Assembly (NCBI GenBank): GCA_951812955.1
Contig: OX638340.1
Location: 2,528,001 to 2,592,000 of the forward strand
Direction of reading: 5' to 3'
Length of the DNA: 64,000 nt
Source of the DNA: an uncultured Gemmatimonadota bacterium
GTDB lineage: Bacteria > JAAXHH01
In this document: positions 1-64,000 of the stretch, piece by piece
Layout of the letters: every line of letters begins with the position of its first letter
How positions within the stretch are numbered: the stretch's first letter is position 1
Made by a program: the position numbers and the translations under genes
The notes under the pieces: model-generated
What the model was told of the DNA's origin: nothing
The model's database searches: none
The model's input: the letters and a program-made list of their open reading frames with translations, nothing else

Positions 1-1
1 C

Positions 2-688
2 GCGCCGATCTTCGCCGAGACGATCAGGGCCATACGCCGCAGGTGCCCGGGCGTGGGCGTGGAAGTGCTCATCCCGGATTTCAAGGGATCGGAAGAAGCG
101 CTTCAGACCGTGCTCGACGCCCGTCCCGACCTGCTCAACCACAACCTGGAGACGGTGCCGGAGCTCTACCGGACGGTGCGGCCCCAGGCGCGGTACGACC
201 AGTCGCTCGAGTTGCTCGAGCGCGCGAAGGCCCGCGGCGCGAAGACCAAGACGGGCATCATGGTGGGCCTCGGCGAAACCGACGACGCCGTCCATGCCCT
301 CATGCGCGACGTGGCCGCGGTGCGCTGCGACATCCTGACGGTGGGGCAGTACCTGCAGCCGACGAAGAAGCATCTGCCGGTGCACAGGCACTACCACCCG
401 GACGAGTTCGCGCGTTTCAAGGAAGCTGGCGAGGCGTACGGCATTCCCCACGTGGAGTCCGGCCCCCTGGTCCGCAGTTCCTACCACGCGGCCGACCAGG
501 CGGACAGCGTCGGCGGCGCGGCCCCGGGCGGTGGAAACGGCGCGCATCCTACAAGCGGAAACGGCGGGCATAAAACGAACGAAATCGATGCGGCCCCGGG
601 CGGCGCGCACCCTGAAAACGGCAACGGATTGTTGTCTATCGAGCCGTTCGGAACCTCGCCCGGTGAGGACCTTACGACGCGGCCCTGA
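2..688 (+). CDS. lipA: lipoyl synthase, 5'-truncated by the window edge, with a ~60-aa Gly/Asn/Pro-rich C-terminal tail
   Basis: The frame of ORF 53..688 stays open back to nt 2. The translation ...[26 protein letters not shown]...GIMVGLGET...TVGQYLQPT...VRSSYHA matches the C-terminal half of LipA as I recall the family. Confidence 0.85.
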
Positions 689-698
689 GCCGTATTTG

Positions 699-757
699 GT
701 CAACAGGAATAAAAATAATAGAAACCTGTTGACTTCGAGTACCCCGCTGTGTATCTT
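699..757 (+). promoter_or_regulatory. candidate sigma70-type rRNA promoter (TTGACT, 17 bp, TATCTT) with an AT-rich upstream element bracketed by a 9-bp inverted repeat
   Basis: TTGACT at 729-734 and TATCTT at 752-757, followed by the GC-rich gcgcggg. A/T run at 708-724. GTCAACAGG (699-707) and CCTGTTGAC (725-733) form an inverted repeat. The site is ~130 nt upstream of the 16S gene. Confidence 0.45.
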
Positions 758-888
758 GCGCGGGTTGCAGTAAGATTTAGCTCTTTGAAAACATGGCAGC
801 GTGCATGTCCTTAAGTCGTCTGACAAGGACTCTCCGGATTCATTCGGGGAGTTCACACAGATGTAAAATGTTAAGATCGAACTTTTCT

Positions 889-2452
<1,564 letters not shown>

Positions 2453-2536
2453 AGTTATTGAAACTCGAGGTCGACTTGTCCGGCGCACGATGTGCACGCT
2501 GTCATGTTTTTAAAGTTGGGGGGCCTGTAGTACTGG

Positions 2537-2613
<77 letters not shown>

Positions 2614-2623
2614 TTGAAAGCCG

Positions 2624-2696
2624 GGGGATATAGCTCAGCTGGGAGAGCGCCGGCTTTGCAAGCCGGAGGTCACCGGTTCGATCCCGGTTATCTCCA
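2624..2696 (+). tRNA. tRNA-Ala (anticodon TGC), CCA not encoded
   Basis: GGGGATATAGCTCAG...CTTTGCAAG anticodon loop...GGTTCGATCCCGGTTATCTCCA. The G3:U70 alanine identity pair is present. Confidence 0.95.
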
Positions 2697-2800
2697 CTGG
2701 GCACAGCAGACGAGTACAGGTGCCCGCTCTTTGACAATTACATAGGAATGACGGGAACGGCGTTGTAACATCGGAGCACTCAAGCACAGTAGCATTTTTT

Positions 2801-5868
<3,068 letters not shown>

Positions 5869-5921
5869 TGCTCCAATTTATGTCGTCGTTCTCTCATTCC
5901 ATGTAATTGCCAACCCATTTC

Positions 5922-6039
5922 TTCCGGTGGCGATAGCGGAGGGGAAACACCTCTTCCCATTCCGAACAGAGTAGTTAAGCCCTCTTGCGCCGATGGTACT
6001 GCTTGGGTGACCTTGTGGGAGAGTAGGACGCTGCCGGGG
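5922..6039 (+). rRNA. rrf: 5S ribosomal RNA
   Basis: ...CCCATTCCGAACAGAGTAGTTAAGC...GCCGATGGTACTG...GGGAGAGTAGGACGCTGCCGG, with terminal helix pairing. Ends are approximate. Confidence 0.85.
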
Positions 6040-6050
6040 GATGCATTGAA

Positions 6051-6084
6051 GGCGCTCGATTCATTTCGAGCGCCTTTTTTGTTT
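6051..6084 (+). terminator. rho-independent terminator of the rRNA operon
   Basis: GGCGCTCGA (6051-6059), 6-nt loop, TCGAGCGCC (6066-6074), followed by TTTTTTGTTT. Confidence 0.7.
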
Positions 6085-6147
6085 GGGGCTAATGAAAGCT
6101 TTAGATCGCTAGCGTAGTCTGGTTGTCTGGCCAGGTCCGGTCGTCGT

Positions 6148-6822
6148 TTACGCGGCGGTGTTTACAATGCGTCCGTCGAAGAGGCGGATGATCCGGTGGG
6201 CGTGATCGGCCAGAACCTGGTCGTGGGTCACCATGATGATGGTCGTGCCCGCCTCGTTGAGGCCGTTTAGCAGTTCCATGACCTCCGAGCCGTTGGCAGA
6301 ATCCAGGTTACCCGTCGGCTCATCCGCCAGGATCAGCTTGGGATTGCCGATGACCGCCCGCGCCACGGCTACGCGCTGTTGCTGGCCGCCGGAAAGCTGC
6401 TGCGGGAAGTGATTACGCCGGTGGGGGATCTGCATGTGGTCCATCGCCGCATCCACCCGTTCCTTGCGCTCCTGCTTGGACGTGCCCAGGTAGATCAGCG
6501 GAAGCTCGATGTTCTCGTAGACGGTCAGTTCGTCGATCAGGTTGAAGCTCTGGAACACGAAGCCGATGTTGTTCTTGCGCAGATTGGCTCTTTGCCGCTC
6601 GGAGTGGCCGGACACTTCCTGGTCCAGGAAATGGTATTCCCCGCCCGTAGGGTTGTCGAGAAGGCCGAGGATGTTGAGCAAGGTGGACTTGCCGCAACCC
6701 GACGGCCCCATGACCGCCACGAACTCGCCCTGGTCCACGGCCATGCTCACGTCGTTCAACGCCGTCGTCTCCACCTCTTCGGTCGCATAGAGTTTCTGCA
6801 AGTTGCTGGTCGCTATCATCAC
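6148..6822 (-). CDS. ABC transporter ATP-binding protein (MacB/LolD-like), cassette A
   Basis: Walker A GPSGCGKST, signature LSGGQQQRVAVARA, and Walker B LILADEPTGNLD. 224 aa. Confidence 0.9.
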   Translation of the reverse strand: MMIATSNLQKLYATEEVETTALNDVSMAVDQGEFVAVMGPSGCGKSTLLNILGLLDNPTGGEYHFLDQEVSGHSERQRANLRKNNIGFVFQSFNLIDELTVYENIELPLIYLGTSKQERKERVDAAMDHMQIPHRRNHFPQQLSGGQQQRVAVARAVIGNPKLILADEPTGNLDSANGSEVMELLNGLNEAGTTIIMVTHDQVLADHAHRIIRLFDGRIVNTAA

Positions 6823-7014
6823 ACACCCCTTTTGCAGTTTATCGGTATGCGTCGCACCTTAATCATTCGACTTGTGTGCGATGCGCATTGTTTCGTCGCG
6901 ATGTTGTGCATGCTTGTAAATGCTCTGCTTCACTAAGTGTTCGAGTGAGGGCGAAGGCGATTCGTGGAAGGCGGTGCTCCAGGATCAACGCTCTCAATAC
7001 TGAAGTGAAGAAGT

Positions 7015-7521
7015 TCAATCCGTACTATCCGGCAAATTCACTCCAAATTCCTTGATAAACCGCTCAAAGAAACCGGCCGACCTGTATTCCAACAGCACGT
7101 TTACAGGTTCTCCATCCATGCCCGATATGCCGAGCGGCTTTTCTCCCAAGAAAAATTCCAACCCAAGACTATCCACTTCCGGGTAACCGGATGACCGAAT
7201 AATCCACGCCGTGTCGACGACACCAGTTGCGTTCGAATGGACTCGAAGCAATACTTCTCCTTCGTTGATGAACTCGGGCGGAAGCGCTACGGTTAATGGC
7301 ATTAATGGTATTTCCCCATTTGAGCTCTCATCCTTGGAACGGAGAGTGTCTGATTGTCCTGTGCTATCCTGTTCCAGGTCGGTCATCGTCGTATCTATTA
7401 CAGTTTCGCCTTCCCGGTTCACATCGTCCTTTCCTTCACATGCCGTGTGACTCAGGATGAGGAAAAGCGACACCAGCGCGCATAGACTGATCACAGTCTT
7501 TTTTACCATTTGTTGAGTCAT
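7015..7521 (-). CDS. putative lipoprotein with a TonB_C-like C-terminal domain, cassette A
   Basis: Start chosen at MTQQMVKKTV because GGAGGA lies 9 nt upstream. Signal plus Cys (LILSHTAC). The C-terminus GEVLLRVHSNATGVVDTAWIIRSSGYPEVDSLGLEFF resembles the TonB C-terminal fold pattern. The listed ORF extends to 7632. Confidence 0.55.
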   Translation of the reverse strand: MTQQMVKKTVISLCALVSLFLILSHTACEGKDDVNREGETVIDTTMTDLEQDSTGQSDTLRSKDESSNGEIPLMPLTVALPPEFINEGEVLLRVHSNATGVVDTAWIIRSSGYPEVDSLGLEFFLGEKPLGISGMDGEPVNVLLEYRSAGFFERFIKEFGVNLPDSTD

Positions 7522-7651
7522 CGACCTTGATCCTCCAGATTGCGACGTTTCCAGTCTATCGGTGGAATACCGGTTGTCCCGCTCAGAATCCATGGTCTTC
7601 GACGTATTTGGCATCAGACCGTAGCCCGGCACCGGCCGGCGTCTATATCGT

Positions 7652-8540
7652 CTACCGGCCCGTCACTTCGATTCGATTCCGGATGCCACGCGTGTAAGTC
7701 AGATGCCCGCGTCGGTCAATCCAGATCCCTTCGACGTGAGGCAAATCATCCAGTAACCGCTTTGAATTCTCGACTCCCATGACGTACGTCGCAGTCGCCA
7801 GGGCGTCCGCCGTCATGGCGTCCGGGGCGATGACCGTGGCGCTGAGCACGTGGTTCGATGAAACCCCCAGCCGTGGATTGAGAATGTGAGCGATACGAGG
7901 GCCCTGGTGCAGTCTATAGTTCTCATAGTCTCCTGCCTTCGCAATGGCCTCGTCTTCGAGTTCGACCATGGCGCATAGTGCATCCATCCGAGCGGTATGG
8001 TGAACGTATCCCGATGCGCCACAGGCGAGTAAGCTCGAGCCATCACAGGGCAAAGATGTCTCCTCCGGCCGAAACCAGGCCACATCGGACCCGGTGGTCC
8101 CGCAACGCCCCGACCGCCCGATCCACCATCTTGCCGATCTCCCTGATCCCGCCATCGGCTTCGAGGGCGACGAGCAATCGAACGTTGTTGCACACGGGAC
8201 AACGAAGATCCTCCTGTACCTCGTAAACGTACCCTACAGGATCGCCCTGTTCACCGAAAATCACGTAGCGGTCATATTCCCGAAAGTCCTCGTGCTTCCG
8301 GGATTCGGCCATGTGGAACGTAACCGAAACAAACTCCGAAACTGTCGGTTCATCGAGCGGTGGAAACAGGTTGGACATGCCGGCTAGCTCGTTTGACATC
8401 CTGTAAAGCGACGGGTCGGATCCGACTACATCGGTTCCGCCGGATCCCATGAGATAGATGAGATTCACGGCCACGACTACGGTGCCTGCTCCGGCGATCA
8501 ACACCACCGCCATTCGACTACGTTTCAAAAACTGCGCCAT
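7652..8540 (-). pseudogene. deletion-fused remnant: N-terminal part of the FMN_bind membrane protein joined to the C-terminal part of the ApbE flavin transferase, with an in-frame TGA and a frameshift
   Basis: Aligned by eye to intact cassette B genes. Residues 1-~131 match the FMN_bind protein up to ...CPVCNNVRLLVALEADGGI. It then switches to ApbE-like GKMVDRAVGALRDHRVRCGLVSAGGDIFAL. A TGA at 8043-8045 aligns with a Gly codon. The same frame continues WLELTRLWRIGIRSPY. A +1 shift near 7980 leads into LCAMVELEDEAIAKAGDYENY...ADALATATYVMG (ORF 7652..8155). Confidence 0.8.
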
Positions 8541-8582
8541 AGGTAAGTCACCCGAATGGACGTCTGAAGAACGTCGGAAACG

Positions 8583-11027
8583 CTACTCGTACCTCAACGC
8601 TTCAACAGGATTCGACCGCGCCGCTTTGAGGACGTGTAGGCCGACCGTGGAGGCCGCTACGGCAAGAATGGCCAGGCCCACCAGGACAAAGAGCGCCGGG
8701 TTGGGCGCAATGCGATAGGCGAAGTCACGCAGCCAACTTTCCATGACGAGGTAGGCGATCGGCCAGGCGATGACGCTCCCCGCAATGGCCATGATCACGA
8801 ACTCTTTCGACAGAAGCTGTACAAGTTGCGCCCTGGTCGCCCCCAAAATCTTGCGAACGCCGATTTCCTTCGTTCGCTGGTGCACGGTGAGGGAGACCAG
8901 GTTGAATAGCCCCAGGAAGGTCAGCACAATGGCAAGCAACGCGCATATTCCGAGGAGCGTGCCAAGGCGTTCTTCAGCCAAATACAGCTGGTCTATATCG
9001 TCTTCGAGAAAGGAATAGACGAGCGGGATTTCCGGGTAATGGGATCTCCAGACGCTATTGAGGTCCTCGAGCGCGGAGGCCGTACTCCCAGGTTGCAGTC
9101 GAACGCTCATGTGTTCGCCAAAGGAACTGCTTAAGAATACCATGGGCTCGACGGGCTGGTAAAGAGAACGAAAGTGGGTGTCTTGAATCACGCCGACGGC
9201 TCTGCCGCGCTGGACGTACTGCGGTAAGACGATTTCGATCGTCTTGTCCAGGGCCACTTCAGCGGAACTCCATCCCAGATGCCGGACGGCCGTTTCATTC
9301 AGGACTACCTCGAATACGGCGAACGGATTGAACATCCTCATATCTCTTGGCTTCAGATTCGAGCCCAGCACCAGGCTTATGTCCAGGGTCTCGAAAAAGT
9401 CGTGCTCCACGTTCACTATGCGGATAGACGAGGATACCGGCATATCGCTGTCGTCCCCGCGTCGAACCATGGTTTCCCCGATCATGCCCCTCCCCGGCGC
9501 GAGCCCGGGAACGTAATCCGACAGGGAGACGCCCTCGATGTACGGTGACCGCAGCAACTCGTTCTGGAATCCATCGGAGGATCTAGGATTAAACTGTTGG
9601 GAGCCTTCAGAAGAGCTTGATTCAATGGCCTCCACGAAGAATCCCGATATGAGGGGAACGACTATCACATTGGATTTTTCGAAGCCCGGAGGTTCGTTCA
9701 TCATGAACCGCAACTGGCTGTAGACCACACCCGTGCCGATGATCAGGATGGCGGAAAGGGCGAACTGGACCGTGATAAGAATACGCTTCACAAAGGGATA
9801 GTCGATCGCCTGGCTCAACCGGCGGCTAAGTGCGTCCATCGGCCGGTATCCAGACAGAACCATGGCCGGAAAACTCCCCGAGAATGCCCCCACGAGGACT
9901 GAAATGGCGATCAGACCAAGCCATATGTCGAGGTGTTGTATAAAACCCATGGACAGTGCCTTCCCAGTCACGGCGTTGAAGGCTGGAAGCGAAAGCCGGG
10001 CAAGCAGAACCGCCAGGACGAGTACCAGGCCTGAGATCATTACGGACCCGCTCAGATACTGCACGACAATACGTGAACGGTTCGCGCCGTACACTTTCAT
10101 TAGGCCCACTTCCTTCGCGCGGGCTGTCGACTGAACCATAGACAGATTGATGAAGTTGATGCAGGCGATCAGCAGCAGGAAAACGGCCCCCGTCATGAGG
10201 GTGTAGAGATAGGCCACACTGCTGTTCGCCTCGAGTTCGTTGAGTAGATTGGAACGCAGGTGAATCGCGGTCAGCGGTTGAAGGGAAAACCGGTAGTCCC
10301 GGATGCTCTCCCGGTTCACGGGCTTGATCTCGGTGTCGAAGTAAGCCTGGAACTTGGACGTCAGTTCCGGCACCAGGCTCTGATCGTGCAAACGCAGGTA
10401 CGTATAGTAGGTTGCGCTCCACCAGTTGTCCATGAACTGCAATTCCGTTCCGAAAGACAGGAACATGTCCGCGGTGAAATGCGTATGGCCCGGGAAGTCC
10501 TCCATGACGCCCGTGATGGTAAAGCTGTACGTGTTGTCCAGGCGCATCACCTCGCCCATGGGGTCCACTTCGCCGAAGTACTTCCTTGCCATCGATTCCG
10601 AGATGACCGCTTTGTTCTGCCCCTCCAATGCGGTGGCGGGATTCCCCTTGAGCAGGGGGATGGTGAAAACGTCGAATAGCGAAGGCTCGGTCCAGTAGAC
10701 CCGGTCTTCGTAGAACTCCCGGTCACCGAACCGTATAAGCCAAATGGCCCGAGTCGCCCGCATGCGGACAGCGCTTGCTACTTCCGGAAAGTTCTGTTTC
10801 AGCGTGGAAGCCGCTGCGCCCGGCGTGCGCGCGTTGTTGCCATTGATCAGCCGATAGACCTGCGGAGCGTACCTGTGGTGTGTATCGTAGGTCCATTCGT
10901 CCTTTATGTACAATAGCGTGAGTACGCACGCGGCCATGGCGATGGCCAGCCCCGTGACGTTGATGGTCGTATGGGATCTTTGCTTGAGCAGGGCTCTGAC
11001 GGCTATTCTGAGGTGGTGGGTGAACAT
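8583..11027 (-). CDS. MacB/FtsX-type ABC transporter permease (double FtsX module with large periplasmic domains), cassette A
   Basis: ~815 aa and roughly 57% identical (hand count over the first 100 aligned residues) to ORF 14447..16864. The C-terminal ...NPVEALRYE and TM/periplasmic-domain/3-TM pattern occur twice. Start set at MFTHHL (11027; GGGAG upstream; aligns with the paralog N-terminus). The ORF also opens at 11057. Confidence 0.85.
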   Translation of the reverse strand: MFTHHLRIAVRALLKQRSHTTINVTGLAIAMAACVLTLLYIKDEWTYDTHHRYAPQVYRLINGNNARTPGAAASTLKQNFPEVASAVRMRATRAIWLIRFGDREFYEDRVYWTEPSLFDVFTIPLLKGNPATALEGQNKAVISESMARKYFGEVDPMGEVMRLDNTYSFTITGVMEDFPGHTHFTADMFLSFGTELQFMDNWWSATYYTYLRLHDQSLVPELTSKFQAYFDTEIKPVNRESIRDYRFSLQPLTAIHLRSNLLNELEANSSVAYLYTLMTGAVFLLLIACINFINLSMVQSTARAKEVGLMKVYGANRSRIVVQYLSGSVMISGLVLVLAVLLARLSLPAFNAVTGKALSMGFIQHLDIWLGLIAISVLVGAFSGSFPAMVLSGYRPMDALSRRLSQAIDYPFVKRILITVQFALSAILIIGTGVVYSQLRFMMNEPPGFEKSNVIVVPLISGFFVEAIESSSSEGSQQFNPRSSDGFQNELLRSPYIEGVSLSDYVPGLAPGRGMIGETMVRRGDDSDMPVSSSIRIVNVEHDFFETLDISLVLGSNLKPRDMRMFNPFAVFEVVLNETAVRHLGWSSAEVALDKTIEIVLPQYVQRGRAVGVIQDTHFRSLYQPVEPMVFLSSSFGEHMSVRLQPGSTASALEDLNSVWRSHYPEIPLVYSFLEDDIDQLYLAEERLGTLLGICALLAIVLTFLGLFNLVSLTVHQRTKEIGVRKILGATRAQLVQLLSKEFVIMAIAGSVIAWPIAYLVMESWLRDFAYRIAPNPALFVLVGLAILAVAASTVGLHVLKAARSNPVEALRYE

Positions 11028-11040
11028 GATCGGGTGCTCC

Positions 11041-13503
11041 CTACGGTTCCAGGACAAGAAAGTTGACCGACTTGAAGACGCGCTGATCAGCGTGCCGGTC
11101 CGTCAGCGTCACGGTCAGCACATACTCCCCGGCTTCGAGATCCGTGGTGTCCATCGCGGTGTATTCAGCCTCTTCCGCTGAACTCCCCTCGCCTTCGAAG
11201 AAGGACATCACAGTCTGCATGTCGTCCGGCCTTCTGGCCCTGCGGTTCCTCAGTGCGGGCATGCCCAGGGGCGTGATTTCGTAAAGTGTCTCGTAGGAAG
11301 TGCGTCCGGCGTTGCCTAAATCCAGGTTGTACAATTCGTAGTAAACGTAAACGGGGTTTCCCCGAATGTAGAGCCGTCCCGGATTGGGCGTGATATTCAA
11401 CCCCTTGCGCACAAAGGGGCCCTGTACGCCTGACGGCGTGATGAGGGTGGCCAGCTTGAGATCGCTGATGAGCAGGTCGCGGCCGCGGTAGTCGGACAGC
11501 GTGACTGGCTTGCGATACACTCCGACCCGGCTCGTTGTCTCGTCCCGCACCTGGACTGCCAGCGTGAAACTACCCGACGGCGCGACAACGCTTTCAGGCA
11601 GGGTATACACCGGAACTTTCACGTTGCTTTCAGCCATCATACGCTTCGGCCTGTCGAAGGGACCGAAACCGAACTCGTGGGTGAACTGGGGGCTCATGGT
11701 CGAATCACGCAGGGTGACCAGGTGCGCGAGCCGGGTGCTGTTACCCCTGCCGTCCGAGACATCGCCGAACTGCCACACGGGGATGCTGTAGGACAGGTCC
11801 AGTTCCGTCGCGCCGTTGTCAGCCCTGTAGCTTACGGCGTCGAAGGCATATTCGAGTGGTTCTCCCCCGAAGTCGTGCAGGAATTCCTCGGGACTGCGCT
11901 TGATCAGGTTCTCGGCAACTCGTTGAGGATGATGGGTATCGTTTCGACGCATCAACTCGAAACCCGTGATGTCACCAAACGAATCCCCACCTTCATAGAT
12001 TGTCTGAAGTGGATAATCGAATTTCCCACCGCCCATCTGGTCCACGAAAAACAGTTCAAGATTATGCTGTACGTAAACCCAGCTTTCGACCTTGTACGAT
12101 TCTCCGACCAGACGTTTGAGTAACTCGAATGGATTGCTCTCCGACGAGCTCCCCCAGAGATCCACCGATCCCAAATCGAATCCCTGGAGCTGCATGATCT
12201 CCTCATCCAACAACGCCACCGGATCTCCCCTGCCCACCCGCAACACGTAGCCGGACTGCATATTCCGCACGCGTATTGCGTCCACGGCAGGAATCGCCGA
12301 CGGCTTGAAAACGGAAAAGGTGTTCCCATGCCTGCGCAGCAAGAAGTTGCTACGGTCATCCGGCGTACCGTATCGAACGTGAATCTCCCCGCGGCGGTCA
12401 AAGGGATACTGGCCCTCTGAGAAATGATTGCGGGCGTACAGTACGCGCCGGTAGTGTTCCACCAGGCGCTCGTTTTCGACGGTGGCCGGATTGGAATCCC
12501 GTGCGTTCCAGAAGGTCTGCCACAGCGCGTCGCGTTCCGGTCCTTCCACAGCCTCCCAGGTCTTCAATTCATCGGGAGGCGCGACATGTCGCAGGTCCCG
12601 GTACACCGCCTGCTCATCGGGATCGAGACCCGATATATAGGTCTCCAGGGCTTCCTGCAATCGATCGAACCCCCGTTCAGTCGAACCCGAAAGCATGCTG
12701 AACTGAAGCTGCAGGGTCCTGACCTCGTCCGCGACGGCATCTCCTGATTCTTCGACCAACTGTCCCAGGAGTTCAGCACCTATTTCGAACGCTTCGGCAC
12801 GAAGACACACATTGGTAAACCGCTCGAAGGCCCGACGGTGTTTGGGGTTTACCCGGTACTGGTTGAAATAGGCGGCTATCGCTTTTTCGTAGTCCGGCAA
12901 CGGGGGACTTTCATAACATCGTCCCAGTTGATAGTAGGCGTCCTCATGGGATGGATTCAGCTCTACGACCTTGAGGAAATACGTCCTGCCATCCCGGTCG
13001 CTGCCCACGATGGTATCTACTTTTTTATCATTCATGAAGGACATGCCCAGGTAGTACTGGGCGTCCGCGTTGTCCGGATCCAGGCGGATCGCGGTACGCA
13101 ACGCGTTGCGGGCATCCAGCTTTCTGTTTTGCAACTTCAGGTAGGTCTTCCCCAATCCGATGTGACCAGGCGCCCATTTTTTGTCCTGCCGCACTGCGCT
13201 CCTGAACGAACTCAACGCCTCACGGTAGTCGCCCAATTCATACCGCGCCATTCCGAGCCAGTAGTGGGCGGGCGCCGAATCCCCGTCAGCCTTGACGGCC
13301 ATTAGGAAGTACGGCAGCGCTTCCGCGTATCGTCCCTGTTGGTAAAGTGATTTGCCTTTTTCGTGGGCTGGCAGATCAATATCGGATACGGCCGATTGCG
13401 GCGGGGAAGTCCAGGTCTGGGAATGGCCGGGTAAACTCAGTGCAAGCGCGGCGATTGTAAGAAGCAGGCGGACGTACACGTAGTGCCTCTTTGGACGAAT
13501 CAA
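11041..13503 (-). CDS. secreted TPR-repeat protein with a GWxTD-like domain
   Basis: Signal peptide, multiple TPR-like repeats (AxxYxxLGxxY patterns), then ...LWQTFWNARDSNPATVENERLVEHYRRVLYARNHF...FDRRGEIHVRYGTPDD. This resembles the GWxTD domain family, but the motif position reads YPFDRRG. Confidence 0.55.
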   Translation of the reverse strand: MIRPKRHYVYVRLLLTIAALALSLPGHSQTWTSPPQSAVSDIDLPAHEKGKSLYQQGRYAEALPYFLMAVKADGDSAPAHYWLGMARYELGDYREALSSFRSAVRQDKKWAPGHIGLGKTYLKLQNRKLDARNALRTAIRLDPDNADAQYYLGMSFMNDKKVDTIVGSDRDGRTYFLKVVELNPSHEDAYYQLGRCYESPPLPDYEKAIAAYFNQYRVNPKHRRAFERFTNVCLRAEAFEIGAELLGQLVEESGDAVADEVRTLQLQFSMLSGSTERGFDRLQEALETYISGLDPDEQAVYRDLRHVAPPDELKTWEAVEGPERDALWQTFWNARDSNPATVENERLVEHYRRVLYARNHFSEGQYPFDRRGEIHVRYGTPDDRSNFLLRRHGNTFSVFKPSAIPAVDAIRVRNMQSGYVLRVGRGDPVALLDEEIMQLQGFDLGSVDLWGSSSESNPFELLKRLVGESYKVESWVYVQHNLELFFVDQMGGGKFDYPLQTIYEGGDSFGDITGFELMRRNDTHHPQRVAENLIKRSPEEFLHDFGGEPLEYAFDAVSYRADNGATELDLSYSIPVWQFGDVSDGRGNSTRLAHLVTLRDSTMSPQFTHEFGFGPFDRPKRMMAESNVKVPVYTLPESVVAPSGSFTLAVQVRDETTSRVGVYRKPVTLSDYRGRDLLISDLKLATLITPSGVQGPFVRKGLNITPNPGRLYIRGNPVYVYYELYNLDLGNAGRTSYETLYEITPLGMPALRNRRARRPDDMQTVMSFFEGEGSSAEEAEYTAMDTTDLEAGEYVLTVTLTDRHADQRVFKSVNFLVLEP

Positions 13504-13625
13504 GAAGTGGCATTGACGATTCGCGTTACCGAATCAAGGGGAGTTGCTTTCAAGGTATCCAATAGACCAGGAATCAACAACCGTCTATGCGACGCAGTTC
13601 CACAAGGTATCCCCATAGGTCGCGC

Positions 13626-14297
13626 TTACGCGGCCTCCGTCACGATCCGTCCGTCGAAGAGCCTGATGGTCCGGTGGGCGTGGTCGGCCAGCGCCTGGTC
13701 GTGGGTCACCATGATGATGGTCGTGCCCGCCTCGTTGAGGCCGTTGAGCAGTTCCATCACCTCGGCGCCGTTGGCCGAGTCCAGGTTACCCGTCGGCTCG
13801 TCCGCCAGGATCAGCCTGGGGTTGCCGATGACCGCCCGCGCCACGGCCACGCGCTGCTGCTGGCCGCCGGATAGCTGCTGCGGGAAGTGGTTCCGGCGGT
13901 GGGGGATCTGCATGTGCTCCATCGCCGCGTCCACCCGTTCCTTGCGCTCCTGCTTCGACGTGCCCAGGTAGATCAGCGGCAGTTCGATGTTCTCGTACAC
14001 GGTCAGCTCATCGATCAGGTTGAAGCTCTGGAAGACGAAGCCTATGTTGGCCTTGCGCAGGTTGGCGCGCTGCCGCTCGGAGTGGCCGGACACTTCCTGG
14101 TCCAGGAAATGGTACTCCCCGCCCGATGGATTGTCGAGGAGACCGAGGATGTTGAGCAGGGTGGACTTGCCGCAGCCCGAGGGTCCCATGACCGCCACGA
14201 ACTCGCCTTCGTCCACGGCCATGGTCACATCGTTCAGCGCCGTCGTCTCTACCTCTTCGGTCGCGTAGAGTTTCTTGAGATGTTCTGTCCTGATCAT
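13626..14297 (-). CDS. ABC transporter ATP-binding protein (MacB/LolD-like), cassette B
   Basis: ~92% amino-acid identity (about 18 differences counted by eye over 223 aa) to ORF 6148..6822, with the same Walker and signature motifs. Start set at MIRTEHLKKLY (14297) by alignment. The listed ORF extends to 14450. Confidence 0.9.
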   Translation of the reverse strand: MIRTEHLKKLYATEEVETTALNDVTMAVDEGEFVAVMGPSGCGKSTLLNILGLLDNPSGGEYHFLDQEVSGHSERQRANLRKANIGFVFQSFNLIDELTVYENIELPLIYLGTSKQERKERVDAAMEHMQIPHRRNHFPQQLSGGQQQRVAVARAVIGNPRLILADEPTGNLDSANGAEVMELLNGLNEAGTTIIMVTHDQALADHAHRTIRLFDGRIVTEAA

Positions 14298-14446
14298 GGT
14301 GCGCTCCCGTAGTGTGGTAATACTCCGTATCCACGCATGCCATTTCGGAATCGTTCCTAATATCAAAGTAGCAAATGAAGAGGGTTGCAATTCCAGGTCG
14401 GAGAGATTAACTCCATAGATTGTGCGACTACGTTCATGCTGGAGAA

Positions 14447-16864
14447 TCACTCATACCTGAGCGCATCTACCGGGTTCAACGGTGCTTCTTTTGTAACATG
14501 GAAGGCAATCGTAGCGATGATTACTAACAGAATCCCCATGCTTACCAAGATGTAGAGGCTAAGGGGTGGAGAAACTCGATATGCGAAATCTTGTAACCAA
14601 ACGGCAGTAACCAAGTACGCCAACGGCCACGCTACCAGATTGGCGATCGCTGCCATAACTACAAACTGTCTAGACAGCAACTGAGTCAATTTCATAACTG
14701 TAGCACCCAGGGTCTTGCGTATGCCTAATTCCTTCGTTCTCTGTTTTGTGGTCAGGGAGACCAGGTTGAAAAGTCCCAGGAATGTCAAGATAGTAGCTAA
14801 GATGGTACAGACACCTATAAGCGAACCTAGACGTTTCTCCGGTACGTAAAGTCGATCAATATCGTCCTCCAAGAGGGAATAGATAAATGGAATTTCAGGA
14901 AAATAAGACTGCCAGGTAAGATCTAGGTAACTTAACGCAGATTCCATTTTCCCATCCTGAAAGCGCACCATCATGTGTTCGCCATTACCGTTCGTGAAAA
15001 CCATCGGTTCAACAGGCTGATAAGACGACCGGAAGTGGGCATCCGCAACGACACCTACAACCCTGCCTCGTTGGGTGATCTGAGGGTATACGATATCTAT
15101 CGTCTGGTCTACTGCTGACACTGGAGAAGTCCAACCTAGGTGGCGTACTGCCGTTTCGTTGAGAACAAGCTCGATTACGGGCAAAGGCCCAAAAGTCGAA
15201 TATGTAGCAAGACTCCTGTGCCTCAAAAAGCGTCCGTGTACCAGCTGTAAACCCAGTGTGTTTATGTAATCGTGCTCAACGCCCACAAATCGTACGGATC
15301 TGGAATTCCTCAGACTGTTTCCTGCCCGAGTTCGAACCATCCCATCACCCATTGTACCACGGGCAGGTTCAAGTGCCGGCACATAAGTTGAGAATGAAAC
15401 GCTGAGTACATCTGGCGATCTCAACATATCGTTTTTGAATCCGCTAGGTGGAACTAGTATTCCGCCTGGGAAGAAGCCTGTTATCAGGGGTACATTGACT
15501 ACATTTGATTCGTCAAAACCCTGGGGTTTGGTCAACATGTATTGAATCTGGATGTAGACCACGCAGGTGCTGATAATCAGAATAGTGGAGAGAGAAAACT
15601 GGATGATGATGAGCATCCGTTTCACCAGTGGAAAGTCCACTGAATGGCTGATTCTGTTTCCAAGAGAAAAGAGAGGGTGTACTCCTGACATAACCAAAGC
15701 CGGAAATCCTCCTGAAACGACTCCAACGATTATCGCAACGACAACTATCCCAAGCCAGATTCCAAAGTCTTCAGTAACGCCAAAAGAAAGCGTTTTACCT
15801 GTCAGCCAATTAAATGATGGCAGTGCAAGATAGGTCAAAATGAGAGCTAAAAACAAAACCAACATCACCATGGTTAAGGATGCAATCATATGCTGCCTGA
15901 TAATCTGAATTCGATCAGCACCGAAAATCTTAATCAAACCCACTTCCTTCATCTGATCAGCCGAATGAACCATAGACAGATTGACAAAATTGATTGAAGC
16001 GATGAGCAACAAGAAGATCGCACCTGAAATGAGCGCAAAGATGTAACTCACACTGCTATTCACCTCGAGTTCATTCAAAAGGCGGGAACGAAGGTGAATC
16101 TCCGTTAGTGGTTGAAGTATGAAACTATACTCCCGGATCCACGCGCTGTTGCTAGGTTTTACCGTTGATTCAAAATACCGCTGAAACTTGTCTTCGAGAA
16201 TTGAAGCCTGGTTACCTTCGTTCAACCGGACGTAGGTGTAATAGTCGGGACGCGACCAGTTGTCAATGTAGGATAGTTCATTGCCGAAACTCAGGAAGAA
16301 CCCAGCCTCGAAATGGGAGTTGACCGGGAAATCCTCCATTATCGCGGTAACGGTAAAATCCCATGTGTTGTCGGCTTGCAACACCTTACCGATGGGATCT
16401 TCCTCGCCAAAGTACTTTCTGGCGACTGACTCTGATATAACGACCTTGCCTATGCCATCCAACGCGTTGGTTTTGTTCCCCTTTACAAGTGGTATGGTAA
16501 AGACATCAAACAAGGAGGCTTCGGTCCAGTATACCTTATCTTCGTAAAAAGCACGATCACCGTACTGCATTAGCCAGATGGCCCTGGCCGCCCTTAAACG
16601 AACAGTACTTACAACTTCAGGAAAGTTCAGCTCAAGGGAACCTGAGGCGGCACCTGGAGTTCGGGCATTGGTGCCGTCAATCAATCGGAAGATCTCGTTG
16701 GCGTGTTCGTGGTGAGAATCGTATTTCAGTTCTTCCTGGATATACATCAGGGTTAAAATACACATAGCCATCCCGACAGTTATTCCGCTGATGTTTAATA
16801 TGGTATTGGATTTCTGCTTTAATAGTGCACGGGTGGAGATTTTCAGGTGGTGGGGTAGTTCCAT
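14447..16864 (-). CDS. MacB/FtsX-type ABC transporter permease, cassette B (low-GC)
   Basis: 805 aa, paralog of 8583..11027, with the same double FtsX architecture and C-terminal NPVDALRYE. Confidence 0.85.
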   Translation of the reverse strand: MELPHHLKISTRALLKQKSNTILNISGITVGMAMCILTLMYIQEELKYDSHHEHANEIFRLIDGTNARTPGAASGSLELNFPEVVSTVRLRAARAIWLMQYGDRAFYEDKVYWTEASLFDVFTIPLVKGNKTNALDGIGKVVISESVARKYFGEEDPIGKVLQADNTWDFTVTAIMEDFPVNSHFEAGFFLSFGNELSYIDNWSRPDYYTYVRLNEGNQASILEDKFQRYFESTVKPSNSAWIREYSFILQPLTEIHLRSRLLNELEVNSSVSYIFALISGAIFLLLIASINFVNLSMVHSADQMKEVGLIKIFGADRIQIIRQHMIASLTMVMLVLFLALILTYLALPSFNWLTGKTLSFGVTEDFGIWLGIVVVAIIVGVVSGGFPALVMSGVHPLFSLGNRISHSVDFPLVKRMLIIIQFSLSTILIISTCVVYIQIQYMLTKPQGFDESNVVNVPLITGFFPGGILVPPSGFKNDMLRSPDVLSVSFSTYVPALEPARGTMGDGMVRTRAGNSLRNSRSVRFVGVEHDYINTLGLQLVHGRFLRHRSLATYSTFGPLPVIELVLNETAVRHLGWTSPVSAVDQTIDIVYPQITQRGRVVGVVADAHFRSSYQPVEPMVFTNGNGEHMMVRFQDGKMESALSYLDLTWQSYFPEIPFIYSLLEDDIDRLYVPEKRLGSLIGVCTILATILTFLGLFNLVSLTTKQRTKELGIRKTLGATVMKLTQLLSRQFVVMAAIANLVAWPLAYLVTAVWLQDFAYRVSPPLSLYILVSMGILLVIIATIAFHVTKEAPLNPVDALRYE

Positions 16865-17284
16865 AACTGGCCTACAGATACTTAGTAAATGGTTCTAAGA
16901 GGGTTGTGATTAACGTCGAAGGGGCAGTTGAAAGTCTATAACTGCCTGTACGTTTAAACTCGTCCTCCGGTTTGATCAGCCCCAGACGTTCGCCGAGTGT
17001 TTTGGACTCGTCCACCACTGGCATTCAGCGAGGAGAGCATTTCCGTTGTCGGTGCGTGGAGCGTCGTTTGTTTTTTAACCTTGATGAATTCAATACCCAG
17101 ACGAAGTCGGTCAATCAACTCTTCCAACTGCTTGATTTGAATAGGCTAATAGAGGAAGTCACGGCGAAGGCTTCACTGGCAATATCGCGACTTTGATTCA
17201 GGTAGTTAATGTTGTCGTACGCATCTTAGTCTCCATGTGCGCTGTCAGGTTGGGTCTGTGACGGATTTTGTGTTACTGACTTTA

Positions 17285-17500
17285 TCATGTTAAGGGCACT
17301 TTGTCTTCGTACATGATGATGAACTTGCTGGTGGCGGCCGTCCAGTTGGCGATGGGCCGTGTCTACCTTCGGGCCAGGTAGAGCAGTTTCCTGGCTACCC
17401 CGTCGGTGGGGAAGGCGCCGCCGCGCTATGGTCACCCCCAGTCTGCATGAGCACGTTCACCGCCCGTTACAATTCTGCTTCACATTGCATGGCGGCCAGC
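17285..17500 (-). mobile_element. decayed C-terminal relic of an IS256 (Mutator)-family transposase
   Basis: My own reverse-strand translation gives ...IVTGGERAHADWG*P*RGGAFPTDGVARKLLYLARR*TRPIANWTAATSKFIIMYEDKVPLT**. The block FP(T/S/N)D..A.KLLYLA...NW..A...F.I.F.D is the conserved C-terminal signature of IS256-family transposases. Several in-frame stops are present and no N-terminal part was found. Confidence 0.6.
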
Positions 17501-17707
17501 AATAGACTGGCAAAAGACGGTCAAAGGACAGGCGTAAACTTGTCGCTCTGAGTGCTATCCTTTACATAAACCTCTTCGACTCAGTCGTCTTCCACGGCTT
17601 CTTTATTCAGTCGACGTTTTCATCAAGCCCTTTAGATCCTCGTCGGTCTGTCTTGAAGCTACCGTGTATTTAACACCGCTCCCTTGTCATGAAGTACGAC
17701 CCACTCG

Positions 17708-18709
17708 TTAATTGACAATCTGCAATCTATTCTGGATCCCTCTTGTAAAAATAAACTGTCCATGCTGATCAATCCAGATCCCCTCGACGTATGGCATATC
17801 GTTCAGCAATCTCTGAGAACTTTCGATACCCATAACATAAGTCGCTGTGGCAAGCGCATCCGCTATCATTGCGTCGGGAGCGATAATCGTGGCGCTATGC
17901 ACGTGATCCGTCGAAGTCCCAAGTCGAGGATTGAGTATGTGTGTAATACGGCGACCTTGATTGATTTTGTAGTTTTCATAACCACCCGACGTCGCAACCG
18001 CCTCATCTTCGATTTCGACTGTGGCGCACAATGTATTGGGATGGTATGGAGACCGGATACCAATACGCCAAAGACGTTCAGGTTCTGGCCTTCCCATGGC
18101 AAGAACATCCCCACCTGCAGATATCAACCCGCATCTAATGTGGCGGTTTCGTAATACGTGAGCCATTCGATCCAATCCGTAACCTTTTGCTATTCCGCCA
18201 AAGTCTACCCCATAACCAGACGAAGCAATTCGTACTTTCTGTTCTTGCACTTGCAACTGATTAAAGTCTACCAGTTCGAGCATTTGCCGTAAGCTTCGAC
18301 TTGACGGATCACAATTATAAAATCCCCAGTGGTACATAATCGGTAGAATTGTCACATCGAAGGCACCATCTGTAATCTCGCCGATTCGTCTTGCTGTAGT
18401 CGCGACCTTGATAAAGTGGGGTGTTACGCCATGCCAAAGCCCATACATGTTGTTTACATGCGTAAGTTCACTGGTATTACGATAGAGGCTTAGCAGGCTG
18501 TCAATTTGAGCTAAAGCATCGAAGGCATCATAAATTGATTCTTTACTGTACTCGCATTCCTTGATTACAAGTTCTACTTTCGTCCCCATATGAATCTGAT
18601 GACGACGAACAAGCCTTTGCTTGTCTGACAATCCTGCGCCAAAATTGTATGGCACAAGTAACATTGCCGATGAAAGGCCGACCGATTTTATGAAATTGCG
18701 TCGCTTCAT
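17708..18709 (-). CDS. apbE: FAD:protein FMN transferase (ApbE family) with a Tat-type signal
   Basis: The N-terminus MKRRNFIKSVGLSS is twin-arginine-like. Also ...DFGGIAKGYGLDRMA...ISAGGDVLAMG...WRIGIRSP...ATSGGYENY...HILNPRLG...PDAMIADALATA, the typical ApbE motif series. Confidence 0.85.
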   Translation of the reverse strand: MKRRNFIKSVGLSSAMLLVPYNFGAGLSDKQRLVRRHQIHMGTKVELVIKECEYSKESIYDAFDALAQIDSLLSLYRNTSELTHVNNMYGLWHGVTPHFIKVATTARRIGEITDGAFDVTILPIMYHWGFYNCDPSSRSLRQMLELVDFNQLQVQEQKVRIASSGYGVDFGGIAKGYGLDRMAHVLRNRHIRCGLISAGGDVLAMGRPEPERLWRIGIRSPYHPNTLCATVEIEDEAVATSGGYENYKINQGRRITHILNPRLGTSTDHVHSATIIAPDAMIADALATATYVMGIESSQRLLNDMPYVEGIWIDQHGQFIFTRGIQNRLQIVN

Positions 18710-18778
18710 AGGGGCTATGCTATGATGGAATCTAGGACCATCTTTGTTTTCAAAAACAAGGCTACGTACAGAAAGCCC

Positions 18779-19378
18779 CTAACCTCGATGGATATGCCTA
18801 AGTCTATTGAGAGCATCAACAATATGAATCGAGCTTTTGGTAGCACCTGTGATTCCGTCGATATTTTCGCCTAATACGTAGAAATGTAGGTTCGGTTTCG
18901 ACTTAAATTGCCTCAGAAACCTCGTTTCATCCTCAACAGATAGTGGTTCACCGGAGAGTTCAAGGGGTTCAAGCACTCTGATATCATGGAGCCGACCCAA
19001 GTCATCGAGTGCGACGAGCATTCGGACGTTATTGCAAACAGGACATTTGAGATCCTCCTGTATTTCGTAGACGTAGCCAACAGTGTCGATTCGTTCGTCA
19101 AACACCACATATCGATCGTAACCTCTGAATTTCTCGTGTTTGCTAGAATAGCTTTCAGAGAAAGCGGATATAGTGAATTCCCTTAAGATACGATCGTCAA
19201 GTGGTGGGAATATGTCGGATGAAGTAATCGAACCACTTCCCGATCCCAAGTTCGACACGTGTGAGTAAATCACATCGTCATCACATGAATGTCCGGATAA
19301 GTAGACTATATTGACCACAGCAATTACTACTCCGGTTATAAGAAACATGGTTCTTTGAATGAGTTTGAAATTTCGCAT
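18779..19378 (-). CDS. membrane-anchored FMN_bind-domain protein with a predicted flavinylation site
   Basis: Start set at MRNFKLIQ (19378) by alignment with the cassette A homolog. One N-terminal TM helix. GYVYEIQEDLKCPVCNNVRMLVALD core. DGITGAT at 18839-18859 matches the Dxx(S/T)GA(T/S) ApbE acceptor motif known from NqrC/RnfG. Confidence 0.7.
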   Translation of the reverse strand: MRNFKLIQRTMFLITGVVIAVVNIVYLSGHSCDDDVIYSHVSNLGSGSGSITSSDIFPPLDDRILREFTISAFSESYSSKHEKFRGYDRYVVFDERIDTVGYVYEIQEDLKCPVCNNVRMLVALDDLGRLHDIRVLEPLELSGEPLSVEDETRFLRQFKSKPNLHFYVLGENIDGITGATKSSIHIVDALNRLRHIHRG

Positions 19379-19515
19379 ACTACAACCGAACTCCATCTTC
19401 GTTTGAGCAGAAGAGGCCGAAGTTTGACTGGTTGTTCCTTGGGAGCCACGACATAGATTTGGGATTTCACTGACTGAACAGAATGTTGAGTTGAGGGGAG
19501 GCCGAGCCAATACAC

Positions 19516-19932
19516 TTATCTAAGGCGGAAGCTCATTGGAAAGTAGAATTGCGCAGATATAGGCTTTCCTTCCTTAGTCGCTGGCTTGAAAATCATCATT
19601 CGTGCTTGCGACAGTGCAAGACTATCTAGTTCTGGATGGGTCGACGATTCTATGATCGAAACAGATTCCACCGTGCCATCTGCCTTAGATCTTAAGAGAA
19701 GTACAACATCGCCTTCATTGCTGTACTTATCCTGTGGCGTGGGTCTAAACAATAGTCGTGGAGACGTATCCCAATCACCCACTTTAGCTATAACTTCAGT
19801 GTCAACTTGGGTTTCTTCCACCGGCACACTATCGTTCTCTACATTTCTGTCGTTACTGCAGGAGATGACTAACGAAAAGAGTACAATCTGGGACAGGCTG
19901 AATCGAAGCATTTGTGGAGCCCTTTCTGTCAT
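19516..19932 (-). CDS. lipoprotein with a TonB_C-like domain, cassette B
   Basis: Lipobox LVISC. The C-terminus GDVVLLLRSKADGTVESVSIIESSTHPELDSLALSQARMMIFKPATKEGKPI fits the TonB C-terminal pattern. Confidence 0.6.
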   Translation of the reverse strand: MTERAPQMLRFSLSQIVLFSLVISCSNDRNVENDSVPVEETQVDTEVIAKVGDWDTSPRLLFRPTPQDKYSNEGDVVLLLRSKADGTVESVSIIESSTHPELDSLALSQARMMIFKPATKEGKPISAQFYFPMSFRLR

Positions 19933-20022
19933 ATGAGGTCGATTTCTGAACGCGAGGTAAATTCTGATTCATGTTCTAACTTTCAATGTGATTCAAAATC
20001 ACCAGTATAAGTTAAAACCTGA

Positions 20023-21735
20023 TCAATCGGGGCTATTGACCCGAGAAGTAAATCGAAAATTGTATTTAAATATCGTATTTTGGGGGACGATGAGTCGTGT
20101 TCCCATAGTGGGCATTAAACGAAACCTGCCTACAGACTCTAAGGCGATACTATCCAGTGCCGGATGTGCTGATGGTGTCTTTGTCCAAATCGAATCTACG
20201 ATACCATTTGAGTCGAAAAGTACGTTCACTGCAATTTCCATTTCGTCAAGATGACCGTACTCAAGAGGGAATGCACGACTCGTAGCCGTACCGAGGTGCA
20301 AGATTAGAGGTTCTTCATACGATGGCACAACATAGTCGTCAATGATCCCGTCGGTCACTAGTCGAATGTATTGGTCATATCCTTCCAAGGATCGCCAGGA
20401 ATCATCTTTTGTGAATCTGGCGATACTCTGTGCAAAAGATGTAAAAGGGAGGTCACCGATACGGCGAGGATGGGACATCATGTTGACGGATTGATTGTTG
20501 GCGTACGATCTGATAAAAAGACTCGATTCATCTATCGGCATGGAAGACACGTTATCGAAGTATCGTGTGAAAGTTGACCGGTCCGACCCGTTGGAATCAT
20601 GGGCTTCGGTGGACGGCATGTTAGTGAAGTATTGAGAGATATCAAATCGGTCTGACCCGCTGGATGCCTGCACTTCGCGATAGGTAGTTGTAGTCAGATA
20701 GTACTCCACATTTGAAACGTAGAATACGGAAATGGTCGCATCATGAGACCGGACGTAGTCTGATATACCACGCAAGGCTGTTTCACCGGCGAAATCACCT
20801 ACGACTGGAACGATCAAGTTCCTCCCGTGCAACTTCTTGACGACGTCAAATGCACTATCATCAGCAAGGAAGTTGGCTTGCTCCCCACTTATCGTTTCTG
20901 CAAGAATCAACTCCCGCAGACTCGGGAAATTAAAGGTTGCATCCCCCGGTGTTCCCAGATCGTACTGGATGTCTAACTGGCTCCTGAAGAAAGCCTGATA
21001 GACTCGTTCGACAGCTTTCATATCTTCCATCGAGTCTATGCCATACGAATGTAAATGGGACTTGATGACCCGGAGATTTCGCTCGTAGAGTTTTACATCG
21101 GGATCTATTCCGTCGAAATATGCGATCAGCGTTGCAACAGATGATTCACTTCGAGACCAGGGCCGGACCGGTCCTCCCTTAAATATCTCGGCCAGGTAGG
21201 AGAGATTCCGGTTCAATGGTTTGCTGAGCAGCCTAGACAGGAATTCAGCACTGTCGCTGGACTGAGCGAAGAGGGACTTGTAGATCAGGTGCAACAGCAT
21301 GTTATCGCGACGAATGTCAACCACGAAAGCCATGTGCGGCCTGGTCTCGGCGATGTAGGTAAAATTCTGTTCGGGGCCGACACCCACATAAACGCCACCG
21401 GAAACGTGCCGTTCGCGTAGTACGGCAAATGGATGCAGGTAAGAAGATTCGTTTGAGGTGAAATTGGTTGAATGAAAGGAGCCACCCGTCTCCGACAGTT
21501 CTCTAATCAGGTTCGAGAAGGCTGGCGTGGACAGTGAGTCCGGGAGGGCACCTGCTCTTGGATATGGCTTTACAGTCCTCTTGTTAGACCAATCAGAAGG
21601 ATTGTAACACTGGACTGCAAACAACATCACGACAACACCTGCCGTTATCCATGTTGTTGTTTTCCATATAACCATATCCGAGGATTTCCAAGCAGCTAAA
21701 GATTGACCTAAGTATTGTGAAAGTCTCTCAGCCAC
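20023..21735 (-). CDS. N-terminally anchored protein: unrecognised ~400-aa central domain plus a TonB_C-like C-terminus
   Basis: One TM helix (WITAGVVVMLFAV). The central region with GVGPEQNFTYIAETRPHMAFVVDIRRDN...HLIYKSLF could not be assigned to a named family. The C-terminus IAVNVLFDSNGIVDSIWTKTPSAHPALDSIALESVGRFRLMP is TonB_C-like. Confidence 0.5.
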   Translation of the reverse strand: MAERLSQYLGQSLAAWKSSDMVIWKTTTWITAGVVVMLFAVQCYNPSDWSNKRTVKPYPRAGALPDSLSTPAFSNLIRELSETGGSFHSTNFTSNESSYLHPFAVLRERHVSGGVYVGVGPEQNFTYIAETRPHMAFVVDIRRDNMLLHLIYKSLFAQSSDSAEFLSRLLSKPLNRNLSYLAEIFKGGPVRPWSRSESSVATLIAYFDGIDPDVKLYERNLRVIKSHLHSYGIDSMEDMKAVERVYQAFFRSQLDIQYDLGTPGDATFNFPSLRELILAETISGEQANFLADDSAFDVVKKLHGRNLIVPVVGDFAGETALRGISDYVRSHDATISVFYVSNVEYYLTTTTYREVQASSGSDRFDISQYFTNMPSTEAHDSNGSDRSTFTRYFDNVSSMPIDESSLFIRSYANNQSVNMMSHPRRIGDLPFTSFAQSIARFTKDDSWRSLEGYDQYIRLVTDGIIDDYVVPSYEEPLILHLGTATSRAFPLEYGHLDEMEIAVNVLFDSNGIVDSIWTKTPSAHPALDSIALESVGRFRLMPTMGTRLIVPQNTIFKYNFRFTSRVNSPD

Positions 21736-21771
21736 TTCTTTTGACTAAGAGACTCTCACGCCGGATCAGCC

Positions 21772-23055
21772 CTAACAACTTCTACCACCATTACAGTAAC
21801 AACCTACATAGCCCCACACATATGCATCCCCACAGTCATCATAATAACTACAATATACGCGATGGGCCAGGACCGCATAGGCAAAGGAGAAGGGCAACGC
21901 GCACTGCAACCCCACGTGGACGATTCGATCGAGCATCCAGACTATCACGGGTAGGGCTGGACCGGATGCCGGAACCAGACCCCAAGAGGACAGGAGCGTG
22001 CCGGGTTTCGTGATTGTCCACATCGGCGCGAGGATGAGGGCCAGGATGAATCCGGCCTCGATAATCTGGAGGCGTATGCGCTGTTGCTGGCTCGCCACGA
22101 AACGCTGGGCAATCAGTAGGCATCCTGTTAAGATAACAACGAGGAGAGGAAACATTGGAACGGGAATGGGCTCAACTATGCGGACGACGAACTGCGCAAT
22201 CTCATTATTCCAACCATGGGTGATGCTCAGTAAGTAGATCGAATGTAAGACTATCCACACAAAGAGAGGCGTCAGGATGAACAATGCTTTTTTTCGTAAC
22301 CATTCTCCAAAGACAGACGAACTTGGAAAAACAGTTAATATCTGAAAGATAAGAACAGTTTCCAGGATTGTTGCTAATACGACGATGTATATACTGAGCG
22401 ATAGTAACCAAACCGGCCATCCTGCGATCATGGGATGAAAGGCAGGAGACGATGTGAGCGCCGTAGCGAGGAAGAGCAACGCGCATCGAAAGGCGATGAC
22501 GTTTAGATGACTGCGGAATCCCATCCAAGTACCAAAACCTAACAGCACGATCGGGAAGATCAGAAAGGGTCCTCTTTGGAACCAGGTCATCTCCGCGACA
22601 CCCATCACAATCTCCTGCTGATCAACCTGTAGGGTGTAAGGTACCTCTTCGATCTCCTCAAGTGTCATGATACCGGTATGTATCCGATCTTCGCGAAGCC
22701 AGACGATTTCGATACGTTCTCCGGGTTGACTTTGCAAACGTGCCTGGAAATAGGCTTCTGGTCGTGATCTCAGGTCGATTCCATTTACCGATATGATCCG
22801 GTCGCCCGACTGTATTCCTGCCAGGTCGGCCGGACTTCCGTTCTCGATCTGTACTGCGATGATACCTTCGTCTTGGCGAATCCGGACGAGATGAAACCAC
22901 GTACCTTCCTGTAGATTGCTAACGGCGCTCTTCGTCAACCCCGGCGTTTGTATCATCTCGCTACCAAAAAATTGAATGCCGGGCGACCAGTGTTCGATCT
23001 GCGTGAATCGAACAAGTGTCCACGCCACCAGACCCAATTGCATGCATAGCAGCAA
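21772..23055 (-). CDS. PDZ-domain polytopic membrane protein with a Cys/Tyr/Gly-rich tail
   Basis: PDZ-like segment GIIAVQIENGSPADLAGIQSGDRIISVNGIDL, followed by ~8 hydrophobic helices. The tail is YCSYYDDCGDAYVWGYVGCYCNGGRSC. The TTG start is uncertain, because the frame is open 17 codons further upstream with no canonical start. Confidence 0.6.
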   Translation of the reverse strand: MLLCMQLGLVAWTLVRFTQIEHWSPGIQFFGSEMIQTPGLTKSAVSNLQEGTWFHLVRIRQDEGIIAVQIENGSPADLAGIQSGDRIISVNGIDLRSRPEAYFQARLQSQPGERIEIVWLREDRIHTGIMTLEEIEEVPYTLQVDQQEIVMGVAEMTWFQRGPFLIFPIVLLGFGTWMGFRSHLNVIAFRCALLFLATALTSSPAFHPMIAGWPVWLLSLSIYIVVLATILETVLIFQILTVFPSSSVFGEWLRKKALFILTPLFVWIVLHSIYLLSITHGWNNEIAQFVVRIVEPIPVPMFPLLVVILTGCLLIAQRFVASQQQRIRLQIIEAGFILALILAPMWTITKPGTLLSSWGLVPASGPALPVIVWMLDRIVHVGLQCALPFSFAYAVLAHRVYCSYYDDCGDAYVWGYVGCYCNGGRSC

Positions 23056-23506
23056 GGCAAGTGTACAAACTATGAGATATCGATAGTTGAAAAACTTCAG
23101 TTGAGATCACCCCTGAGACTATGGACTGGATTCCGCAATACATGTTGCGTTGTGCCGACAATCGCCGTAAAGAGTTCAATTATAGACTATTCAGAGAAGA
23201 CGTGTCGGCAGCTTTGAAGAAATGTTACGAAACAGTAAGTGTCAAGAAAGTGCTGGTCACTGGTATTAGTCGTTACAAGGACCAGAACGAGGTCTTGTAG
23301 AAAATACTGGTCTAAACTAACACGGAATAGGAAAGGGAAGGTATTGCGAAACTATTGCTTGCGTTGTAGAACCGGCCATTCAACTCTGTGTGGTCGATTC
23401 AACCTGGCGGACCGCAGGTCGATTGGATTGTTCTTAAGGCTTTTTCAACTCGATTGTGTATCGTAGCCACGAGTTTTTAGCCGAAACAAAGCGACGCCCT
23501 TAAAAC

Positions 23507-23536
23507 TTGACACCAGAAGCTGGATCGCAACATATT
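23507..23536 (+). promoter_or_regulatory. possible sigma70-type promoter upstream of the EF-G paralog
   Basis: TTGACA at 23507-23512, an 18-bp spacer, and CATATT at 23531-23536. It is ~80 nt upstream of the start codon. Weak -10. Confidence 0.25.
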
Positions 23537-23614
23537 AGAGTTTTCCCGGTGAGTTGCCTTGTTTGAACTTTAAATGACTCGTAGAACGGAAGAGAGCGGT
23601 CCTGAAGAGGAGGA

Positions 23615-25696
23615 GTGTTCGTGAAGGAATATCGCATCGAAAACATCAGAAACATATGCCTCGCGGGCCACGGGGGGAGCGGCAAGACCTCCCTGGCGGA
23701 AGCCATGCTCTTCAACGCCGGCGCCACGAACCGCCTGGGCAGCGTGGACGATGGCAACACGGTTTCCGACTACCGCGAGGAAGAGATCGAGCACCGCATT
23801 TCGATGAACCTCACACCCCTTCACTTCGAGTGGAACGAACAGAACCTCCACGTGATCGACACCCCGGGATATTCCGATTTCACCAGCGAGGTGCACTGCG
23901 CGATGCGCGTCTCGGACAACGTGGCTATCGTGGTCAAGGCCATCGAAGGCATCGAGGTGGAGACCGAACGCGCCTGGGAATATACAGAACAGTACGGCCT
24001 GCCCCGCATGGTGGTGGTCAACCTGCTGGATAAGGAACACGCCGACTTCTACGACGTGCTGGGCCGCATCCAGGAACGGTTCGGCACGCAGGCCGTCCCC
24101 CTGCAAATCCCCATCGGCGAAGGCGAAGGCTTCGCGGGCGTTGTCGACCTGGTCGCCATGGAGGCGGTGACCTCTGAAGACGGCAAGGACAGCCGCGGCG
24201 AAATCCCCGGCGATCTCGCTGACCTGGCGGAGGAGTACCGTGAAAAGCTCATGGAGGCGGTGGCGGAATCCGACGATGGGCTGCTCGAGGTTTACTTCGA
24301 AGAAGGCGCATTGTCCGATGAGCAGCTCCTGGAAGGACTGCGAAAGGGTGTGCGGGAAGGCGCCATTTACCCCGTCATGGCGACATCGGCTACGCGGAAT
24401 ATCGGGGTCTCCGGCGTGATGGACGCGGTGGGAGCGTACCTGGCCTGCCCTGCGGACCGGCCGCCGGTTACGGTCACCCCTTCGGGAGGAGACGAAGAAA
24501 TCGCCCTGGATTCCGATCCATCCGGGCCCCTGGCGGCCCTTGTTTTCAAGACGGTTTCCGAAGCCCATATCGGAGAACTCACCTATTTCCGAGTGTATTC
24601 CGGCGAGATCAAGCACGGCGGCGACGTCTACAACTCGTCCAAGAACACGGCGGAGCGGTTCGGTCAGATCTACCAGACGAACGGCCACGAGCGGCATGAA
24701 CTGAACGTCATCCGCGCCGGCGAGATCGGGGCGACGGTCAAGCTGAAGGATACCCACACCGGCGACTCGCTCAGTACGAGACAGAAAACCTTCGACCTGG
24801 AGTGGGTGAACTTCTCCGAGCCCGTGGCGAACGTGGCCGTCCTGCCAAAGAGCAAGGAAGACGAGGAGAAGATCAGCACCGGCCTCTCCCGGCTGCACGA
24901 GGAAGATCCCTCCTTTACCTTCCAGTTCAACAGCGAGATCAAGCAGCTGATCCTGGCCGGGGCCGGCGAAATGCACCTGGACCTCATCGTCGAGCGGCTC
25001 AGCCGCCGTTTCGGCGTGGAAGTCGAGATGGTGCAGCCGCGCATTCCCTACCGCGAAGCAATCAAGGGCAAGTCCGAGGCCCAGGGCCGGTTCAAACGGC
25101 AGAGCGGAGGTCGCGGACAGTTCGGCGACGTCTGGCTGCGCGTGGAACCCAGGCATCGCGGCGACGGTTACGAATTCGACAACGGCATCGTCGGCGGAGC
25201 CGTCCCCAGCCGCTTCATTCCGGCGGTGGACAAGGGCATCCAGGAGGCCATGGTGGAGGGCGTGATGGCCAAGTATCCCGTGGTCGATCTGAAGGCCACG
25301 TTGTACGATGGCTCCTTCCACACGGTCGATTCATCCGAAATGGCCTTCAAGGTCGCCGCGTCCATGGGATTCAAGAAGGCCTTCATGGAAGCCCGGCCCG
25401 TCCTGCTCGAACCGATCTACGAAGTGGACGTGGTCGTCCCGGAAGACTATATGGGCGACGTCATGGGAGATCTTTCCAGCCGGCGCGGACGCATCCTGGG
25501 CATGTCGCCGCGGGGGAGCAACCAGGTGGTGCGGGCCGAAGTGCCCCTGGCCGAACTGTACAGGTACTCGACCGTGTTGCGATCGATAACGCACGGGCGC
25601 GGCAGCCACGCACGGAAATTCGTCCGCTACGAGGAAATACCGAAGGAAATCGAGAACAAGGTCATCGAAGAGGCCAAGACCCAGGAAGAGGACTGA
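23615..25696 (+). CDS. elongation factor G family GTPase (EF-G paralog)
   Basis: G1 AGHGGSGKTS, DTPGYSDF, and NLLDKE, with full EF-G domain length (693 aa). RBS GAGGAGG. The start may be the GTG at 23621. Confidence 0.85.
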   Translation: MFVKEYRIENIRNICLAGHGGSGKTSLAEAMLFNAGATNRLGSVDDGNTVSDYREEEIEHRISMNLTPLHFEWNEQNLHVIDTPGYSDFTSEVHCAMRVSDNVAIVVKAIEGIEVETERAWEYTEQYGLPRMVVVNLLDKEHADFYDVLGRIQERFGTQAVPLQIPIGEGEGFAGVVDLVAMEAVTSEDGKDSRGEIPGDLADLAEEYREKLMEAVAESDDGLLEVYFEEGALSDEQLLEGLRKGVREGAIYPVMATSATRNIGVSGVMDAVGAYLACPADRPPVTVTPSGGDEEIALDSDPSGPLAALVFKTVSEAHIGELTYFRVYSGEIKHGGDVYNSSKNTAERFGQIYQTNGHERHELNVIRAGEIGATVKLKDTHTGDSLSTRQKTFDLEWVNFSEPVANVAVLPKSKEDEEKISTGLSRLHEEDPSFTFQFNSEIKQLILAGAGEMHLDLIVERLSRRFGVEVEMVQPRIPYREAIKGKSEAQGRFKRQSGGRGQFGDVWLRVEPRHRGDGYEFDNGIVGGAVPSRFIPAVDKGIQEAMVEGVMAKYPVVDLKATLYDGSFHTVDSSEMAFKVAASMGFKKAFMEARPVLLEPIYEVDVVVPEDYMGDVMGDLSSRRGRILGMSPRGSNQVVRAEVPLAELYRYSTVLRSITHGRGSHARKFVRYEEIPKEIENKVIEEAKTQEED

Positions 25697-25802
25697 CCGC
25701 CGGGCGTCGGTACGGAGTAATATAATAGGTAAGGCGGGCCGTTCGGGCCGGCCGGAGTGACCGAGGCGGGCTGTTCGGGTCGCCACAGGGAAGCATGGAT
25801 AC

Positions 25803-26783
25803 ATGGAACCCTTACTGAAAGTTGAGAACCTTTCGACCCACTTCTTGACCCGCAACGGCGCGGTGCGGGCCGTGGACGACGTCAGTTTCGACGTGGCGGA
25901 AGGGGAAACGGTGGGCATCGTGGGGGAGAGCGGATGCGGCAAGAGCGCCACCGTGCTGTCCATCATGCGGCTCATCCCGAGTCCTCCGGGCCGCATCGTC
26001 AACGGCAACATCCTGTTCAGGCCGGGGGCCGACGAACCAGCGGTCGACCTGCGCAACATTTCGGAACGCGAAATGCAGAAAATCCGGGGCAATATCGTCT
26101 CCATGGTGTTCCAGGATCCGATGACGTCCCTCAACCCGGTGCTGACCATAGGATGGCAGCTGCGGGAACCCCTCCAGCTGCATCTCGGCCTCGACAAGAA
26201 AGAGGCCACGGACCGCAGCATCGAACTGCTGCAGATGGTCAACATCCCGAGCCCGGAACAGCGCCTCAACGACTACCCCCACCAGTTCAGCGGGGGCATG
26301 AGGCAGCGCGTGATGATCGCCATGGCCATCGCGTGCAACCCGAAACTGCTTATCGCGGACGAGCCGACCACGGCGCTGGACGTCACCATCCAGGCGCAGA
26401 TCCTGGAGCTGATGATGAAGCTGCAGGAAGAACTGAACATGTCCGTCGTCATCATCACCCACGACCTCGGGGTCGTGGGCGAGGTGTGCGACCGGGTGAT
26501 CGTCATGTACGCCGGCCGGATCATCGAATCGGGCCCGGTGGATACGCTGCTCGACGATCCCAAGCATCCCTACACGCACGGACTGCTCCAGTCCGTTCCC
26601 AAGCTCGGCGCCACGGTGAAGGAGCGCATGGAACCCATCGACGGGCTGCCGCCGAACCTGATCAACCTGCCTGCCGGCTGCCGGTTTGCGCCGCGGTGCC
26701 CCAGCCGATTCGATCTGTGCGGCGACGATCCGGATTTGAAGGACGTGGCGCAGGGACACGACTGCGCCTGCTGGCTGTACTGA
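25803..26783 (+). CDS. oligopeptide/dipeptide-type ABC transporter ATP-binding protein (OppD/DppD-like)
   Basis: GESGCGKS Walker [27 protein letters not shown], and the C-terminal HPYT...PxGCxFxxRC motif typical of Opp/Dpp ATPases. Confidence 0.85.
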
Positions 26784-26843
26784 CTCAGGCCGCACTAATG
26801 CCGGCTATACTGACTCAGACCGCATGCAATCCTGGAGGACGCG

Positions 26844-27812
26844 TTGAACGAGCCCCTGCTGCAACTGGATAACCTGGTCAAGCACTTCGAGCTGGAAGAA
26901 GGCCTGGGCCGCACGCAAGAAGGCGGCACCGTGCGGGCGCTGGACGGCGTTTCCTTCTCCATCGACCGGGGCGAAACTTTCGGACTGGTGGGAGAAAGCG
27001 GCTGCGGAAAATCCACCCTGGGCCTGACCTTGCTGCAGCTCTACCGGCCCACGGCGGGAAAAGTCCTCTTCGAAAGCAACGACCTGGCGGCCATGTCCGA
27101 AAACGAACTGAAGCCCGTCCGCAAGCGTCTGCAGATGATCTTCCAGGACCCCTACGCCTCCCTGGACCCGCGCATGACGGTGGGGAATATCGTGCAGGAA
27201 CCCCTCGACATCCATCGCGTGGGCAACCGGGAAGAACGGAAGGCGAGACTCGTCAGCCTGCTCGATATGGTCGGACTGAGCGAAGCCTACGTGGACCGCT
27301 ATCCCCATGAGTTCAGCGGTGGCCAGCGGCAACGCATCGGAATCGCCCGGGCGATCGCGCTGAACCCGAGCCTCATTATCTGCGACGAGCCCGTATCCGC
27401 ACTGGACGTGTCTATACAGGTCCAGATCCTGAACCTGCTCCAGGACTTGCAGACCGAGCTGAACCTGACCTACTTGTTCATCGCCCACAACCTGGCCGTC
27501 GTCGCCCACATCAGCGATCGCATCGGGGTCATGTACCTCGGCAAGCTCATCGAGTCGGGACGGACCTCCGATGTGACGGACAACGCCCAGCACCCCTATA
27601 CGCAGAGCCTGCTGTCCGCCGTGCCGGAAATCAGCAAACGTCGCCAGAAGCAGCGCATCCAACTGACAGGAGACGTTCCCAGTCCGGTCAACCCGCCTTC
27701 GGGCTGCCGTTTTCATCCCCGCTGCCCCATCGCGAAGGCCGATTGCGCCGAGCACGAACCGGAACTCAAACAGAATGACAGCGGCCACTGGGTGGCCTGT
27801 CATTACGCCTGA
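26844..27812 (+). CDS. oligopeptide/dipeptide-type ABC transporter ATP-binding protein (OppF/DppF-like)
   Basis: [43 protein letters not shown], and PSGCRFHPRCP. TTG start with GGAGGA upstream. Confidence 0.85.
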   Translation: MNEPLLQLDNLVKHFELEEGLGRTQEGGTVRALDGVSFSIDRGETFGLVGESGCGKSTLGLTLLQLYRPTAGKVLFESNDLAAMSENELKPVRKRLQMIFQDPYASLDPRMTVGNIVQEPLDIHRVGNREERKARLVSLLDMVGLSEAYVDRYPHEFSGGQRQRIGIARAIALNPSLIICDEPVSALDVSIQVQILNLLQDLQTELNLTYLFIAHNLAVVAHISDRIGVMYLGKLIESGRTSDVTDNAQHPYTQSLLSAVPEISKRRQKQRIQLTGDVPSPVNPPSGCRFHPRCPIAKADCAEHEPELKQNDSGHWVACHYA

Positions 27813-27841
27813 AGCGCCACGCCTGACCCATTAATCCGAAC

Positions 27842-28936
27842 ATGTCTTCTTCCCTTTCCGGCGAGTCGAACCGAATGCGTTACGATGTCATTACATTCGG
27901 CGAGACCATGATCCGGTATTCGCCGGTGGACGGCCAGATGCTGGAACAGGCCGATTACCTGCGGGCCGATCCGGCGGGCACGGAATCCAACATGGCCGTG
28001 GCCCTGGCCAGGATGGGCGCCGACGTGGCCTGGGTCTCCGCCCTCCCGGATCATCCCGCGGGGCGGTGGATCGCCTCCCGCCTGGCCCTTCACGGCGTGG
28101 ACACGTCCCACGTGGCGTGGTCGGATGGGCGGGCCGATCGGAACGGGCAGACTAGCGGGGCAGGGCAGACTGGCGGGGCCGGGCAGGCCTTAGGACCCAT
28201 GGATTCCACGCGGCCCGAGCGGGCCATGCGGACCGGCGTATTCTTTCTCGAACCCGGCACACCGCCGAGAGGCAGCCGGGTCGTCTACGACCGAGCCGGT
28301 TCCGCCGCAACCAGAATGACGAGCGAGATGGTGGAACGGGCGCTGCGGTCCGGCGCCCGAATCGTGCATACGTCCGGCATCACGGCTTCCCTGGGCCCGG
28401 CGTGCCTCGAAACCGTCACCCGGATCCTGGAAAAACGGTCGGAGGGCGGATACCGGACGTCCTTCGACATCAACTACCGGGCCAAGCTGTGGTCGCCCGA
28501 GCAGGCACGCGAGGTCCTGGACACCTTGCTGGCCCAGGTCGACATCCTGGTGTCGACGTCCGACGACGCAGCGTTGATCTTCGGGCTGGACGGCGCGCCG
28601 GAGGCAACCATCGACGCCTTCCACGCGCGGTTCGGGAACGAAATTATCGTGCTGACGCTGGCCGAGGGCGGGGCCGTAGGCTGGTCCGCGGAGACCGGCT
28701 TTCTCTACACGAAGCCCTACGTGGTGGAACCGGTCGACCGGCTTGGCGCCGGGGATGCCTTCGATGCCGGTCTGCTGTACGGCCTGCTGCGGAAAGATCT
28801 CCCGACCGGGCTTTCCTACGGCACCGCGCTGTCCGCGCTGTCCTTTTCGGAACGGGGCGACGTGACGTGGGCTACGCTGGAGGAAGTGAAGGGGATGGCC
28901 CGTCCGGTCGGTCGCACGCGGTCCGCTGGATCATGA
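27842..28936 (+). CDS. PfkB-family sugar kinase (KdgK-like) carrying a ~35-aa low-complexity insertion
   Basis: DVITFGETMIRYSP..., ...GAGDAFDAGLLYGLL near the C-terminus, and an NxxE-type region. The start could be the internal MRYDV (27878). Confidence 0.75.
   Translation: MSSSLSGESNRMRYDVITFGETMIRYSPVDGQMLEQADYLRADPAGTESNMAVALARMGADVAWVSALPDHPAGRWIASRLALHGVDTSHVAWSDGRADRNGQTSGAGQTGGAGQALGPMDSTRPERAMRTGVFFLEPGTPPRGSRVVYDRAGSAATRMTSEMVERALRSGARIVHTSGITASLGPACLETVTRILEKRSEGGYRTSFDINYRAKLWSPEQAREVLDTLLAQVDILVSTSDDAALIFGLDGAPEATIDAFHARFGNEIIVLTLAEGGAVGWSAETGFLYTKPYVVEPVDRLGAGDAFDAGLLYGLLRKDLPTGLSYGTALSALSFSERGDVTWATLEEVKGMARPVGRTRSAGS
28145..28189. repeat. in-frame 18-bp tandem repeat (2.5 copies) inside the PfkB kinase
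   Basis: GGGCAGACTAGCGGGGCA / GGGCAGACTGGCGGGGCC / GGGCAGGCC, encoding GQTSGAGQTGGAGQA. Confidence 0.85.
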
Positions 28937-30120
28937 AGACGAAAGCAACTCCCAACACGCCCATCCGGAAGCCGGTCATGACGACCGTGGGTATACTGAG
29001 CCGCCGCGCACCCAATGAAGCAGGCCGCCCCTTCGGTCCACCCACGGGGTTTTTCGTGGAGTGCTGCCAGGCCGCTGCGAAGCTCGACCTGCGCGCGGTG
29101 GTATTCGACGCGTTGGACGTGGATCCCGGGAAAGGCACGATAAAGCCGGCCACGGTCGTGGACGGCAGGTGGGTCGAATGCGGCCTTGAACCTTTTCCGA
29201 CGGTCATATACGACCGCGCGCCCGTGGTCGATCCGGCCGGTTCAGCCGCGGCGGAGCCGGTGCGGAGTCTGTTCGACCGGGCCGGTATCTCTTTCGTGAA
29301 TCCCCTCCCGTTCATCCGCCTGGCCGCCGACAAGCTGGAAACGTACCGGCGCATGTCGGACGGCGGTCTCCCCGTGGCGCATACCGCCCCGCTCGATGAG
29401 CAGTCTCTGCGGACTTTTCTGTCCCGCTACGATCATGTGTACGTCAAGCCGAGGGCGGGGTCCCAGGGAACGGGCGTCATCGAAGTCGTACGGACCGGGG
29501 ATGGGTGCCATGTCATACGGACGCTGGCCGCTACCTACGAGTTACGAGGCGCGCAACCGGCGAGGGACCGGATCATGGACCTGGCCGGCCACGGCCCAAC
29601 AGGAGCTCTCGACTGCCTGGTGCAGCAGGGGATATCGGCCGAACCCCCGGGCGAAAGGCGCTTCCCTCGGTTCGACCTGCGGTTGCTGATGCAGAAGAAC
29701 GGCCATGCACGGTGTATACTGACCGGCCTGGTTGCCCGTATCAGCCAGACAAGCGGTCCTACGACCAACCTGAGCAACGGCGCCCGCTCAGAAGAGGCGG
29801 AACCCCTGCTCGACGCGCTTTATGGCCGGTCTATGCGTAAGGAGGTCCTGCGCCGCGCCGCGAAGGCGTCTCACGCGACGTGCGGGTTGATGGAGTCGGA
29901 GCTGGGACCCATCGGGGAAGTGGGACTCGATATCGTGCCGGACGCCGCCGGCATGCCCTGGATTATCGAAGTCAACGCCCGCCCCGGCAGGAACGTGTTC
30001 AAGCGCATTGCCGACAGCGCGGACGTTTCTGCACCGGCGCGCCGGCGTTTCGGCGCGATACGGCGCAGCGCCGTGTCCCGCCCCTTCGAGTATGCGAAGA
30101 CCCTGGCCAGCACGGGATGA
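28933..30120 (+). CDS. YheC/YheD-family ATP-grasp protein
   Basis: The start ATG overlaps the kinase stop (ATGA). ...DKLETYRRM...VYVKPRAGSQGTGVIEV...DLRLLMQKNG...ARISQTSGPTTNLSNGA...VGLDIVPDAAGMPWIIEVNARPG resembles the YheC/D ATP-grasp family. The listed ORF 28402.. is an upstream open-frame extension. Confidence 0.65.
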   Translation: MKTKATPNTPIRKPVMTTVGILSRRAPNEAGRPFGPPTGFFVECCQAAAKLDLRAVVFDALDVDPGKGTIKPATVVDGRWVECGLEPFPTVIYDRAPVVDPAGSAAAEPVRSLFDRAGISFVNPLPFIRLAADKLETYRRMSDGGLPVAHTAPLDEQSLRTFLSRYDHVYVKPRAGSQGTGVIEVVRTGDGCHVIRTLAATYELRGAQPARDRIMDLAGHGPTGALDCLVQQGISAEPPGERRFPRFDLRLLMQKNGHARCILTGLVARISQTSGPTTNLSNGARSEEAEPLLDALYGRSMRKEVLRRAAKASHATCGLMESELGPIGEVGLDIVPDAAGMPWIIEVNARPGRNVFKRIADSADVSAPARRRFGAIRRSAVSRPFEYAKTLASTG

Positions 30121-30124
30121 GCGT

Positions 30125-31468
30125 ATGACCTTCAAAGAGGCGCTGGACTATCTCTACGACTTCGTGGATTTCGAAAAGATGCCGGGCGCCGCGCCTGAAC
30201 GCATGGACCTGGCGGGCATCACTTCGCTGACGGAAGCCCTGGGCCATCCCGAAATGCATTGGAAATCGGTACACGTGGCGGGGACCAAGGGGAAGGGATC
30301 CACCGCCGTCATGATCGCGTCCATCGTCCGCGAGAGCGGTCACCGCGTCGGTCTGTACACGTCTCCGCACCTGGTGTCGCTGCGCGAACGCATCCAGGTC
30401 GACGGCGAGCCGATCTCCGAGCGCGAATTCGCCGATCTCACGGAACGAACGCGTCCTGTGATCGAAGGGATCAGGCTGCGGCCGGAAGGGATGGGCTCGT
30501 TTTTTGATATACTCACGGCCATGGCCTTTGTGTATTTTAAGGAACGAAGCGTAGACTTGGCGGTGGTCGAATGCGGTCTCGGCGGACGACTTGACTCGAC
30601 CAACGTGATCCAGCCGATGGTCTGTGCGATTACGCCCGTCGGGCTGGACCACACGGACCGCCTCGGAGAGACGATCGCGGAGATCGCCCGCGAAAAAGCA
30701 GGAATCGTAAAAGAAAGCGCCTGTACCGTTACCGCCGTCCAGTCGCGGCAGGCGTCGAAGGTGATCCGGGAGGCCTGCCGGCTTCGGTCGAGTCCCATGG
30801 TGGAAGCGGGCGTCGACGTGCGGTACGCGCTCCGGGAAGAATCGGTGGGGCGGCAGGTGGTCGATATCGAGACCGCCGGCGGGGTGTATGAAGGGGTAAC
30901 GCTCCCGTTGTCCGGGGCGTTCCAGGCCGGTAACGCGGCCGTGGCGGTGGGCGTGGCGGAGGCGCTGGCGAAGCAGGGCATGGAAGTAACGCGACAAGCC
31001 GTGCGCCGCGGCCTCTCGAAGGTGCGGTTGCCGGGACGCATGGAGGTATTCCAGCGCCGGCCGTGGCTGGTACTGGACGTGGCCCACAACGTGCTGGCGG
31101 CGGAGAACCTGACGGCCAGCCTGCGCCGGCTGTTCCCGGCCCGACGCGTAATCGTCGTGTTGTCCGCGCACCGCGACAAGGCGGTCGGGGCGCTTTGCGA
31201 GGTCATTGCGCGTTACGCCGACGAAATCCTCGTTCCCGAGCGGCGGGTACTTAGAAACAGGCAGGCCGATCCCGGGGAAGTGGCCGATGCCTGCACAGGT
31301 CTTGGAACGCCGTCACGGACGGCGACGTCGGTGGCGGACGCCATCGCGGAGGCGAGGACCCTGGCGCAACCGGACGACCTGATCCTAGTGACAGGGTGTT
31401 TCGCGCTGGTGGGAGAAGCCATCGAGATACTGCGCGGGATGGAGCCGGAAGAAACGCGCAGCCGTTGA
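30125..31468 (+). CDS. folC: bifunctional folylpolyglutamate synthase / dihydrofolate synthase
   Basis: MTFKEALDYLY...HVAGTKGKGST...GLYTSPHLVSLRERI...LDHTDRLG..., the Mur-ligase-type FolC pattern. Start set at 30125, 4 nt after the upstream stop. Confidence 0.85.
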   Translation: MTFKEALDYLYDFVDFEKMPGAAPERMDLAGITSLTEALGHPEMHWKSVHVAGTKGKGSTAVMIASIVRESGHRVGLYTSPHLVSLRERIQVDGEPISEREFADLTERTRPVIEGIRLRPEGMGSFFDILTAMAFVYFKERSVDLAVVECGLGGRLDSTNVIQPMVCAITPVGLDHTDRLGETIAEIAREKAGIVKESACTVTAVQSRQASKVIREACRLRSSPMVEAGVDVRYALREESVGRQVVDIETAGGVYEGVTLPLSGAFQAGNAAVAVGVAEALAKQGMEVTRQAVRRGLSKVRLPGRMEVFQRRPWLVLDVAHNVLAAENLTASLRRLFPARRVIVVLSAHRDKAVGALCEVIARYADEILVPERRVLRNRQADPGEVADACTGLGTPSRTATSVADAIAEARTLAQPDDLILVTGCFALVGEAIEILRGMEPEETRSR

Positions 31469-31522
31469 AGAGATTCATACTTGAAGGCGGTTGAAGAGAA
31501 CCATACCGGAAGGCGGTAGTGA

Positions 31523-33061
31523 ATGAGCGAAAGAAACCAGACATCGGGAATCGATCCGTTGCGTACGGTCCTGGCGACCGCCCTGTGCGTCCTTTACCTT
31601 TACGCTCTCGGGACCACCGCGGCCGCGCCGCAGTCGTCCACCGCGGCGTCACAGCAGTCGTCCACCGCGGGATCACAGCAGCCGGCTGAATCGGCCGCCG
31701 GGACGGTCCAGCCGCCCGCGCCCGCCCAGGAAGACGCGGCCCCGGACACCTCCCTGACGCTCGAACAACGGCAGCAGGCGGCGGTACAGCAGTTTCTTAC
31801 CAACGTCGCCCTCGCGAAGAACAACCTGGGCGCCGTTTATTACGCGCAGGGACAGTTCGACAGCGCACAGGTACATCTCGAACACGCCCTGGAGGTCGCT
31901 CCGGGCTTCGCCGCCGCTTACCTCACACTGGGGTTGATCCACCACGCCAGGGGGGACATGGCCGCGGCGCTGGAGGCGTTCAAGAAGACCGTAGAGGGCG
32001 ATACACTAAGCATCGCGCGGATGAGTATCGTTCCATCCGATACCGTCTATGCCTGGGCCAGCAGCCAGTACGCGAATATGATGGAGGGGACGCCGAATCT
32101 GGCCGCCGCCCATACCGCCATGGCGATCGTGTACAACCAGGGCGGGTACCTCGACGAAGCGGTCCACCATTACCGGCAGGCTATTGAGGACGATTCCTCC
32201 TACGTCGACGCCTATACCAATCTCGGCAAGGTCTATTCAGATACCGAAGAATACGAAATGGCGGCCGATGCCTACGAGAAGGTGCTCACCCTGTCTCCCC
32301 CAGAGGACCAGTTGCCCAGGATCCATCTCAATCTTGGCGTCTCATACATGGGCATGGACCGCGTCGACGACGCGATCAGGGAATGGAAACGGGCCGTCGA
32401 TCTTCAGCCGGACTACGTGGACGCCTACATGAACCTGGGAACCGCATTCCAGAATAAGAATCTGCCGGACAGCACGCGCGTCGTCTGGGAAAGAGCCCTG
32501 GAGGTCGGCGGGCAGTCGGTCGTGCCTCGTATCGCATTGGGCCGCCTGGCGTTCGCCGAGGACCGCCTGTCAGATGCCCTGAGCTACTACGGGCAAGTAC
32601 TCGAGCTGGGCGCGAGAGATCCCCGCATTTTCGTGGAAATCGCCATGGTACATGAACGGAGTGAAGACTTCGACCAGGCGATTGTCCAATACGAACAGGC
32701 GCTCGCCCTGGCGCCGGACAACGCTCAGCTGAAAGCCGCGTTGAACCGTGTCAGGCGGATCGTGGAGGAACGGACGACGGCCATCGAGTCAAACAAGATC
32801 CGCGTTCGCCAGATCGTCGTCGCCACGCAGGCGGAAGCGCAGGCGGCGATGAATCGGTTGCAGGCAGGCGCCGATTTCGTCGAACTGGCCCGGGAATTAT
32901 CCATCGATTCGAGCAGGGACAGCGGGGGTGACCTCGGGTTCTTCGGCCCGGGAGAGATGATCCCGGAATTCGAGCAGGCCGCGATGGAGCTGAAGGTCGG
33001 TGAGTTAAGCGGGGTCGTTCAAACGCCCATGGGTTTTCACATCATCAGGCGAATCGAGTAG
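31523..33061 (+). CDS. TPR-repeat protein with a C-terminal parvulin-type peptidyl-prolyl isomerase domain
   Basis: N-terminal anchor or signal, a Q/S/A-rich linker, and ~8 TPR-like repeats. The C-terminus IRVRQIVV...GGDLGFFGPGEMIPEFEQAA...GVVQTPMGFHIIRR is a PpiC/rotamase motif. Confidence 0.75.
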   Translation: MSERNQTSGIDPLRTVLATALCVLYLYALGTTAAAPQSSTAASQQSSTAGSQQPAESAAGTVQPPAPAQEDAAPDTSLTLEQRQQAAVQQFLTNVALAKNNLGAVYYAQGQFDSAQVHLEHALEVAPGFAAAYLTLGLIHHARGDMAAALEAFKKTVEGDTLSIARMSIVPSDTVYAWASSQYANMMEGTPNLAAAHTAMAIVYNQGGYLDEAVHHYRQAIEDDSSYVDAYTNLGKVYSDTEEYEMAADAYEKVLTLSPPEDQLPRIHLNLGVSYMGMDRVDDAIREWKRAVDLQPDYVDAYMNLGTAFQNKNLPDSTRVVWERALEVGGQSVVPRIALGRLAFAEDRLSDALSYYGQVLELGARDPRIFVEIAMVHERSEDFDQAIVQYEQALALAPDNAQLKAALNRVRRIVEERTTAIESNKIRVRQIVVATQAEAQAAMNRLQAGADFVELARELSIDSSRDSGGDLGFFGPGEMIPEFEQAAMELKVGELSGVVQTPMGFHIIRRIE

Positions 33062-33110
33062 CGCGCCGCCGCGGGCAGCCGGTCGCGTCCACGGCATTGA
33101 AGGGAAACAG

Positions 33111-34055
33111 ATGGACAAGGAATCCGCTGAAACGAAACAGGTCGTCGTCATCGGCGGGGGGCCGGCGGGTTACACGGCGGCCCTGTATGCGGCCCGGGCG
33201 AACCTTTCCCCCGTCGTATTGACGGGCAGCACGGTCGGCGGACAGTTGTCGCTTACCAGCGAGATCGAGAACTTCCCGGGATTCCCCGAAAGCCTGGGAG
33301 GCATGGATCTCATGGACCGCATGAGGGAACAGGCCGAGCGTTTCGGCGCCGAGATGAAGTACGAGGAAGTCGTCTCGGTGGATTTTGAACCGGGAGCCCA
33401 CCGGATACGCACGGACCGGAGCGAATACACGGCGAAAACCGCGGTGATCAGTACCGGTTCGTCGCCCAGACTGCTCAACGTGCCTGGCGAGGATACCTTC
33501 TTCGGCCGGGGCGTTTCCACCTGCGCGACCTGCGACGGCGCCTTCTACCGGGACCGGAAGGTCGCCGTGGTGGGCGGAGGCGACAGCGCCATGGAGGAGG
33601 GACTCTTCCTGACGCGGTTCGCAAGCCAGGTCTGGATCATTCACCGCCGCAACGAACTGAGAGCGAGCCGGATCATGCAGGAACGGGCCCTGGAACATCC
33701 AAAGATAGCGTTCCAGTGGGGATCCGTGGTCGACGAGGTGCTGGGTGATGAAACCGCGGGCGTGACCGGGGTGCGCGTGCAGGAACTGGAAACGGACCGG
33801 GTACGGGTGCTGGACGCCGAGGGCCTCTTCATCGCTATCGGGCATACGCCCAATACCGGACTCTTCAGAGACAAGATCGACCTGGACGAACAGGGCTACA
33901 TCCTGACCGACAGGAGGCAGCGCACCAGCGTGCCCGGCGTGTTCGCGGGCGGGGACGTGCAGGACCACGTCTATCGCCAGGCGATTACGGCGGCGGGAAC
34001 GGGATGCGCCGCCGCCATGGAGGCGGAGAAGTATATCGCGGGGAACGGGGGCTAG
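33111..34055 (+). CDS. trxB: thioredoxin-disulfide reductase
   Basis: VVVIGGGPAGYTAALYAAR, the redox motif CATCDG, VVGGGDSAMEE, and GVFAGGDV. Confidence 0.9.
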   Translation: MDKESAETKQVVVIGGGPAGYTAALYAARANLSPVVLTGSTVGGQLSLTSEIENFPGFPESLGGMDLMDRMREQAERFGAEMKYEEVVSVDFEPGAHRIRTDRSEYTAKTAVISTGSSPRLLNVPGEDTFFGRGVSTCATCDGAFYRDRKVAVVGGGDSAMEEGLFLTRFASQVWIIHRRNELRASRIMQERALEHPKIAFQWGSVVDEVLGDETAGVTGVRVQELETDRVRVLDAEGLFIAIGHTPNTGLFRDKIDLDEQGYILTDRRQRTSVPGVFAGGDVQDHVYRQAITAAGTGCAAAMEAEKYIAGNGG

Positions 34056-34061
34056 GCCGCC

Positions 34062-34185
34062 GGGTCAGGGCGTTCGATCAGGTCGTTCGGGTCAGGGCGT
34101 TCGATCAGGTCGTTCGGGTCAGGGCGTTCGATCAGGGCGTGCGGGCGTCGTTCAGGGCGTTCGTTCAGGCCGTTCGGGCGTCGTG
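34062..34185. repeat. intergenic tandem repeat, 27-bp unit (about 2.7 good copies plus degenerate copies) between convergent trxB and cysE
   Basis: GGGTCAGGGCGTTCGATCAGGTCGTTC at 34062-34088 and 34089-34115, a partial third copy, then degenerate GGGCGTTCGTTCAGGCCGTTCGGGCG. The 13/14-bp sub-unit is GGnCGTTCGnnTCA. The degenerate tail overlaps the last cysE codons. Confidence 0.9.
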
Positions 34186-35160
34186 CTTTACCACGTCCAG
34201 CTTCGGGTTTCCGATGGTAACCTTGGAATGGGGCGGCACCGGTTCCGTCAGCCAGACGTTGGCACCGATCACGGAATCGTGTCCTATGGTCGTTCCGCCA
34301 CCCAGGATCGTCGCACCCGAATAAATGACCACGTCGTCTTCAATGGTGGGGTGGCGCTTGCCGCCCTTAACGAGACGTCCGCCCTCATCCTTCCTGAAAC
34401 TCAGCGCGCCCAGCGTTACGCCCTGGTATAACTTGACGTTGGCGCCGATCAGCGCGGTCTCCCCGATGACAACGCCCGTGCCGTGGTCGATGAAGAAGCG
34501 GGTGCCGATGGTCGCGCCGGGGTGGATGTCGATACCGGTGCGGCTGTGGGCGTGTTCGGACATGATCCGCGGGATGAGCGGCGTATTCCTCAGATAAAGT
34601 TCATGGGCGAGCCGGTATGTGGCGATGGCTGCCATGCACGGGTAGCTGAGTATGATCTCGTCATGACTTTTGGCCGCGGGATCCCCGTCGTAGGCCGCTT
34701 CCACGTCGCCCATGAGCAGCTTTCGGATCCCGGGAATCGTCTCCAGGAGTTCGAGGGTGATCCCGTCGGCGATTTCCTGGCAGGCCGCCGGATCCTCCTC
34801 CCGGCACGGGGCGTCGTGCATCAGGCTTCGGGCGATTTCCTCCCGCAGCCTGATATAGATGGCGTCCACCAGCCCGTCGACGAAAAAGGCCACGTTCTTC
34901 GTCATGAGCGGTTCGTTCCCGAAATACCCCGGGAAACAAAGGACCAGCAGGTCCCTCAGGATGCCGTAAATCCGTTCCCGCGAAGGCAGGTTATTTCCAT
35001 CTTTGCGGTTCAGGCCACCGACCGAGTCGTAGGATCGTACGATCTGGGATGCCAGCGCGCCGAGCTGGCTGCGCGTCTCCGACATGGTGAGATTGCAGAT
35101 CGGCACCACCTTCTCACCCGAAGTCTCATCGCGCCTGGAACGTTTCATGATGCTCCGCAT
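34165..35160 (-). CDS. cysE: serine O-acetyltransferase (long form)
   Basis: The left-handed beta-helix hexapeptide region GATIGTRFFIDHGTGVVIGETALIGANVKLYQGVTLG...RHPTIEDDVVIYSGATILGG is preceded by the SAT N-terminal helical domain. The start is uncertain (35160, 35148 or 35085). Confidence 0.8.
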   Translation of the reverse strand: MRSIMKRSRRDETSGEKVVPICNLTMSETRSQLGALASQIVRSYDSVGGLNRKDGNNLPSRERIYGILRDLLVLCFPGYFGNEPLMTKNVAFFVDGLVDAIYIRLREEIARSLMHDAPCREEDPAACQEIADGITLELLETIPGIRKLLMGDVEAAYDGDPAAKSHDEIILSYPCMAAIATYRLAHELYLRNTPLIPRIMSEHAHSRTGIDIHPGATIGTRFFIDHGTGVVIGETALIGANVKLYQGVTLGALSFRKDEGGRLVKGGKRHPTIEDDVVIYSGATILGGGTTIGHDSVIGANVWLTEPVPPHSKVTIGNPKLDVVKHDARTA

Positions 35161-35405
35161 CGGTTTTCAGATACCGGTTTCCGCACAGGTCAGAATCGGT
35201 GCCGGGCTTCTCTTCCCGGCCCTTTCGCCGCTGTCTGAATTTCGAGGAACCATCGCGGTAAGTCAAGCGATTTCTTTTGTTAACGGCTGTGCCATGATCG
35301 TTCGGCAGACGCTACAAAGCAGTTGCCTGAGGAAGCGGTACGGCCTTATATTGCAGTAATTTCGCGTCGCGTTTCGATCCCCGGTACACCAGGCAGCGGT
35401 CCCCT

Positions 35406-37364
35406 ATGGATATCAAACGAACGCTCGTCGTTCTTTCCCTCTTTCCATGCCTGCTTGCAACCGGCTTGCCGGTCGCGGGCCAGTCTGCCGGCGGGTACAT
35501 GGCTATCACCGAGGTGCAACCGGGCATGCGCGGATACGGCCTCACAGTTTTTCAGGATGCCCGGATCGATACCTTCGAGATCGAAGTGCTGGGCGTCATG
35601 AAGAACATTTTCTACGCGAAACACGATATCATCATGGTTGGAGTTTCGGGTCCCTACGTCGACGATGCGGGTGTAATCGCGGGGATGAGCGGCAGCCCCG
35701 TGTACATAGACGGAAAGCTCGTCGGCGCGTTGGCGTACCGCTTCGGGACGTTTCCGATGAAACCCATCGGCGGCGTCACGCCAATCGGCCATATGCTGGC
35801 CATACGCGATGCCCTGGAGACCGAACCGGCGCGGGACCGCAGTGCGCCCGGAGGAAACCTGGGAGGGCAGGGCGAGTTCCGGGGTGAAACCGGACCGGGT
35901 GAACTGGGTGGAACGGGCGGACCGGACGGTCCGGACGAAGCATCCGCGGATCCGGTATTCCCCGGTTCGCTTTGGCCGGGTGAAGACGGCATCGAAACGG
36001 AGTACTCCGGGCAGCCGGGTATCCCTTCTGGTCCGTCCAACCTCAAACCCATCGCCGTGCCGATGGTGTTTTCGGGTTTCCATCCCATGACGGTCAGTCT
36101 GTTCGAAAACGACCTGCGCCGTCGCGGACTCGTACCCCTGGCCGGGGGCGCTTCCAGCGGGACGTCCGGCACGGTTCCAGCCGGCGACGACTCGGTTACG
36201 GAACAGGCCGGTCCGGCGTCCAGCGGTGGGAGATCCTCCCTGGAACCCGGCGCCGCCGTGAGCGCGCAGCTCATACGGGGCGATTACAATCTTTCGGGTA
36301 CCGGTACGGTCACCTGGCGCGATGAAGACGCCATACTTGCCTTCGGGCATCCCTTTCTGTGGACGGGCGCCCTGAACATACCGATGAACCGGGCCGATAT
36401 CATTACGGTCATTCCGGACCAGATCGGATCCACGAAAATCAGCAGCGTGGCGGATGAAGTCGGTTCGGTCCTGTGGGACCACACAAACGGGATTTACGGC
36501 CAACTTGGCGATACGGCGCGCATGATACCGGTGGAACTCTCCTACGACGATGCCACCGGCACGCCCCGTACCTACCTGTTCGACGTGATGATGGCGAACG
36601 GCTGGACGCCTCTGCTGGTAAACATGGCGGTGGCGAATACGATTATCGCGAACGGCAGGGCGGCCGGCGAGCGAACGATAACACTCGGCGGACGGATCGA
36701 GCTGCGGGGCCATCCGGATGTCGTCTTCGAAGACCAGTTTTCCGGACAGGGGTCCCTCTCGGCATTGGCCAGAGATGTGAACGGCGTGCTCGACTTCGTG
36801 CTCGACAACCGCTTCGTGACCCCGATGATCGAGTCACTGAGTATCGAGATACAATCGTCGAACGAGCGCAGGACGGCCGTCATCGAAGACGTCTGGTTCG
36901 GATCGGAAACCGTGAAGCCGGGCGACACGCTGGAGGTCAGGGTATTCCTTCGGCCCTACCGAGGCGACCGCGTGGTCAAGCGGCTCGACGTGACGATCCC
37001 CAAGACCATATCCAACGGACCGGTACAGGTACTTGTCGGTTCCTCCCAGGCCGTTCTCCGCCACGACCTGAATGCCGTTCCCCAGCGGTACAGGCCCACG
37101 GACGGTCCCCGGCTGATTGAACTGCTCAACAACCGCCGTACCGGAAACCGGGTATATCTGAAGATGTTCCAGGGCGGCGCGGGGGGCATGGTGAAGGGCA
37201 GGGAGATGCCCGGACTGCCTCCATCGGTCCTCGCCGTCATGAATTCAGAGCGGACGAAGGGCAGTTTCCTGCCGATCCGCGAGAAGGTGGTCGCCGAGGA
37301 AACGGTCCGAACGGACTATGTCATCGCCGGGCAGAACTGGAGCCGGCTGACCGCAAAGCGATAG
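35406..37364 (+). CDS. secreted SpoIVB-type peptidase S55 domain protein
   Basis: Signal peptide. ...GMRGYGLTVFQDARIDTFEIEVLGV...DAGVIAGMSGSPVYIDGKLVGALAY resembles the S55 (SpoIVB) serine peptidase core. Long C-terminal region. Confidence 0.6.
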   Translation: MDIKRTLVVLSLFPCLLATGLPVAGQSAGGYMAITEVQPGMRGYGLTVFQDARIDTFEIEVLGVMKNIFYAKHDIIMVGVSGPYVDDAGVIAGMSGSPVYIDGKLVGALAYRFGTFPMKPIGGVTPIGHMLAIRDALETEPARDRSAPGGNLGGQGEFRGETGPGELGGTGGPDGPDEASADPVFPGSLWPGEDGIETEYSGQPGIPSGPSNLKPIAVPMVFSGFHPMTVSLFENDLRRRGLVPLAGGASSGTSGTVPAGDDSVTEQAGPASSGGRSSLEPGAAVSAQLIRGDYNLSGTGTVTWRDEDAILAFGHPFLWTGALNIPMNRADIITVIPDQIGSTKISSVADEVGSVLWDHTNGIYGQLGDTARMIPVELSYDDATGTPRTYLFDVMMANGWTPLLVNMAVANTIIANGRAAGERTITLGGRIELRGHPDVVFEDQFSGQGSLSALARDVNGVLDFVLDNRFVTPMIESLSIEIQSSNERRTAVIEDVWFGSETVKPGDTLEVRVFLRPYRGDRVVKRLDVTIPKTISNGPVQVLVGSSQAVLRHDLNAVPQRYRPTDGPRLIELLNNRRTGNRVYLKMFQGGAGGMVKGREMPGLPPSVLAVMNSERTKGSFLPIREKVVAEETVRTDYVIAGQNWSRLTAKR

Positions 37365-37373
37365 GAGCGACTC

Positions 37374-39674
37374 TTGAACCAGGTCACGGGATGGCGCGTA
37401 CCACTCTTGGCTTCGGTCCTTCTGATGGCCGCGTTCGGCGCCCTCGCGTCGACGCCGGTAATCTGGAAACAGGCCGGACACGGGGACTTTCTCAGAGGAG
37501 AAACCCGCGGCGTTTCCATAACCGGAAAGGGCCGCCTGACCCTGTCACCGGTCCTGGATCCCGTTTTCGAGAGCGACGAACCGCTGATATGGAGTATCGC
37601 GACCGATTCCAGCGGTAATATCTACGCGGGTACGGGAAATGACGGCAGGCTGTACCGTGTGGATTCCTCGGGCCAGACCGAAGTGTTTTTCGACGCGGAA
37701 GAGCTTGAAATCCGCAGTGTCGCGATTGATGGCGACGACAGGATCTACGCAGCCACCTTCCCCGACGGCCGGATCTACCGGATCGACCCGGACGGGACCC
37801 ATACAGTGTTTTTCGATCCAGCGCGCGATGGCGGCTCGGACGACGGGAATGGCGGCTCGGACGACGGGAATGGCGGCTCGGACGACGGGAATGGCGGCTC
37901 GGACGACGGGACGGGCTACATCTGGTCGCTGGCGCTGGACGGGGAGGGCGGGCTTTACGCGGGAACGGGTGATCAGGGAAGGATATATCGTATCGACGAG
38001 CATGGCGACGCACACCTGCTGGCCGAGCTGGAGGAGGCCCATGTCATGGCCCTGGCCGTGGATGGATCGGGCCGACTGATCGCCGGCACCGAGCCGGGCG
38101 GAAGAGTCTACCGCATGGAATGGACCACGCCCGACGGCCCCCTTTCCCTTTCGGTCCTCCACGATTCTCCCTACGGCGAAATCAACGCCCTTCAGGTTGA
38201 CGCGGAGGGCGCCGTGTTCGCCTGCGCGCTGAGTGGACCGCGCCGGGGCGGCCGGGGCGGGGGAGCGATGTCTCCGCCATCCCGGAGCACTCCCGACGAG
38301 CCTGGCGGCGAATCCGCACGCAACACGGTCGAAGTGACGGCATCGGCGGATGGCGCGGACCGGCCGACAGTCCGCAGTTTCGCCGCGGGGGGCAGTGTGG
38401 TCTTACGGATAGATCCGGATGGACGGGTGGAAGAATGGTGGCGATCCCAGGCGGACGTATGCCTGTCTCTGGCGGTTCGAGGAGAAAAAGAACTGCTCAT
38501 TGGCACCGGGCAGCGCGGCCGGCTGTACAGCGTCCGGGAACGGGGCCGGGGCACGCTGCTGAACGAATTGCGGGATTCGCAGATCACGGCGCTGATGCCT
38601 GTCGCAACGGACGGGGTTTTGGTGGCGACGAGTAATCGCGGCAACCTGTACCGTCTGCTTTCCCGGCCCGTGCGCGAGGGCGAATACGAATCCGATGTCC
38701 GGGATACCCGGGGCATCGCGCGGTGGGGCCGTATACGATGGGAAAACGAGCAGCCCGCGGGGACGACGGTCCGCCTGTATGCGCGGTCGGGCAATACGGA
38801 TGCTCCCGACCAGACCTGGAGCGAATGGACCGGTCCCTACACCGACCCGGAAGGAGAAGCCCTGGCATGCCCGCCCGCCCGCTATCTGCAGTGGAAGGCG
38901 GTGCTGAACACGCGGAACGAGCAAACCCCCTCGGTCTCTTCCGTTTCGGCCTCGTACCTGACGCGAAACAATCCGCCCAGGGTGCACTCGGTCACGGTAT
39001 ACGAGCCGGGCGTCCAATTGCGGGACGCCGCGCCAGGTTCAGGCTTACAGACCGATCTTCCCCCGGGCATCGCAGCGCAGGTCGGTGGCCGTGGCAACGG
39101 CCGCGGCCAGAACGCATCGGCCGGCTCCCCCACCTACCGGAAGGGCATGCGGGCCATCGCGGTCCAGGCGAGCGATCCTGACGGGGACGGACTGTCCTTC
39201 GAAATCTATTTCCGGGGCGCGGCTGAAGAAACCTGGAAACTCCTGGAGTCGGAACGGCGCACCCCTTCCTATTCCTGGGATTCCGAGACTTTCCCGGATG
39301 GAGAATACGTCATACGCGTCGTGGTCAGCGACGCGTCGTCGAACCCGCCTGACCAGGCACTGGAGTCGGATCACCTCACCGAACCTTTTCTGGTGGACAA
39401 TACCGGTCCGCTGGTAACCCGGATCAACATATCAGACGGACTGTTGTCCTTTCTTGTCCAGGATAACGCCAGTCCCCTTTTTCGCGTGGAATACGCCATA
39501 GACGGGCGCGATTGGCGGGTGGTTCACCCCGTGGACGGCGTTACGGATTCGAAGACGGAGTCATTCGAGATCACCCTGGACGGACTGGAACCCGGCGAAC
39601 ACACCCTCGCCGTTCGCGCCAGGGACACATCAAATAACACGGGTACGGGGAAACGGGTCGTCAGGATCCCCTGA
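37374..39674 (+). CDS. secreted beta-propeller-repeat protein with C-terminal Ig-like region
   Basis: Signal peptide. Repeated ...IYAGTG.DGR(L/I)YR(V/I)D..G... blades. The family name was not recognised. Confidence 0.5.
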   Translation: MNQVTGWRVPLLASVLLMAAFGALASTPVIWKQAGHGDFLRGETRGVSITGKGRLTLSPVLDPVFESDEPLIWSIATDSSGNIYAGTGNDGRLYRVDSSGQTEVFFDAEELEIRSVAIDGDDRIYAATFPDGRIYRIDPDGTHTVFFDPARDGGSDDGNGGSDDGNGGSDDGNGGSDDGTGYIWSLALDGEGGLYAGTGDQGRIYRIDEHGDAHLLAELEEAHVMALAVDGSGRLIAGTEPGGRVYRMEWTTPDGPLSLSVLHDSPYGEINALQVDAEGAVFACALSGPRRGGRGGGAMSPPSRSTPDEPGGESARNTVEVTASADGADRPTVRSFAAGGSVVLRIDPDGRVEEWWRSQADVCLSLAVRGEKELLIGTGQRGRLYSVRERGRGTLLNELRDSQITALMPVATDGVLVATSNRGNLYRLLSRPVREGEYESDVRDTRGIARWGRIRWENEQPAGTTVRLYARSGNTDAPDQTWSEWTGPYTDPEGEALACPPARYLQWKAVLNTRNEQTPSVSSVSASYLTRNNPPRVHSVTVYEPGVQLRDAAPGSGLQTDLPPGIAAQVGGRGNGRGQNASAGSPTYRKGMRAIAVQASDPDGDGLSFEIYFRGAAEETWKLLESERRTPSYSWDSETFPDGEYVIRVVVSDASSNPPDQALESDHLTEPFLVDNTGPLVTRINISDGLLSFLVQDNASPLFRVEYAIDGRDWRVVHPVDGVTDSKTESFEITLDGLEPGEHTLAVRARDTSNNTGTGKRVVRIP
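37830..37913. repeat. in-frame 21-bp tandem repeat, 4 copies, inside the beta-propeller gene
   Basis: GGCGGCTCGGACGACGGGAAT in three exact copies plus one variant copy, encoding GGSDDGN x3 then GGSDDGT. Confidence 0.95.
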
Positions 39675-39683
39675 GGAGGCAAG

Positions 39684-40433
39684 GTGTCCGGGCATTCCAA
39701 GTGGAGCACGATCAAGCGGAAGAAGGAACAGAAAGACGCCGCTCGCGGGAAGATCTTCACCCGCGTCATCAAGGAGATCACCATCGCCGCGCGGCAGGGC
39801 GGCGGTTCGGTGAACGTCAACCCTCGGCTCAGGACGGCCATACTGGCCGCCAAGACGGAAAACGTGCCGCAGGCCAACATCGACCGGGCCATCGCGCGAG
39901 GCACGGGCGAACTGGACGGCGTTCATTACGAGGAACTGGTCTACGAGGGATACGGGCCATCGGGCGTTGCGTTGATGGTGGAAGCGGTGACGGACAACAA
40001 GAACCGCACCACCTCCGAGATGCGCCATGCCTTCACTAAGAACGGCGGCAACATGGGGGAGGCGGGCTGCGTGGCCTGGATGTTCGACCAGAAGGGCACG
40101 ATCGTCGTGGACAAGAATGGGGTCGACGAGGACGAGGTCATGATGATCGCCCTCGAAGCCGGCGCGGAAGACATCCTGGACGAAGGAGATACCCTGGACG
40201 TATACACCGCCGTTTCCGATTACGAATCGGTGCGGGCCCAGCTCGAGGAAAACGGGTTCGCCCCCCTGCGGGCTGAAATAGGCCGCATTCCGCAGTCGAC
40301 CGTGGCGGTCGAGGGCAAGGACGCGGAGCAGCTTCTCCGGTTGATGGAGGTTCTCGAGGACCACGACGACGTCCAGCACGTCTACGCTAATTTCGACGTG
40401 GACGACGGGATGCTGGAGAAGATGAACGGGTAG
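39684..40433 (+). CDS. yebC: YebC/PmpR-family DNA-binding transcriptional regulator
   Basis: MSGHSKWSTIKRKKEQKDAARGKIFTR... is the canonical YebC N-terminus. 249 aa. Confidence 0.9.
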   Translation: MSGHSKWSTIKRKKEQKDAARGKIFTRVIKEITIAARQGGGSVNVNPRLRTAILAAKTENVPQANIDRAIARGTGELDGVHYEELVYEGYGPSGVALMVEAVTDNKNRTTSEMRHAFTKNGGNMGEAGCVAWMFDQKGTIVVDKNGVDEDEVMMIALEAGAEDILDEGDTLDVYTAVSDYESVRAQLEENGFAPLRAEIGRIPQSTVAVEGKDAEQLLRLMEVLEDHDDVQHVYANFDVDDGMLEKMNG

Positions 40434-40442
40434 CGGGTATAC

Positions 40443-40961
40443 ATGATCATCCTCGGAATCGACCCGGGCAGCGTAATTACGGGATACGGCGTGATCGACA
40501 CCCGGGGCAGGAACACTCGGCTATTGGACTGCGGCGTGGTGCGGACGGGGTCGCGCAAGGCCCTTCCGGATCGGCTGAAGTTAATCTACGACGGCCTGTG
40601 CGAAGTAATCGACCGAAACCACCCGGAACTGGTGGCCGTCGAGTCCACCTTCGGCGGGCGGTTTCCCAAAGCGGCCCTCGTACTGGGACACGCCCGGGGG
40701 GTCGCCCTCCTGGCCGCGGCGAACCGGGGACTGCAGGTCTGGGAATACGCCCCGCGCGATGTGAAAATGGCCATTACCCGCGCGGGTGGCGCGTCGAAAC
40801 AGCAGGTTCAGTACCTGGTGCGCGCCATGCTGAACCTCGACCGGGACCCCGACCGAAAGCCCATGCCGGAAGACGCGTCGGACGCGCTGGCGGTCGCTAT
40901 CTGTCACTTTCACAGGATAACCGGAGGGATCCAGGCGGTTGATCGCATTCGTCGAAGGTGA
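40443..40961 (+). CDS. ruvC: crossover junction endodeoxyribonuclease RuvC
   Basis: MIILGIDPGSVITGYGVID...VESTF...ASKQQV...EDASDALAVAICH. Confidence 0.9.
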   Translation: MIILGIDPGSVITGYGVIDTRGRNTRLLDCGVVRTGSRKALPDRLKLIYDGLCEVIDRNHPELVAVESTFGGRFPKAALVLGHARGVALLAAANRGLQVWEYAPRDVKMAITRAGGASKQQVQYLVRAMLNLDRDPDRKPMPEDASDALAVAICHFHRITGGIQAVDRIRRR

Positions 40962-41547
40962 ATTGGTCGACAAGCAACCCGACGGCATCACGGTGTCCGT
41001 CGGCGGGATCGGCCTTTACATGGACGTCCCCCTCTCCACGGTCCAGGCCCTCGGTGCCCAGGGTTCGCGCGTGCGCGTGGAAACGGTGCTCCACAGCCGG
41101 GAGGACGGCATGCAGCTCTATGGTTTCGCAACCGTGGACGAGAAGCGCCTCTTCGAAGTGCTGATCACGCTGCCTGGCATAGGGCCCGGCGTGGCCCTGA
41201 ACATCCTGTCCGGCGCGACGGTCGCCGAGTTTACCGCCGCGATCATTAACGAAGACGTGGGCAAGCTGGTCTCACTGCCGAAGATCGGCCGGAAGACCGC
41301 GCAGCGGTTAATCATGGAGCTACGCGACAAGCTCGCCTCCATGGATACCGGCAAGGGGGAAGCGCTGCCCGTGGCGCCTTCGGGAGAGGCCCCCGAAGTG
41401 GACGATGCGATCATGGGCCTGGTGGCATTGGGCTACGACCAGCCTGAAGCCCGTAAGCAGGTCATCCGGGTGATGTCCGATAGCGCGGAAACCCCTGCGG
41501 CGGAGGAGATCATTCGATTGGTGCTGCGGAACCAGGGAGGGCGGTAG
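40939..41547 (+). CDS. ruvA: Holliday junction branch migration complex subunit RuvA
   Basis: MIAFVEGELV..., LITLPGIGPGVALNILS, and LPKIGRKTAQRLIMELRDK (HhH motifs). The TTG start overlaps the ruvC end. Confidence 0.85.
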   Translation: MIAFVEGELVDKQPDGITVSVGGIGLYMDVPLSTVQALGAQGSRVRVETVLHSREDGMQLYGFATVDEKRLFEVLITLPGIGPGVALNILSGATVAEFTAAIINEDVGKLVSLPKIGRKTAQRLIMELRDKLASMDTGKGEALPVAPSGEAPEVDDAIMGLVALGYDQPEARKQVIRVMSDSAETPAAEEIIRLVLRNQGGR

Positions 41548-42582
41548 ATGGACGAACGGGACTACCCGTTGTCCGACCCGGACCGGTTCGACGAGGATAA
41601 CGAGTTCGACCGCGTGCTGCGGCCGGGCCGTTTCGATGAATTCCCCGGCCAGGAAAAGGCCAAGGCGGAGCTGCAGCTGTATATCGAGGCAGCGAAGACC
41701 CGCGGAGAGAACCACATCGACCACGTGTTGCTCCACGGACCGCCCGGATTGGGCAAGACTACGCTGGCCACCATTCTCGCCAACGAAATGGGCGTGGAGA
41801 TCCGTCAGACCGCCGGGCCCGTGCTGGACAAACCGGCCGACCTGGCGGGCCTGTTGACCAACCTGCAGCCGGGAGACGTGTTCTTCATCGACGAGATCCA
41901 CCGCCTGAACCACGTGGTGGAGGAACACATGTACGCCGCCATGGAGGACTTCAAGATCGACATCCTGGTCGACCGGGGGCCGAGCGCCCGTTCGCTCTCC
42001 CTTAACCTGGATCACTTCACGCTGGTAGGCGCGACGACGCGCACGGGCCTGCTTACGGCGCCGCTCCTGGCGCGTTTCGGCATCCCCATCCGCCTCGATT
42101 TCTACACGCCGGAAGAACTCTTCCTGATCGTAACGCGGGCGGCCGAAATCATTGGCGTGGAGACCGATAAAGGCGGGGCGATGGAGATCGCCCGGCGGTC
42201 ACGGGGTACGCCCCGAATCGCCAACCGGTACCTGAAGCGGGTGCGGGACTACGCCCAGGTCAAGCGCGACGGCCGTATTACCGGGGAGACCGCGACGGCC
42301 GCGTTCGACATGCTGGGCGTGGATCACATGGGTCTGGACGACATGAACCGCCTGATCCTCACGGCCATCATCGAGAAGTACGAGGGCGGTCCCGTGGGCC
42401 TGAACACGCTGGCCGTGGCCGTAGGTGAGGAGAGCGGGACGCTCGAGGAAGTATACGAGCCATATCTCATCGTCCAGGGCCTGATCAAGCGCACGCCCCG
42501 GGGCAGGGTGGCCACCGAGCTGGCATACGGGCACCTGGGATTCGACGCGAACAAGAGGCCGCGGCCCGGACTGTTCGACTGA
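41548..42582 (+). CDS. ruvB: Holliday junction branch migration DNA helicase RuvB
   Basis: [33 protein letters not shown], and [15 protein letters not shown]. Confidence 0.95.
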
Positions 42583-42709
42583 CGGCCTGCAGGCTTGCTA
42601 CCGGCGCGGCCGGCGGTCCCCTTAGCCAGCGCGGTCGGCGCAGCGCTTCAGTTTCGTCGCCCGCTCGGCACGGCGGACCCTGAATCCCACTCGGCCGGCG
42701 CGAAAGATC

Positions 42710-43921
42710 TTGCGAGCATCCGTGAATCTAGCCGCATACGATTTTAACCTGCCGGAAGACCTGATCGCCCAGCATCCGGCCGAACACCGCGACGCGTCCC
42801 GATTGATGGTGGTGCACAGGCGCGGCGGTATGATCGAACACCGAGCATTCCGGGACATTGTAGAATACCTGGCCCCGGCCGACGCGCTGGTGCTCAACCG
42901 GACGAAAGTGATGCCGGCGAGGCTGCTGGGGACGCGGCCGGAGACCGGCGGAAAGGTCGAAGTCGTGCTGGTCCGCCAGGTCCGCGAGTCCGCGCCCGCC
43001 CTCTGGGAAGCCCTGCTGAAGCCCGGCGCCCGGCTCGCGAGAGGGACGCGCTTGGATCTGGAGGGCGGCGTACTTACTGCCACGGTGGAGGACGACCCCG
43101 GTCCGGACATACGCCATGTTCGATTCGGCGGGAACGAGGACGTTACGCGGGTCATAGAGCAGGTTGGCCGCACGCCGCTGCCCCCCTACATACGCCGTTC
43201 GCCGGACGCGACCGACAGGGATCGGTACCAGACGGTCTACGCGGAGGAATACGGCGCCGTGGCCGCTCCCACGGCCGGGCTGCACTTCACGGCCCCCCTG
43301 CTGGACCGCATCCGGTCGCGGGGAACGGCCGTGGTGCCGATCCTGCTCCACGTCGGGCCGGGTACGTTCCAGCCGATCCGCTCTGCCGCCGTGGAAGACC
43401 ACGAAATGGACGCGGAATACTACCGTATGGAGGCGCACGAAGCGGAAGCGATCCTGAAAAAGCGTGGCGAGGGCCGCGTGGTCGCCGTGGGAACCACGGT
43501 CGTGCGCGCCCTGGAAACGATCGCGGCCGGGTCCTCCGCCGTCGACGCAGGATCCGGGCCCGATAGAGCATCCGCGGACGCAGGATCAGGGCCCGATAGA
43601 GCATCCGCGGCCGGTGGCGCGTCCGAAGGCGGAGGTGGGTTCGGCCCAGGCGGTCCACGCGATCCAGGCGGTCCAGGCGACCCAGGCGGACATGGACTCG
43701 TTCCGCGCCGGTACGAGGGGCGCACCCGGTGTTTCATCTATCCCCCCTACAATTTCCGGCTGGTCGACGCGCTGCTGACTAATTTCCATCTGCCGAAGTC
43801 GACGCTCCTCTTGCTGGTCAGCGCCTTCGCCGGAAGGGAACGGATCCTTTCCGCTTACGAGGAGGCGGTCAGGGAGAAATACCGGTTCTACAGCTATGGC
43901 GACGCCATGCTGATCGTATGA
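42710..43921 (+). CDS. queA: tRNA preQ1(34) S-adenosylmethionine ribosyltransferase-isomerase with a ~50-aa low-complexity insertion
   Basis: YDFNLPEDLIAQHP...SRLMVV, AAPTAGLHFT, AVGTTVVRALE, and TNFHLPKSTLLLLVSAF...YRFYSYGDAMLI. The start may be the GTG at 42722. Confidence 0.9.
   Translation: MRASVNLAAYDFNLPEDLIAQHPAEHRDASRLMVVHRRGGMIEHRAFRDIVEYLAPADALVLNRTKVMPARLLGTRPETGGKVEVVLVRQVRESAPALWEALLKPGARLARGTRLDLEGGVLTATVEDDPGPDIRHVRFGGNEDVTRVIEQVGRTPLPPYIRRSPDATDRDRYQTVYAEEYGAVAAPTAGLHFTAPLLDRIRSRGTAVVPILLHVGPGTFQPIRSAAVEDHEMDAEYYRMEAHEAEAILKKRGEGRVVAVGTTVVRALETIAAGSSAVDAGSGPDRASADAGSGPDRASAAGGASEGGGGFGPGGPRDPGGPGDPGGHGLVPRRYEGRTRCFIYPPYNFRLVDALLTNFHLPKSTLLLLVSAFAGRERILSAYEEAVREKYRFYSYGDAMLIV
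43544..43609. repeat. in-frame 33-bp tandem duplication inside the queA insertion
   Basis: GACGCAGGATCCGGGCCCGATAGAGCATCCGCG followed by GACGCAGGATCAGGGCCCGATAGAGCATCCGCG (1 mismatch), encoding DAGSGPDRASA twice. Confidence 0.95.
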
Positions 43922-44661
43922 GGAGGACAAAGGCCGTGAAATCCGCTATGGGCATCATCCCCGCGGCCGGTCTCGGCCAGCGTATGCGGTCGGATGAGGA
44001 GAAACCATACATCACGATCGGCGGAAGGTCGATCCTGGCCCACACCCTTTCGGCCTTCGAGGCGTGTCAGGCCGTGGAGGGTTACGTGCTGGTGGTAGAG
44101 CCGTCGCGCGTGCAATTCTGCAAGGCGCAGCTGACCGGGCCGTTCGGGCCGTCCGAGCCGTCCGGTCCGGGTGTTGCATATCCGAAGCTTGCCAAAGTGG
44201 TCGCCGGTGGAAGCACGCGCCAGGAGTCTGTATACCGCGGCCTGATGGCCCTGGACGACGAGACCGGGTACGTGCTGGTCCATGACGCGGCGCGCCCCTG
44301 CGTCGAGCCCGGCGCGCTCGAAGCTTCCGTCCTCGGTTGCGCCAGGCACGGCGCCGTGATCGCGGCCACCCCGTCGACGGATACGATGAAGATCATCCGC
44401 GACGGCGTGGTCGAGGCGACACCGGACCGATCGACGATCTGGCGGGCGCAGACGCCCCAGACGTTCGCGTACGGGATGCTCCGGACGGCACACGAACGGG
44501 CGCGGGAACAGGGATACGTCGGGACCGACGACGCCGAACTGGTGGAACGGGCCGGTTACGTGGTTCGGGTCCTGGAAGGCGCCCCAGACAACATCAAGGT
44601 GACCACGGCCGAGGACCTGGAAACCGCGGAGCGCATCTTGCGGCGGCAGGGGCGGATCTGA
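43918..44661 (+). CDS. ispD: 2-C-methyl-D-erythritol 4-phosphate cytidylyltransferase
   Basis: GIIPAAGLGQRM, VVAGGSTRQESV, VLVHDAARP, and RAQTPQTF. The start overlaps the queA stop (ATGA). Confidence 0.85.
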   Translation: MRRTKAVKSAMGIIPAAGLGQRMRSDEEKPYITIGGRSILAHTLSAFEACQAVEGYVLVVEPSRVQFCKAQLTGPFGPSEPSGPGVAYPKLAKVVAGGSTRQESVYRGLMALDDETGYVLVHDAARPCVEPGALEASVLGCARHGAVIAATPSTDTMKIIRDGVVEATPDRSTIWRAQTPQTFAYGMLRTAHERAREQGYVGTDDAELVERAGYVVRVLEGAPDNIKVTTAEDLETAERILRRQGRI

Positions 44662-44702
44662 CAGCGGATTAACCTGAGATTACATCATGAGGCTTTCTTG
44701 CC

Positions 44703-45194
44703 ATGGATGACATACGCGTAGGAACCGGCTACGACGTGCACGCCTTCGCGGACGACAGGCCCTGTGTACTGGGCGGCGTGACCGTTCCCCACGAACGCGG
44801 GCTGCAGGGCCACTCGGACGCGGACGTGCTTTCGCACGCCATCGGCGACGCCCTCCTGGGCGCAGCCGCGCTGGGCGATATCGGGATTCACTTCCCCGAT
44901 AACGAGTCCCGTTACCGTGGGATTTCCAGTCTCGTCCTGCTCCAACGGATTGTTGACGCACTGGGCGAATCCGGTTATACTGTATCGAATGTGGACGCCA
45001 CCGTCGTCGCGGAACGTCCGAAACTGTCGCCATTCGTGCCGCTGATGCGCCGCCGGATCGGCAAAGCCCTCGGACTGCCGGAAGACCGCGTGTCGATCAA
45101 GGCCACAACTTCAGAAAGACTCGGATTCACGGGACGGGAAGAAGGCATCGCGGCCCATGCCGTGGTATTGATCCGTTCCGATGGCGGCGGGTGA
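44703..45194 (+). CDS. ispF: 2-C-methyl-D-erythritol 2,4-cyclodiphosphate synthase
   Basis: RVGTGYDVHAF...GHSDADVLSHAIGDALLGAAALGDIGIHFPD...KATTSERLGFTGR. Confidence 0.9.
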   Translation: MDDIRVGTGYDVHAFADDRPCVLGGVTVPHERGLQGHSDADVLSHAIGDALLGAAALGDIGIHFPDNESRYRGISSLVLLQRIVDALGESGYTVSNVDATVVAERPKLSPFVPLMRRRIGKALGLPEDRVSIKATTSERLGFTGREEGIAAHAVVLIRSDGGG

Positions 45195-45249
45195 GTTACG
45201 TTCCCGCGCGCGCACCGATTCTGCTTATGCGCGTCGTAGTGGGGTATTT

Positions 45250-46053
45250 ATGGGCAAGGTCATTTCGATCGCGAATCAGAAGGGCGGGGTGGGCAAGACG
45301 ACCACGTCCGTCAACCTGTCGGCCTGCCTTGGCGTCGCTGAGAAGAAGACGCTGCTGATCGACCTGGATCCGCAGTCGAACGCCACGTCGGGACTCGGCC
45401 TGCAGGACCGCACGCTGGACGTGACGATATACGAAGTCCTGCTGGACGAACGCAACATCGAGGAAGCCGTTCAGCAGACCGAGATCCCCGCGCTTCACGC
45501 AGTTCCGGCCCATCGGCGGCTGGTGGGCGCCGAAATCGAACTGGTATCGGCCATCGCCCGGGAACGGAAACTGGAAGAGGCAATCAAGCCCATACGCGAC
45601 GAGTACGATTACATCCTGATCGACTGCCCGCCTTCCCTGAGCCTGCTCACCCTGAACGCCCTCACGGCGGCCGACTCGGTGTTGATTCCCATACAGTGCG
45701 AGTATTATGCCCTCGAGGGACTCGGGCAACTGCTCAGTTCGATCCGGAAGATCCAGAAGCATCTGAACCGCAGCCTGAAGATTGAAGGCATCCTCCTGAC
45801 GATGTACGACAAGCGGCTCAATCTCACGAGACAGATCGAGGTGGAAGCCAAACAGTATTTCGCGGACAAAGTCTATCAGACTACCATCCCGAGAAACGTT
45901 CGTCTGAGCGAAGCGCCGAGCTTCGGCAGTCCGATCATACTGTATGATATTCTCTCGTCGGGAGCGGAAAGCTATATGAATCTAGCCAGAGAGGTAATTG
46001 CCAATGGCAGCCAGGAAAGTGCTGGGACGGGGGCTCGAAGCGCTGATTCCTGA
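45250..46053 (+). CDS. parA: chromosome partitioning ATPase ParA
   Basis: MGKVISIANQKGGVGKTTTSVNLSA..., DCPPSL, and the typical ParA/Soj length. Start set at 45250 within ORF 45181..46053. Confidence 0.9.
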   Translation: MGKVISIANQKGGVGKTTTSVNLSACLGVAEKKTLLIDLDPQSNATSGLGLQDRTLDVTIYEVLLDERNIEEAVQQTEIPALHAVPAHRRLVGAEIELVSAIARERKLEEAIKPIRDEYDYILIDCPPSLSLLTLNALTAADSVLIPIQCEYYALEGLGQLLSSIRKIQKHLNRSLKIEGILLTMYDKRLNLTRQIEVEAKQYFADKVYQTTIPRNVRLSEAPSFGSPIILYDILSSGAESYMNLAREVIANGSQESAGTGARSADS

Positions 46054-46864
46054 TCTTCCGGAAGATCAGGAAGACCGGCAAAGCGTGCTCCAGGTGCCGA
46101 TAGACCGGATTTCGGCCAATCCCTACCAACCACGGCAGTCGTTCGACCAGGCCAGGCTCGATGAACTGGCCCGGTCCATCCTCGAAAAGGGCGTTATTCA
46201 GCCGATCGCCGTCCGAAGGAAAAACGAAAAGGATGAATACGAACTGATCGCCGGGGAGCGAAGGCTCCGGGCCGCCCGTCAAACAGGCTACCAGACCATA
46301 CCGGCCATCGTCATGGCGGTTTCATCCCCCGAAGAAATGATGGAACTGTCGCTGATCGAGAACATCCAGCGGGACGATCTGAATCCGATCCACGAAGCCC
46401 GTGCATACCTTCGGTTGCAGGAAGAATGCCACCTCACGCAGGAAGAGGTCGCAACCCGCGTGGGAAAAAACAGGACGACGGTAGCCAACACGCTCCGGCT
46501 GTTGAAACTGCCGGCCGAAGTCCAGAAGTGCCTCCTGGCAGATGAGATCACCATGGGCCACGCGCGAGCGCTGCTCGGACTCGAAAACCGCGCGGAACAG
46601 GCCGATTTGTCCAAACAGATCGTAAAGAAGGGCCTGTCGGTGCGCAAAGTGGAAGAACTCGTGAAGAAACGCTACCAGGAGAAGCGGGAAAGCGCGCCGG
46701 CACACAAGCCTCACGACCTCTCGGCCGCCGAGACCATCATGCAGCGCATACTGGGAACGAAGGTGAACATCAACCGCAGGCAGCACAAGGGGAAGATCGA
46801 AATCGAGTTCTATTCCACCGATGACCTGAACCGCATCCTCGAACTGCTGAAAGTCCGGCTGTGA
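45998..46864 (+). CDS. parB: chromosome partitioning protein ParB
   Basis: KVLGRGLEALI, NPYQPRQ, LIAGERRLRAA, and IENIQRDDLNPIHEA. It overlaps the parA 3' end. Confidence 0.9.
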   Translation: MPMAARKVLGRGLEALIPDLPEDQEDRQSVLQVPIDRISANPYQPRQSFDQARLDELARSILEKGVIQPIAVRRKNEKDEYELIAGERRLRAARQTGYQTIPAIVMAVSSPEEMMELSLIENIQRDDLNPIHEARAYLRLQEECHLTQEEVATRVGKNRTTVANTLRLLKLPAEVQKCLLADEITMGHARALLGLENRAEQADLSKQIVKKGLSVRKVEELVKKRYQEKRESAPAHKPHDLSAAETIMQRILGTKVNINRRQHKGKIEIEFYSTDDLNRILELLKVRL

Positions 46865-46927
46865 AGCCCGCCGAACCCCGTACACGTCCCTCGCCCGTCC
46901 AACCCCCGTTATTTTAACCGATATCCT

Positions 46928-46955
46928 TTGACATTTCGGCCCGGCGGCCTATATT
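46928..46955 (+). promoter_or_regulatory. candidate sigma70-type promoter TTGACA, 16 bp, TATATT
   Basis: TTGACA at 46928-46933 and TATATT at 46950-46955, in the parB to M23 peptidase spacer. Followed by a 10-bp-arm hairpin at 46972-46994. Confidence 0.45.
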
Positions 46956-46985
46956 TATGCCGTCGCGCCGATTCCGTCACGAGAC

Positions 46986-47891
46986 GTGACGGAACAAGGA
47001 CGGATGTACGAATCCGGGGTGGTATCGGTCATGCCCAGAATGCACTGGATGTCACTGGTTTTCGTCTCTGACCGATCGGGCCGGGCGCACGAGTTGCGCA
47101 TGCCGAGGTTCCTGTTTGTCGCACTCGTCTCGATGTTGGGACTCGGCTTGCTCGCGCCGGTGGTTGCCCTGGTCCTCCCGGCGGGTATAGCCGAGGTTTC
47201 TTTCGGCCAAACCTGGAAAACACAGATAAAGTCGGTAGAGGAAAAGTCCATGGAGCTGACCCGGCAACTGGAGGAACTGAAGGACACCGCCAGGTCGATA
47301 CGCAGGCTGGCGGGCGTCGAGCGGTTCGATTCCGAATCCCCGGTACGCGTGGACGATGAAAACGGCCTCCTGTCCGCCAACCGGGACGGGTTGCCTTTTC
47401 TGACGGACGACGGCCTTCCGGCGAGGGTGGAAGCCGCCGCCGGGGAAAGCGCGGCGCTGTTACGATACGTGCCGTCCATATGGCCGGTCGCCGGCTGGGT
47501 GACGCGGGAGTACGAACATGGGGACGATCCCATCACCGGGACTCATTTCGGCCTGGACGTCGCCGCCCGTGAAAGCGCGCCGGTCAGGTCCGCCGCCGAT
47601 GGGACCGTGACCTTCGCGGACTGGGATCAGAACCTGGGCTGGCTGGTCGAGATAGACCACGGATACGATATGTCGACGCGTTACGGTCACAACGCCATGC
47701 TGCGGGTCGACCGCGGACAGACGGTCCGTCGCGGGCAGATCGTCGCCCTGGTCGGGAATACGGGCCGCAGCACGGCGCCGCATCTGCATTACGAGGTCTG
47801 GAAAGACGGCGTCCCCGTCGATCCTCGCGGCTACCTGCCCGAGGTCATCCACTGGGATGATCTGCTGTTGAGCCTGCGAACGCAGCGCTGA
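46986..47891 (+). CDS. M23-family (LytM) metallopeptidase
   Basis: HFGLDVAA...GTVTFADWDQNLGWLVEIDHGYDMSTRYGHN...GNTGRSTAPHLHYEVW. N-terminal TM segment. The start is uncertain (46986 GTG or downstream ATGs). Confidence 0.85.
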   Translation: MTEQGRMYESGVVSVMPRMHWMSLVFVSDRSGRAHELRMPRFLFVALVSMLGLGLLAPVVALVLPAGIAEVSFGQTWKTQIKSVEEKSMELTRQLEELKDTARSIRRLAGVERFDSESPVRVDDENGLLSANRDGLPFLTDDGLPARVEAAAGESAALLRYVPSIWPVAGWVTREYEHGDDPITGTHFGLDVAARESAPVRSAADGTVTFADWDQNLGWLVEIDHGYDMSTRYGHNAMLRVDRGQTVRRGQIVALVGNTGRSTAPHLHYEVWKDGVPVDPRGYLPEVIHWDDLLLSLRTQR

Positions 47892-47892
47892 C

Positions 47893-48300
47893 ATGTTCGG
47901 ATCATCAGGTGCAGGACGTTTTCGGGAGCTCGGTATGACGATCATCGCCAAGGGCACTGAACTGAACGGATCGGTGGACGTTGAAGGCAATATCCGGGTA
48001 GACGGCACCGTGAACGGCGATGTCAAAGCCACCGACGGTGTAGAGGTCGGAAAGTCCGGCCGGATCGTAGGGTCGTCCATTGAGTCCAAGACGGCGGTCA
48101 TTCATGGTTACGTGGAGAGTCAGCTTATTGTATCGCAACACGTACTCCTGGGCGGCAAATCCATTCTGGTCGGTGACTTGAAGACCAAGTCCCTCGTCAT
48201 CGAAGAAGGGGCTGTCTTCCACGGGAATTCGTCCATGTCCGAAGAATACGCCGGAACGGACCGTGTGATGGGCGGAGACGACCGTACGGATGGGGCTTAA
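47893..48300 (+). CDS. bactofilin (polymer-forming cytoskeletal protein)
   Basis: The beta-helical repeat pattern TIIAKGTELNGSVDVEGNIRVDGTVNGDVKATDGVEVGKSGRIVGSSIESKTAVIHGYVES...LVIEEGAVFHG is typical of the bactofilin (DUF583) domain. Confidence 0.8.
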   Translation: MFGSSGAGRFRELGMTIIAKGTELNGSVDVEGNIRVDGTVNGDVKATDGVEVGKSGRIVGSSIESKTAVIHGYVESQLIVSQHVLLGGKSILVGDLKTKSLVIEEGAVFHGNSSMSEEYAGTDRVMGGDDRTDGA

Positions 48301-48339
48301 AACCCGAACGAGCGTTGATTGAGCGTTGACTGATGGTAT

Positions 48340-48609
48340 ATGGCACGGGATACGCAGGGCAAATGGCAGTACATGAGGGAAGCCGGAGAGCTTGCCGTAA
48401 TCGGCCTGACCCTGGTTTTCGCCACGGCGATAGGATACTTTCTGGGTCACCAAGTCGAACTGGCCTGGCCTGAGTGGAATCCCTGGGGCGGCGTCGTCGG
48501 CGCCATGCTCGGCGTCGTGGCCGGGTTCCTGGAAATGGCGAGGACGCTGAAACGTCTGAACAGAAAGCTGGAAGCGGCGGAGCGGGAGAGCAATGGCACA
48601 AAGCACTGA
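48340..48609 (+). CDS. atpZ: AtpZ/AtpI-family small membrane protein (ATP synthase operon leader gene)
   Basis: 89 aa, two TM helices (GELAVIGLTLVFATAIGYFLG..., GGVVGAMLGVVAGFLEM), positioned first in the atp operon. Confidence 0.6.
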   Translation: MARDTQGKWQYMREAGELAVIGLTLVFATAIGYFLGHQVELAWPEWNPWGGVVGAMLGVVAGFLEMARTLKRLNRKLEAAERESNGTKH

Positions 48610-49126
48610 GCGTGACGGCGAAACATTGATCGGCGGCATGTCGACGGCCGGAACGGCGACGGACGCGGAATCTCCGTCCGGAAACAACGATGAACCGTTG
48701 CGGCGGTTCCTGCCCCGAGTCTACCGGATAAGCGCCGTGCTGACCGTGGTCGGCACCATCGCGTCGCGCGTAGCGGGCGCGGACCTGCTTGCCGTCAATT
48801 TCTTCACCGGATCGTTTATCGGACTGTTGCTGCTGTATGTCACGGCCTGGCTGGTCCGCCGTTACATGACGCCCGTCGCGCACATCAAGCGGAACCGCAA
48901 CCGGTTGTTCCTGCTTCTGATGGCCAAGCTGCCGCTGCTGGGAATCGTGTTGTATTTCGTGACTTCGGGGGACTGGTTCCACCCGATCGGGTTTTTGATG
49001 GGTGTGTCCTTGACGCCATTCACGCTGACCCTGTGCGGATTGATCCTGCTCACGAGGCAGGGCTCGGGGGATGGGCGGCCCGACTGGACCGCCGTACTGG
49101 ACAAGACGAAGCGGTCGTACCGGTAA
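48593..49126 (+). CDS. atpI: ATP synthase protein I-like membrane protein
   Basis: Four predicted hydrophobic helices, located between atpZ and atpB. Assigned mainly by position and topology. Confidence 0.5.
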   Translation: MAQSTERDGETLIGGMSTAGTATDAESPSGNNDEPLRRFLPRVYRISAVLTVVGTIASRVAGADLLAVNFFTGSFIGLLLLYVTAWLVRRYMTPVAHIKRNRNRLFLLLMAKLPLLGIVLYFVTSGDWFHPIGFLMGVSLTPFTLTLCGLILLTRQGSGDGRPDWTAVLDKTKRSYR

Positions 49127-49138
49127 GGAGGTTTTCCT

Positions 49139-49951
49139 TTGACTACTCCGTGGTCGAGTGTCCTCTCTCTGAAGATGGCGTCGGAGGGAGGAAGCGGTGA
49201 AGCGCACTACTCGATACTACATGGGTTGTTTCTATTGCTGGGCCCGCTGGCCGAATGGATTCCCAGGCCGGTCAGGCAGCCGGATCTCCTGCTGAACACC
49301 CTGCTCGTCTTCGTAATCGTCCTCGTTCTCGTAACCATCGCGGTAAGAACGCTCAAGCGTATTCCCGAAGGCTCGATCCAGGCCCTTTTCGAAATGGCCG
49401 TCGAAGGGCTGACCGATTTCTTCCTCAATATCGTAGGGGAGCGCGGCAGGAAGTACATTCCCTTTTTCGCCTCCTTTTTCATCTACATCTGGTTCATGAA
49501 CATGCTGGGCGTCATACCCGGCATGCAGTCGCCCACCGCCGATCTGAACACCACGCTCGGATTCGCCCTCATCTCCGTCGTCGCGGCCCATCTCATCGGC
49601 CTGCGCGAGATAGGGATCAAGGCCTATCTCTGGCATTTCTGGGGTGAGCCCAGGTGGATGGGCGTGCTCATGTGCCCGCTCCATATAATCGGCGAGTTCG
49701 CCAAGGTCGTCTCGCTTTCGATACGGCTTTTCGGGAATGTGTTCGGGGAGGAAATGATCCTCCTCGTGCTGGCCGGCCTGTCCCCGGTGCTGCTTTTAGG
49801 CGCCCTGGAAGTGCCCTTCGTGCCGCTGCAGGTCCCGATGTTGATGTTCGCGGTGTTTTCCGGGACGATTCAGGCGATGATCTTCTCGGTGCTCAGCGCC
49901 GTGTACGTAGCCCAGTTCCTGGATCATGGTCACGGGGAAGAAGACCACTGA
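49139..49951 (+). CDS. atpB: F0F1 ATP synthase subunit a
   Basis: ...NMLGVIPG..SPTADLNTTLGFALI...LSIRLFGNVFGEEM... The essential Arg in the LSIRLFGN motif is present. Confidence 0.9.
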   Translation: MTTPWSSVLSLKMASEGGSGEAHYSILHGLFLLLGPLAEWIPRPVRQPDLLLNTLLVFVIVLVLVTIAVRTLKRIPEGSIQALFEMAVEGLTDFFLNIVGERGRKYIPFFASFFIYIWFMNMLGVIPGMQSPTADLNTTLGFALISVVAAHLIGLREIGIKAYLWHFWGEPRWMGVLMCPLHIIGEFAKVVSLSIRLFGNVFGEEMILLVLAGLSPVLLLGALEVPFVPLQVPMLMFAVFSGTIQAMIFSVLSAVYVAQFLDHGHGEEDH

Positions 49952-49976
49952 CGTGCTGTAGGTGCGTATGCTGTGT

Positions 49977-50018
49977 AACGAGTTCAGAATGTTTCAAAAC
50001 GAGTTCAGAATGTTTCAA
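49977..50018. repeat. perfect 21-bp direct tandem repeat (2 copies) in the atpB-atpE spacer
   Basis: AACGAGTTCAGAATGTTTCAA at 49977-49997 and again at 49998-50018. The segment is AT-rich within a GC-rich context. Confidence 0.95.
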
Positions 50019-50073
50019 TATGACGTTATGATGCTGCTGTAATTCGTTCTCCATTCCGAAAGGAGTTTGCTTC

Positions 50074-50346
50074 ATGCTGTACTATATGGGTTTGGGACTA
50101 GGCGTGGCCCTTGCTGTTTCCGTCGCCGCCATCGGCGCCGGCGTTGGACAGGGTATCGCCACCGGTCTGGCCTGCCAGGGCATTTCCCGTCAGCCCGAAG
50201 CCGCCGGCCGCATTCAGCTGGTGATGATCATCGGCCTGGCGTTCATGGAATCGCTGGCTATCTACGGCCTGCTGGTTTTCTTCATGCTCCAGGGCCGGTT
50301 GCCTTCATTCGAGCAGGTCATGCAACTGACTCAGGTCGGACAGTAG
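50074..50346 (+). CDS. atpE: F0F1 ATP synthase subunit c
   Basis: [30 protein letters not shown]...[19 protein letters not shown], with the conserved carboxylate in the FMESL helix. Confidence 0.9.
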
Positions 50347-50421
50347 GATGCAAACGGACTGCATGGCTTGCGGCGCGCGTCCATCCGGCGCGTGTTGCCG
50401 GCGTTCGAAGGAGCATAGCGC

Positions 50422-50931
50422 GTGTTAGATATCTTGCACGATCTTGGCATTGACCTGAGCACCCTGATCATCCAGATGATCGGGTTCGCCATCCTGTTCT
50501 TCGTCCTGAAGAAGTACGTTTTCGGCATGATCGCCCAGGCCATCGAGGACAGGAAACGGGATATCCGCGACCGCATGGCCGGACTGGACGCGGACCGGGC
50601 GGAACTGGACCGTCTCCACGATGAAGCCAGGCGGCGGCTCGAGGAAATAGAGGCCGAGGCCCGTGAGAAGGTGCAGGCCGCGGTCGACCAGGCCAACGCG
50701 GAGCGCGGCCGGATCCTCGAGCTGACCCAGCAGGACACGGAACGCGAACTGGAGAAGGCGCGCAACACCATCCGGCGCGAGAAGGAACACGCGGTGGCCG
50801 AACTGCGCGCGCAGGTGGGCGACCTGGCGGTGGAGATCGCGGGCAAAGTCCTGAACAGCACACTGGACGCGGCGGAACATCGTAAGGTCGTGGACGAATT
50901 CATCGCACAGATACCCTCTGCGAAGGAATAG
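50422..50931 (+). CDS. atpF: F0F1 ATP synthase subunit b
   Basis: GTG start with GAAGGAG RBS. N-terminal TM helix, then a long charged coiled-coil. Confidence 0.8.
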   Translation: MLDILHDLGIDLSTLIIQMIGFAILFFVLKKYVFGMIAQAIEDRKRDIRDRMAGLDADRAELDRLHDEARRRLEEIEAEAREKVQAAVDQANAERGRILELTQQDTERELEKARNTIRREKEHAVAELRAQVGDLAVEIAGKVLNSTLDAAEHRKVVDEFIAQIPSAKE

Positions 50932-50940
50932 CGGGGAACC

Positions 50941-51480
50941 ATGGCCAGTATGAAAGACATCGCACACAGGTATGCCGGGGCGTGGCTGGAAGCCGCGGCG
51001 GAAAGGGAATTGCTGGAACCGGTCCGCGGCGAAATCGCGGCGTTCGAGCAGCTGTGCCGGGATTCCGAACCCTTTGTGGAATTCATCACGGACAAGGTCA
51101 TACCGGCTGACGTAAAGCAGCGCATTCTGGGCGAATTGTTCGAAGGCAAAGTCCAGGACATCACCCTCAATTTCCTATACCTGCTGGCTACCAGGCGGCG
51201 GGCACGCCTCATGCCGGAGATCCTGGAATCGTGTCGGGAGATCCTGGATGAGTGGGACGGAATCGTAAACGCGGACGTCTCGAGCGCGGTATCGCTTTCA
51301 GAGACGCAGGAGAGCGGCCTGAGGTCGAGCCTTGAAGCGCTTACGGGCAAGCGGATACGGATGAAGACTGGCGTGAACCCGGAACTGATCGGCGGTTTCG
51401 TGGTCCGCGTGGGCGACCAGGTCTTTGACAGCAGCCTGGCCACCCAGCTCCAGCGGGTTCGCCAGTCGCTTGCTTCATAA
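50941..51480 (+). CDS. atpH: F0F1 ATP synthase subunit delta
   Basis: 179 aa. RYAGAWLEAA... and the C-terminus NPELIGGFVVRVGDQVFDSSL are typical OSCP/delta features. Confidence 0.85.
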   Translation: MASMKDIAHRYAGAWLEAAAERELLEPVRGEIAAFEQLCRDSEPFVEFITDKVIPADVKQRILGELFEGKVQDITLNFLYLLATRRRARLMPEILESCREILDEWDGIVNADVSSAVSLSETQESGLRSSLEALTGKRIRMKTGVNPELIGGFVVRVGDQVFDSSLATQLQRVRQSLAS

Positions 51481-51489
51481 TGAGCATCG

Positions 51490-53034
51490 ATGGAGAAGAC
51501 AATGGCGTTTGATGAAATAGCAATTCGTGCGGACGAGGTCTCCGAACTCCTGAAGCAGCAGGTCCTGGACTTCAAGAGAGAGGTCGACATCTACGAAACG
51601 GGTACCGTGCTCCAGGTGGGCGACGGGATCGCCCGGGTGCAGGGCCTTTCCAACGTGATGGCGAACGAGCTCGTCGAGTTTCCCAATGACGTGGTGGGCA
51701 TGGTGCTCAACCTGGAAGAAGACAACGTCGGATGCATTCTCTTCGGGGACGACCAGTTGATCAAGGAAGGCGATCAGGTCAAACGGACGCAGCGGATCGT
51801 CGAGTGCGCCGTGGGCGACGGCATGCTGGGCCGCGTGGTGGACTCCCTGGGCCGGCCTATCGACGGCAAGGGGTCCGTCATCGGAACGGAGTCGCGCCCG
51901 ATTGAGACGAAGGCGCCCGGCGTGGTGCAGCGACAGCCCGTAAATGAACCCATGTATACCGGTCTCAAGGTGATCGACAGCATGTTCCCCATCGGAAGGG
52001 GACAGCGCGAGCTGATCATCGGCGACCGGCAGACCGGTAAGACGGCCGTGGCCCTGGACGCGATCATCAACCAGAAGGGCCAGGACGTGGCCTGCATCTA
52101 CGTGGCCATCGGACAGAAGGGTTCGACGATCGCCAAGACGGTCGCGATTTTGGAAGAACACGGCGCCATGGAATACACCACGGTGGTCGTGGCCGCGGCC
52201 AGCGCGCCGGCGCCCATGCAGTTCCTGGCCCCTTACGGCGGGGCGACTATGGGTGAATTCTACCGCGACAATGGCAAGCACGCCCTGGTCATCTACGACG
52301 ACCTGACCAAGCACGCGGTGGCCTACCGTCAGTTGTCGCTGAACCTGCGGCGTCCGCCCGGCCGCGAGGCCTACCCCGGGGACGTGTTCTACCTGCATTC
52401 CCGGCTCCTGGAACGTGCAGCCAAGATGAGCGACGAATACGGCGCCGGCTCGCTGACCGCGCTGCCTGTCATCGAAACCCAGTTCGGCGACGTGTCTACG
52501 TACATCCCGACCAACGTGATATCCATCACCGACGGCCAGATCTACCTGGAGTCCAACCTGTTCTTCGCGGGACAGCGGCCGGCCGTCAACGTGGGCCTGT
52601 CGGTATCCCGCGTGGGTGGCGCCGCGCAGATCAAGGCGATGAAGTCGCGCCAGGTGGCCGGTCTGCTCAGAACGTCGCTCGCCCGCTACCGGGAGCTGGA
52701 AGCCTTTGCCCGGTTCGGCACTTCGGGCCTGGACCAGACCACGCAGCGGGAACTTCACTTGGGCGAAAGGCTGGTCGAACTGATCAAGCAGCCGCAGTAC
52801 CGGCCCATGGCGGTCGAAGAGCAGATCATTTCGCTGTATGTGGGCGTCAACGGCATGTTGAACGACCTGTCCGTGGACCAGGTGCAGCCCTTCGTGGCGG
52901 CCTTTCTCCAACACATGGAGACACATCATTCGGACGTGGGCCGTGAAATCAGGGAAACCGAACAGTTGTCCGAGGATGCGGAACAGCATATCCGGGACGC
53001 GGCCAAGGAATTCAGCAAGACGTTCAACGGTTAG
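51490..53034 (+). CDS. atpA: F0F1 ATP synthase subunit alpha
   Basis: [50 protein letters not shown]. Confidence 0.95.
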
Positions 53035-53044
53035 AAAGGGTACC

Positions 53045-55334
<2,290 letters not shown>

Positions 55335-55337
55335 ATC

Positions 55338-55739
55338 ATGGCGGGCGAATTTCCTTTAGTCATCGTTACGCCTTCCTGCATGGCCTATGAAGGCGAAGTG
55401 CGCAACGTGCTGGCGCCGGGCACCGATGGATACTTCGAGGTGCTGATCGGCCATGTGCCCATGCTCACCTCACTGCGGCCCGGAATCCTCTCCATCCGGA
55501 ACGAAGACGGCCGTACCAGGTACGCCGTGTCCGGCGGATTCGTCGAAGTGCTGCGGTCCCAGGTTACCATCCTGGCCGAAACCATCGAAGCGGAAGGCGA
55601 CATCGACGTGGAGCGTGCGCAACGGGCCGAGAAACGGGCGCGCCAGCGCCTGGAATCGGATGAAGACGGCGTCGACGTCGAACGGGCCATGTCCTCGCTG
55701 GACCGGGCGCTCAACCGCATCAAGGCGAGCCAGCAGTAG
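55338..55739 (+). CDS. atpC: F0F1 ATP synthase subunit epsilon
   Basis: 133 aa. ...PGTDGYFEVLIGHVPMLTSLRPGIL...AVSGGFVEV... is the typical epsilon beta-sandwich plus helical hairpin. Confidence 0.85.
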   Translation: MAGEFPLVIVTPSCMAYEGEVRNVLAPGTDGYFEVLIGHVPMLTSLRPGILSIRNEDGRTRYAVSGGFVEVLRSQVTILAETIEAEGDIDVERAQRAEKRARQRLESDEDGVDVERAMSSLDRALNRIKASQQ

Positions 55740-55745
55740 GACTCT

Positions 55746-55860
55746 CTGCGGCGAGTCCCTCTGCCGCGAGCTCCTATTCGGCGTGTCCCACTGTCGTGAG
55801 TCCCACTGCGGCGAGTCCCTCTACTGCGGGTTCCTCTGTCTCGAGTCCCTTCGCTGCACC
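55746..55860. repeat. degenerate 15-bp tandem repeat array (~7.5 units) filling the atpC-methyltransferase spacer
   Basis: Units are CTGCGGCGAGTCCCT / CTGCCGCGAGCTCCT / ATTCGGCGTGTCCCA / CTGTCGTGAGTCCCA / CTGCGGCGAGTCCCT / CTACTGCGGGTTCCT / CTGTCTCGAGTCCCT / TCGCTGCACC. Units 1 and 5 are identical. Confidence 0.9.
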
Positions 55861-55874
55861 AGGCTTAACTTCTC

Positions 55875-56870
55875 ATGAATCCCAAAGGCAGCGGTGTCGA
55901 ACTTGACCTGATTCCAGTCGCATGCGCAATGTGCGGAAGCGCGGAGACCGAACCGCGTCCTGTGTTCGAGGGATACGACTACGAGTACCGGTCCTGCGAA
56001 AACAGGTTCAGGTTCGTCGCGTGCTCGGATTGCGGACACGTGTATCTGTCGCCGAGGGTTCGGCTGGAGGACATCGATCGCATCTATCCGAGCAACTACA
56101 CGCTTCGCATCACGGAAACCGAGTACCCCACCTTTGCTCCGTTCAGGTGGCTGAAGCTTAACATACTCGACCGGGGATGGAACAGGAAAGTGATCTCGAA
56201 TCTCCGGCCCGGTGCCCGGGTGCTCGATATCGGCGCGGGATTCGGAGGGAATCTGACCTTCCTGGCAGAACTGGCGCCTTTTCCGCTCAAACTCTTCGCC
56301 AATGACTTGAAATTCGAGCCTGAAGCCCGGTCATACCTTTCCGATCGCGGCGTAACCCTAATCGAAGGCCCTGTCGAAGACGTCGCATGCGGAGAACGGT
56401 TCGATGCCATCATCTGCCAACAGGTTATCGAACACGTACCCGATCCCGGACGGATGATCCAATGGATTTCGGATCATCTCGCGCCGGGAGGCGTCGTATA
56501 TCTCGAAACGCCCGATCTGAGCGGGCTTTCCCGTTACTTCTTCAAGAACCACTGGCTTGCCTTAAGTATCCCTCGACACTTCCATATGTTCTCTCGAAAG
56601 GCGTTTGCGGCCTGCGTCGGTAAAGTCGACCTGGAGATCGAGTTCCACGGTGCCATCGTCGAAGCGAGTCATTGGCCTGCAAGCCTCCGGATCAAACTGG
56701 GCATGGATCCGCACGCACCCCGCTCGGCCGGTTTCATGTACAGCCTGATCAGCTACGAAAACTTTCTTATCAAGTCGATTAGCTGCATGATCGATCTGTC
56801 GGCCATCCTGCTGGGAATGTCCACGGTGAGCCAGGCGTTGATTGCGCGGAAACCGGACGCTTCAGCTTAA
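55875..56870 (+). CDS. class I SAM-dependent methyltransferase with an N-terminal Cys4 zinc-ribbon-like motif
   Basis: CAMCGS...CSDCGH pairs. SAM motif I VLDIGAGFGGN. ...FDAIICQQVIEHVPDPGRMI...LAPGGVVYLETP. Confidence 0.75.
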   Translation: MNPKGSGVELDLIPVACAMCGSAETEPRPVFEGYDYEYRSCENRFRFVACSDCGHVYLSPRVRLEDIDRIYPSNYTLRITETEYPTFAPFRWLKLNILDRGWNRKVISNLRPGARVLDIGAGFGGNLTFLAELAPFPLKLFANDLKFEPEARSYLSDRGVTLIEGPVEDVACGERFDAIICQQVIEHVPDPGRMIQWISDHLAPGGVVYLETPDLSGLSRYFFKNHWLALSIPRHFHMFSRKAFAACVGKVDLEIEFHGAIVEASHWPASLRIKLGMDPHAPRSAGFMYSLISYENFLIKSISCMIDLSAILLGMSTVSQALIARKPDASA

Positions 56871-56909
56871 TTTCTACTACGGCCGACGATCGCGAATGAC
56901 TGTATGAAT

Positions 56910-56932
56910 CGATAGGCCGGATTGGCCTATCG
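56910..56932. terminator. perfect 9-bp-stem hairpin between convergent genes (possible bidirectional terminator)
   Basis: CGATAGGCC, loop ggatt, GGCCTATCG. There is no clear U-tract, and it overlaps the stop codon of the minus-strand aldolase gene. Confidence 0.35.
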
Positions 56933-57712
56933 GTCCTTCCGCAGGAATCCAAGTTCTTGCACCGCCCGCCGAAACCCGTCCTTCAAGACCGGCTCATCGC
57001 CGCCAACGAGAAGCAGACGCACACCTTCTTCTATCTGGCGGCGAACGTTCTCCTCGTCATCTGGTGAGCCGAGCAGGGGGTGTCCCACGGGCTTTCCCGT
57101 TCGCTGGCCGGCTTCCCGCACGCGGCGGAGCGCGTCGAGGTACTTTGGATGGTCGAACCGGAATGGAACTCCGAGGGAAATACACAGGTCCACCGGACCC
57201 ACGATACAGCCATCCACCCCCTCCACGGCCATGATGTCGTCGATGCGCTCGACGGCTTCGGCCGACTCGATTATCGGGAGATAGACCACGACGTCATCGA
57301 TCCCGGCGGTGTATTCCTCTTCAAACAACCCGTATCCCGCGGCTCGGTGCGGTCCCCACCCCCGCGTGCCCCGCGGAGGATAGCGGCAGGCGTCCGCCCC
57401 CAGCTTCGCCTCTTCCGGGGTGTTCACGAAGGGGACGACAATTCCCACTGCGCCCATGTCGAGGTATAATTTGATCAGGTCGGGATCGGTACGGGTAATC
57501 CGAACTATCGGCGCGGCTGGCGTACAGCCCGCCGCCTGGATCTGGGCCTGCACGGTAACCGGCGTTTGCGGCGCGTGCTCCGTGTCGATCAGGATCCAGT
57601 CGAAACCGGCCAGTCCGGCCAGTTCCGCGATGGCGGGGGATCCGAATCGAAGCTGTATGCCGAAGGCGGGCTTGCCTTCGGCCATCAGGTTCTTGAGGTG
57701 GCTGTGAATCAT
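56927..57712 (-). CDS. HpcH/HpaI-family aldolase
   Basis: ...GFDWILIDTEHAP..., ...VRI...D...IKLYLDMGAVGIVVPFVNT.EEA..., 261 aa, resembling the 2,4-dihydroxyhept-2-ene-1,7-dioate aldolase family. Confidence 0.7.
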   Translation of the reverse strand: MIHSHLKNLMAEGKPAFGIQLRFGSPAIAELAGLAGFDWILIDTEHAPQTPVTVQAQIQAAGCTPAAPIVRITRTDPDLIKLYLDMGAVGIVVPFVNTPEEAKLGADACRYPPRGTRGWGPHRAAGYGLFEEEYTAGIDDVVVYLPIIESAEAVERIDDIMAVEGVDGCIVGPVDLCISLGVPFRFDHPKYLDALRRVREAGQRTGKPVGHPLLGSPDDEENVRRQIEEGVRLLLVGGDEPVLKDGFRRAVQELGFLRKDR

Positions 57713-57725
57713 GGATCGTCTGCGG

Positions 57726-58520
57726 TCATGTCCTGGTCACGTCCTGGTAGAATCCCAGCTCGAAGAGGCGGTCGAGCCATCGCTGCCGTTTTGGCCTGCC
57801 ATCGGGATTGGCAAGCCAGTACGGATCGACCAGGGGATCGCCGGGTCGGTTGTACTTGGCTGTGGCCTTGCCGTTGTTCGCCCCCTGCTCGCGCGTGGTC
57901 TCGACTTCCTCCGGCGTCCTCGGATTGTTGTAGTACACGCAAGTGCACATGCGCCGGTCGCTGGATCCTCCGTAACTCGCATGCCACAACCGGAGGTCGA
58001 ATCCCACTACGTCGCCCGGTTCCGATACGCAGACATGTGACGGCACTTCCGCGACGGACAGGCCCAGACCGGGCATCACCTTTCTCAGTTCGCCATGGTA
58101 AGGATTTTGGTGCGAACCCGGGATGACGCGCAGCGCGCCGGTCTCCGGTCCCACGGGTTGGAGGTAGAAGGCGAACTTGATGCCGTACTGGTGGATACTG
58201 TGTGTATCCGGATGCCATCCCGTGTTGCCGACGTAACGGTTGGCGTCGGTCGCGATCCCCAGCGCATCTTCGCCGTAGAGCTGTTCGGCGACACCACATA
58301 ACCGGGGATCTTCCATGAGACTCGCGAAGAAGGGCGTGGATTTCCCCATCATCGTGACCCAGTGCCGGACCGAGCCGTCGAAAGGCAGGTGACGGTAAGC
58401 CATTTCCAGCCCGTGGTCGAACTCCCCGTTGATCTGGTCCAGTTCGTCCGGCGTGAAGACCTGGCGCAAGACGACAAAACCAAATGTCTTATAGTGTTGA
58501 TATTGTTGTTCGGTCAACAT
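57726..58520 (-). CDS. phytanoyl-CoA dioxygenase (PhyH) family Fe(II)/2-oxoglutarate oxygenase
   Basis: The N-terminus LTEQQYQHYKTFGFVVLRQVFTPDEL is typical of PhyH proteins. WHPD (HxD) and ...ALRVIPGSH..., later LWHAS. Confidence 0.65.
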   Translation of the reverse strand: MLTEQQYQHYKTFGFVVLRQVFTPDELDQINGEFDHGLEMAYRHLPFDGSVRHWVTMMGKSTPFFASLMEDPRLCGVAEQLYGEDALGIATDANRYVGNTGWHPDTHSIHQYGIKFAFYLQPVGPETGALRVIPGSHQNPYHGELRKVMPGLGLSVAEVPSHVCVSEPGDVVGFDLRLWHASYGGSSDRRMCTCVYYNNPRTPEEVETTREQGANNGKATAKYNRPGDPLVDPYWLANPDGRPKRQRWLDRLFELGFYQDVTRT

Positions 58521-58554
58521 GCCGGGCTCCCCTCCATCTCCAGGTTGAAGCGTG

Positions 58555-59271
58555 TCATATGCGGCGCAGCAGGCGCTGCAGGCGCAGCCACCAGACGATC
58601 CATACCGCCTCGTTGATCACGCCCTGGGAGAGTTTCGATGTGCCTGATCGCCGGTCTACGAAGATAATGGGGATTTCACGCAGGCGATATCCCTTTCGCC
58701 AGCACCGGAAATTCATCTCGATCTGGAAGGCGTATCCGTCGGACCGGACTTCATCCAGCTCGATGTGTTCCAATACTTCGCGGCGGAAGCACTTGTATCC
58801 GCTGGTGGTGTCCCGGATCGTCATCCCCGTGACCAGTCGAGTGTAAATGTTGGCGAAGTAGCTGAGCAGTAACCGGGACATGGGCCAGTTTACCACGTTG
58901 ATGCCGCTGATGTACCGGGATCCGATCACCACGTCGCAGGACGCGATCTCTTCGATGAACCGCGGAACCATGGCGGGATCGTGGGAAAAGTCCGCGTCCA
59001 TCTCGAATACGCAGTCCACGTCCTGTTGGATAGCGTACCTGAAACCCGCAACGTAAGCCGATCCGAGTCCGAGTTTGCCGGGTCGATGCAGGACGCTGAT
59101 CCGTTCATTCTCCGCGGCAAGTTCATCGGCCAGTTTCCCCGTCCCGTCCGGCGAGTTGTCATCCACCACGAGCACGCGGATATCCGGACTCAATGCCATT
59201 AACTCGGGCAAAAGCCGGCGGATGTTCTCGAGCTCGTTGTAGGTGGGGACGATGATCAGGGTTTTCATCAT
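58555..59271 (-). CDS. GT2 polyprenol-phosphate mannosyltransferase-like glycosyltransferase
   Basis: IIVPTYNELENI...VLVVDDNSPDGTG...GKLGLGSAYVAGF...EMDADFSHDP is the Dpm1/Ppm1-type pattern. Confidence 0.8.
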   Translation of the reverse strand: MMKTLIIVPTYNELENIRRLLPELMALSPDIRVLVVDDNSPDGTGKLADELAAENERISVLHRPGKLGLGSAYVAGFRYAIQQDVDCVFEMDADFSHDPAMVPRFIEEIASCDVVIGSRYISGINVVNWPMSRLLLSYFANIYTRLVTGMTIRDTTSGYKCFRREVLEHIELDEVRSDGYAFQIEMNFRCWRKGYRLREIPIIFVDRRSGTSKLSQGVINEAVWIVWWLRLQRLLRRI

Positions 59272-59286
59272 TTTACGGTTCCGGTG

Positions 59287-61746
59287 TCAGGCCCGGGCCT
59301 TCAGGCGTTTTCTGATGTGCATCGCACCCGCTGAAATCAACCCGGCGAGGATCAGTGCGCTGGCGATCCGGCTTATCAGGAGGCCCGTGGCGAAGGAAGC
59401 GGGGGCGAAAGTCATCACCACGTCATGACGGCCTTCGGGTACGGCCACGGAGCGAAGGACGTAGTTGGTCTTGTGTATTTCCGCCGGCTGGCCGTCAATC
59501 TCGGCGCTCCATCCTGCCGGATAATAGATCTCGCTGAGCACCAGCAAACAAGATGAGGCCGCATCCACTGCCATCTCGATACGGTGCGGTGAGTGCAGGG
59601 TGATCTCCACGGACGAGTCGCCCGCCGGACCGAGCCGTTCCTGGAGAGGTTCTTCCACGATTGCGTATTTGCCGGGATTGAACCCCGGGTCGCTCAGCGC
59701 TTCGAAGATGGCGTCCTTCCCGGCAATGACGCGCACACTGTCCACCAGGAAGGCCCGCGGCAGCGCGTCGTCGTTCCGATACAGGTATCCACCGTCGGTT
59801 TCGGCCACGGGTGCGAGCGCGGCTTCAGGGAGCGGCTGTCGAGACACCAGGTAACGGGTATTCAGCATGTTCAGAACCGGAAAGGAACTGAGTCCCACCT
59901 GGTCCATGAGTTCCTGGTAGATGCCCAACTTGGCGGCGTGGTAGCCGCCAATACTGGATATCCCGAAGTATCCGTATTCATTCGAAGAGAACTCGGAGAG
60001 CGGCAGGATGCGGTACAGGCTTGTGTCGTCTTCCAGGGCTTTCACAATTTCGTTGTCTCGGGCGGTGTAATAGGCTTCGATCCGCGCGGGATCATCTTGG
60101 GGGTTCACGATCCGCGAGGCCACGAGCGATAGATCGATGGAGACGAGTATGCATACGCCCGCGGCAAACAGTGACGGGCTCATCTTTCGGGTGGCGAAAA
60201 GCAGCGCCGCAGCCGCGCAGAGGAACAATGCCATGGTCCACAGATCGCCCATGAACAGGTCGAATCGCATGGCGTTGAGCCTGGCATGGTAGTCCACGTT
60301 GTCCAGGAGGGCCGCGCGCGAACCATGGGCCGCATCCGCCTGCGAATAGACGCCCGTCATGAAGGACTGGAAGGAGGACTCGAATACGGTCAGTACCAGG
60401 ACCAGCAGGAGGACTCCGCCGGCTACGCAGCACAGTTTTTTCGCGAAGCTCCCCAGGCTGTCCCGGCCGGCACGTATCCGTTCGATCACCGCGTGCACGC
60501 CGTATCCCGCCAGCAGGGCTGCCGCGAACTGCAGGATCACCAGGATCATGACCGGCGCGCGGAACTTGCCGAAGAAGGGGACGAAGTGGAGCATGACGTA
60601 GGACAGGGGAGGCAGGTGCCGTCCGAAGGAGACCAGAAGGGCCAGCACGGCCGCCAGGACGAGAAACAGGGTCATGCGCGAACTTCGCAGCAAGAAGCCC
60701 GCCAGGGCCAGGACAACGACGACGACGCCCAGGTAGTTCGGGAAATCCGTGAAGGGCATTTCTCCCCAGTAGAAGAGACCGCCGAACCCGGCGAAGGAAG
60801 GGATGATGAAGGTCAGTACTTCGATGGGAGGGAACGACCAGCTCGTGGCGAAGGGGACGTTGACGCCGCTACCGCCGACTGAGAGGCCCCGAGCGGAATA
60901 CTGCGCGTATTCCTGCATGGGAAAGACCAGCACCGCCGCGACGGCGACGGCCAGGACGATACCGCCCACAAAGAGACCGGATTTTCGCAGTATCTCGCGT
61001 GCAGGAGTCCTGTCCCTCCATTCATTGATTACGGCGTATGCGGCGTACAGGCCGATCAGCATGGCCGTGTAGAAGGCGATCTGGGGATGAAAGGAACACA
61101 ACTGCGAGCCGAACGCGCCTCCGAGCAATACCATGTCGAACACCCCGCCGCGATCAAATACGCGGTAGGCTGCCAGGAAGACGAGGGGGACATGCATGAA
61201 GCAGATGAACCGGTTCGCGTGTTCCGTGGCCATCATGTGGGTGGAAAACACGAAGGCCGCCGCCGCGACGAAAGACGCGGGCCTGGAGAGCGACAAGGTT
61301 CGCGCCAGAAGAAACATGGAAACCGCGCCGAGGAGCAGGTGGAAGAAGAAACGGCCGTGCAGCGCGCTGACGAGCCGGTCCGGCAGGACGGCATTGACCA
61401 GGGCTTCGTAGCTGTATTGTAGATGGTGGTACGTGCCGCTGGCCTGGAAGGGCATGCCGCCGAAGATGTGGGGGTACCAGAGGGGCGTTTCGCCGGATCC
61501 GCTTTTAAAGTCCTGCGCGAAGCGGTCGAAGGGAATGGCCTGGCCAATGAAATCGGGCCTGATGTCCATCTTCCCGTCGATGATATAGCCGCGGTACACG
61601 AATACGGCCAGCACCGCGATGATCAGGCAGAACAGGGCGTCCTGGACCAACGGATGCAGGCTTCGGTCCGCGCGCTCCCGACGGCTATCGTCCCGTCCGC
61701 GGATTCGGCGCTGTTCAGATCGTGGTGGGTTTCGCTGCTTCGCCAT
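59287..61746 (-). CDS. large polytopic membrane protein, YfhO/GT-C-like putative glycosyltransferase
   Basis: 819 aa, with more than 12 hydrophobic helices in the N-terminal two thirds and a soluble C-terminal domain plus a final TM helix. Assigned by architecture and the N-terminal ...PLWYPHIFGGMPF... motif, so this is tentative. Confidence 0.4.
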   Translation of the reverse strand: MAKQRNPPRSEQRRIRGRDDSRRERADRSLHPLVQDALFCLIIAVLAVFVYRGYIIDGKMDIRPDFIGQAIPFDRFAQDFKSGSGETPLWYPHIFGGMPFQASGTYHHLQYSYEALVNAVLPDRLVSALHGRFFFHLLLGAVSMFLLARTLSLSRPASFVAAAAFVFSTHMMATEHANRFICFMHVPLVFLAAYRVFDRGGVFDMVLLGGAFGSQLCSFHPQIAFYTAMLIGLYAAYAVINEWRDRTPAREILRKSGLFVGGIVLAVAVAAVLVFPMQEYAQYSARGLSVGGSGVNVPFATSWSFPPIEVLTFIIPSFAGFGGLFYWGEMPFTDFPNYLGVVVVVLALAGFLLRSSRMTLFLVLAAVLALLVSFGRHLPPLSYVMLHFVPFFGKFRAPVMILVILQFAAALLAGYGVHAVIERIRAGRDSLGSFAKKLCCVAGGVLLLVLVLTVFESSFQSFMTGVYSQADAAHGSRAALLDNVDYHARLNAMRFDLFMGDLWTMALFLCAAAALLFATRKMSPSLFAAGVCILVSIDLSLVASRIVNPQDDPARIEAYYTARDNEIVKALEDDTSLYRILPLSEFSSNEYGYFGISSIGGYHAAKLGIYQELMDQVGLSSFPVLNMLNTRYLVSRQPLPEAALAPVAETDGGYLYRNDDALPRAFLVDSVRVIAGKDAIFEALSDPGFNPGKYAIVEEPLQERLGPAGDSSVEITLHSPHRIEMAVDAASSCLLVLSEIYYPAGWSAEIDGQPAEIHKTNYVLRSVAVPEGRHDVVMTFAPASFATGLLISRIASALILAGLISAGAMHIRKRLKARA

Positions 61747-61878
61747 GAATATCCTTTAGCGGACTGTTTCTGCGCTTCGCAATGAATACCCTATAACGGC
61801 CTGTTGCTGCGATATGAATGGCGGGAACATCCGATTAAATCAATCGATTAAAGCAAACGGTAAATTCTGCTGGTTAAA

Positions 61879-62802
61879 TCAACGAGTATTCGAGGTGATC
61901 GGGGTAGCGAAGCCTTCCCAAATCCCTCGATGGAGCGCGCCCAGGTGGCCCCACCTGCGACGGATGACCAAGATAGCCGCCGACCGAAGATAACGATACA
62001 GAAAAAGGTAAGGCAGGAACGCGAACAGAAACTGCGGAAGCGGCACGTGTTTTCTCGCAAACAGAATCCTGCTGCGTATCATGTGACGCATATAGAATGG
62101 ACTGTTGAAACCGGCCGTCCGTGACCCCTTGTGGTGGACAACGGCCTTTGGCTCCAAAAGCAATCTATATCCGGCTTCCCGCACCTTCATTCCCCAGTCG
62201 AAGTCGTCGAAATAGCAAAAATAATCTTCGTCCATCAGTCCGACCTTCTCCAGGACAGCGCGCTTGACGAGGAGTGCAGTTCCCGTGATGTACGGCATCT
62301 CGGTCGAGGAATCGAACTGCCCCCTGTCCTCTTCCCCGTGACCCAGAAGAAACCCCTGCGCCAGCCACGGGATGGTGCGTGTACCTGCCGAGTCGAGCAC
62401 GCGTTCCTCTCCATACTTGTAGATCTTCGGTCCGGCCATGCCTATATCGCTGGAGCGTTCCGCCGCTCGAACAAGGTTGGCCAATACGTCTGGCTCCACG
62501 ACGGTGTCGTTGTTCAGCAGGAACACGTAATCGGCGTCTTTTGAAAGGGCATGGCGCATGCCCTGGTTGCTACCACGGACGAATCCCCTGTTTTCGGCGT
62601 TACGAATCAGCGTCAAAGGGAGGTTTTCACGCCCCCACCGCTCGATGGCATCAGGCGAGCCGTCTGTCGATCCATTGTCCACAACAATGACCGAAAAGGA
62701 CGGGTAGTCTATACGCGCCAGTGATTCGAGGCACTCCAGCGTATCCGCTTCCCGGTTCCAGTTGAGTATGACGATGGCGACGTGGGGAAGTGATAGACTC
62801 AT
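61879..62802 (-). CDS. GT2-family glycosyltransferase
   Basis: VAIVILNWNREADTLECLESL...VIVVDNGSTDGS...FLLNNDT...FCYFDDFDW. The DxD and ED motifs are typical of rhamnosyl/GT2 transferases. Confidence 0.8.
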   Translation of the reverse strand: MSLSLPHVAIVILNWNREADTLECLESLARIDYPSFSVIVVDNGSTDGSPDAIERWGRENLPLTLIRNAENRGFVRGSNQGMRHALSKDADYVFLLNNDTVVEPDVLANLVRAAERSSDIGMAGPKIYKYGEERVLDSAGTRTIPWLAQGFLLGHGEEDRGQFDSSTEMPYITGTALLVKRAVLEKVGLMDEDYFCYFDDFDWGMKVREAGYRLLLEPKAVVHHKGSRTAGFNSPFYMRHMIRSRILFARKHVPLPQFLFAFLPYLFLYRYLRSAAILVIRRRWGHLGALHRGIWEGFATPITSNTR

Positions 62803-62811
62803 AATCCAGGT

Positions 62812-64000
62812 TCAATCCGATGATTGGTGCGGAATGCCCAACTTCCTAATCCAGCCGCGAACGTATTCCTTCTCCGGCTGATCCAGCAACCGGAACGCGT
62901 ACCAGAGGTAGAGCGCCATACCCAGAATCACCAGGGCGACGCTGACCTCGATCCGATCGAAGGTCCACCTGGCCGCGCCGAAGGAGGCTGCTGAAAGGAC
63001 GATCAGGAGAATGTAGGGTTTCCAGGGGAAAAGCCGTCCTACGGTCGTGTCGAGCAGCCGGGCGTACCGGCCCAGATAGTAGATCCATCCGGCGGCGGTT
63101 CCGCACAGGGTGGCGAGTGCCGCGCCCCAGAGGCCGAAGGCCTTGATGAAGACCAGGTTGCCCGCGACGTTGACGATCAGCATGGCGGTCGCTGCCTGGA
63201 CGATGATCGCGTTGCGGTTCAGGGCCCTCGCGAGGACGTCCGGACTGTTGAAGCGGAGCAGGAGGAGCAGCGCGTAGATGCCCAGGACCCGGTGGCCCTC
63301 GAAGTAGGCGTCGGGCAGGATGATGCGGTACAGCACGTCGGAGAAGAGAAAGACGAAGATCCCCGCCGGTATGATGGCGATCATGCCGCAGGTCGAGCAC
63401 TTGTGCCACAGGGCCGCCATGGACGGATGGTCGCCGCCTTCGGCGTACCCCACGTAGGTGGAAAAGAGCACCGACCCGAACACGCTCATCAGGATGCCGG
63501 CGATGGGCAGTTCGATGGCCGATACGCTGTAGATCGCGAAGCTGGATGCGCCCAGGAAGGCGCTGATCATGATCTTGTCCAGGCTCCCGTTGACGAACGG
63601 AATGAACCCGGCGATACCCAGTCCCAGGGCGTAACGGTACTGGCCCTTGTTGTCGATACTCCGCACCCGGAAGGACAGCAGCTTCCTGTTGAGCAGGACG
63701 AGTCCGTAGAGTAGGGACTGAAAGGCCTCCAGGAGCACGATCAGGACGATGAGTTCGAAAACGGCCGTAATCAGCCCCGAAAACAGCGCGCCGGCGATGG
63801 CCGCGATGCGCAGCAGGTACTGAAACACGCGAAGACCGCTGGCCGCGGCGGTGTGTTCAGTCCCCACCAGGGCGTTGTGTGCGGCCATGTTTACGAATAA
63901 AAACAGGGCGATCAGGAGATAGGCGCCGATCTCCCGTAGATAGGGTCCCAGTTCCGTGTGAACGAGCAGGTAGGGCTTGATGAGAAGATGGAACAGCAGG
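62812..64000 (-). CDS. polysaccharide biosynthesis / flippase (Wzx, MOP superfamily) protein, 5' end beyond the window
   Basis: All-hydrophobic multi-TM protein. My translation shows the frame stays open upstream of the listed Met (63888) to the window end (...LLFHLLIKPYLLVHTELGPYLREIGAYLLIALFLFVNMAAH...). Confidence 0.55.
   Translation of the reverse strand, partial: LLFHLLIKPYLLVHTELGPYLREIGAYLLIALFLFVNMAAHNALVGTEHTAAASGLRVFQYLLRIAAIAGALFSGLITAVFELIVLIVLLEAFQSLLYGLVLLNRKLLSFRVRSIDNKGQYRYALGLGIAGFIPFVNGSLDKIMISAFLGASSFAIYSVSAIELPIAGILMSVFGSVLFSTYVGYAEGGDHPSMAALWHKCSTCGMIAIIPAGIFVFLFSDVLYRIILPDAYFEGHRVLGIYALLLLLRFNSPDVLARALNRNAIIVQAATAMLIVNVAGNLVFIKAFGLWGAALATLCGTAAGWIYYLGRYARLLDTTVGRLFPWKPYILLIVLSAASFGAARWTFDRIEVSVALVILGMALYLWYAFRLLDQPEKEYVRGWIRKLGIPHQSSD

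Follow-up and report, generated by a model that had tools for sequence, protein, structure and literature searches.

Among described systems, MacAB-TolC with enterotoxin STII (and YknXYZ with SDP) resembles the locus reported here in having a MacB-type permease, an ABC ATPase and, in intact loci, an HlyD/YknX-type adaptor, and the presumed substrate is likewise a small Sec-delivered peptide that gains periplasmic disulfides. Unlike MacAB, the permease here is a duplicated single chain of ~800 amino acids with a separate ATPase, the locus has no TolC-like gene and has often lost its periplasmic adaptor (MFP), and oxidative folding is proposed to fall to a locus-encoded module rather than to housekeeping DsbA. 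The darobactin peptide exporter DarBCD provides the nearest curated families for the transporter trio, and DarBCD/ADOP systems share its duplicated permease architecture and peptide-product setting. The top curated families are DarD for the ATPase, ADOP and then DarB for the permease, and DarC for the MFP. Scores nevertheless fall far under the NCBIfam cutoffs (DarD, 277 bits for the cassette A ATPase against 375; ADOP TIGR03434, 284 and 207 bits for the two permeases against 622; DarB, 119 and 91 bits against 700; DarC, 172 against 450), and the locus lacks a DarA-like precursor and the radical-SAM protein DarE, its own peptide being Sec-type and Cys-rich.

Flavinylation offers a second set of relatives. 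The ApbE/DUF3570/thioredoxin-like/DUF4266 clusters of Meheust et al. [quoted passage not shown] Here, by contrast, the candidate flavinylated protein is an RnfG/NqrC-like FMN_bind protein with its own CxxC, DsbD is absent, the genes are accompanied by a MacB or RND pump, and the small protein varies and has 6-8 Cys instead of being a conserved CXC protein. RnfG and NqrC share with the FMN_bind protein an N-terminal membrane helix, the FMN_bind fold and the [ST]GAT motif, yet no further Rnf/Nqr subunits accompany it, NCBIfam scores are ~20 bits against cutoffs of 102-230, and its invariant CxxC insert is missing from 105 longer FMN_bind matches. With Erv/ALR, Ero1 and QSOX and their PDI/DsbA-type carriers, the locus would share only the proposed logic of flavin/CxxC to Trx-fold carrier to Cys-rich client; the FMN_bind fold is unrelated to the Erv helical bundle and the cofactor is predicted to be covalent phosphoester-linked FMN, not FAD, which makes this analogy rather than membership.

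The original prediction put forward the joining of a MacB-type transporter to flavinylation as a candidate undescribed system, in agreement with the text of the 2021 survey, which mentions neither ABC, MacB nor FtsX (PMC8238504). The available part of its supplement contains one such permease, listed merely as 'OTHER', and the combination of FMN_bind, Trx-like protein, Cys-rich peptide and pump is absent from those parts of the survey that were available (PMC8238504). In the literature searched, we found no description of a redox module joined to a secreted Cys-rich peptide and a MacB-type pump. Our best explanation, which we hold to be evenly balanced between right and wrong, is that the region carries tandem paralogous, partly decayed copies of a Cys-rich peptide folding and export locus that combines a redox module with a MacB-type pump.

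Within the window (the whole 64,000-nucleotide stretch analysed), every family-supported long ORF between 6148 and 23055 lies on the minus strand (Pfam/NCBIfam; Table 1). Blastp and ORF strands bore out the proposed pair of tandem paralogous minus-strand cassettes, A and B: the permeases are 55.7% identical across 814 amino acids (E = 0, blastp), the ATPases are 93% identical in protein and 90% in nucleotide sequence, and the ApbE and FMN_bind remnants of cassette A match their cassette B counterparts at 53% (1e-53) and 50% (4e-35; both blastp). Profile searches with Pfam/NCBIfam supported the assignments of ABC ATPase, MacB_PCD/FtsX, ApbE, FMN_bind, PDZ and TPR/GWxTD, but not two of the three TonB_C calls.

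Table 1. Features of the two cassettes in window coordinates.
Feature	Coordinates	Strand	Evidence
ABC ATPase, cassette A (MacB/LolD/DarD-like)	6148..6822	-	Pfam ABC_tran 5e-36
Small secreted protein/possible lipoprotein with weak TonB_C-like stretch, cassette A	7015..7632	-	
FMN_bind-ApbE fusion pseudogene, cassette A	7652..8540	-	ORFs 8043-8540 + 7652-8155
Duplicated MacB-type permease A (2x MacB_PCD + FtsX)	8583..11057	-	Pfam
Secreted TPR/GWxTD protein, highly variable accessory gene	11041..13503	-	TPR families (Pfam)
ABC ATPase, cassette B	13626..14300	-	Pfam ABC_tran 6e-35
Duplicated MacB-type permease B	14447..16864	-	Pfam MacB_PCD + FtsX
MFP (periplasmic adaptor) gene remnant	16865..17707	-	tblastn fragments
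ApbE flavin transferase	17708..18709	-	Pfam ApbE 7e-72
Membrane-anchored FMN_bind protein with CPVC and DGITGATKSS	18779..19378	-	Pfam FMN_bind
TonB_C-domain lipoprotein, lipobox-like VISC	19516..19932	-	Pfam TonB_C 1.4e-10
DUF7790 periplasmic protein, methyltransferase-like Rossmann fold, weak TonB_C-like C-terminal extension	20023..21735	-	
Cys-rich peptide precursor gene, last 26 codons and stop	21772..21852	-	blastp 81%
PDZ-HisKA_3 sensor kinase, N-terminal ~400 aa (PDZ and membrane domain)	21853..23055	-	blastp, Pfam PDZ

The predicted contrast in base composition was also found, GC3 being 0.43-0.56 in cassette B and 0.67-0.84 in cassette A, with the cassette B ATPase (0.82) and the small secreted protein of cassette A (0.54) as outliers. 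GC shifts sharply at ~14.4 kb and ~23.5 kb, and the almost identical ATPase genes could have confused the assembly, both of which favour reading the low-GC block as a chimeric join and the flavin genes and transporter as unrelated neighbours. We find this hardly credible: the stretch from 21858 to 13326 is recovered at 99.4-99.8% identity in 4 independent assemblies, the same GC pattern, high-GC ATPase included, recurs in the L001 relative and other loci, and a double-FtsX permease lies beside a distant FMN_bind homologue in locus L024. Together, the independent assemblies and the recurrence of the adjacency in 11 loci largely refute coincidence or artefact.

A gene-neighbourhood check placed permease, FMN_bind and ApbE together in 11 of 11 distinct related loci, drawn from Candidatus Latescibacterota and further MAGs; the coupling of flavin module and permease is not coincidental. 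As these close relatives form one narrow clade, shared descent, not selection, accounts for part of the synteny. The loci fall into two gene orders, A-type and B-type (~55% identity), and all 11 keep the order Trx-like, peptide, DUF7790, then, further on, permease, FMN_bind and ApbE. An intact locus encodes first a PDZ sensor kinase with LuxR-type regulators, then a TlpA/ResA-like CxxC protein anchored in the membrane and one or two peptide precursors, continues with DUF7790, sometimes a TonB_C lipoprotein, the duplicated permease, the CPVC FMN_bind protein and ApbE, and ends with sometimes an MFP, the ABC ATPase and often a TPR/GWxTD protein. L001 and L015 have intact kinases accompanied by response regulators. 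The kinase/regulator set, MFP, TlpA-like protein and Cys-rich peptide were all missed by the original prediction, the TlpA-like protein and the precursor because they are deleted in the window. The nearest relatives that carry a name are MAGs of host-associated or marine origin.

Two distant contexts (L023 and L024) both encode a CxxC-FMN_bind protein, a Redoxin-family CxxC protein and a 67-68-amino-acid signal-bearing peptide with 6 Cys. In L023 these are joined by ApbE, an MFP and an RND pump; in L024, whose FMN_bind homologue is ~30-35% identical, by a 798-amino-acid double MacB_PCD/FtsX permease, with no ApbE seen there. The pump type, MacB or RND, is interchangeable, and the RND pump and MFP of L023 point to a conserved core of redox module plus peptide, not MacB specifically.

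The cassette B ApbE has a twin-arginine-like N terminus in its translation (MKRRNFIK) and a dN/dS of 0.14. The FMN_bind protein scores 23.3 bits against a Pfam cutoff of 22, and its structural model, of moderate quality (pLDDT 71.8), is RnfG/NqrC-like, with the RnfG structure 7zc6_G as best match at E = 5e-4. CPVC and the [ST]GAT flavinylation site show no variation across 33 FMN_bind homologues, and ~20 further short representatives (50% clustering) carry CxxCx[DN][VL]R ~65 amino acids upstream of [ST]GA[TS], a motif found in 0 of 105 long FMN_bind matches. We infer covalent flavinylation, as well as the redox direction and the fate of the peptide. No transmembrane electron-transfer partner (NapH-, MsrQ-, PepSY-, DsbD- or Nqr/Rnf-like) was found among the Pfam matches of the window cassettes, nor were these classes found in L001, L003, L015, L016, L023 or L024. 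In the cassette A pseudogene, a deletion took out the flavinylation motif together with ~170 codons from the start of ApbE, and a frameshift follows. Its FMN_bind remnant aligns at residues 18-135 with residues 59-177 of the cassette B FMN_bind protein and at 130-165 with ApbE residues 171-205, and its ApbE remnant corresponds to ApbE residues 178-332 (blastp), with the Pfam ApbE profile covered only at 180-265.

Both ATPases have DarD, MacB, FtsE and LolD as their nearest NCBIfam families, DarD being the top match for the cassette A protein. The cassette B ATPase ORF extends to 14450, with a likely start at 14300; its residues 52-274 align with the cassette A ATPase, and the L001 orthologue has 224 amino acids. 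Permeases A and B each match MacB_PCD (3e-34, 5e-29) and FtsX (2e-22, 6e-18) in two stretches (Pfam), the same architecture as ADOP/DarB, with scores below the curated cutoffs of those families. Permease A shares 84-86% identity with its L003-L009 counterparts, and permease B is 86% identical to that of L001 (dN/dS 0.18). The segment between permease B and ApbE had been taken for an IS relic, an assignment we reject: it holds three fragments of a decayed MFP gene (16953-17015, 17011-17172 and 17440-17601, corresponding to residues 277-297, 224-278 and 105-158 of the L003 MFP) that are 51-62% identical to the 444-amino-acid HlyD/YknX-type MFP of related loci (phmmer 2.6e-8). Pfam classes that protein as HlyD_3 and NCBIfam as DarC-like. 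It is intact in L003, L015 and L016 only, and absent or decayed in B-type loci, L004-L007, L009 and L017. No TolC/OEP channel appeared in the Pfam matches of L001, L003, L015 and L016 or of 30 window ORFs, and none of the loci showed an outer-membrane channel gene. A TolC-like channel gene could sit elsewhere in the genome.

Cassette B genes have been under purifying selection since their split from L001 (dN/dS 0.09-0.38). Given such selection on B-type genes without an MFP or channel, the permease may not act as a tripartite exporter. These observations favour a mechanotransduction arrangement, in which permease and ATPase power or gate a periplasmic FMN_bind/Trx-like/DUF7790 complex by analogy with FtsEX or LolCDE, and the Cys-rich protein is a redox-cycling or membrane-anchored subunit rather than cargo, like DUF4266 in DsbD/DUF3570 clusters. 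Such an arrangement has a precedent in ApbE with a thioredoxin-like and a small secreted CXC protein (PMC8238504). We consider it unlikely, as L003, L015 and L016 have intact MFPs and L023 carries an RND pump together with an MFP, and the peptides themselves bear further on the choice.

The precursors are 79-83 amino acids long; their signal/leader is conserved and ends in AxA, and their core, of 35-49 amino acids, varies. Among 28 peptides, the core contains 6 Cys in 24 and 8 in 4, the leader none in 26 and one in 2, and the C-terminal residue is Cys in 23; this even Cys count is more in keeping with disulfides than with metal sites. Pairwise identity averages 0.61 for the leader versus 0.34 for the core, and pooled pN/pS, from a small sample, is 0.33 versus 0.70. 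Such highly variable cores, in several copies per locus, would be unusual for a fixed subunit. In the Latescibacterota peptides, AxA lies 14-16 residues past the hydrophobic segment, atypical for signal peptidase I, and this long spacer could mean that the N-terminal helix is retained as an anchor, as mechanotransduction would allow; the distant peptides of L023 and L024, however, have canonical cleavable signal peptides. The relatives show a RiPP-like precursor layout (conserved leader and variable core beside processing/export genes). No C39, radical-SAM, LanM/LanB or YcaO gene was found in L001, L003, L015 or L016, and the peptides have no Pfam match, NVEALA included.

A locus-encoded peptide with a leader conserved clade-wide also speaks against a role in sensing or immunity, whereby a BceAB/YknXYZ-like pump and sensor kinase would respond to Cys-rich antimicrobial peptides from self or host and the redox proteins would serve to inactivate or repair the peptide, not to mature it. 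MacB-family pumps do guard against peptide toxins (YknXYZ against SDP, BceAB against bacitracin, and possibly defensins; PMC5985334), intact loci are flanked by sensor kinase and regulators, and the host-associated or marine setting of the closest named relatives would suit it. Searches gave no PADLOC or resistance-family matches past generic ABC ATPase similarity, and immunity, which the same pump could provide as a further function, leaves the ApbE/FMN_bind/Trx module unexplained; we regard it as quite improbable.

The accessory genes bear on an envelope metal or iron redox role, close to the framing of the original prediction. Of the three TonB_C-like domains then proposed, the one in the lipoprotein stands (TIGR01352 6e-13; VISC lipobox from translation), whereas the other two are below cutoff. 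The small cassette A protein has no Pfam match and 22.1 bits for TIGR01352 against 27.1, with 49% identity to the lipoprotein over 39 amino acids and an 88% identical orthologue at the same position in L007; the C terminus of the 570-amino-acid DUF7790 protein (DUF7790 match 2e-30; likely start 21675) scores 16 bits for TonB_C against a Pfam cutoff of 24.6. TonB_C proteins are absent from five related loci (L003-L006 and L009) and are accessory components. The TPR/GWxTD protein (TIGR04514 2.6e-13, above cutoff) is just 59% identical to its allele on the same-species contig L018.

By the metal reading, a periplasmic flavin reductase, TonB_C proteins and a MacB pump would serve a peptide metallophore, on the model of ferri-siderophore reduction with PvdRT-OpmQ recycling. 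Flavinylated modules are repeatedly tied to iron reduction, TonB-family genes are found in PepSY-like clusters (both PMC8238504), PvdT is a MacB-family pump (PMC5985334), and Cys-rich peptides could bind metal. We judge it very unlikely all the same. TonB-dependent receptor, ExbBD, VIT1, FTR1, P19 and PepSY genes are missing from the window and annotated loci; the expectation of no exbBD pair or TonB-dependent receptor in the window held, as none of these, nor a TolC family member, was among the 30 other window ORFs scanned. Unlike TonB of TonB-ExbB-ExbD, with which it shares a bona fide TonB_C domain, the 138-amino-acid lipoprotein has a lipobox-like signal rather than a TonB-like anchor and no Pro-rich linker, and five related loci do without the domain. 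The strictly even Cys count again favours disulfides.

The window itself retains only a trace of the peptide. ORF 21772-23055, described as a PDZ membrane protein, does contain PDZ (Pfam), but joins the N-terminal half of a kinase, in frame, to the end of a peptide gene: residues 2-401 match residues 17-416 of the 888-amino-acid L001 PDZ-HisKA_3 kinase HK1 (83%), and residues 402-427 match residues 57-82 of L001_82 (81%; both blastp). An intact 82-amino-acid peptide gene is present in 4 independent contigs that are 99.4-99.8% identical to the window and part from it exactly at 21858, and hmmsearch of a six-frame translation found no other peptide copy in the window. One deletion removed the peptide gene, the TlpA-like gene, the two LuxR-type regulators and the kinase domain. 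With this deletion, the MFP pseudogene of cassette B and the fused FMN_bind/ApbE pseudogene of cassette A, the system in the window is probably non-functional as a peptide producer.

For intact loci, we propose the following scheme of peptide folding and export. TlpA/ResA-like proteins are typically reductants, not oxidants, which counts against its thiol-oxidation step. The precursor would enter the periplasm via Sec, where the TlpA-like protein would introduce three or four disulfides. This protein would in turn be re-oxidised by the ApbE-flavinylated CxxC-FMN_bind protein, acting as a flavin-linked thiol oxidase that hands electrons to O2 or quinone. The MacB-type transporter would then pick up the folded peptide from the periplasm or outer leaflet and, where an MFP is present, expel it across the outer membrane, much as MacAB-TolC does with enterotoxin STII, and the peptide may be sensed by the periplasmic PDZ kinase.

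Pfam and NCBIfam searches upheld most of the domains first called in the window, FMN_bind and ApbE included. Each cassette has an ABC ATPase and a duplicated MacB_PCD/FtsX permease of about 800 amino acids; the pair also encodes one clear TonB_C lipoprotein, a PDZ domain and a TPR protein with a GWxTD domain. ApbE was matched by Pfam with an E-value of 7e-72, and the FMN_bind protein, which carries DGITGATKSS, scored barely above the Pfam gathering score. The 570-aa protein of cassette B is DUF7790. The genes had been placed on the minus strand throughout, and this is true of every supported gene between the rRNA operon and EF-G. The remaining window (~60–67% GC) carries housekeeping genes for Opp-type ATPases, Mur ligase, RuvB, QueA, IspD, ParAB and ATP synthase. 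Two long minus-strand ORFs there (50331-51590 and 51475-53397) have no Pfam match, overlap the plus-strand ATP synthase region and are probably spurious high-GC ORFs.

Positions, strand and base composition of the main features of the window
Feature	Position	Strand	Remarks
rRNA operon	890-6039	+	
Cassette A	6148-13503	-	GC about 0.57
Cassette B	13626-23055	-	GC 0.44-0.51, except its ATPase gene (0.61)
EF-G	23615-25696		

The cassettes are true paralogues, as originally predicted, judging by the identities of their permeases (56%), their ATPases (93%) and the cassette A flavin-gene remnants (50–53% to FMN_bind and ApbE of cassette B). The flavin genes were also found beside the double-FtsX permease elsewhere. 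Only 39 homologue clusters of the FMN_bind protein exist among 5.8 billion proteins, and a profile search of 1.84 billion representatives placed the close family in one cluster at 50%. A scan of 185,579 species genomes yielded six loci, all from Candidatus Latescibacterota or unnamed MAGs; adding contig look-ups gave 11 distinct related loci, and permease, FMN_bind and ApbE stay together in 11 of 11. This recurrence supports the proposal that transporter and flavin module work together. The 11 loci show two gene orders, matching cassettes A and B. An intact cassette A version occurs in L007 (DUF7790, TonB_C, TPR/GWxTD, permease, FMN_bind, ApbE, a homologue of 7015-7632, ATPase) and an intact cassette B version in L001, against which the window's cassette B genes have dN/dS values of 0.09–0.38, indicative of purifying selection. 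Five of the related loci (L003-L006 and L009) also encode, on the opposite strand just after ApbE or the ATPase, a conserved 252-aa protein with no Pfam match and an internal duplication-like pattern.

What the original prediction describes is real, with three parts mislabelled. The non-coding gap at 16865-17707, taken for an IS relic of cassette B, holds three fragments 51–62% identical to the 444-aa HlyD/YknX-type membrane-fusion protein (MFP) of related loci; an IS relic is ruled out, and the gap is an MFP pseudogene. The ORF at 21772-23055, called a PDZ membrane protein, does contain PDZ but is a fusion of kinase and peptide genes. Its residues 2-401 align with positions 17-416 of a PDZ-HisKA_3 sensor kinase of 888 aa (83% identity), and its residues 402-427 with the 26 C-terminal residues of a cysteine-rich peptide of 82 aa (81%). 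Of the three TonB_C-like domains one passes thresholds and the other two do not; the emphasis on TonB_C is not supported. No exbBD pair or TonB-dependent receptor was found in a scan of the window ORFs, as had been stated; with iron-transport families equally absent from that scan, a true TonB system or iron uptake was rejected.

The fusion ORF marks a loss. Four independent assemblies match the window from 21858 to 13326 at 99.4–99.8% identity, all part from it exactly at 21858, and all have an intact peptide gene with a thioredoxin-like (Trx-like) gene upstream of it. In L001, the interval lost from the window further includes the kinase domain, a pair of LuxR-type regulators and a gene of 173 aa. 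Given the shared breakpoint and the intact genes of the relatives, a single deletion in the window strain took everything from the kinase membrane domain to codon ~56 of the peptide gene. In cassette A a deletion fused the two flavin genes, joining FMN_bind at codon ~133 with ApbE at codon ~171 ahead of a frameshift, and cost them the flavinylation motif and half of ApbE. In L018, a contig of the same species (GCA_001753035.1, MKWU01005730.1), the cassette B ATPase is followed by the TPR gene and then directly by rRNA-proximal sequence, without the whole block from permease A to ATPase A (compared over window 6092-11057); cassette A is therefore strain-variable. A look-up for the tandem junction in other assemblies found no record of the exact permease A sequence, and a metagenome scan with permease A returned one 2.7-kb fragment only. 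In a six-frame profile search of the window, neither an intact peptide gene nor an intact Trx-like gene turned up. The window copy is a degenerate, strain-variable remnant without peptide, thioredoxin-fold partner, adaptor or regulators. With the block missing from L018 and, in L019, an IS (DDE_Tnp_1) lying upstream of the gene for the Trx-like protein, the locus looks like a hotspot of rearrangement.

A chimeric assembly or recent horizontal transfer behind the low-GC block was rejected because four independent contigs match at 99.4–99.8%, relatives show the same GC pattern and the position beside EF-G is identical in L001. The front half of the locus is low in GC in L001, L003, L005, L007, L015, L016 and L018, so cassette B has its low GC in common with the locus elsewhere, and this is no sign of recent transfer into this genome. 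The Trx-like, peptide, DUF7790 and TonB_C genes consistently have a GC of 0.38–0.51 in genomes of 0.60–0.66. The window's two ATPase genes (6148-6822 and 13626-14300) are 90% identical in nucleotides with a GC3 of 0.82–0.84, unlike the other cassette B genes (0.43–0.56), and ATPases across all related loci are 93–96% identical in amino acids, which points to gene conversion among the paralogous loci or to extreme constraint.

The genes lost from the window recur in its relatives. Among the loci whose contigs extend far enough upstream of DUF7790, all carry the Trx-like gene and all except L006 gave a peptide match there (tblastn map); in L006, an ORF scan revealed a Cys-rich ORF of 97 aa in the same place. 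The Trx-like protein is a membrane-anchored thioredoxin fold of about 196–201 aa with a conserved CxxC, weakly matching ResA/TlpA/MauD-type proteins. The peptides are encoded by one or two ORFs of 79–83 aa, and the peptide profile recovers 26 clusters database-wide, on contigs shared with the FMN_bind family. The N-terminal 41–45 residues are well conserved, running from a basic n-region through a hydrophobic segment to W[DN]VPxIG[VI]xEAxA, and the other 35–49 residues form a variable, aromatic-rich core (mean pairwise identity 0.34, versus 0.61 for the leader). Exactly 6 or 8 cysteines occur in 28 of 28 cores, the leaders being Cys-free except for a single Cys in two of the 28, and the final residue is Cys in 23. 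This always even number strongly suggests that the cores form three or four disulfides. Pooled pN/pS was 0.70 in cores versus 0.33 in leaders, from tiny counts, and peaked at 1.85 in the cores of one pair (L004 versus L005), again from very small counts; positive selection on the cores is only suggestive. Peptide genes are tandemly duplicated in some loci (L003 4544-5453, with a DUF7790 fragment between the two copies; L004 4708-5327). NVEALA-type small proteins were set aside, the peptides having no Pfam match; the term was absent from the papers in a full-text literature search.

The FMN_bind protein carries cysteines of its own. CPVC (within DLRCPVCNNVR) and DGITGATKSS are invariant in 33 homologues, and an AlphaFold model (pLDDT 71.8) is RnfG/NqrC-like, with an N-terminal membrane helix and an FMN_bind fold. 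About 20 further short single-domain representatives have CxxCx[DN][VL]R ~65 residues upstream of the [ST]GA[TS] site, a motif seen in 0 of 105 long FMN_bind matches. Two such distant proteins, at about 30–35% identity, were placed in gene context. The first locus, L023, encodes CxxC-FMN_bind, a Redoxin-family CxxC protein, an NHL/DUF5128 beta-propeller, an IS-disrupted ApbE, an MFP, an RND pump and a 67-aa protein whose canonical signal peptide precedes a 6-Cys core. The second, L024, encodes an ECF sigma factor, CxxC-FMN_bind, a Redoxin-family CxxC protein, a propeller, a TPR protein, a 68-aa protein that bears a signal and 6 Cys, and a 798-aa double MacB_PCD/FtsX permease 30–32% identical to those of the window. 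By the content shared with these loci, the conserved core consists of CxxC-flavoprotein, thioredoxin-fold protein, secreted even-Cys peptide and envelope pump, and both the pump superfamily and the DUF7790/propeller component are interchangeable. The six-bladed propeller of L023 and L024 occupies the DUF7790 position of Latescibacterota loci. IS elements have struck both distant loci.

DUF7790 is a large family (>3,400 matches) with a good structure model here (pLDDT 80.9). Signal peptides occur in all members inspected, placing it in the periplasm. Its context was rejected as a clue to function, the neighbourhoods of distant members being mixed: one with an MFP and a MacB-type permease, two unrelated. 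In L012/L013, a distant DUF7790 homologue belongs to a different envelope cluster that comprises SpoIIM, two M48 peptidases, a Yip1-like protein and an MFP along with a single MacB-type permease, a further link of DUF7790 to MacB-type systems. The TPR/GWxTD gene is unusually variable and resembles a hypervariable allele. Its product in L018 (9503-11985) is 59% identical to that of window 11041-13503 over residues 1-716, between flanks 99.4–99.6% identical in nucleotides, and across all loci it is 57–60% identical, versus 84–86% for the adjacent permease. A full-text search found no literature on GWxTD.

From the gene content, conservation, motifs, folds and window-copy decay observed here, we infer a route running from Sec export to peptide release. 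The precursor would leave the cytoplasm via Sec; in Latescibacterota peptides the AxA site is unusually distant from the hydrophobic segment. The thioredoxin-fold protein would then form or shuffle precursor disulfides, and the ApbE-flavinylated CxxC-FMN_bind protein would re-oxidise this carrier, passing electrons to oxygen or quinone. The loci encode no NapH-, MsrQ-, PepSY-, DsbD- or Rnf-type membrane partner, an absence easier to reconcile with an oxidase than with a reductase that depends on electron input. Against the oxidant role, TlpA-like proteins usually act as reductants. The MacB-type transporter could pick up the folded peptide on the periplasmic side and expel it with an MFP and an unlinked outer-membrane channel, on the model of the accepted path of enterotoxin STII (Sec, DsbA, MacAB-TolC). 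Speculatively, the kinase's periplasmic PDZ domain could sense the peptide C-terminus. Against tripartite export, many loci, all B-type ones included, lack the MFP or have it only in decayed form, with their genes still under selection, and no outer-membrane channel is linked to the loci. The strongest rival makes the permease an FtsEX/LolCDE-like mechanotransducer and the small protein its redox subunit; immunity and metal-redox readings are less likely. Anti-phage defence was rejected, PADLOC giving generic ABC ATPase similarity only.

Returning to peptide export, it is possible, if rather doubtful, that CxxC-FMN_bind proteins constitute a new class of extracytoplasmic thiol oxidases flavinylated by ApbE, which would count at least about 20 clusters (50% identity) outside the clade studied. 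Paired with a TlpA-like carrier, they would make up a dedicated disulfide-generating relay, independent of DsbB/VKOR, for Sec-secreted 6/8-Cys peptides, a variable family not recognised before, which MacB or RND pumps release; the relay would be a bacterial counterpart of Ero1/PDI tied to a toxin or signal export machine.

The transporter trio has its best curated-family matches in the darobactin exporter DarBCD and ADOP duplicated permeases, all scoring far under cutoffs. The described systems that come closest are MacAB-TolC with STII, DarBCD, and the ApbE/DUF3570/thioredoxin-like/DUF4266 clusters of a 2021 flavinylation survey (PMC8238504). The survey text does not mention ABC, MacB or FtsX, and its supplement, in the portion available, holds one such permease, classed only as 'OTHER' (PMC8238504). 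Full-text searches for a flavin module combined with a MacB-type transporter returned nothing relevant; the original statement that no described system joins the two holds within the literature searched, and the system is undescribed within searchable literature. It belongs with peptide-exporting MacB-type systems and with ApbE-dependent extracytosolic redox modules, both known kinds, and is not categorically new.

The window itself is a decaying, strain-variable copy, useful mainly as a pointer to the intact relatives in which the value of the finding lies. Distant loci recruit MacB and RND pumps to the same redox-plus-peptide core, making the hypothesis directly testable by heterologous expression. 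If it is true, covalently flavinylated periplasmic proteins would gain a role outside respiration and iron reduction, namely disulfide generation, and the very large, mostly orphan family of duplicated MacB/ADOP-type permeases would gain a concrete substrate class. Uncultivated marine or host-associated Latescibacterota would then possess a new, rapidly diversifying family of disulfide-rich peptides, possibly antimicrobials or signals, together with matching processing genes.

Follow-up and report, generated by a model that had tools for sequence, protein, structure and literature searches.

Strong evidence that a fused FMN_bind-ApbE gene pair in an ABC transporter cassette of an uncultured marine bacterium is a pseudogene

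Comparative analyses indicate, with a high degree of confidence, that positions 8540-7652 of the window (the whole 64,000-nt stretch of DNA that was analysed) represent a non-functional pseudogene of two adjacent genes, FMN_bind and ApbE, disabled by a fusing deletion, a nonsense codon and a 4-nt duplication. The original prediction had read the region as a fused pseudogene with a deletion, a TGA and a frameshift, and this core reading is supported by intact orthologues, by a second strain, designated L093, and by a search for homologues. The coordinates of all features are compiled in Table 1.

Genomic context and composition of the remnant

The window opens with an rRNA operon, followed on the minus strand by two related gene cassettes, A and B. 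In cassette A, the permease, the ATPase and the 168-aa gene around the remnant are intact, as had been predicted, but the label TonB_C could not be upheld for the last of them: the 168-aa protein has no Pfam match and scored 22.6 bits against TIGR01352 (cut-off 27.1), all TonB matches being sub-threshold. The 168-aa gene holds the same position in all relatives. No exact protein is on record for permease A (with either of two alternative starts), for ATPase A or for the 165-aa open reading frame (ORF; 8540-8043) of the remnant, and a promoter and terminator scan of positions 6000-9000 gave matches at chance level only.

Table 1. Coordinates of the rRNA operon, the two cassettes and the parts of the FMN_bind-ApbE remnant in the window.
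Feature	Position	Strand	Remarks
rRNA operon	16S 890-2447, two tRNAs, 23S 2801-5868, 5S 5923-6039	plus	opens the window
Cassette A ABC ATPase	6148..6819 (ORF to 6822)	minus	intact; Pfam
Cassette A 168-aa protein	7015..7521	minus	intact; weakly TonB-C-like; downstream of the remnant
Cassette A FMN_bind/ApbE remnant	8540-7652	minus	between permease and 168-aa gene
ApbE C-terminal remnant, shifted frame	7652..7981	minus	ALCAMVELEDE...ADALATATYVMG...IEVTGR, then stop codon
4-nt tandem duplication, GGAT/GGAT	7982..7989	minus	single copy in L007 and cassette B; +1 frameshift
ApbE remnant, codons ~171-222	7995..8126	minus	VDRAVGALRDHRVRCGLVSAGGDIFAL*WLELTRLWRIGIRSPY, read in the FMN_bind frame
In-frame TGA	8043..8045	minus	GGA (Gly) in L007 and cassette B; followed by WRIGIRSPY
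Deletion junction	8127..8136	minus	10 nt (CGGCAAGATG) aligning to neither parent gene
FMN_bind (RnfG-like) remnant	8137..8540	minus	ATG at 8540 to ...ALEADGGIREI, ~134 codons
Cassette A MacB/FtsX-type ABC permease	8583..11027 (ORF to 11057)	minus	intact; 814 aa from ATG; Pfam
Cassette A TPR protein	11041-13503	minus	
Cassette B ATPase	13626-14450	minus	
Cassette B permease	14447-16864	minus	
Cassette B ORF-free gap	16865-17707		between ApbE B and permease B
Cassette B ApbE	17708..18709	minus	intact; 333 aa; full Pfam model; twin-arginine-like N-terminus (MKRRNFIK)
Cassette B FMN_bind	18779..19378	minus	intact; 199 aa from ATG at 19378; flavinylation motif GITGATKSS
Cassette B TonB_C	19516-19932	minus	
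Cassette B DUF7790	20023-21735	minus	

Cassettes A and B were compared by tblastn and blastn together with anchored alignments; a global MAFFT DNA alignment misaligned the 5' half. In tblastn against positions 7400-8800, residues 60-177 of FMN_bind B matched window 8486-8136 (59/118, 50% identity), with FPPLD and CPVCNNVR included, which reproduces the predicted correspondence between 8540-8150 and the N-terminal ~130 aa of FMN_bind. Residues 171-222 of ApbE B matched 8153-7995 (30/53, 57%) in the same frame as the FMN_bind part, and residues 227-331 matched 7978-7664 (72/105, 69%) in a different frame. The coordinates predicted from the sequence were thus correct within about 10-20 nt, but the identity of the surviving parts to cassette B, put at 65-70% in the prediction, amounts to 50-69% by tblastn.

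The FMN_bind remnant keeps the N-terminal membrane helix, FPPLD and CPVCNNVR, and has lost the C-terminal ~70 codons including the flavinylation motif (DGITGATKSS in relatives). The 165-aa ORF gave no FMN_bind domain match in Pfam, and the 167-aa ORF that covers the ApbE remnant (8155-7652) matches positions 180-265 of the 266 positions of the ApbE model only (E = 5e-21). The remnant therefore has neither a complete, uninterrupted ApbE domain nor an FMN_bind domain with the flavinylation Ser/Thr motif, which falls in the deleted part. The nucleotide identity of the ApbE C-terminal remnant to L007, the principal intact comparator (see below), is 91%.

Intact relatives of the gene pair

The homologue search, for which a conceptually repaired 294-aa sequence of the remnant served as the query, yielded 178 matches. 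About 40 of these are intact ApbE proteins of ~300-350 aa (a few are shorter), 70-84% identical over the C-terminal ~55% of the query. A further ~33, with lengths of 183-206 aa, are intact FMN_bind proteins that share 60-87% identity with the N-terminal 37-47% of the query. In the intact FMN_bind protein, the RnfG-like region extends over residues ~88-191. Each of the 178 homologues matches one half of the query, ApbE or FMN_bind, and none spans both halves, which argues that there is no natural fused family; a conserved family of this kind had been named in the original prediction as an alternative, and no instance of it was encountered among these homologues. One homologue that is 78% identical (P0010) is labelled 'candidate division Zixibacteria bacterium', a label that was not relied on.

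The comparison with related genomes proposed in the original prediction showed separate, intact genes between the same neighbours in L007, L094 and L097. In L007, a genome of 3.9 Mb, the order of genes is DUF7790, TonB_C, TPR, permease (814 aa), FMN_bind (183 aa), ApbE (326 aa), the 168-aa gene and ATPase; five further assemblies (L008-L012) belong to the same lineage. L097 carries the permease, FMN_bind (201 aa), ApbE (341 aa), the 168-aa gene and the ATPase, with an intact pair and no TPR gene, and in L094, which is 90.6% identical to the window at the nucleotide level, FMN_bind is intact. A protein-based metagenome scan contributed a single close relative, the short contig L098, in which the pair is also intact. 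A genome-contig scan with the ApbE protein P0003 returned only distant relatives (<=42% identity) amid generic ApbE pattern matches, and an exact search of JGI metagenomes with a 25-mer spanning the junction found no match. In L097, an IS3-family transposase gene (rve, HTH_Tnp_1; 5475-6569) is situated between the DUF7790 and TonB_C genes of an A-type cassette.

The fusing deletion

By blastn, window 12087-8137 aligns to L007 5719-9666 and window 8126-6935 to L007 10511-11698, such that 844 nt of L007 are replaced by 10 nt in the window. The net loss of 834 nt equals 3 x 278, which leaves the fusion in frame. The breakpoints obtained with L094 and L097 agree with those from L007 (8137 or 8136 on the left and 8126 or 8125 on the right, blastn). 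The junction, predicted at 8129-8150, is thereby placed at 8136-8127 from three intact comparators. The deleted segment comprises FMN_bind codons 114-183, with the Pfam domain and the flavinylation motif, a 120-nt spacer and ApbE codons 1 to ~170, with the export signal, the N-terminal half and the GGIAKG region; these amounts (about 66-70 aa of FMN_bind, the spacer and ~170 aa of ApbE) agree with the losses that had been predicted.

The suggestion that the junction lies at a GGI tripeptide shared by the two genes, as a trace of microhomology, was rejected. The corresponding sequence in P0044, an intact FMN_bind orthologue, is ALEADGGIKEI, and the DNA of L097 (GATGGCGGGATCAAGGAGATC) agrees with the window through GAGATC. 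GGIREI therefore belongs to FMN_bind itself, and the break falls 9-18 nt beyond it, at 8136-8127, a stretch that shows no clean microhomology.

Nonsense codon and frameshift

Both interruptions of the reading frame were recovered as predicted. In tblastn, the TGA lies opposite a glycine codon, and WRIGIRSPY continues in the same frame after it. The codon falls in a patch (8027-8045) of 8 substitutions in 18 nt, which changes GRPAPN to *WLELT (asterisk, stop) in surroundings that are 91% identical to L007. No second copy of the mutated patch, which might have served as a template, occurs within the window. A simple deletion together with a point mutation accounts neither for this patch nor for the 10 unalignable nucleotides of the junction; both might, for instance, stem from error-prone repair.

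The +1 frameshift expected near 7980 proved to be a 4-nt tandem duplication at 7989-7982. Here the window reads CCGCTCGGATGGATGCAC against CCGCCC----GGATGCAC in L007, and the removal of one GGAT copy restores RSPYRSDALCAM, as found in intact orthologues (P0004, RSPYRSDALFAL; P0003, RSPYRPDALCAM).

Shared lesions in a second strain

A protein identical to the 168-aa neighbour is encoded by L093, a 173.7-kb contig (NODE_50) from a different ENA assembly, in which the order of genes is histidine kinase (HK), two response regulators (RR), TPR, permease, remnant, 168-aa gene and ATPase, with no cassette B. L093 represents a clearly different strain, as seen from its TPR gene (55-75% identical), the divergence of its permease (dS ~0.10) and the absence of cassette B. 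It has the identical junction, TGA and duplication, and across positions 8600-7600 it differs from the window by 2 nt. Both differences are non-synonymous and affect conserved residues: G88E in the window, where at least 90% of the orthologues have G (FRGYDRY), and C-to-F in L093 at the first Cys of CPVC. As all three lesions are present in this independently assembled strain, they are inherited and are not errors of sequencing or assembly, an outcome that would have overturned the original prediction.

All three lesions were thereby dated to the interval after the split from the intact lineages L007, L094 and L097 (82-91% nucleotide identity) and before the split between the window and L093.

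The divergence between the window and L093 varies along the locus. Between 9090 and 6900, identity amounts to 99.5-100% over the pseudogene and the 168-aa gene, but the adjacent permease has a dS of 0.10 and the ATPase a dS of 0.24, a mosaic that suggests recent recombination across the locus. Over the TPR gene (window 11300-13503, L093 4028-6300), nucleotide identity is 55-75%, with flanking DNA at 97-100%; this gene is either hypervariable or recombinationally replaced.

Residual constraint and age of the pseudogene

Relative to L007, dN/dS is 0.32 for the FMN_bind part, the maximum of the locus, 0.21 for the ApbE part and 0.15 for the intact permease (0.14 for the permease relative to L093). 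Such low values in the two remnant parts (0.21-0.32) imply that most of the divergence built up under purifying selection and hence that the inactivation is recent, in keeping with the prediction of a recently killed gene pair. At columns that are >=90% conserved among intact orthologues, the ApbE part deviates in 11 of 97 (median of 3 in 42 intact orthologues) and the FMN_bind part in 3 of 53 (median of 2), the latter without a clear excess. Together, the dN/dS values and the conserved-column counts show a modest increase only and fit a young pseudogene.

Predicted consequences and alternative explanations

The original genes encoded a membrane-anchored RnfG/NqrC-like FMN_bind protein and its flavin transferase, ApbE. 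A single deletion (~844 nt) removed the FMN acceptor Thr/Ser, the spacer, and the export signal and N-terminal half of ApbE, and produced an in-frame chimera; this chimera carries, in addition, the GGA-to-TGA nonsense mutation and a 4-nt tandem duplication of the slippage type that shifts the frame. Judging from the sequence, neither a flavinylated protein nor a flavin transferase could come from the locus, and its product would be no more than a fragment of 165 aa, anchored in the membrane and with its FMN-binding domain broken, the RnfG-like region (~88-191) being such that the 165-aa ORF comprises the membrane anchor and a broken domain without the flavin site. With no flavin product from the locus, cassette A (permease, 168-aa protein and ATPase) would be left without a flavin module.

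Errors in draft genomes could, in principle, mimic such a pseudogene, with the genes in reality intact: the window, from a contig of 3.81 Mb, is apparently metagenome-derived or draft-style, and homopolymer and indel errors are common in some assemblies. Such errors are, nevertheless, a most improbable source of the junction, the TGA and the frameshift, given that the different strain L093, from another ENA assembly, carries all three with an identical junction, and that base-calling errors do not typically produce a 4-nt tandem duplication or a net loss of 834 nt. Equally improbable is a functional protein, either a short FMN_bind-ApbE fusion or a product of recoding, with TGA read as Gly or Sec and programmed frameshifting. 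The deletion is in frame and the TGA stands opposite a Gly codon, as expected under genetic code 25; yet the relatives have two separate full-length genes instead of a protein that covers both halves (0/178 homologues), and the chimera would lack the flavinylation site, the ApbE export signal and positions 1-179 of the ApbE model. Reassignment or recoding of TGA as Gly or Sec was rejected, as TGA is an ordinary terminator in this genome: it terminates EF-G, permease B, the 168-aa gene and DUF7790 in the window, and 22 of 41 open stretches of >=300 codons, counted in six frames and unfiltered for real genes, end in it.

A slightly less improbable, though still very unlikely, reading is that the 165-aa ORF (8540-8043) is still expressed and retains some role as an N-terminal piece anchored in the membrane, in which case the ApbE portion alone would be dead. 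The start codon and the 165-codon ORF are kept, and the N-terminal part deviates so little at conserved columns (3/53), but its RnfG-like domain is broken, with the flavin site gone, both substitutions that separate the window from L093 are non-synonymous at highly conserved residues, among them the first Cys of CPVC, and its dN/dS relative to L007 is the highest of the locus. Under the preferred reading of a pseudogene that comprises the whole of 8540-7652, the ORFs 8540-8043 and 8155-7652 should not be annotated as genes, and cassette A is to be recorded without a flavin module.

Relation to known flavinylation systems

The remnant 8126-7652 derives from a gene of the ApbE/Ftp FAD:protein FMN transferase family (PF02424) and keeps the C-terminal ADALATATYVMG region, but it differs from that family in having only model positions 180-265 of 266 and in an ORF broken by a stop and a frameshift. 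The remnant 8540-8137, in turn, is orthologous to the N-terminal 113-134 residues of the FMN_bind proteins (183-206 aa) of the RnfG/NqrC type (PF04205), the substrates of ApbE, which relatives encode beside ApbE, but is devoid of a Pfam-detectable FMN_bind domain and of GITGATKSS. With ordinary bacterial pseudogenes it shares the existence of intact orthologues and several independent disabling lesions common to two strains by descent, and its constraint may be mildly relaxed; the fusion of two different genes in frame by the deletion sets it apart as a minor curiosity only. As a pseudogene, the locus is of minor importance, as one more well-documented example of recent gene decay at an accessory locus. 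The bacterium is uncultured and marine, and a TARA sample contained a relative.

In this locus family, an ApbE/FMN_bind pair is coupled to a MacB-type ABC transporter, and each genome has several divergent copies. As in the flavinylation clusters described by Meheust et al. (2021; eLife, PMC8238504), the main catalogue of such clusters, ApbE stands here beside an extracytosolic FMN_bind substrate, but the partners at this locus are a MacB/FtsX-type ABC permease and ATPase and TonB_C-like, DUF7790 and TPR proteins. A text search of the article body of PMC8238504 gave no mention of FtsX, MacB or ABC transporters, and so, with regard to that text, the intact cassette type may be uncharacterised. 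It is conceivable, if rather doubtful, that the decayed pair belongs to a clade-restricted and seemingly uncharacterised type of cassette, with natural knock-outs of different modules in different lineages. The parts of the proposed type are an HK and two RRs, DUF7790, a TonB_C-like protein, sometimes TPR, a MacB/FtsX permease with its ATPase, an RnfG-like flavinylated membrane protein and a Tat-type ApbE. Should the remaining modules still be functional, the transporter and the flavin module would be separable, which would hint at an unstudied connection of ABC-type export with flavin redox chemistry outside the cytosol.

Cassette B and turnover of the cassette family

The original prediction regarded cassette B as a paralog with a live copy of the pair next door. 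The B pair is indeed intact: ApbE B scored 242.5 bits over positions 1-263 of the 266 positions of the Pfam model, and the identical protein was found on 6 metagenome contigs. Cassette B is, however, a divergent copy, and it is absent from L093, which carries the same pseudogene. It is no recent duplicate of A, since far more similar orthologues of cassette A occur in other genomes (73-87% identity; ApbE proteins of 300-348 aa at 73-84% and FMN_bind proteins of 183-206 aa at 63-87%); ApbE B, at 63-64% identity in the homologue search, ranks far below them. The G+C content is 44-50% at 14-24 kb (cassette B and a truncated kinase gene), 60-68% at 24-45 kb and 53-59% in cassette A, and the B-type cassettes of the relatives L001 and L095 are similarly low in G+C. 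In L095, the B-type cassette is flanked before and after by an HK-RR-RR module.

The truncated gene, which encodes a histidine kinase (PDZ-HisKA_3), lies upstream of cassette B (21772-23055) and ends at ~codon 414 of 888. At 21854-21857, 4.7 kb present in L001 and L095 are missing, comprising the C-terminal half of the kinase, two GerE-type response regulators and two small ORFs. Over cassette B, the window and L002 are 99.8% identical, but upstream of this breakpoint L002 has other DNA, which includes a transposase. The L007 lineage keeps its flavin pair intact, but its ATPase gene (L007 11952-12528) is a pseudogene, with a frameshift near codon 100 and a truncation after ~codon 178 of 223; these lesions are reproduced in six assemblies (L007-L012). 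With the flavin pair lost in the window and L093, the ATPase in the L007 lineage and the B regulators in the window, the cassette family is being taken apart differently from lineage to lineage, and such module-by-module loss marks it as a dispensable system with fast turnover.

The gap between the ApbE and permease genes of cassette B (843 nt) contains no ORF of >=120 aa, its short ORFs reaching up to 69 aa, and tblastn of the 168-aa protein against it found no match; the gap is the same in L001 and measures 466 nt in L095. The ATPases of cassettes A (6148-6819) and B (13626-14297) are 89% identical in nucleotide and 93% in amino-acid sequence, whereas the permeases share only ~64% of nucleotides. 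Across strains, the variable sites of the ATPase genes form a mosaic pattern, and gene conversion or homogenisation between the A and B copies is suggested.

Follow-up and report, generated by a model that had tools for sequence, protein, structure and literature searches.

Two near-identical ABC transporter ATPases beside divergent permeases are probably copies of one ATPase type reused by marine Gemmatimonadota-like bacteria

The stretch of DNA analysed here (the window, 64,000 nucleotides) carries, beside an rRNA operon, two ABC transporter cassettes, A and B, each with a separate ATPase gene and a long permease gene. All genes from 6148 to 23055 lie on the minus strand. The features of this region are as follows, L numbers designating sequences from relatives:

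890-6039, plus strand: rRNA operon (16S, tRNA-Ile, tRNA-Ala, 23S, 5S; Rfam and ARAGORN), which bounds the variable region
6148-6819, minus strand: ATPase A, an intact MacB/LolD-class ABC nucleotide-binding protein, rRNA-adjacent, with a type II leader
6820-6913, minus strand: type II leader upstream of ATPase A, a remnant of an MFP-ATPase spacer
7015-7632, minus strand: TonB-like ORF of 205 aa with a weak tonB_Cterm match, sitting where relatives have an MFP gene
7652-8540, minus strand: decayed FMN_bind and ApbE remnants of cassette A, ApbE being matched by its C-terminal part only
8583-11027, minus strand: permease P1, a fused double MacB_PCD and FtsX protein of subfamily S1 (Pfam)
11041-13503, minus strand: P2, a TPR and GWxTD domain protein
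13626-14297, minus strand: ATPase B, intact, with a type I leader and N-terminus (PF00005, E = 3.6e-35)
14298-14327, minus strand: type I leader and ribosome-binding region of ATPase B, kept in L001, L002, L005 and L085
14328-14446, minus strand: junction spacer between P3 and ATPase B, without homology to its counterpart in L083
14447-16864, minus strand: permease P3, a fused double MacB_PCD and FtsX protein of subfamily S2, low in GC (Pfam)
16953-17601, minus strand: frameshifted remnants of an HlyD/MFP gene (tblastn with seven MFPs)
17708-18709, minus strand: ApbE, low-GC cassette B accessory gene (Pfam)
18779-19510, minus strand: FMN_bind protein, low-GC cassette B accessory gene (Pfam)
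19516-19932, minus strand: TonB_C protein, low-GC cassette B accessory gene (Pfam)
20023-21735, minus strand: DUF7790 protein, low-GC cassette B accessory gene (Pfam)
21772-23055, minus strand: remnant of a PDZ-HisKA sensor kinase, with PDZ domains only

Both ATPases belong to PF00005 (124.7 bits for A and 122 for B against a cut-off of 25; E = 5e-36 for A) and carry GPSGCGKST, LSGGQQQR, LILADEPT and VTHD at the same positions; in ATPase A, for which the GTG at 6822 is an alternative start, the Walker A, Q-loop region, signature, Walker B and H-loop motifs are all in place. Aligning the two proteins revealed 208 identical residues among 223 (93.3%), close to the ~92% given in an earlier sequence-only reading of this DNA, with 15 differences where that reading had counted ~18. 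Its estimate of ~90% at the nucleotide level was borne out (88.9% over the full codon alignment; 90.3% by blastn over a 659-nt match, E = 0; 91.0% over codons 9-219), as was the high GC of both genes (GC3 0.84 in A and 0.90 in B). The genes constitute a direct repeat with a spacing of 7,478 nt and are identical over stretches of 52 and 44 nt.

The similarity is indeed confined to the coding sequence, setting in at about codon 8-9 and running on for a few bases beyond the stop codon; the 300-nt flanks, aligned together with the genes, are unrelated. The first ~7 residues, which had been described as unrelated, instead belong to a hypervariable N-terminus, the first eight codons, that exists in other species in two leader-linked versions: SNLQKLY and its leader are common to ATPase A, L082a and L082b, and MIRTEHLK with the other leader type is common to ATPase B, L001, L002, L083 and L085. 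The type II leader at 6820-6913 aligns with the spacers of L082b, L003 and L081, and its last ~25 nt also with those of L007 and L082a. A search around the ATPase genes for flanking repeats and for IS-like or integron-like features returned none, and promoter and terminator scans found sites no more numerous than in shuffled sequence. A strong 12-bp hairpin at 6048-6077, with T and A runs on both sides, separates the 5S rRNA gene from that of ATPase A, which is convergent with it; the hairpin is also kept in L082 and is likely a bidirectional terminator.

P1 and P3 each contain two stretches of PF12704 and of PF02687, which identifies them as MacB-type (type VII) permeases, and the MacB structure 5lil matches them weakly in sequence. 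They share 454 of 801 aligned residues (56.7%), in agreement with the ~57% first reported, and 61% of their DNA. Their difference in GC had been overstated at 15-20 points, since total GC differs by 10.4 (56.8 versus 46.4); at third codon positions the gap is 22 points (GC3 0.73 in P1 versus 0.51 in P3). The ORF between the cassettes (11041-13503) is by its domain matches no permease but the TPR/GWxTD protein P2, whose ortholog in L007 (78-80% aa, dS 0.81) also adjoins an rRNA operon. At 13186-18177 of L007, near that operon, lie two tandem TPR/GWxTD paralogs, 57% and 80% identical to P2 in protein; the window keeps one.

The kinship of the cassettes extends beyond ATPase and permease. The decayed FMN_bind and ApbE remnants of cassette A are paralogs of the intact cassette B genes at 17708-19510 (51-67% aa), which they match within 17717-19276, and are 60-73% identical in protein to intact genes of L002, where the counterpart of cassette A survives whole, in the order P1 (84% aa)-FMN_bind-ApbE-MFP-ATPase. 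By tblastx, the ORF at 7015-7632 (GC3 0.54) is likewise weakly similar to TonB_C of cassette B. Thus every element shared by the cassettes is an old paralog except the ATPase.

Cassette B bears further marks of decay. The tblastn pieces at 16953-17601 match MFPs at ~50% aa over residues ~105-158 and ~224-297, and this remnant is also present, with a deletion, in the Tara Oceans scaffold L083. At the position of the truncated kinase, L083 encodes an 888-aa PDZ-HisKA kinase and two LuxR-type response regulators; relative to it, the window is short of ~4.7 kb comprising the kinase core, the two response regulators and small ORFs. The 64-kb window holds no intact MFP gene and so does not by itself encode a tripartite, MFP-dependent pump, although the genome may have an MFP elsewhere. 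Neither ATPase is preceded by an MFP, one MFP surviving as frameshifted pieces and the other being replaced by the TonB-like ORF (6820-7632). The low-GC set DUF7790-TonB_C-FMN_bind-ApbE (GC3 0.43-0.51) travels with the P3-type permease both here (17708-21735) and in L083 (5591-9534), an association that hints at a link between a MacB-type transporter and a flavinylated extracytoplasmic protein.

A protein search with ATPase B returned at least 44 clusters at 90-97% identity, the named ones assigned to Gemmatimonadetes or Gemmatimonadota, and a next group at 80-84%. We compared 14 nucleotide copies from ~10 related genomes, namely A, B and twelve copies from a genome scan and contig look-ups. 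They form one shallow family (at least about 88% aa; dS 0.2-0.65). The number of ATPases per relative, a check asked for by the sequence-only reading, is two to three, each normally preceded by an MFP gene. The L001 and L007 ATPases lie on one contig, L082 has two copies (L082a and L082b) 4 kb apart, and the L002 and L081 ATPases, on contigs of the same length (3,542,715 bp), were taken as a within-genome pair; L003 has one copy and a 3' fragment. That fragment (L003 14351-14833), with 84-86% nucleotide identity to both A and B, is flanked by two permease genes close to an rRNA operon and is likely the scar of recombination between ATPase copies.

In every relative examined, an HlyD-type MFP gene of 444-478 aa stands directly upstream of the ATPase, and two outgroup loci, L089 and L090, show the same single locus type, MFP-ATPase-permease. 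The permeases that adjoin the ATPases fall into at least six subfamilies, with 24-59% aa identity between subfamilies and 82-91% between orthologs within one; L087 and L088 carry permeases with no ATPase within 10 kb. In a 286-aa protein from another metagenome (P0045), the ATPase sequence from about residue 20 onwards follows an MFP-like C-terminal stretch, whether as a genuine fusion or as an artefact of a frameshift or of assembly.

ATPase A is the resident, rRNA-adjacent copy: homology with L082 runs without a break along window positions 6913-691, through the leader, ATPase A, the spacer and the rRNA operon, with 16S and 23S identities of 100% and 99.8%. Beyond about -95 nt on the upstream side, the place of the relatives' MFP is taken by the TonB-like ORF and the decayed cassette. 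Within window positions 1-6147, the same L082 that is identical in 16S differs in the adjoining lipoyl synthase gene (85% DNA identity, dS 0.65), and L081 shows the reverse pattern (16S 99.0%; lipoyl synthase 92%, dS 0.29). This disagreement of neighbouring loci on relatedness suggests recombination among these species.

ATPase B is 97-98% identical in protein to those of L001 and L002, and cassette B is colinear with L083 at 82-87% nucleotide identity through DUF7790, TonB_C, FMN_bind, ApbE, the MFP remnant and P3. Over the accessory genes alone (17708-21735) the figure is 84-87%. The claim that ATPase B stands apart from the rest of its cassette was upheld, as it has core-genome composition within a low-GC cassette. 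L083 makes the same jump in composition (GC3 0.48 in P3, 0.90 in the ATPase). The spacer between P3 and ATPase B (14328-14446) aligned locally to that of L083 with a score below the shuffle mean, the two being alike only in their last 20-30 nt, and the genes downstream of ATPase B differ between window and L083. With non-homologous spacers on one side and different genes on the other, ATPase B and its short leader form a block separate from the cassette. Block and cassette have nevertheless long been together, since divergence between window and L083 is similar for all cassette genes: five other cassette B genes have dS of 0.20-0.49, and the ATPase, at 0.34, lies among them.

These results bear on one of two explanations first offered for the locus, in which a low-GC cassette was placed beside a resident ATPase. 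This idea fits better than gene conversion, with two qualifications: the arrangement is an old one, the juxtaposition of low and high GC being already present in L083, and the contrast between ATPases and permeases is family-wide. Nor is low GC proof of recent import: P3 has orthologs at 86% aa (L083) and 70% aa (L085 and L087), and the GC3 of P3-type permeases stays near 0.5 even at 70% aa, which makes low GC a lasting trait of the P3-type accessory genes.

We next compared synonymous divergence. ATPases A and B have a dS of 0.37-0.40 by NG86 and 0.86-0.93 by ML/YN00. For P1 and P3, NG86 is saturated and undefined, LWL85 gives 2.6 and ML gives 5.0. As a caveat, NG86 estimates carry a bias where GC3 differs (0.5 versus 0.9). 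The sequence-only reading would have been overturned by comparable dS in the two pairs, and the contrast it described survived this test. At residues identical between A and B, the same codon is used in a fraction of 0.79, against ~0.60 expected at saturation from the family's codon usage, and 147 of 211 third positions vary; synonymous sites are thus short of saturation. With unequal dS and a same-codon fraction above saturation, the contrast is not due to purifying selection alone, strong as that selection is on the ATPase (dN/dS ~0.07-0.12).

The ATPase dS is also that of the genomic background. In the same genomes, lipoyl synthase has dS of 0.29-0.65 and the MFP 0.21-0.81, to which the P1 (0.63) and P2 (0.81) orthologs and the five other cassette B genes (0.20-0.49) may be added, and pair by pair the ATPase and MFP values nearly coincide (0.20 versus 0.21 for L004-L006; 0.29 versus 0.30 for L001-L002). 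Since the ATPase matches ortholog divergence and tracks the MFP, the split of A from B dates to about the time of the species radiation. We rejected anomalously slow synonymous sites in the ATPase, as the adjoining MFP and other orthologs have similar dS. The separation of P1 from P3 is far older than that of A from B, and each permease has its own ortholog elsewhere (84% aa for P1, in L002, where dS is 0.63; 86% for P3). The proposal that the history of the ATPase pair is not that of the permease pair is thus sustained by the dS contrast and by these orthologs.

These values make it improbable that the two ATPases separated as long ago as the two permeases, their likeness preserved by purifying selection together with an extreme codon bias that caps synonymous divergence. 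Such a cap would suit the high GC3 of the ATPases (0.84-0.90), at which a same-codon fraction of 0.60 is already expected at saturation, as well as a star-like ATPase tree with high homoplasy and a family conserved across phyla (70-77% aa to Bacteroidota and Ignavibacteriota). The same-codon fractions seen, however, are 0.70-0.88, above the saturation value; ATPase dS follows that of neighbouring genes pair by pair; and identity to the closest ATPases from outside the clade drops to 80-84%.

The other original explanation, that ATPase B was overwritten by conversion from the cassette A copy, found no support, for want of exclusive sites, a significant tract or a pairing in trees. More broadly, if gene conversion in this genome had recently replaced one copy with the other, this would account for high identity confined to the coding region; the copies are also direct repeats 7,478 nt apart that contain long exact matches, and a GENECONV-type run test found a nominal shared run of 40 nt (16 polymorphic sites, nt 186-225; p = 0.04). 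That p value is, however, uncorrected among 66 pairs. The 69 differences between A and B are evenly spread along the gene, and among nine ATPase sequences A and B share no exclusive variants, against 14 for L004-L006 and 5 for L003-L007. ATPase A is nearest to L082a and L082b, with which it groups weakly in NJ trees, where B does not join it; B is nearer to L001, L002, L003 and L007 (dS 0.27-0.29) than to A, and the A/B dS of 0.37 is as large as that between species. The sharp borders are not conversion borders, because similarity ends at the start and stop codons in every pairwise comparison within the family. A mosaic analysis of ATPase A by type-diagnostic sites had too few sites to call tracts. 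We therefore consider recent conversion between A and B very unlikely.

A possible account, though one we hold to be distinctly less probable than the reading preferred below, is concerted evolution at the level of the clade. Here the ATPases, with or without their MFPs, would be old paralogs marked by their leaders, whose coding regions were repeatedly homogenised so that ~90% identity was kept. The two leader types are kept across species, yet the gene bodies beneath them are undifferentiated, with zero fixed differences; dS is 0.40-0.41 within leader types and 0.42 between them, so that bodies are sorted neither by locus nor by leader. Between 54 and 56% of informative site pairs are incompatible, and private substitutions are few. 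L082a and L082b, on one contig, cluster together (76-87% bootstrap) and share a 5' tract (p = 0.005), and L082b, from the rRNA locus, groups with L085, from a lactonase locus, in both the MFP and the ATPase trees. As to route, within-genome gene conversion or recombination with alleles of related species might tentatively be invoked, A and B having identical stretches of 52 and 44 nt, long enough for RecA-mediated recombination.

Several results argue against homogenisation. Pairs of different type within one genome (A-B, L001-L007 and L002-L081) have a mean dS of 0.38, no closer than the 0.42 between genomes; a PHI-type test on the ATPases was not significant (p = 0.19); and no ATPase pair survived correction for 66 tests. 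Nor is the pattern special to the ATPase, because homoplasy is as high in the adjoining MFP.

The MFP and ATPase trees are in agreement, cross-locus-type grouping included. With unsorted bodies and about half of the site pairs incompatible, simple duplication would need near-simultaneous speciation, failing which homogenisation or exchange must be invoked. The undifferentiated bodies under two leaders thus fit two histories, a duplication at the base of the clade or past homogenisation or exchange of the whole module. That recurrent conversion and recombination between species keep old leader-marked ATPase/MFP paralogs (two to three loci per genome) interchangeable across the clade seems to us a minority prospect, doubtful but worth stating. 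If it were true, the ATPase would act as a universal engine, ready to drive any of many fast-diversifying permease cassettes, and its genes would offer portable homology for inserting and excising them.

We prefer the reading, at a probability of roughly 0.6, that the contrast between A and B reflects modular reuse of one generic ATPase with many old, divergent permeases in marine Gemmatimonadota-like bacteria. Near-identical ATPases would then stand beside divergent permeases because the clade reuses one conserved ATPase type. The ATPase family is shallow, the permease subfamilies are deep, orthology is positional, remnants are decayed, and A and B show no signal of conversion. The contrast of 93% with 57% is accordingly a general property of this ATPase/permease family and is not peculiar to the pair.

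Under modular reuse, ATPases A and B would be two copies of a single generic NBD type that normally belongs to an MFP-ATPase module. The copies would owe their likeness to a recent common ancestor and strong purifying selection, the P1 and P3 subfamilies having separated long before. Rearrangement would have made the present pairings, with probable breakpoints at about -95 nt (A), about -30 nt (B) and just after the stop codons, and its footprints are the MFP remnant, the ApbE and FMN_bind remnants, the truncated sensor kinase and the 3' ATPase fragment of L003. ATPase B with its own leader would have joined the low-GC FMN_bind-ApbE-(MFP remnant)-P3 segment before the split from the lineage of the Tara scaffold, although the order of these events is a reconstruction. 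Gene neighbourhoods suggest that one ATPase type may functionally serve several permeases; in such a system two generic ATPase copies would presumably dock on one fused permease, and both strong constraint on the ATPase and permeases without a nearby ATPase would follow. Were A and B to recombine, the P2-P1 segment would be deleted or re-inserted, an event of which the L003 fragment may be a scar.

The system belongs to a known class of modular type VII ABC transporters, in which the ATPase is conserved and the permeases are diversified. The nearest solved relatives of the ATPase are 5xu1, MJ0796, LolD, MacB and YbbA (9ge6). Both ATPases score below the NCBIfam equivalog cut-offs for DarD (274-277 versus 375), LolD (217-219 versus 307.75), FtsE (222 versus 264.85) and YbbA (209-214 versus 336); they are of the same class as these proteins and within none of these equivalogs.

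MacAB-TolC and the pneumococcal type VII system Spr0693-0695 resemble the present one in ATPase class, in a permease with MacB_PCD and FtsX, and in the upstream MFP of the relatives. They differ from it in that here the ATPase is separate, the permease is a fused double one of ~800 aa, several permease subfamilies occur per ATPase type, and the window ATPases have no intact MFP gene. E. coli YbbA-YbbP also combines a separate ATPase with a permease of ~800 aa that has two FtsX units; scores against it are far below cut-off (YbbP E = 2e-4), however, and YbbAP is a single pair, not a one-to-many system. The darobactin exporter DarBCD has the same gene set (fused permease, MFP and ATPase), DarD being the best ATPase model and DarB among the permease matches, but scores are below the cut-offs (375 and 700) and there is no darA- or darE-like context here. 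ADOP (TIGR03434) is the top NCBIfam model for P1 and P3 and likewise comprises many double permeases, some without an adjacent ATPase; P1 (283.9) and P3 (206.8) nonetheless fall short of its cut-off of 622.3, and the host is Gemmatimonadota-like, not an acidobacterium.

Two further systems set the scale. LolCDE combines one ATPase type, LolD, with two divergent permease paralogs, LolC and LolE, and is a small-scale precedent for an NBD far more conserved than its membrane partners; unlike that one fixed complex, the present system has multiple ATPase copies and at least six permease subfamilies. In the concerted evolution of tufA/tufB and of rRNA operons, each genome's paralogs form a cluster of their own and are almost the same in sequence. 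These, too, are more similar than the age of their loci suggests, the likeness being limited to the gene; ATPases A and B, by contrast, diverge at ~10% of sites and do not group together. A literature search on duplicated orphan permeases turned up general MacB and FtsEX papers only.

A within-genome contrast of 93% with 57% therefore need not signal recent conversion, and may be a local view of a system with one ATPase and many permeases. Annotation could then not read the functional partner of these permeases from adjacency, and a seemingly orphan one could still be powered. The interval between the rRNA operon and EF-G is a site of turnover in which conserved ATPases form direct repeats around permease cassettes, and these repeats offer a testable route for the gain and loss of cassettes.

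Elsewhere in the window, an adjacent pair of OppD/OppF-type ABC ATPase genes (25803-27812) shares ~50% identity; these are ordinary paralogs, in contrast to the 93% of A and B. Short tandem amino-acid repeats of ~21-23 residues, 90-100% identical between copies, are encoded at 37828-37941 and 34061-34146.

Follow-up and report, generated by a model that had tools for sequence, protein, structure and literature searches.

The low-GC stretch found in the window, that is, the 64,000 nucleotides analysed here from a chromosome of an uncultured Gemmatimonadota bacterium, is best explained as the AT-shifted core of an accessory region that is larger than the stretch itself and extends from approximately position 6087, at the terminator of the 5S rRNA gene, to approximately position 23497, at the promoter of an EF-G paralog. 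We consider it likely that this larger region lies at a hotspot, that it is exchanged by recombination and that it carries a gene module restricted to one group of genomes.

A sequence-only reading of this DNA had described a low-GC stretch with abrupt edges, and the computed G+C, GC3 and dinucleotide signature bear this out. By exact counts, the G+C content is 0.471 in 14298-23560 compared with 0.573 to the left (6100-14297) and 0.621 to the right (23615-64000). In 1-kb windows, values of 0.43-0.50 prevail across approximately 14.0-23.5 kb, with 0.55-0.60 outside to the left and 0.60-0.68 to the right. The sliding-window check of G+C revealed a step at both edges, which is sharp in 200-nt windows (from 0.595 at 14100 to 0.465 at 14300, and from 0.505 at 23500 to 0.605 at 23600). 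The six island ORFs have a GC3 of 0.426-0.561, and even the highest of these values lies at z = -4.4 with respect to 26 right-flank genes (mean 0.772, sd 0.048). The first codon position is affected as well (GC1 of 0.50-0.54 in island genes vs approximately 0.62-0.70 in host genes), and the GC-normalised dinucleotide distance to the host (Karlin delta*, x1000) amounts to 102 for 14298-21854, compared with 26±10 and a maximum of 48 for host segments of 7.5 kb. By this deviation from the host chromosome in base composition and codon usage, the stretch is a genomic island in the general sense of the term.

The borders of the accessory region do not follow from composition, but from a comparison with sister species, in which the same two anchors are found.
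890 to 6039, plus strand: rRNA operon (16S, tRNA-Ile, tRNA-Ala, 23S, 5S; Rfam and ARAGORN), the conserved left anchor.
6048 to 6087, plus strand: hairpin and T-run of the 5S terminator (terminator scan), left border of the 17.4-kb variable region.
23056 to 23496, no strand: AT-rich spacer in which the variable region ends on the right, shortly before the conserved EF-G promoter.
23615 to 25696, plus strand: EF-G paralog (Pfam), the conserved right anchor.

The rRNA operon of the window is 96.5-97.2% identical to that of L007, L009-L011 and L013, in all of which the EF-G paralog follows it directly, and the paralog itself is 88-91% identical at the amino acid level in seven related species. Homology with sister species and with strain L177 stops at window positions 6084-6092 and restarts, for seven of seven sister species, at 23483-23600; the conserved EF-G promoter (TTGACA...CATATT) begins at 23507. 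Promoter and terminator scans performed at or below shuffle expectation and were relied on solely for the 5S terminator and this conserved promoter. In five of the seven sister species (L007, L009, L010, L011, L013), the distance from the rRNA operon to EF-G is 138-1333 nt with synteny kept on both sides, and in L008 and L012 other PDZ-kinase/ABC content adjoins EF-G. Between strains, cassette A and a 4.7-kb segment with regulators are variably present, and such presence and absence at the same site among close relatives is characteristic of a genomic island. The extent of 14298-23560 proposed for the island thus has to be enlarged, as the segment absent from the sister species spans approximately 6088-23490 (17.4 kb), and cassette A, hitherto taken as native, turns out to be accessory together with the TPR gene, both being absent from this site in the sister species. 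A scan of metagenome contigs with EF-G yielded no match above 67% identity. The PDZ gene was also considered as a purely native anchor, as suggested by the copies adjoining EF-G in L012 and L008, but it occurs in a conserved module elsewhere too (L087, L092) and may just as well be part of that.

The left part of the region is formed by cassette A, the TPR gene and the second ATPase gene.
6148 to 6822, minus strand: ABC ATPase A (Pfam ABC_tran), high G+C, GC3 of 0.84.
7015 to 7632, minus strand: TonB_C-like ORF of cassette A, G+C 0.50, no match in the Pfam scan, with a 39-aa stretch 49% identical to TonB_C B.
7652 to 8540, minus strand: pseudogenised FMN_bind/ApbE of cassette A (ORF translations and blastp against the B copies).
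8583 to 11027, minus strand: MacB/ADOP-type duplicated permease A, 814 aa, GC3 of 0.735 (Pfam: two MacB_PCD and two FtsX domains).
11041 to 13503, minus strand: TPR/GWxTD protein (Pfam and NCBIfam).
13626 to 14297, minus strand: ABC ATPase B (Pfam ABC_tran), high G+C, GC3 of 0.82 over the longer ORF 13626-14450.

Judged from its reading frames, cassette A is a pseudogenised, decayed paralogous cassette. A deletion joins FMN_bind (approximately residue 135) to ApbE (approximately residue 171), with a frameshift downstream, and the TonB_C-like ORF sits in the slot of the membrane-fusion protein (MFP) gene of intact A-type cassettes, the order of which is permease-FMN_bind-ApbE-MFP-ATPase in L096. 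Permease A is identical to P0017 and approximately 85% identical to orthologs in related genomes. The TPR/GWxTD protein has conserved ends and a middle that is hypervariable among strains; its gene shares 60-70% of nucleotides with the sister strain L001 below approximately 13331 and approximately 100% above approximately 13379. The two ATPase genes (90.3% nucleotide and 93% amino acid identity) appear mosaic in the alignments: the 3' half of ATPase B is 99.7% identical to L001 and the 5' half 91%, and it is in this half that L001 is 94% identical to ATPase A of the window.

Cassette B makes up the low-GC core.
14447 to 16864, minus strand: MacB/ADOP-type duplicated permease B, 805 aa, GC3 of 0.51 (Pfam).
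16954 to 17130, minus strand: remnant of a membrane-fusion (MFP) gene, 70% identical in nucleotides to its counterpart in L096, where the A-type cassette is intact.
17093 to 17441, minus strand: 349-nt insertion relative to L087 (alignment gap), carrying a C-terminal relic of an IS256-family transposase.
17708 to 18709, minus strand: ApbE B, FAD:protein FMN transferase family (Pfam ApbE, 242 bits).
18779 to 19510, minus strand: membrane-anchored FMN_bind protein B (Pfam FMN_bind, 23.3 bits, just over the cut-off of 22).
19516 to 19932, minus strand: TonB_C-domain lipoprotein-like protein B (Pfam TonB_C and TIGR01352).
20023 to 21735, minus strand: DUF7790 / LIC_10091-like protein (Pfam DUF7790, 106 bits; weak NCBIfam match to LIC_10091_fam).
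21854 to 21857, no strand: deletion junction and right end of the approximately 99.9% shared block described below (blastn breakpoints against L001, L002, L087, L008 and L012 all fall here).
21857 to 23055, minus strand: truncated gene of a PDZ-multi-TM histidine kinase (Pfam PDZ).

The paralogy of the two cassettes was rightly recognised from the letters alone, cassette B containing a diverged set of permease, ApbE, FMN_bind and TonB_C genes. Permease B is 55.7% identical to permease A in amino acids, and its closest relatives (86% and 70%) are found at other loci. ApbE B, of which an identical protein is encoded on six other metagenome contigs, has an N-terminal KRRNFIK similar to a Tat signal. 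The flavinylation motif DGITGAT of FMN_bind B is located at 18839-18859 (residues 218-224), and the true start of this protein is probably internal, resulting in approximately 189-199 aa, as gene calls in L001 and L087 suggest. The DUF7790 protein, for which a PDB sequence search returned 6ulo, an uncharacterised protein, as the sole match, accompanies these permeases more constantly than any other partner and lies adjacent or near to them in L087, L090, L092, L095 and L096. The module genes are under purifying selection (dN/dS of 0.09-0.38 vs L087). Cassette B had been called intact, which does not hold: in comparison with L001 and L087, it is devoid of 4.7 kb at 21854-21857, comprising the C-terminal half of the kinase, two response regulators and two small ORFs, and its membrane-fusion gene is reduced to a remnant. 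The kinase gene retains the first approximately 401 of 888 codons, followed by an unrelated 26-codon tail to 21772; the full-length kinase (PDZ, HisKA_3 and HATPase_c) is present in both L001 and L087. Its truncated product shares 81% of amino acids with L001 and 61-62% with the EF-G neighbours in L008 and L012. Two ORFs of L001, of 173 aa and 198 aa, had no match in Pfam.

Evidence of exchange is provided by the comparison with L001, to which 13379-21854 is approximately 99.9% identical, save for a patch of approximately 90% in ATPase B, between flanks of 60-97%. From 14266 to 21854 only nine mismatches were counted (99.88%), an 843-nt non-coding stretch included; outside the block, identity is 95-97% at the 5' end of EF-G, 77-87% in the PDZ gene and 60-70% in the TPR body. 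An identity far above that of the orthologous flanks is the mark of a recently transferred or recombined segment, here calibrated on short flanks, as the background divergence between the window and L001 is taken from 356 nt of EF-G and the slow-evolving rRNA only, and it points to recent recombinational exchange. Given that the exchanged block includes the high-GC ATPase B and ends within the truncated histidine-kinase gene, the GC edges are not the edges of mobility. Strong constraint could be reflected in part of the 99.9% identity, yet the 843 non-coding nucleotides are equally conserved.

In the sister strain L177, cassette B is present, but the interval from the TPR gene to the 5S rRNA holds no cassette A. 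An origin of this arrangement by unequal crossing-over of the two ATPase genes was rejected: the product would be a hybrid, B-like in its 5' and A-like in its 3' part, and the TPR gene would be lost, but L177 exhibits the opposite polarity and has kept a TPR gene. Independent contigs are also informative about the assembly, given that the window derives from a metagenome-assembled chromosome and that the two ATPase genes form 90% identical repeats beside the compositional breaks, at which a low-GC contig could have been mis-joined into a high-GC chromosome. Such a chimera, mentioned as a possibility in the sequence-only reading, is very improbable, because the same junctions occur on independent metagenome contigs: L001, an independent assembly from another sample, spans both edges from EF-G through to the TPR gene, L177-L180 span the junction of permease B and ATPase B with L177 reaching the 5S/23S rRNA, and L087 shows the same gene order at 82-90% identity.

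With regard to mobility genes, no integrase or recombinase was detected by Pfam in ORFs of at least 100 aa within 6.1-23.1 kb, the only tRNAs (Ile and Ala) are both located inside the rRNA operon, and no direct repeats of at least 16 nt were found at the edges or termini, the repeat search having returned only paralog pairs and chance 16-20-mers. Pfam, tRNA and repeat scans are hence in agreement with the claim that integrase, flanking tRNA and edge repeats are lacking. The IS256 relic mentioned there exists as well and is the sole trace of mobility: it encodes 45 aa at 17288-17422 on the minus strand, which had no match in Pfam, but retrieved annotated IS256 family transposases from plasmids by tblastn (E approximately 1e-6). 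It does not make the region an IS256 composite transposon, since the 349-nt relic at 17093-17441 is a single internal one, absent from L087, and has no second copy. In L002, L096 and the window alike, IS elements or relics lie next to the module or within it. With classical genomic and pathogenicity islands, the region of the window shares an atypical G+C and codon usage, an accessory distribution and remnants of IS elements; it differs from them by having no integrase, no tRNA 3'-end insertion site and no flanking direct repeats. We therefore classify it as a flexible island that lacks an integrase and occupies a hotspot of insertion. In E. coli, integrase-free hotspots have been described that spread via flanking homologous recombination (Touchon et al. 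2009, PMC2617782). As in those, the content between one pair of conserved anchors varies from genome to genome, a tRNA target, an integrase and flanking repeats are not seen, IS debris is present, and the arrangement fits a spread through homologous recombination in sequence that is conserved or flanks the region. The region described here is unlike them in that an rRNA operon serves as one anchor, that the lineage is uncultured and of high G+C, and that a conserved internal gene (the ABC ATPase) exhibits recombination mosaics. The accessory region would accordingly occupy an insertion/deletion hotspot bounded by the terminator of the 5S rRNA gene and the promoter of the EF-G paralog, with content differing by genome, and its gain, loss and passage among close relatives most likely proceed by homologous recombination in conserved sequence; the homology may be offered by the two anchors, rRNA operon and EF-G gene, and by the strongly conserved ABC ATPase genes that the region itself contains. 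In the genome of the window, the regulators and the membrane-fusion gene of the module have been lost. Neither a transfer vehicle nor an intermediate of recombination was detected.

The low-GC genes are members of a module family confined to one group of uncultured metagenome-assembled genomes, part of which carry the label Latescibacterota. When complete, the module comprises the histidine kinase with its PDZ domain, two response regulators of the LuxR type, the DUF7790, TonB_C and FMN_bind proteins, ApbE, the MacB/ADOP-type permease and the ATPase, and its synteny is repeated in L001, L087, L092, L090, L095 and L096. By its domains, it is probably a two-component-controlled ABC machine of the envelope, the periplasmic partner of which is flavinylated by a Tat-exported ApbE. 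Similar to MacB-type tripartite exporters and ADOP permeases, each permease has a pair of MacB_PCD and a pair of FtsX domains, a separate MacB/LolD/DarD-like ATPase and, in intact A-type cassettes, an MFP, of which cassette B, unlike these exporters, retains a remnant only. The domain architecture is that of ADOP (TIGR03434), although the score of 206.8 bits is below the curated NCBIfam cut-off of 622.3. The module does not match the darobactin exporter (DarBCD) at the equivalog level, with DarD at 273.7 against a cut-off of 375 and DarB at 91 against 700, and no radical SAM enzyme (such as DarE) was present among the island ORFs by Pfam. The constant pairing with DUF7790 and with ApbE/FMN_bind distinguishes it from MacB/ADOP systems, and no described counterpart was found. 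An ApbE transferase adjoining a membrane-anchored FMN_bind substrate with a [S/T]GA[S/T]-type motif is the arrangement of ApbE flavinylation clusters (Meheust et al. 2021, PMC8238504), and cassette B has it too; a TonB_C protein, as in cassette B, also occurs in some PepSY-like clusters of that study. In contrast to those clusters, cassette B has no recognised electron-transfer membrane partner (NQR/RNF, PepSY, DsbD etc.), and the text of that study makes no mention of MacB, FtsX or ABC transporters.

It had been proposed that the low-GC genes are a horizontally acquired xenolog of a system that the host already had. That the diverged paralog set is compositionally foreign, accessory and exchanged is supported by our data, but a low-GC donor lineage was not found. 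We regard it as unlikely that a complete cassette was imported once from a distant low-GC donor into a genome already owning a native high-GC cassette A. The low GC3 and the atypical dinucleotide signature speak for such an import, as do the codon-position G+C contents of ApbE B and FMN_bind B, which resemble those of a genome of roughly 45% GC, the sister species without the region at this site, and the lower-GC relatives in the wider clade (locus L014, approximately 52% GC). However, the closest matches to permease B, at 86%, 70% and then 54-58% identity, and those to ApbE B, at 90% and then 60-65%, all come from the same genome group, beyond which identity is at most 37% and 45%, respectively; the NJ tree of permeases and the list of ApbE matches likewise place B among paralogs of this group. 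ATPase B is host-like (GC3 0.82-0.91), yet its synonymous divergence from the L087 copy is similar to that of the permease (dS of 0.34 vs 0.40), and low-GC genes next to a high-GC ATPase recur in related modules at five other loci, with the same pattern at unrelated loci in L090, L092, L095 and L096. Every B-type locus recovered shows a local GC dip, the ATPase being of high GC where present (L087, L090). Finally, cassette A is itself absent from the site in sister species, and L177 carries B without A, so that the order of acquisition implied by that proposal is wrong or at least unproven.

It is also rather unlikely that the composition requires no transfer and that the envelope genes have long been resident, with an equilibrium GC below that of core genes, possibly because accessory genes that are rarely expressed experience weak selection or little GC-biased gene conversion, with the ATPase kept GC-rich. 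In favour of this, the AT shift is gene-specific and persists over 14-45% protein divergence and six loci, and the ATPase genes, with conversion-like mosaics, exceed the host mean GC3 of 0.77. However, GC1 is shifted too, presence varies among strains and species, a 99.9% block is shared within a 96% background and IS elements lie beside the modules, so the genes do move. Residency can account for the persistence of the low GC, but not for the island itself.

At six loci, and with protein divergence of as much as 45%, GC3 is approximately 0.41-0.58 in the genes for DUF7790, permease and flavoprotein (A-type permeases, 0.68-0.73), as against approximately 0.82-0.91 in the ATPase and membrane-fusion genes next to them. 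We tentatively suggest, as a possibility rather than a favoured view, that the GC contrast is a stable, gene-specific state of the operon and not the fading scar of an import. Gene conversion among paralogs would then keep the ATPase genes host-like and alike, and these genes could serve as portable homology for the swapping of variable permease/DUF7790 modules; a B-like DUF7790 gene (86% nucleotide identity) beside an A'-type permease (66%) in L095 was taken as a sign of such swapping.

While a compositional island as such is ordinary, the region is a clean case of an integrase-free hotspot beside an rRNA operon in an uncultured high-GC lineage. It illustrates that GC boundaries need not match mobility boundaries, as an ATPase gene of host-like composition lies in the exchanged block, and the cassette that looks native is accessory as well. 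What goes beyond the ordinary is the recurrent persistence of GC3 values of approximately 0.5 and 0.9 side by side within one operon, and the undescribed association of ApbE/FMN_bind with a DUF7790-MacB permease module. If the tentative reading of a stable contrast is true, the module would couple ApbE-dependent periplasmic flavinylation to a MacB-type ABC machine under the control of a PDZ histidine kinase, an undescribed combination.

Every gene from 6148 to 23055 lies on the minus strand; apart from the TPR gene they form two paralogous cassettes, of which cassette B holds the low-GC gene set with a high-GC ATPase and cassette A lies nearer the rRNA operon.

Features of the rRNA operon and the adjoining region
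890-6039: rRNA operon
6822-6148, minus strand: ATPase A
7632-7015, minus strand: TonB_C-like low-GC ORF, cassette A
8540-7652, minus strand: FMN_bind fragment fused to mid-ApbE, with frameshifted ApbE C-terminus, cassette A
11027-8583, minus strand: permease A
13503-11041, minus strand: TPR/GWxTD protein, between the two cassettes
14297-13626, minus strand: high-GC ABC ATPase B
16864-14447, minus strand: duplicated MacB/FtsX permease B
between permease B and ApbE B: non-coding DNA, 843 nt
18709-17708, minus strand: ApbE, cassette B
19510-18779, minus strand: FMN_bind protein, cassette B
19932-19516, minus strand: TonB_C protein, cassette B
21735-20023, minus strand: DUF7790 protein, cassette B
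23055-21772, minus strand: PDZ/multi-TM protein, cassette B

The base composition confirms the low-GC stretch noticed in the sequence-only reading. In a 1-kb profile, G+C drops to 0.43-0.50 at about 14.0-23.5 kb, compared with 0.55-0.60 to its left and 0.60-0.68 to its right, and the exact values are 47.1% for 14298-23560, 57.3% for 6100-14297 and 62.1% for 23615-64000. Windows of 200 nt place an abrupt step at both predicted ends, the left one in the spacer that separates the start of ATPase B (14297) from the stop of permease B (14447) and the right one immediately 5' of the EF-G paralog at 23615. The six ORFs inside this stretch have a GC3 of 0.43-0.56, the highest-GC gene being 4.4 sd lower than the host mean (0.772, sd 0.048, 26 right-flank genes), and the GC-normalised dinucleotide distance to the host (delta* x1000) is 102 for the low-GC core versus 26±10, at most 48, for equal-size host segments. 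As the same reading had stated, the scanned ORFs contained no integrase domain, no repeats were found at the region edges, and the only tRNAs, Ile and Ala, both lie within the rRNA operon. The IS256 relic was likewise recovered: a 45-residue reading frame at 17422-17288 on the minus strand matches annotated IS256-family transposases (E ~1e-6), inside a 349-nt segment (17093-17441) that is missing from L087, a metagenome contig with a related cassette.

The extent of the island, originally set at 14298-23560, has to be revised. Using the EF-G paralog as a query against species-representative genomes, we found seven related species (88-91% aa identity), all of them MAGs with chromosomes of 3.5-3.9 Mb and two labelled Candidatus Latescibacterota. 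In five of the seven (loci L007, L009, L010, L011 and L013) window 1-6087 matches the rRNA operon at 96.5-97.2%, EF-G aligns from 23595 onward, and the gap between the two is 138-1333 nt; the segment missing from these species is therefore about 6088-23490, 17.4 kb that include cassette A and the TPR gene. The site is bracketed by a conserved 5S terminator and a conserved EF-G promoter. L008 and L012 carry a PDZ histidine kinase, two response regulators and a different ABC system there, and in L007 and L011 a single 428-aa ORF lies on the minus strand between 5S rRNA and EF-G (L007 8649-9935). The rRNA-EF-G site behaves as an insertion/deletion hotspot.

A chimeric assembly was rejected as the source of the compositional steps because both junctions recur in independent metagenome assemblies, and the island is genuine, as had been proposed. 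Contigs from several such assemblies encode the exact ApbE B protein; L001 (24.7 kb) covers EF-G, the whole cassette and part of the TPR gene, L177-L180 cross the junction between low-GC permease and high-GC ATPase, L177 extends into 5S/23S rRNA at 99.7% identity, and L087, which comes from another study, matches this gene order at 82-90% nt identity. Compared with L001, the window is 99.88% identical over 14266-21854 (9 mismatches, 843 non-coding nt included) and has one mismatch over 13379-13955, with about 90% identity at 13956-14265, the 5' part of ATPase B. Identity is 60-70% in the TPR gene below ~13331, 77-87% in the PDZ gene and 95-97% at the 5' end of EF-G. Such a block of ~99.9% identity, far more alike than its diverged surroundings, indicates a recent recombinational exchange between lineages ~4% apart at EF-G, a background calibrated on 356 nt of this gene only. 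The edges of the shared block, ~13379 and 21854, differ from the GC edges, and the block takes in the high-GC ATPase B plus 125-170 nt at the start of the TPR gene; the GC edges, taken as the limits of the island in the sequence-only reading, are therefore not the edges of mobility. The claim of horizontal acquisition is partly supported, for a compositionally foreign accessory region that has been exchanged, but its extent, edges, order of arrival and donor need correction. Another contig with the shared block, L002, continues past it with an IS (DDE_Tnp_1) and a hydantoinase gene. The TPR/GWxTD protein itself (11041-13503, minus strand) is hypervariable in the middle, where strains are ~57% identical in aa sequence; its gene is near-identical over the first 125-170 nt and its last ~90 residues are ~90% identical by eye (copies compared: window 11041-13503, L001 15231-16853, L177 9527-11806), a pattern that suggests diversifying selection or allele replacement.

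The right block edge at 21854 is a deletion junction, at which L001 and L087 have an extra 4.7 kb with the C-terminal half of a kinase, two LuxR/GerE response regulators and two small ORFs. The PDZ protein of the window is therefore a truncated histidine kinase, consisting of the first ~401 of 888 codons and a short unrelated tail. Comparison with the cassette at L096, a locus with a related DUF7790-permease module, identified 16954-17130 as the remnant of a membrane-fusion-protein (MFP) gene, and cassette B is thus not fully intact. With this remnant, a cut kinase gene and two missing response regulators, the cassette does not fit its earlier description as intact.

Cassette A does not appear to be the native copy that came first. 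L177 shares 99.98% identity with the L001 strain, and in it the TPR gene directly meets the 5S terminator and cassette A is absent at that locus, so that cassette A (~6088-11040) is also a strain-level indel; the presence of B without A there speaks against the view of the island as a xenolog of a system the host already had. Identity between the A and B copies is strongly uneven from gene to gene, at 90% nt and 93% aa for the ATPases, 64% nt and 56% aa for the permeases, 53% aa for ApbE and 50% aa for FMN_bind. Intact A-type cassettes occur at other places in sister genomes. At L096 the order is DUF7790, permease, FMN_bind, ApbE, MFP and ATPase, with transposase genes on the flanks (5334-6053 and 17406-21824; DUF772, DDE_3, rve/HTH_Tnp_1) and other low-GC ORFs alongside; since these bracket the cassette, A-type cassettes too reside in IS-rich flexible DNA. 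In the window, an internal deletion in cassette A joins FMN_bind (~aa 135) to ApbE (~aa 171), followed by a frameshift, and the fusion gene lacks the flavinylation motif and the N-terminal half of ApbE. The ORF at 7015-7632 (minus strand) is low in GC (0.50, GC3 0.54) yet outside the reported island; it occupies the slot of the MFP gene in intact A-type cassettes (L096), its TonB_C likeness is limited to ~39 residues, and it has no Pfam match.

Permease B was compared with 5.8 billion proteins, and its relatives ranked as the protein itself, one at 86% (L087), two at 70% (L090 and L092/L093, loci with related modules) and a large 46-58% set including permease A and its ~85%-identical sister-genome orthologs; homologs beyond this lineage set reach at most 37% identity. 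A neighbour-joining tree places the B clade as the basal branch of a lineage-restricted permease family, and ApbE B is followed by a 90% relative, by A-type copies of the same genomes at 60-65% and then by proteins at ≤45%. No low-GC donor lineage was found among the relatives of permease B, at this search size, or of ApbE B; the branching with such a donor that had been anticipated did not appear, the nearest relatives being paralogs of the same group. The AT shift tracks the gene family: GC3 is 0.41-0.63 for DUF7790, TonB_C, FMN_bind and ApbE genes and B-type permeases in every context recovered, 0.68-0.73 for A-type permeases, 0.88-0.91 for the adjoining ATPase and MFP genes at related loci and about 0.8-0.89 for unrelated flanking genes, and the ATPases (0.82-0.91) are higher than the host mean of 0.77. 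The clearest case is L090, a completely different locus with a 3.9-kb dip to 42-51% GC in a background of 63-70%. Versus L087, dS is alike across the cassette genes (0.20-0.49, ATPase B 0.34) and dN/dS is 0.09-0.38, ATPase B included, so that the low-GC permease and the high-GC ATPase have moved as a pair under purifying selection. The DUF7790 gene at L095 (8334-12412, sister genome OZ241920.1) shares 86% nt identity with that of the window, and the adjacent permease is only 66% identical to either window permease, which points to reassortment of modules in the DUF7790-permease family. The ABC ATPase genes are recombination mosaics: the 5' half of the L001 copy (14413-15084) matches ATPase A at 94% identity, and its 3' half matches ATPase B at 99.7%. 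Two explanations suit the persistent AT shift, long-term life in an AT-biased flexible gene pool and a gene-specific compositional equilibrium.

Taken as a whole, the feature is a flexible genomic island at an integrase-free hotspot, an already known kind: an accessory region bounded by the rRNA operon and EF-G, with recombination breakpoints within conserved genes, IS debris and strain-level indels. Integrase-free hotspots with the same behaviour have been described in E. coli (PMC2617782), and the content of this region is most likely acquired, dropped and passed between related genomes through homologous recombination in the conserved flanks and in the conserved ATPase genes. ApbE B has a Tat-like N-terminus (KRRNFIK), FMN_bind B has a membrane anchor and a flavinylation motif (DGITGAT), and the TonB_C and DUF7790 proteins appear to be exported or lipid-anchored. 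A MacB/ADOP-like permease goes with a MacB/LolD/DarD-like ATPase, both scoring under curated cut-offs, and judged from domains only the module probably forms an envelope ABC machine under two-component control whose periplasmic partner is flavinylated. The top NCBIfam match of the window ATPase is the darobactin exporter ATPase DarD, under its cut-off. The Tat-like ApbE and its FMN_bind substrate (17708-19510, minus strand) are set within a MacB-type ABC/DUF7790/PDZ-kinase module; the text of a large 2021 flavinylation survey (PMC8238504) makes no mention of such an association, nor of MacB, FtsX or ABC transporters. Downstream of its B-type cassette, L087 (13495-22418) carries a second PDZ kinase and two response regulators, then an S41 peptidase, a 52-aa ORF, a radical SAM enzyme, a pentapeptide-repeat protein and an S8 peptidase, which may form a modified-peptide cluster. 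Within this known kind of island, two things are worth following: the GC mosaic that recurs inside a single operon, and the ApbE-MacB-DUF7790 module.

Follow-up and report, generated by a model that had tools for sequence, protein, structure and literature searches.

A CxxC-containing FMN_bind protein and its ApbE flavin transferase belong to a conserved gene island that may specify periplasmic disulfide formation

We found that the adjacent genes for an ApbE flavin transferase and an FMN_bind protein in the window (the whole 64-kb stretch of DNA analyzed here; the features described below all lie on its minus strand) are part of a gene island conserved in Latescibacterota MAGs, which are coral or sponge associated to judge from the names of their records. 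The island codes for the following: a TlpA-like membrane thioredoxin, one or two small secreted peptides, a DUF7790 protein, a TonB_C lipoprotein, a MacB/FtsX permease, the FMN_bind protein with a CPVC motif, ApbE, an adaptor and an ATPase. ApbE-flavinylated proteins are recognized extracytoplasmic electron carriers. Given that the pair recurs with a thioredoxin-like protein, Cys-rich peptides and a MacB-type pump in related bacteria, this set of genes may constitute an undescribed periplasmic disulfide-forming system. The genomic surveys of flavinylation that we searched describe neither a Cys pair in the FMN-binding domain nor a link to TlpA-like thioredoxins, Cys-rich peptides or MacB/FtsX transporters, and a search of the literature turned up neither a thiol oxidase that is flavinylated nor an FMN_bind protein with a CxxC motif.

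The ApbE gene (17708–18709) codes for an intact FAD:protein FMN transferase of 333 aa, which is matched by the PF02424 profile with E=7.3e-72 over 263 of its 266 positions. We compared the stretches corresponding to the conserved FAD/Mg and catalytic-His regions with TM1553 and other solved ApbE structures: GGIAKGY, ATSGGYE (ATSGxYE), HILNP (HIxxP) and ADALATA (ADAL(A/S)TA) all match in the alignment. The N-terminus (MKRRNFIKS; MKRRNFIKSVGLSSAMLLVP) had been described in the initial annotation as twin-arginine-like in an intact ApbE, and this description holds: the RRxF[IL][KR] motif followed by a hydrophobic stretch is kept in all eight of the orthologs examined, and on account of this conservation the predicted signal fits Tat export. 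No lipobox Cys was found in the ApbE leader, in contrast to the Sec/SPII lipoprotein signal that is typical of characterized ApbEs; the signals described in a 2025 review of ApbE are of the lipoprotein type only (PMC12052999). Relative to the ortholog in locus L002, the dN/dS of the ApbE gene is 0.15 and that of the FMN_bind gene 0.38, within the range of 0.09–0.38 seen in this comparison for every intact gene of the cassette, which points to purifying selection.

The neighboring gene (18779–19378) codes for a 199-aa single-pass protein of the CxxC subfamily of FMN_bind domains, the presumed substrate of ApbE. As had been surmised from the letters of the DNA, it is an N-terminally anchored FMN_bind protein: PF04205 scores 23.8 bits over residues 117–192, against a gathering threshold of 22, and a precomputed match to the same profile is present in most of its homologs. 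A hydropathy scan detects a single TM segment at residues 11–29 (19292–19348; mean Kyte-Doolittle value 2.18), preceded by R2, K5 and R9; the AF2 model, which is of moderate quality (pLDDT 72, with the acceptor loop below 50), places a helix at residues 3–28. Since both the charged N-terminal flank of this helix and the Tat-type ApbE point to the periplasm, the protein is predicted to have its N-terminus inside and its domain outside, facing the periplasm. A lipoprotein signal was considered for this protein and rejected on account of the lack of conservation of Cys32. The flavinylation motif DGITGAT (residues 174–180) lies at 18839–18859, just where it had been reported, and is of the canonical form; its predicted acceptor Thr180 is encoded at 18839–18841. 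It is also the sole match to Dxx[ST]GA[ST] in a six-frame translation of the whole 64 kb. In 34 members of the family (alignment A1), no variation is seen in the acceptor motif with its Thr, in either Cys or in the presence of one TM helix, and [ST]GA[ST] is retained by distant relatives (alignment A2).

The protein also carries an invariant CPVC motif (C112 and C115; 19034–19045), and both Cys residues, like the acceptor motif, are nearly invariant in relatives with 22–29% identity (A2). A profile alignment of the broader family (A2) to the solved structure of RnfG sets C-P-V-C over its G-Y-A-G loop and ELxG over its ETPG. In NqrC, loop 6-7 (G148, L149, W150) and the ETPGLG loop, which follows 28 residues later, clamp the isoalloxazine ring between them (PMC4348036). 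The spacing from C112 to E140 in the FMN_bind protein is likewise 28 residues; going by this count rather than by direct alignment, the CPVC loop would be the counterpart of NqrC loop 6-7 that packs on the isoalloxazine. Since CPVC maps to the GYAG loop of RnfG and, by this count, to the flavin-packing loop of NqrC, a dithiol beside the flavin is a reasonable reading, with the predicted proximity of the Cys residues to the flavin resting on this sequence mapping by homology. Of the two options raised earlier for this motif, a dithiol or a metal site near the flavin, the former thus gains from the mapping, whereas the latter is less likely because just two Cys residues are conserved in the wider family.

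Turning to the genomic context, the genes and motifs of the island, their conservation and their synteny are directly seen. Among the Latescibacterota loci, the conserved order features a thioredoxin-like gene (with a DCxxC motif), one or two Cys-rich peptide genes, DUF7790, usually TonB_C, MacB, FMN_bind and ApbE; this applies to L001/L008, L002/L003 and L004–L007, with L009 ending too early upstream to be counted. An intact adaptor gene is found in L001. Relatives with 22–36% identity retain a core of FMN_bind(CxxC), thioredoxin and Cys-rich peptide, in some cases with MacB. In these, a thioredoxin of the AhpC-TSA/Redoxin type directly follows FMN_bind(CxxC) wherever the locus continues beyond that gene (L010, L011, L012 in part, L015, L016/L017, L024 and L029, and in L014 as two gene fragments). 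In L010, L011, L015 and L029 the next gene codes for a signal-peptide protein of 65–86 aa with 6–12 Cys, which in L014 is found elsewhere on the contig. A MacB permease is found in L011 and L029, and ApbE plus an adaptor in L015. A scan of metagenomes with profile A3 recovered seven loci, three of which (L022–L024) belong to the CxxC family. The earlier conclusion that the pair lacks partners does not stand: genes for Nqr, Rnf, NosR or fumarate reductase are indeed missing from its surroundings, but the conserved island supplies a MacB pump, a TlpA-like thioredoxin and Cys-rich secreted peptides, which hold clues to a function.

The Cys-rich peptides, which have 6–8 Cys in the Latescibacterota island, combine a conserved leader that ends in AxA with an even number of Cys and a hypervariable core. 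In L011 and L029 the peptides have identical signals and divergent cores with the same Cys framework. They match no family in NCBIfam or Pfam.

Our tentatively favored reading, which we hold to be quite possible though somewhat short of an even chance, is that the island specifies a flavinylated periplasmic thiol oxidase relay that folds disulfide-rich peptides, followed by their MacB-type export. We infer the identity of the clients, the direction of electron flow and the terminal acceptor as follows. ApbE, exported probably in a folded state and via Tat, would act on the periplasmic side of the membrane and, with FAD as the donor, attach FMN to Thr180 of the anchored FMN_bind protein. The CPVC motif, in place of the usual GY(G/A)G loop, would then furnish a redox-active Cys pair beside the covalently held flavin. 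The peptides (about 40 residues, 6–8 Cys), once exported by Sec, would hand electrons from their thiols to the neighboring TlpA-like thioredoxin in the membrane; from there the electrons would reach FMN by way of the CPVC pair and end on O2 or a different acceptor in the periplasm. The MacB-type permease, working with its ATPase and adaptor, would then drive the folded peptide out of the periplasm. Radical-SAM genes are seen near the distant relatives L012, L014 and L015; we count this against the relay, as it hints at habitats or chemistries where O2 is perhaps not the acceptor.

Such a relay would follow a familiar logic. In the Ero1/PDI, Erv1/Mia40, QSOX, DsbB/DsbA and VKOR systems, a CxxC is set against a flavin or quinone and is served by a thioredoxin-fold carrier with secreted clients. 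What the island would share with Ero1, Erv1/ALR, QSOX, DsbB and VKOR is this proposed logic only, namely a CxxC at the flavin, a thioredoxin-fold carrier and Cys-rich clients. It differs from these families in its unrelated fold, with the fold search finding no homology of the FMN_bind protein to Erv or Ero1, and in the proposed attachment of FMN as a phosphoester via ApbE rather than the use of non-covalent FAD. A parallel for the final step is offered by the E. coli enterotoxin STII, which is exported by Sec, acquires its disulfides in the periplasm and is expelled via MacAB-TolC (PMC5985334). As in MacAB-TolC with STII and DarBCD with darobactin, the island combines a MacB/FtsX permease, an adaptor and an ATPase proposed here to act on a small peptide, and its permease shows a weak match to DarB. 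In contrast to both, the permease is duplicated within one ADOP-like chain and its ATPase is encoded separately; unlike in the STII route, the proposed oxidation machinery would be dedicated and encoded by the island rather than provided by DsbA/DsbB, and the island has no gene for an outer-membrane duct.

More speculatively, we propose as a possibility to be held with some reserve that bacteria possess, beside DsbB and VKOR, a third type of de novo disulfide generator in the CxxC FMN_bind proteins: these would be ApbE-flavinylated periplasmic thiol oxidases that act with a dedicated thioredoxin-fold carrier in uncultured bacteria, including Latescibacterota, to fold conotoxin-like hypervariable Cys-rich peptides that are then expelled by a MacB-type pump. 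Should the proposed relay be real, it would give the bacterial envelope a further, flavin-based way to form disulfides, provide a biochemical handle on the hypervariable disulfide-rich peptides of uncultured and apparently host-associated Latescibacterota, and offer a compact, self-contained oxidation module for engineering, consisting of ApbE and a 20-kDa protein.

The thioredoxins of the island match the models for ResA, StoA and DsbE, and most characterized members of these families are reductants; that TlpA/ResA-type thioredoxins are usually reductants counts against the oxidase reading. They could be seen as part of a reductive or isomerase relay, in which the flavin-CxxC protein would keep the TlpA-like thioredoxin reduced, replacing the transfer from DsbD/CcdA to TlpA, and the thioredoxin would in turn reduce or reshuffle the disulfides of the peptides or of other envelope proteins. 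The absence of DsbD/CcdA genes from all the loci examined speaks for this version, in that another electron supply would be required. However, the single TM helix would be unable to carry electrons across the membrane, the conserved module encodes no membrane or cytoplasmic donor, and certain ResA/DsbE-like proteins, namely SdbA, the DsbE of Mtb and FetE, are oxidases (PMC10783030). We therefore regard a reductive relay as unlikely.

The likeness to RnfG and NqrC raises a further alternative, that of a generic extracytoplasmic one-electron carrier whose partner is encoded elsewhere, with CPVC forming a structural disulfide and the neighbors being coincidental. The closest solved relative is indeed RnfG (7zc6_G), the fold search returned RnfG and NqrC only, and many unrelated electron-transfer systems use FMN_bind domains (PMC8238504). 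The shared features include an alpha/beta domain anchored by one N-terminal TM helix, a cognate ApbE, and a Dxx[ST]GA[ST] acceptor motif that opens the last helix. The protein nevertheless differs in having CPVC for GY(G/A)G and ELSGEP for the flavin-contacting ETPGLG. A search of the PDB with the narrow-family profile A1 gave chance-level matches only and did not reach RnfG, which was reached with the broader A2. Membership in the RnfG/NqrC/NosR families was rejected given the missing ETPGLG and the scores of 20.3 against a cutoff of 102 for TIGR01947 (rnfG) and 20.7 against 230 for NF041840. Genes of an rnf or nqr operon are absent from 1–26 kb of the window and from the related loci. These differences, and the adjacency of the thioredoxin, which persists down to 22–36% identity across differing genomic backgrounds, make a generic carrier with chance neighbors a decidedly doubtful account.

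By analogy to the FetMP–FetABCDEF (P19) clusters, which join the ABC transporter FetBCD with the membrane thioredoxins FetE/F (PMC10783030) and in whose Gram-positive versions an FMN-binding protein substitutes for the thioredoxin-like gene (PMC8238504), the flavin-dithiol protein and thioredoxin might reduce or handle Fe or Cu as redox accessories of an ABC system with the peptides as metal carriers, a notion to which the TonB_C domains of the island lend some color but which we consider very improbable in light of the absence of P19, Ftr1, TonB-dependent receptor and siderophore genes from every locus gene table, the two conserved Cys residues being few for a metal site, and the resemblance of the variable cores, fixed Cys framework and conserved leader to toxins or bacteriocins rather than metallophores. 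The P19 and Ftr1 families are likewise absent from the Pfam lists of all the loci and from the scanned ORFs of the window; what the two kinds of cluster share is an ABC transporter with membrane-associated thioredoxins, and they differ in the presence here of Cys-rich peptide genes and in the co-occurrence, rather than substitution, of FMN_bind and thioredoxin.

The oxidase relay that we favor has to be read against the state of the island in the window. Upstream in transcription of the FMN_bind gene are genes for a small TonB_C-domain protein (19516–19932; PF03544, E=1.4e-10) that, judged by eye, may bear a lipoprotein signal (..LVISC), syntenic in L002, L004–L007 and L009, and for a DUF7790 protein that ends in a TonB_C-like domain (20023–21735; PF25046, E=2.2e-30), syntenic in all the Latescibacterota loci. 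DUF7790 has no characterized relative: its sole relative in the PDB is the uncharacterized 6ulo, and a literature search gave nothing useful. Next to it, at 21772–23100, is an in-frame deletion fusion of the N-terminal 416 aa of a PDZ–HisKA_3 sensor kinase with the last ~26 aa of a Cys-rich peptide gene. The junction lies at about 21853–21857, as placed by tblastn with L002 proteins and by DNA comparison with L018, L019 and L002, and marks a deletion of ~4.7 kb in which the thioredoxin gene, the bulk of the peptide gene, the catalytic half of the kinase and both response regulators were lost. It displays 2–3 nt of microhomology without a shared repeat, and its flanks are 85% and 96% identical to L018; an assembly artifact is unlikely to lie behind the fusion. 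The absence of the proposed client and carrier genes from the window and the thioredoxin motif of L029, which in this one genome is CPAG with a single Cys, are points that we count against the oxidase relay.

On the other side of ApbE, the gene for the pump’s ATPase (13626–14297; PF00005, E=6e-35; start set by tblastn) and an intact gene for the duplicated, ADOP-like permease (14447–16864), with MacB_PCD (PF12704) and FtsX (PF02687) domains, together supply the defining parts of the pump. The permease is 86% identical to its ortholog in L002 and scores 207 bits with TIGR03434 and 91 bits with DarB, both under the cutoff. Between it and ApbE, at 16953–17601, are decayed remains of the membrane-fusion (adaptor) gene, with tblastn using the L001 adaptor as query detecting fragments at 17601–17440 and 17172–16953; the window has no intact adaptor. 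Given this pseudogene and the deletion of the thioredoxin gene and the bulk of the peptide gene, the intact pair may lack local clients.

The window also bears a second, decayed cassette (6148–11057). Its MacB permease (8583–11057) and ATPase (6148–6822) are intact, accompanied by a TonB_C-like scrap (7156–7293), an FMN_bind remnant (8136–8507, with residues 15–133 at 8136–8489) and a C-terminal remnant of ApbE (7661–8153; residues 171–332). The two remnants abut in different frames; neither the acceptor motif nor the N-terminal part of ApbE, about half of the protein, has survived. The EDL(K/R)CPVCNNVR motif, which the initial annotation had noted as kept in this cassette, is indeed present near 8201.

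Two minus-strand ORFs, separated by 69 nt, lie within positions 17708-19378. The downstream one (17708-18709) encodes a full-length ApbE protein of 333 aa that covers 263 of the 266 profile positions of PF02424 (E=7.3e-72) and whose GGIAKGY, ATSGGYE, HILNP and ADALATA stretches align to solved ApbE structures. Its N-terminus, MKRRNFIKSVGLSSAMLLVP, follows the pattern M[KN]RRxF[IL][KR]S plus a hydrophobic stretch, which is present in all eight extracted orthologs; it is the twin-arginine consensus, differing from the lipoprotein signal reported for characterised ApbEs (PMC12052999). Tat export would let the enzyme bring FAD into the periplasm. The intact ApbE with a twin-arginine-like N-terminus proposed in the initial annotation is upheld, as are the other details described there, namely the ORFs, the acceptor and cysteine motifs and a degraded second copy.

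The upstream ORF (18779-19378, minus strand) encodes a 199-aa protein that, as anticipated for the neighbor of ApbE, exceeds the gathering score of PF04205 (23.8 versus 22 bits) and is a member of the FMN_bind family. It has a single hydrophobic segment (residues 11-29), preceded by R2, K5 and R9, a CPVC pair (19034-19045) and the acceptor motif DGITGAT (18839-18859), which a six-frame translation of the entire 64-kb window yields just once. Its identification as RnfG or NqrC was rejected: the scores against those models are far under the cutoff and, unlike those proteins, which have their own ETPGLG motif and an rnf or nqr operon, it is without both. A word-indexed search recovered 39 related clusters at ≥50% identity, all about 190-205 aa, and the alignment of 34 of these shows C112, C115, D174, G178, the acceptor T180, an ELxG stretch and the single TM helix to be invariant, with Cys32 being an extra, non-conserved residue of the window protein. 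In a genome scan, the family turned up in MAGs of Candidatus Latescibacterota and in unclassified MAGs; one near-identical protein is annotated merely as “FMN-binding protein”. When 1.8 billion representatives were searched exhaustively with a profile, the top scores were those of one representative (349 bits) and one 91-aa fragment (165 bits); full-length single-domain proteins came next, at no more than 120 bits. Hence, the family is isolated in sequence space. These next relatives are single-pass proteins of 170-200 aa that are 22-29% identical to the window protein and retain ED[IL]xCPVCxDVR and [ST]GA[ST], whereas an RnfG-like sequence aligned with them (P0126) displays GYSS and ETPGLG at the matching positions.

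The initial annotation also held partner genes to be absent nearby, a claim overturned by the related Latescibacterota loci, which share a conserved gene order around the FMN_bind-ApbE pair. In those reaching far enough upstream, the first gene encodes a thioredoxin-like protein (about 197 aa) that is anchored in the membrane, has a DCxxC motif and weakly matches AhpC-TSA. Then come a gene for a protein of 79-111 aa, single or as a tandem pair; DUF7790; a possible lipoprotein with a TonB_C domain; a duplicated MacB_PCD/FtsX permease; FMN_bind(CPVC); and ApbE, after which some loci continue with a membrane-fusion adaptor and an ABC ATPase. Two arrangements occur, with the permease ahead of FMN_bind in one (typified by locus L001) and behind ApbE in the other (typified by L002). 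Upstream in L002, L003 and L018 lie a PDZ-HisKA_3 sensor kinase and two LuxR-type regulators, and L007 has the end of a regulator gene at its edge. Neither of the TonB_C domains in the window (20023-21735 and 19516-19932) is accompanied by the N-terminal anchor and proline-rich region usual for TonB; DUF7790, whose sole solved relative (6ulo) is uncharacterised, carries one of them fused to its C-terminus, and the other occurs in a 138-aa protein with a lipobox-like ..LVISC.

A parallel picture emerges when the 22-29% identical CxxC relatives are used as queries (in tblastn, the identity of their loci to a Latescibacterota ortholog reaches 36%). An AhpC-TSA/Redoxin thioredoxin directly follows FMN_bind(CxxC) in every locus extending past the gene, i.e., L010, L011, L015, L016/L017, L024 and L029, together with L012, where the thioredoxin gene is partial, and L014, where it is in two fragments on a contig at 2x coverage. 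Next in L010, L011, L015 and L029 comes a protein with a signal peptide, 65-86 aa long and containing 6-12 cysteines; in L014 such a protein lies upstream on the contig. In L011 and L029 an NHL-repeat protein and a MacB/FtsX permease come next, in L015 ApbE and the adaptor are 5 kb away, and radical-SAM/SPASM genes are found nearby in L012, L014 and L015. The L029 thioredoxin (10588-11184) has CPAG in place of CxxC, with one cysteine, while its FMN_bind partner retains CPVC. A metagenome scan also found FMN_bind proteins of about 280 aa outside the CxxC family (L026:6488-7333 and L028:4695-5543); a large Cys-rich protein (about 770 aa) comes after each of them.

In the small island proteins a hydrophobic leader, with the conserved ending ...W(D/N)VPxIG(V/I)(Q/E)(E/D)AxA, precedes a hypervariable core of about 40 residues with 6 or 8 cysteines. 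Secreted peptides of this kind, with 6-8 Cys in the core, are encoded at L001:4544-5453, L004:4708-5327, L011:11079-11285 and L029:11287-11484, sometimes in tandem copies, and match no Pfam or NCBIfam family. Between L011 and L029 the FMN_bind proteins are 89% identical and the peptide signals identical, but the cores have diverged around a common cysteine framework. This is the pattern typically seen in toxins or bacteriocins that evolve under diversifying selection.

As to the cysteine pair, the wider-family profile matches solved RnfG chains (7zc6_G, E=4e-11; 9eri_G), with C-P-V-C aligning on G-Y-A-G and E-L-x-G on E-T-P-G of RnfG; 7zc6_G is also the only significant PDB match of the AF2 model (pLDDT 72). 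In the 1.56 Å structure of NqrC, the isoalloxazine is squeezed between loop 6-7 (Gly148, Leu149, Trp150) and, 28 residues downstream, the ETPGLG loop (Glu176-Gly181) (PMC4348036). The spacing from C112 to E140 in the window protein is likewise 28 residues. We infer that CPVC sits in the flavin-packing loop, and both thiols would therefore be expected within a few Å of the ring.

Since a predicted flavinylated CxxC protein, a thioredoxin, Cys-rich secreted peptides and a MacB pump are conserved together, the module may constitute a dedicated oxidative-folding and export line, a proposal that we advance tentatively, at somewhat below even chances, every functional step in it being deduced. Electrons would pass from peptide thiols via thioredoxin to CPVC, FMN and O2 or another acceptor. 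MacB pumps draw their substrates from the periplasm, and the peptides that they are known to transport are small and carry disulfide bonds. A precedent is STII, which is exported by Sec, oxidized by Dsb and expelled by MacAB-TolC (PMC5985334); the island permease is weakly like the darobactin exporter DarB. One might further speculate that the PDZ kinase senses the peptide C-terminus. To our knowledge, all characterised de novo disulfide generators operate a CxxC against a flavin or quinone with a thioredoxin-fold carrier (e.g., Ero1/PDI, Erv1/Mia40, QSOX, DsbB/DsbA and VKOR). A reductive or isomerase relay of the same proteins is an unlikely alternative. Somewhat less probable still is a generic electron carrier, a role that the FMN_bind fold would accommodate and that is to be set against the recurrent thioredoxin and Cys-rich peptide neighbors. 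A Fet/P19-like metal-redox accessory is improbable, and the conservation of only the two CPVC cysteines across the wider family favors a redox dithiol over a metal site. Where the main text of the 2021 flavinylation survey names thioredoxin-like proteins, it is always in connection with DsbD/DUF3570 or P19 systems, and MacB, FtsX or ABC transporters do not come up there (PMC8238504). The 2024 follow-up is silent on thioredoxin, cysteine and peptide alike, and a literature text search for flavinylated thiol oxidases yielded nothing relevant. The proposed function of the CPVC FMN_bind module is testable and potentially important.

In the window itself, confidence in the folding and export line is lowered by the deletion of the presumed client and carrier genes. 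Relative to L002 and L018 (the latter contig encoding an identical ApbE), about 4.7 kb is deleted, comprising the catalytic half of the kinase, the two regulators, a gene of 173 aa, the thioredoxin and the leader of the peptide. Kinase residue 416 is joined to peptide residue 57 at 21857/21854, generating an in-frame fusion ORF (21772-23100; junction ~21853-21857, with merely 2-3 nt of microhomology) of the N-terminal 416 aa of the kinase (PDZ and membrane region) and the last ~26 aa of the peptide (…CSYYDDCGDAYVWGYVGCYCNGGRSC). L019 and L022, which match the window at 99.8% identity across 6.4 kb (15415-21854), retain the thioredoxin and an 82-aa peptide, with an IS element upstream (DDE transposase, L019:1967-2911, also in L022) of a thioredoxin gene whose N-terminus is altered; they represent a third structural variant. 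The regulatory and peptide end of the island thus seems unstable among near-identical strains. Of the adaptor only gene fragments are left, between ApbE and the permease (17601-16953). The ATPase, permease, ApbE, FMN_bind, TonB_C and DUF7790 genes are intact, and their dN/dS values of 0.09-0.38 against L002 show purifying selection.

This island, cassette B (~14300-23100), has a G+C content of 43-50% against roughly 54-67% in the remaining window, and was probably horizontally acquired or is compositionally distinct. It adjoins an EF-G paralog (23615-25696), as in L002 and L018. Cassette A (6148-11057), whose arrangement is of the L001 type, has an intact permease and ATPase, is missing the adaptor and carries the degraded FMN_bind/ApbE copy (7661-8507), in which FMN_bind residues 15-133, including EDLRCPVCNNVR, run into ApbE residues 171-332 in another frame. 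The ABC ATPase genes at 13626-14297 and 6148-6822 are 90% identical in DNA, with G+C of 0.64 and 0.61, whereas their cognate permeases share only about 57% protein identity; together with the low G+C of other cassette B DNA, this points to gene conversion, or to a replaced ATPase gene in cassette B. Between the cassettes lies an 820-aa ORF (11041-13503) whose TPR repeats are confined to the first ~220 residues; it shares 17 nt with the start of the cassette A permease and is homologous to L018 over most of its length.
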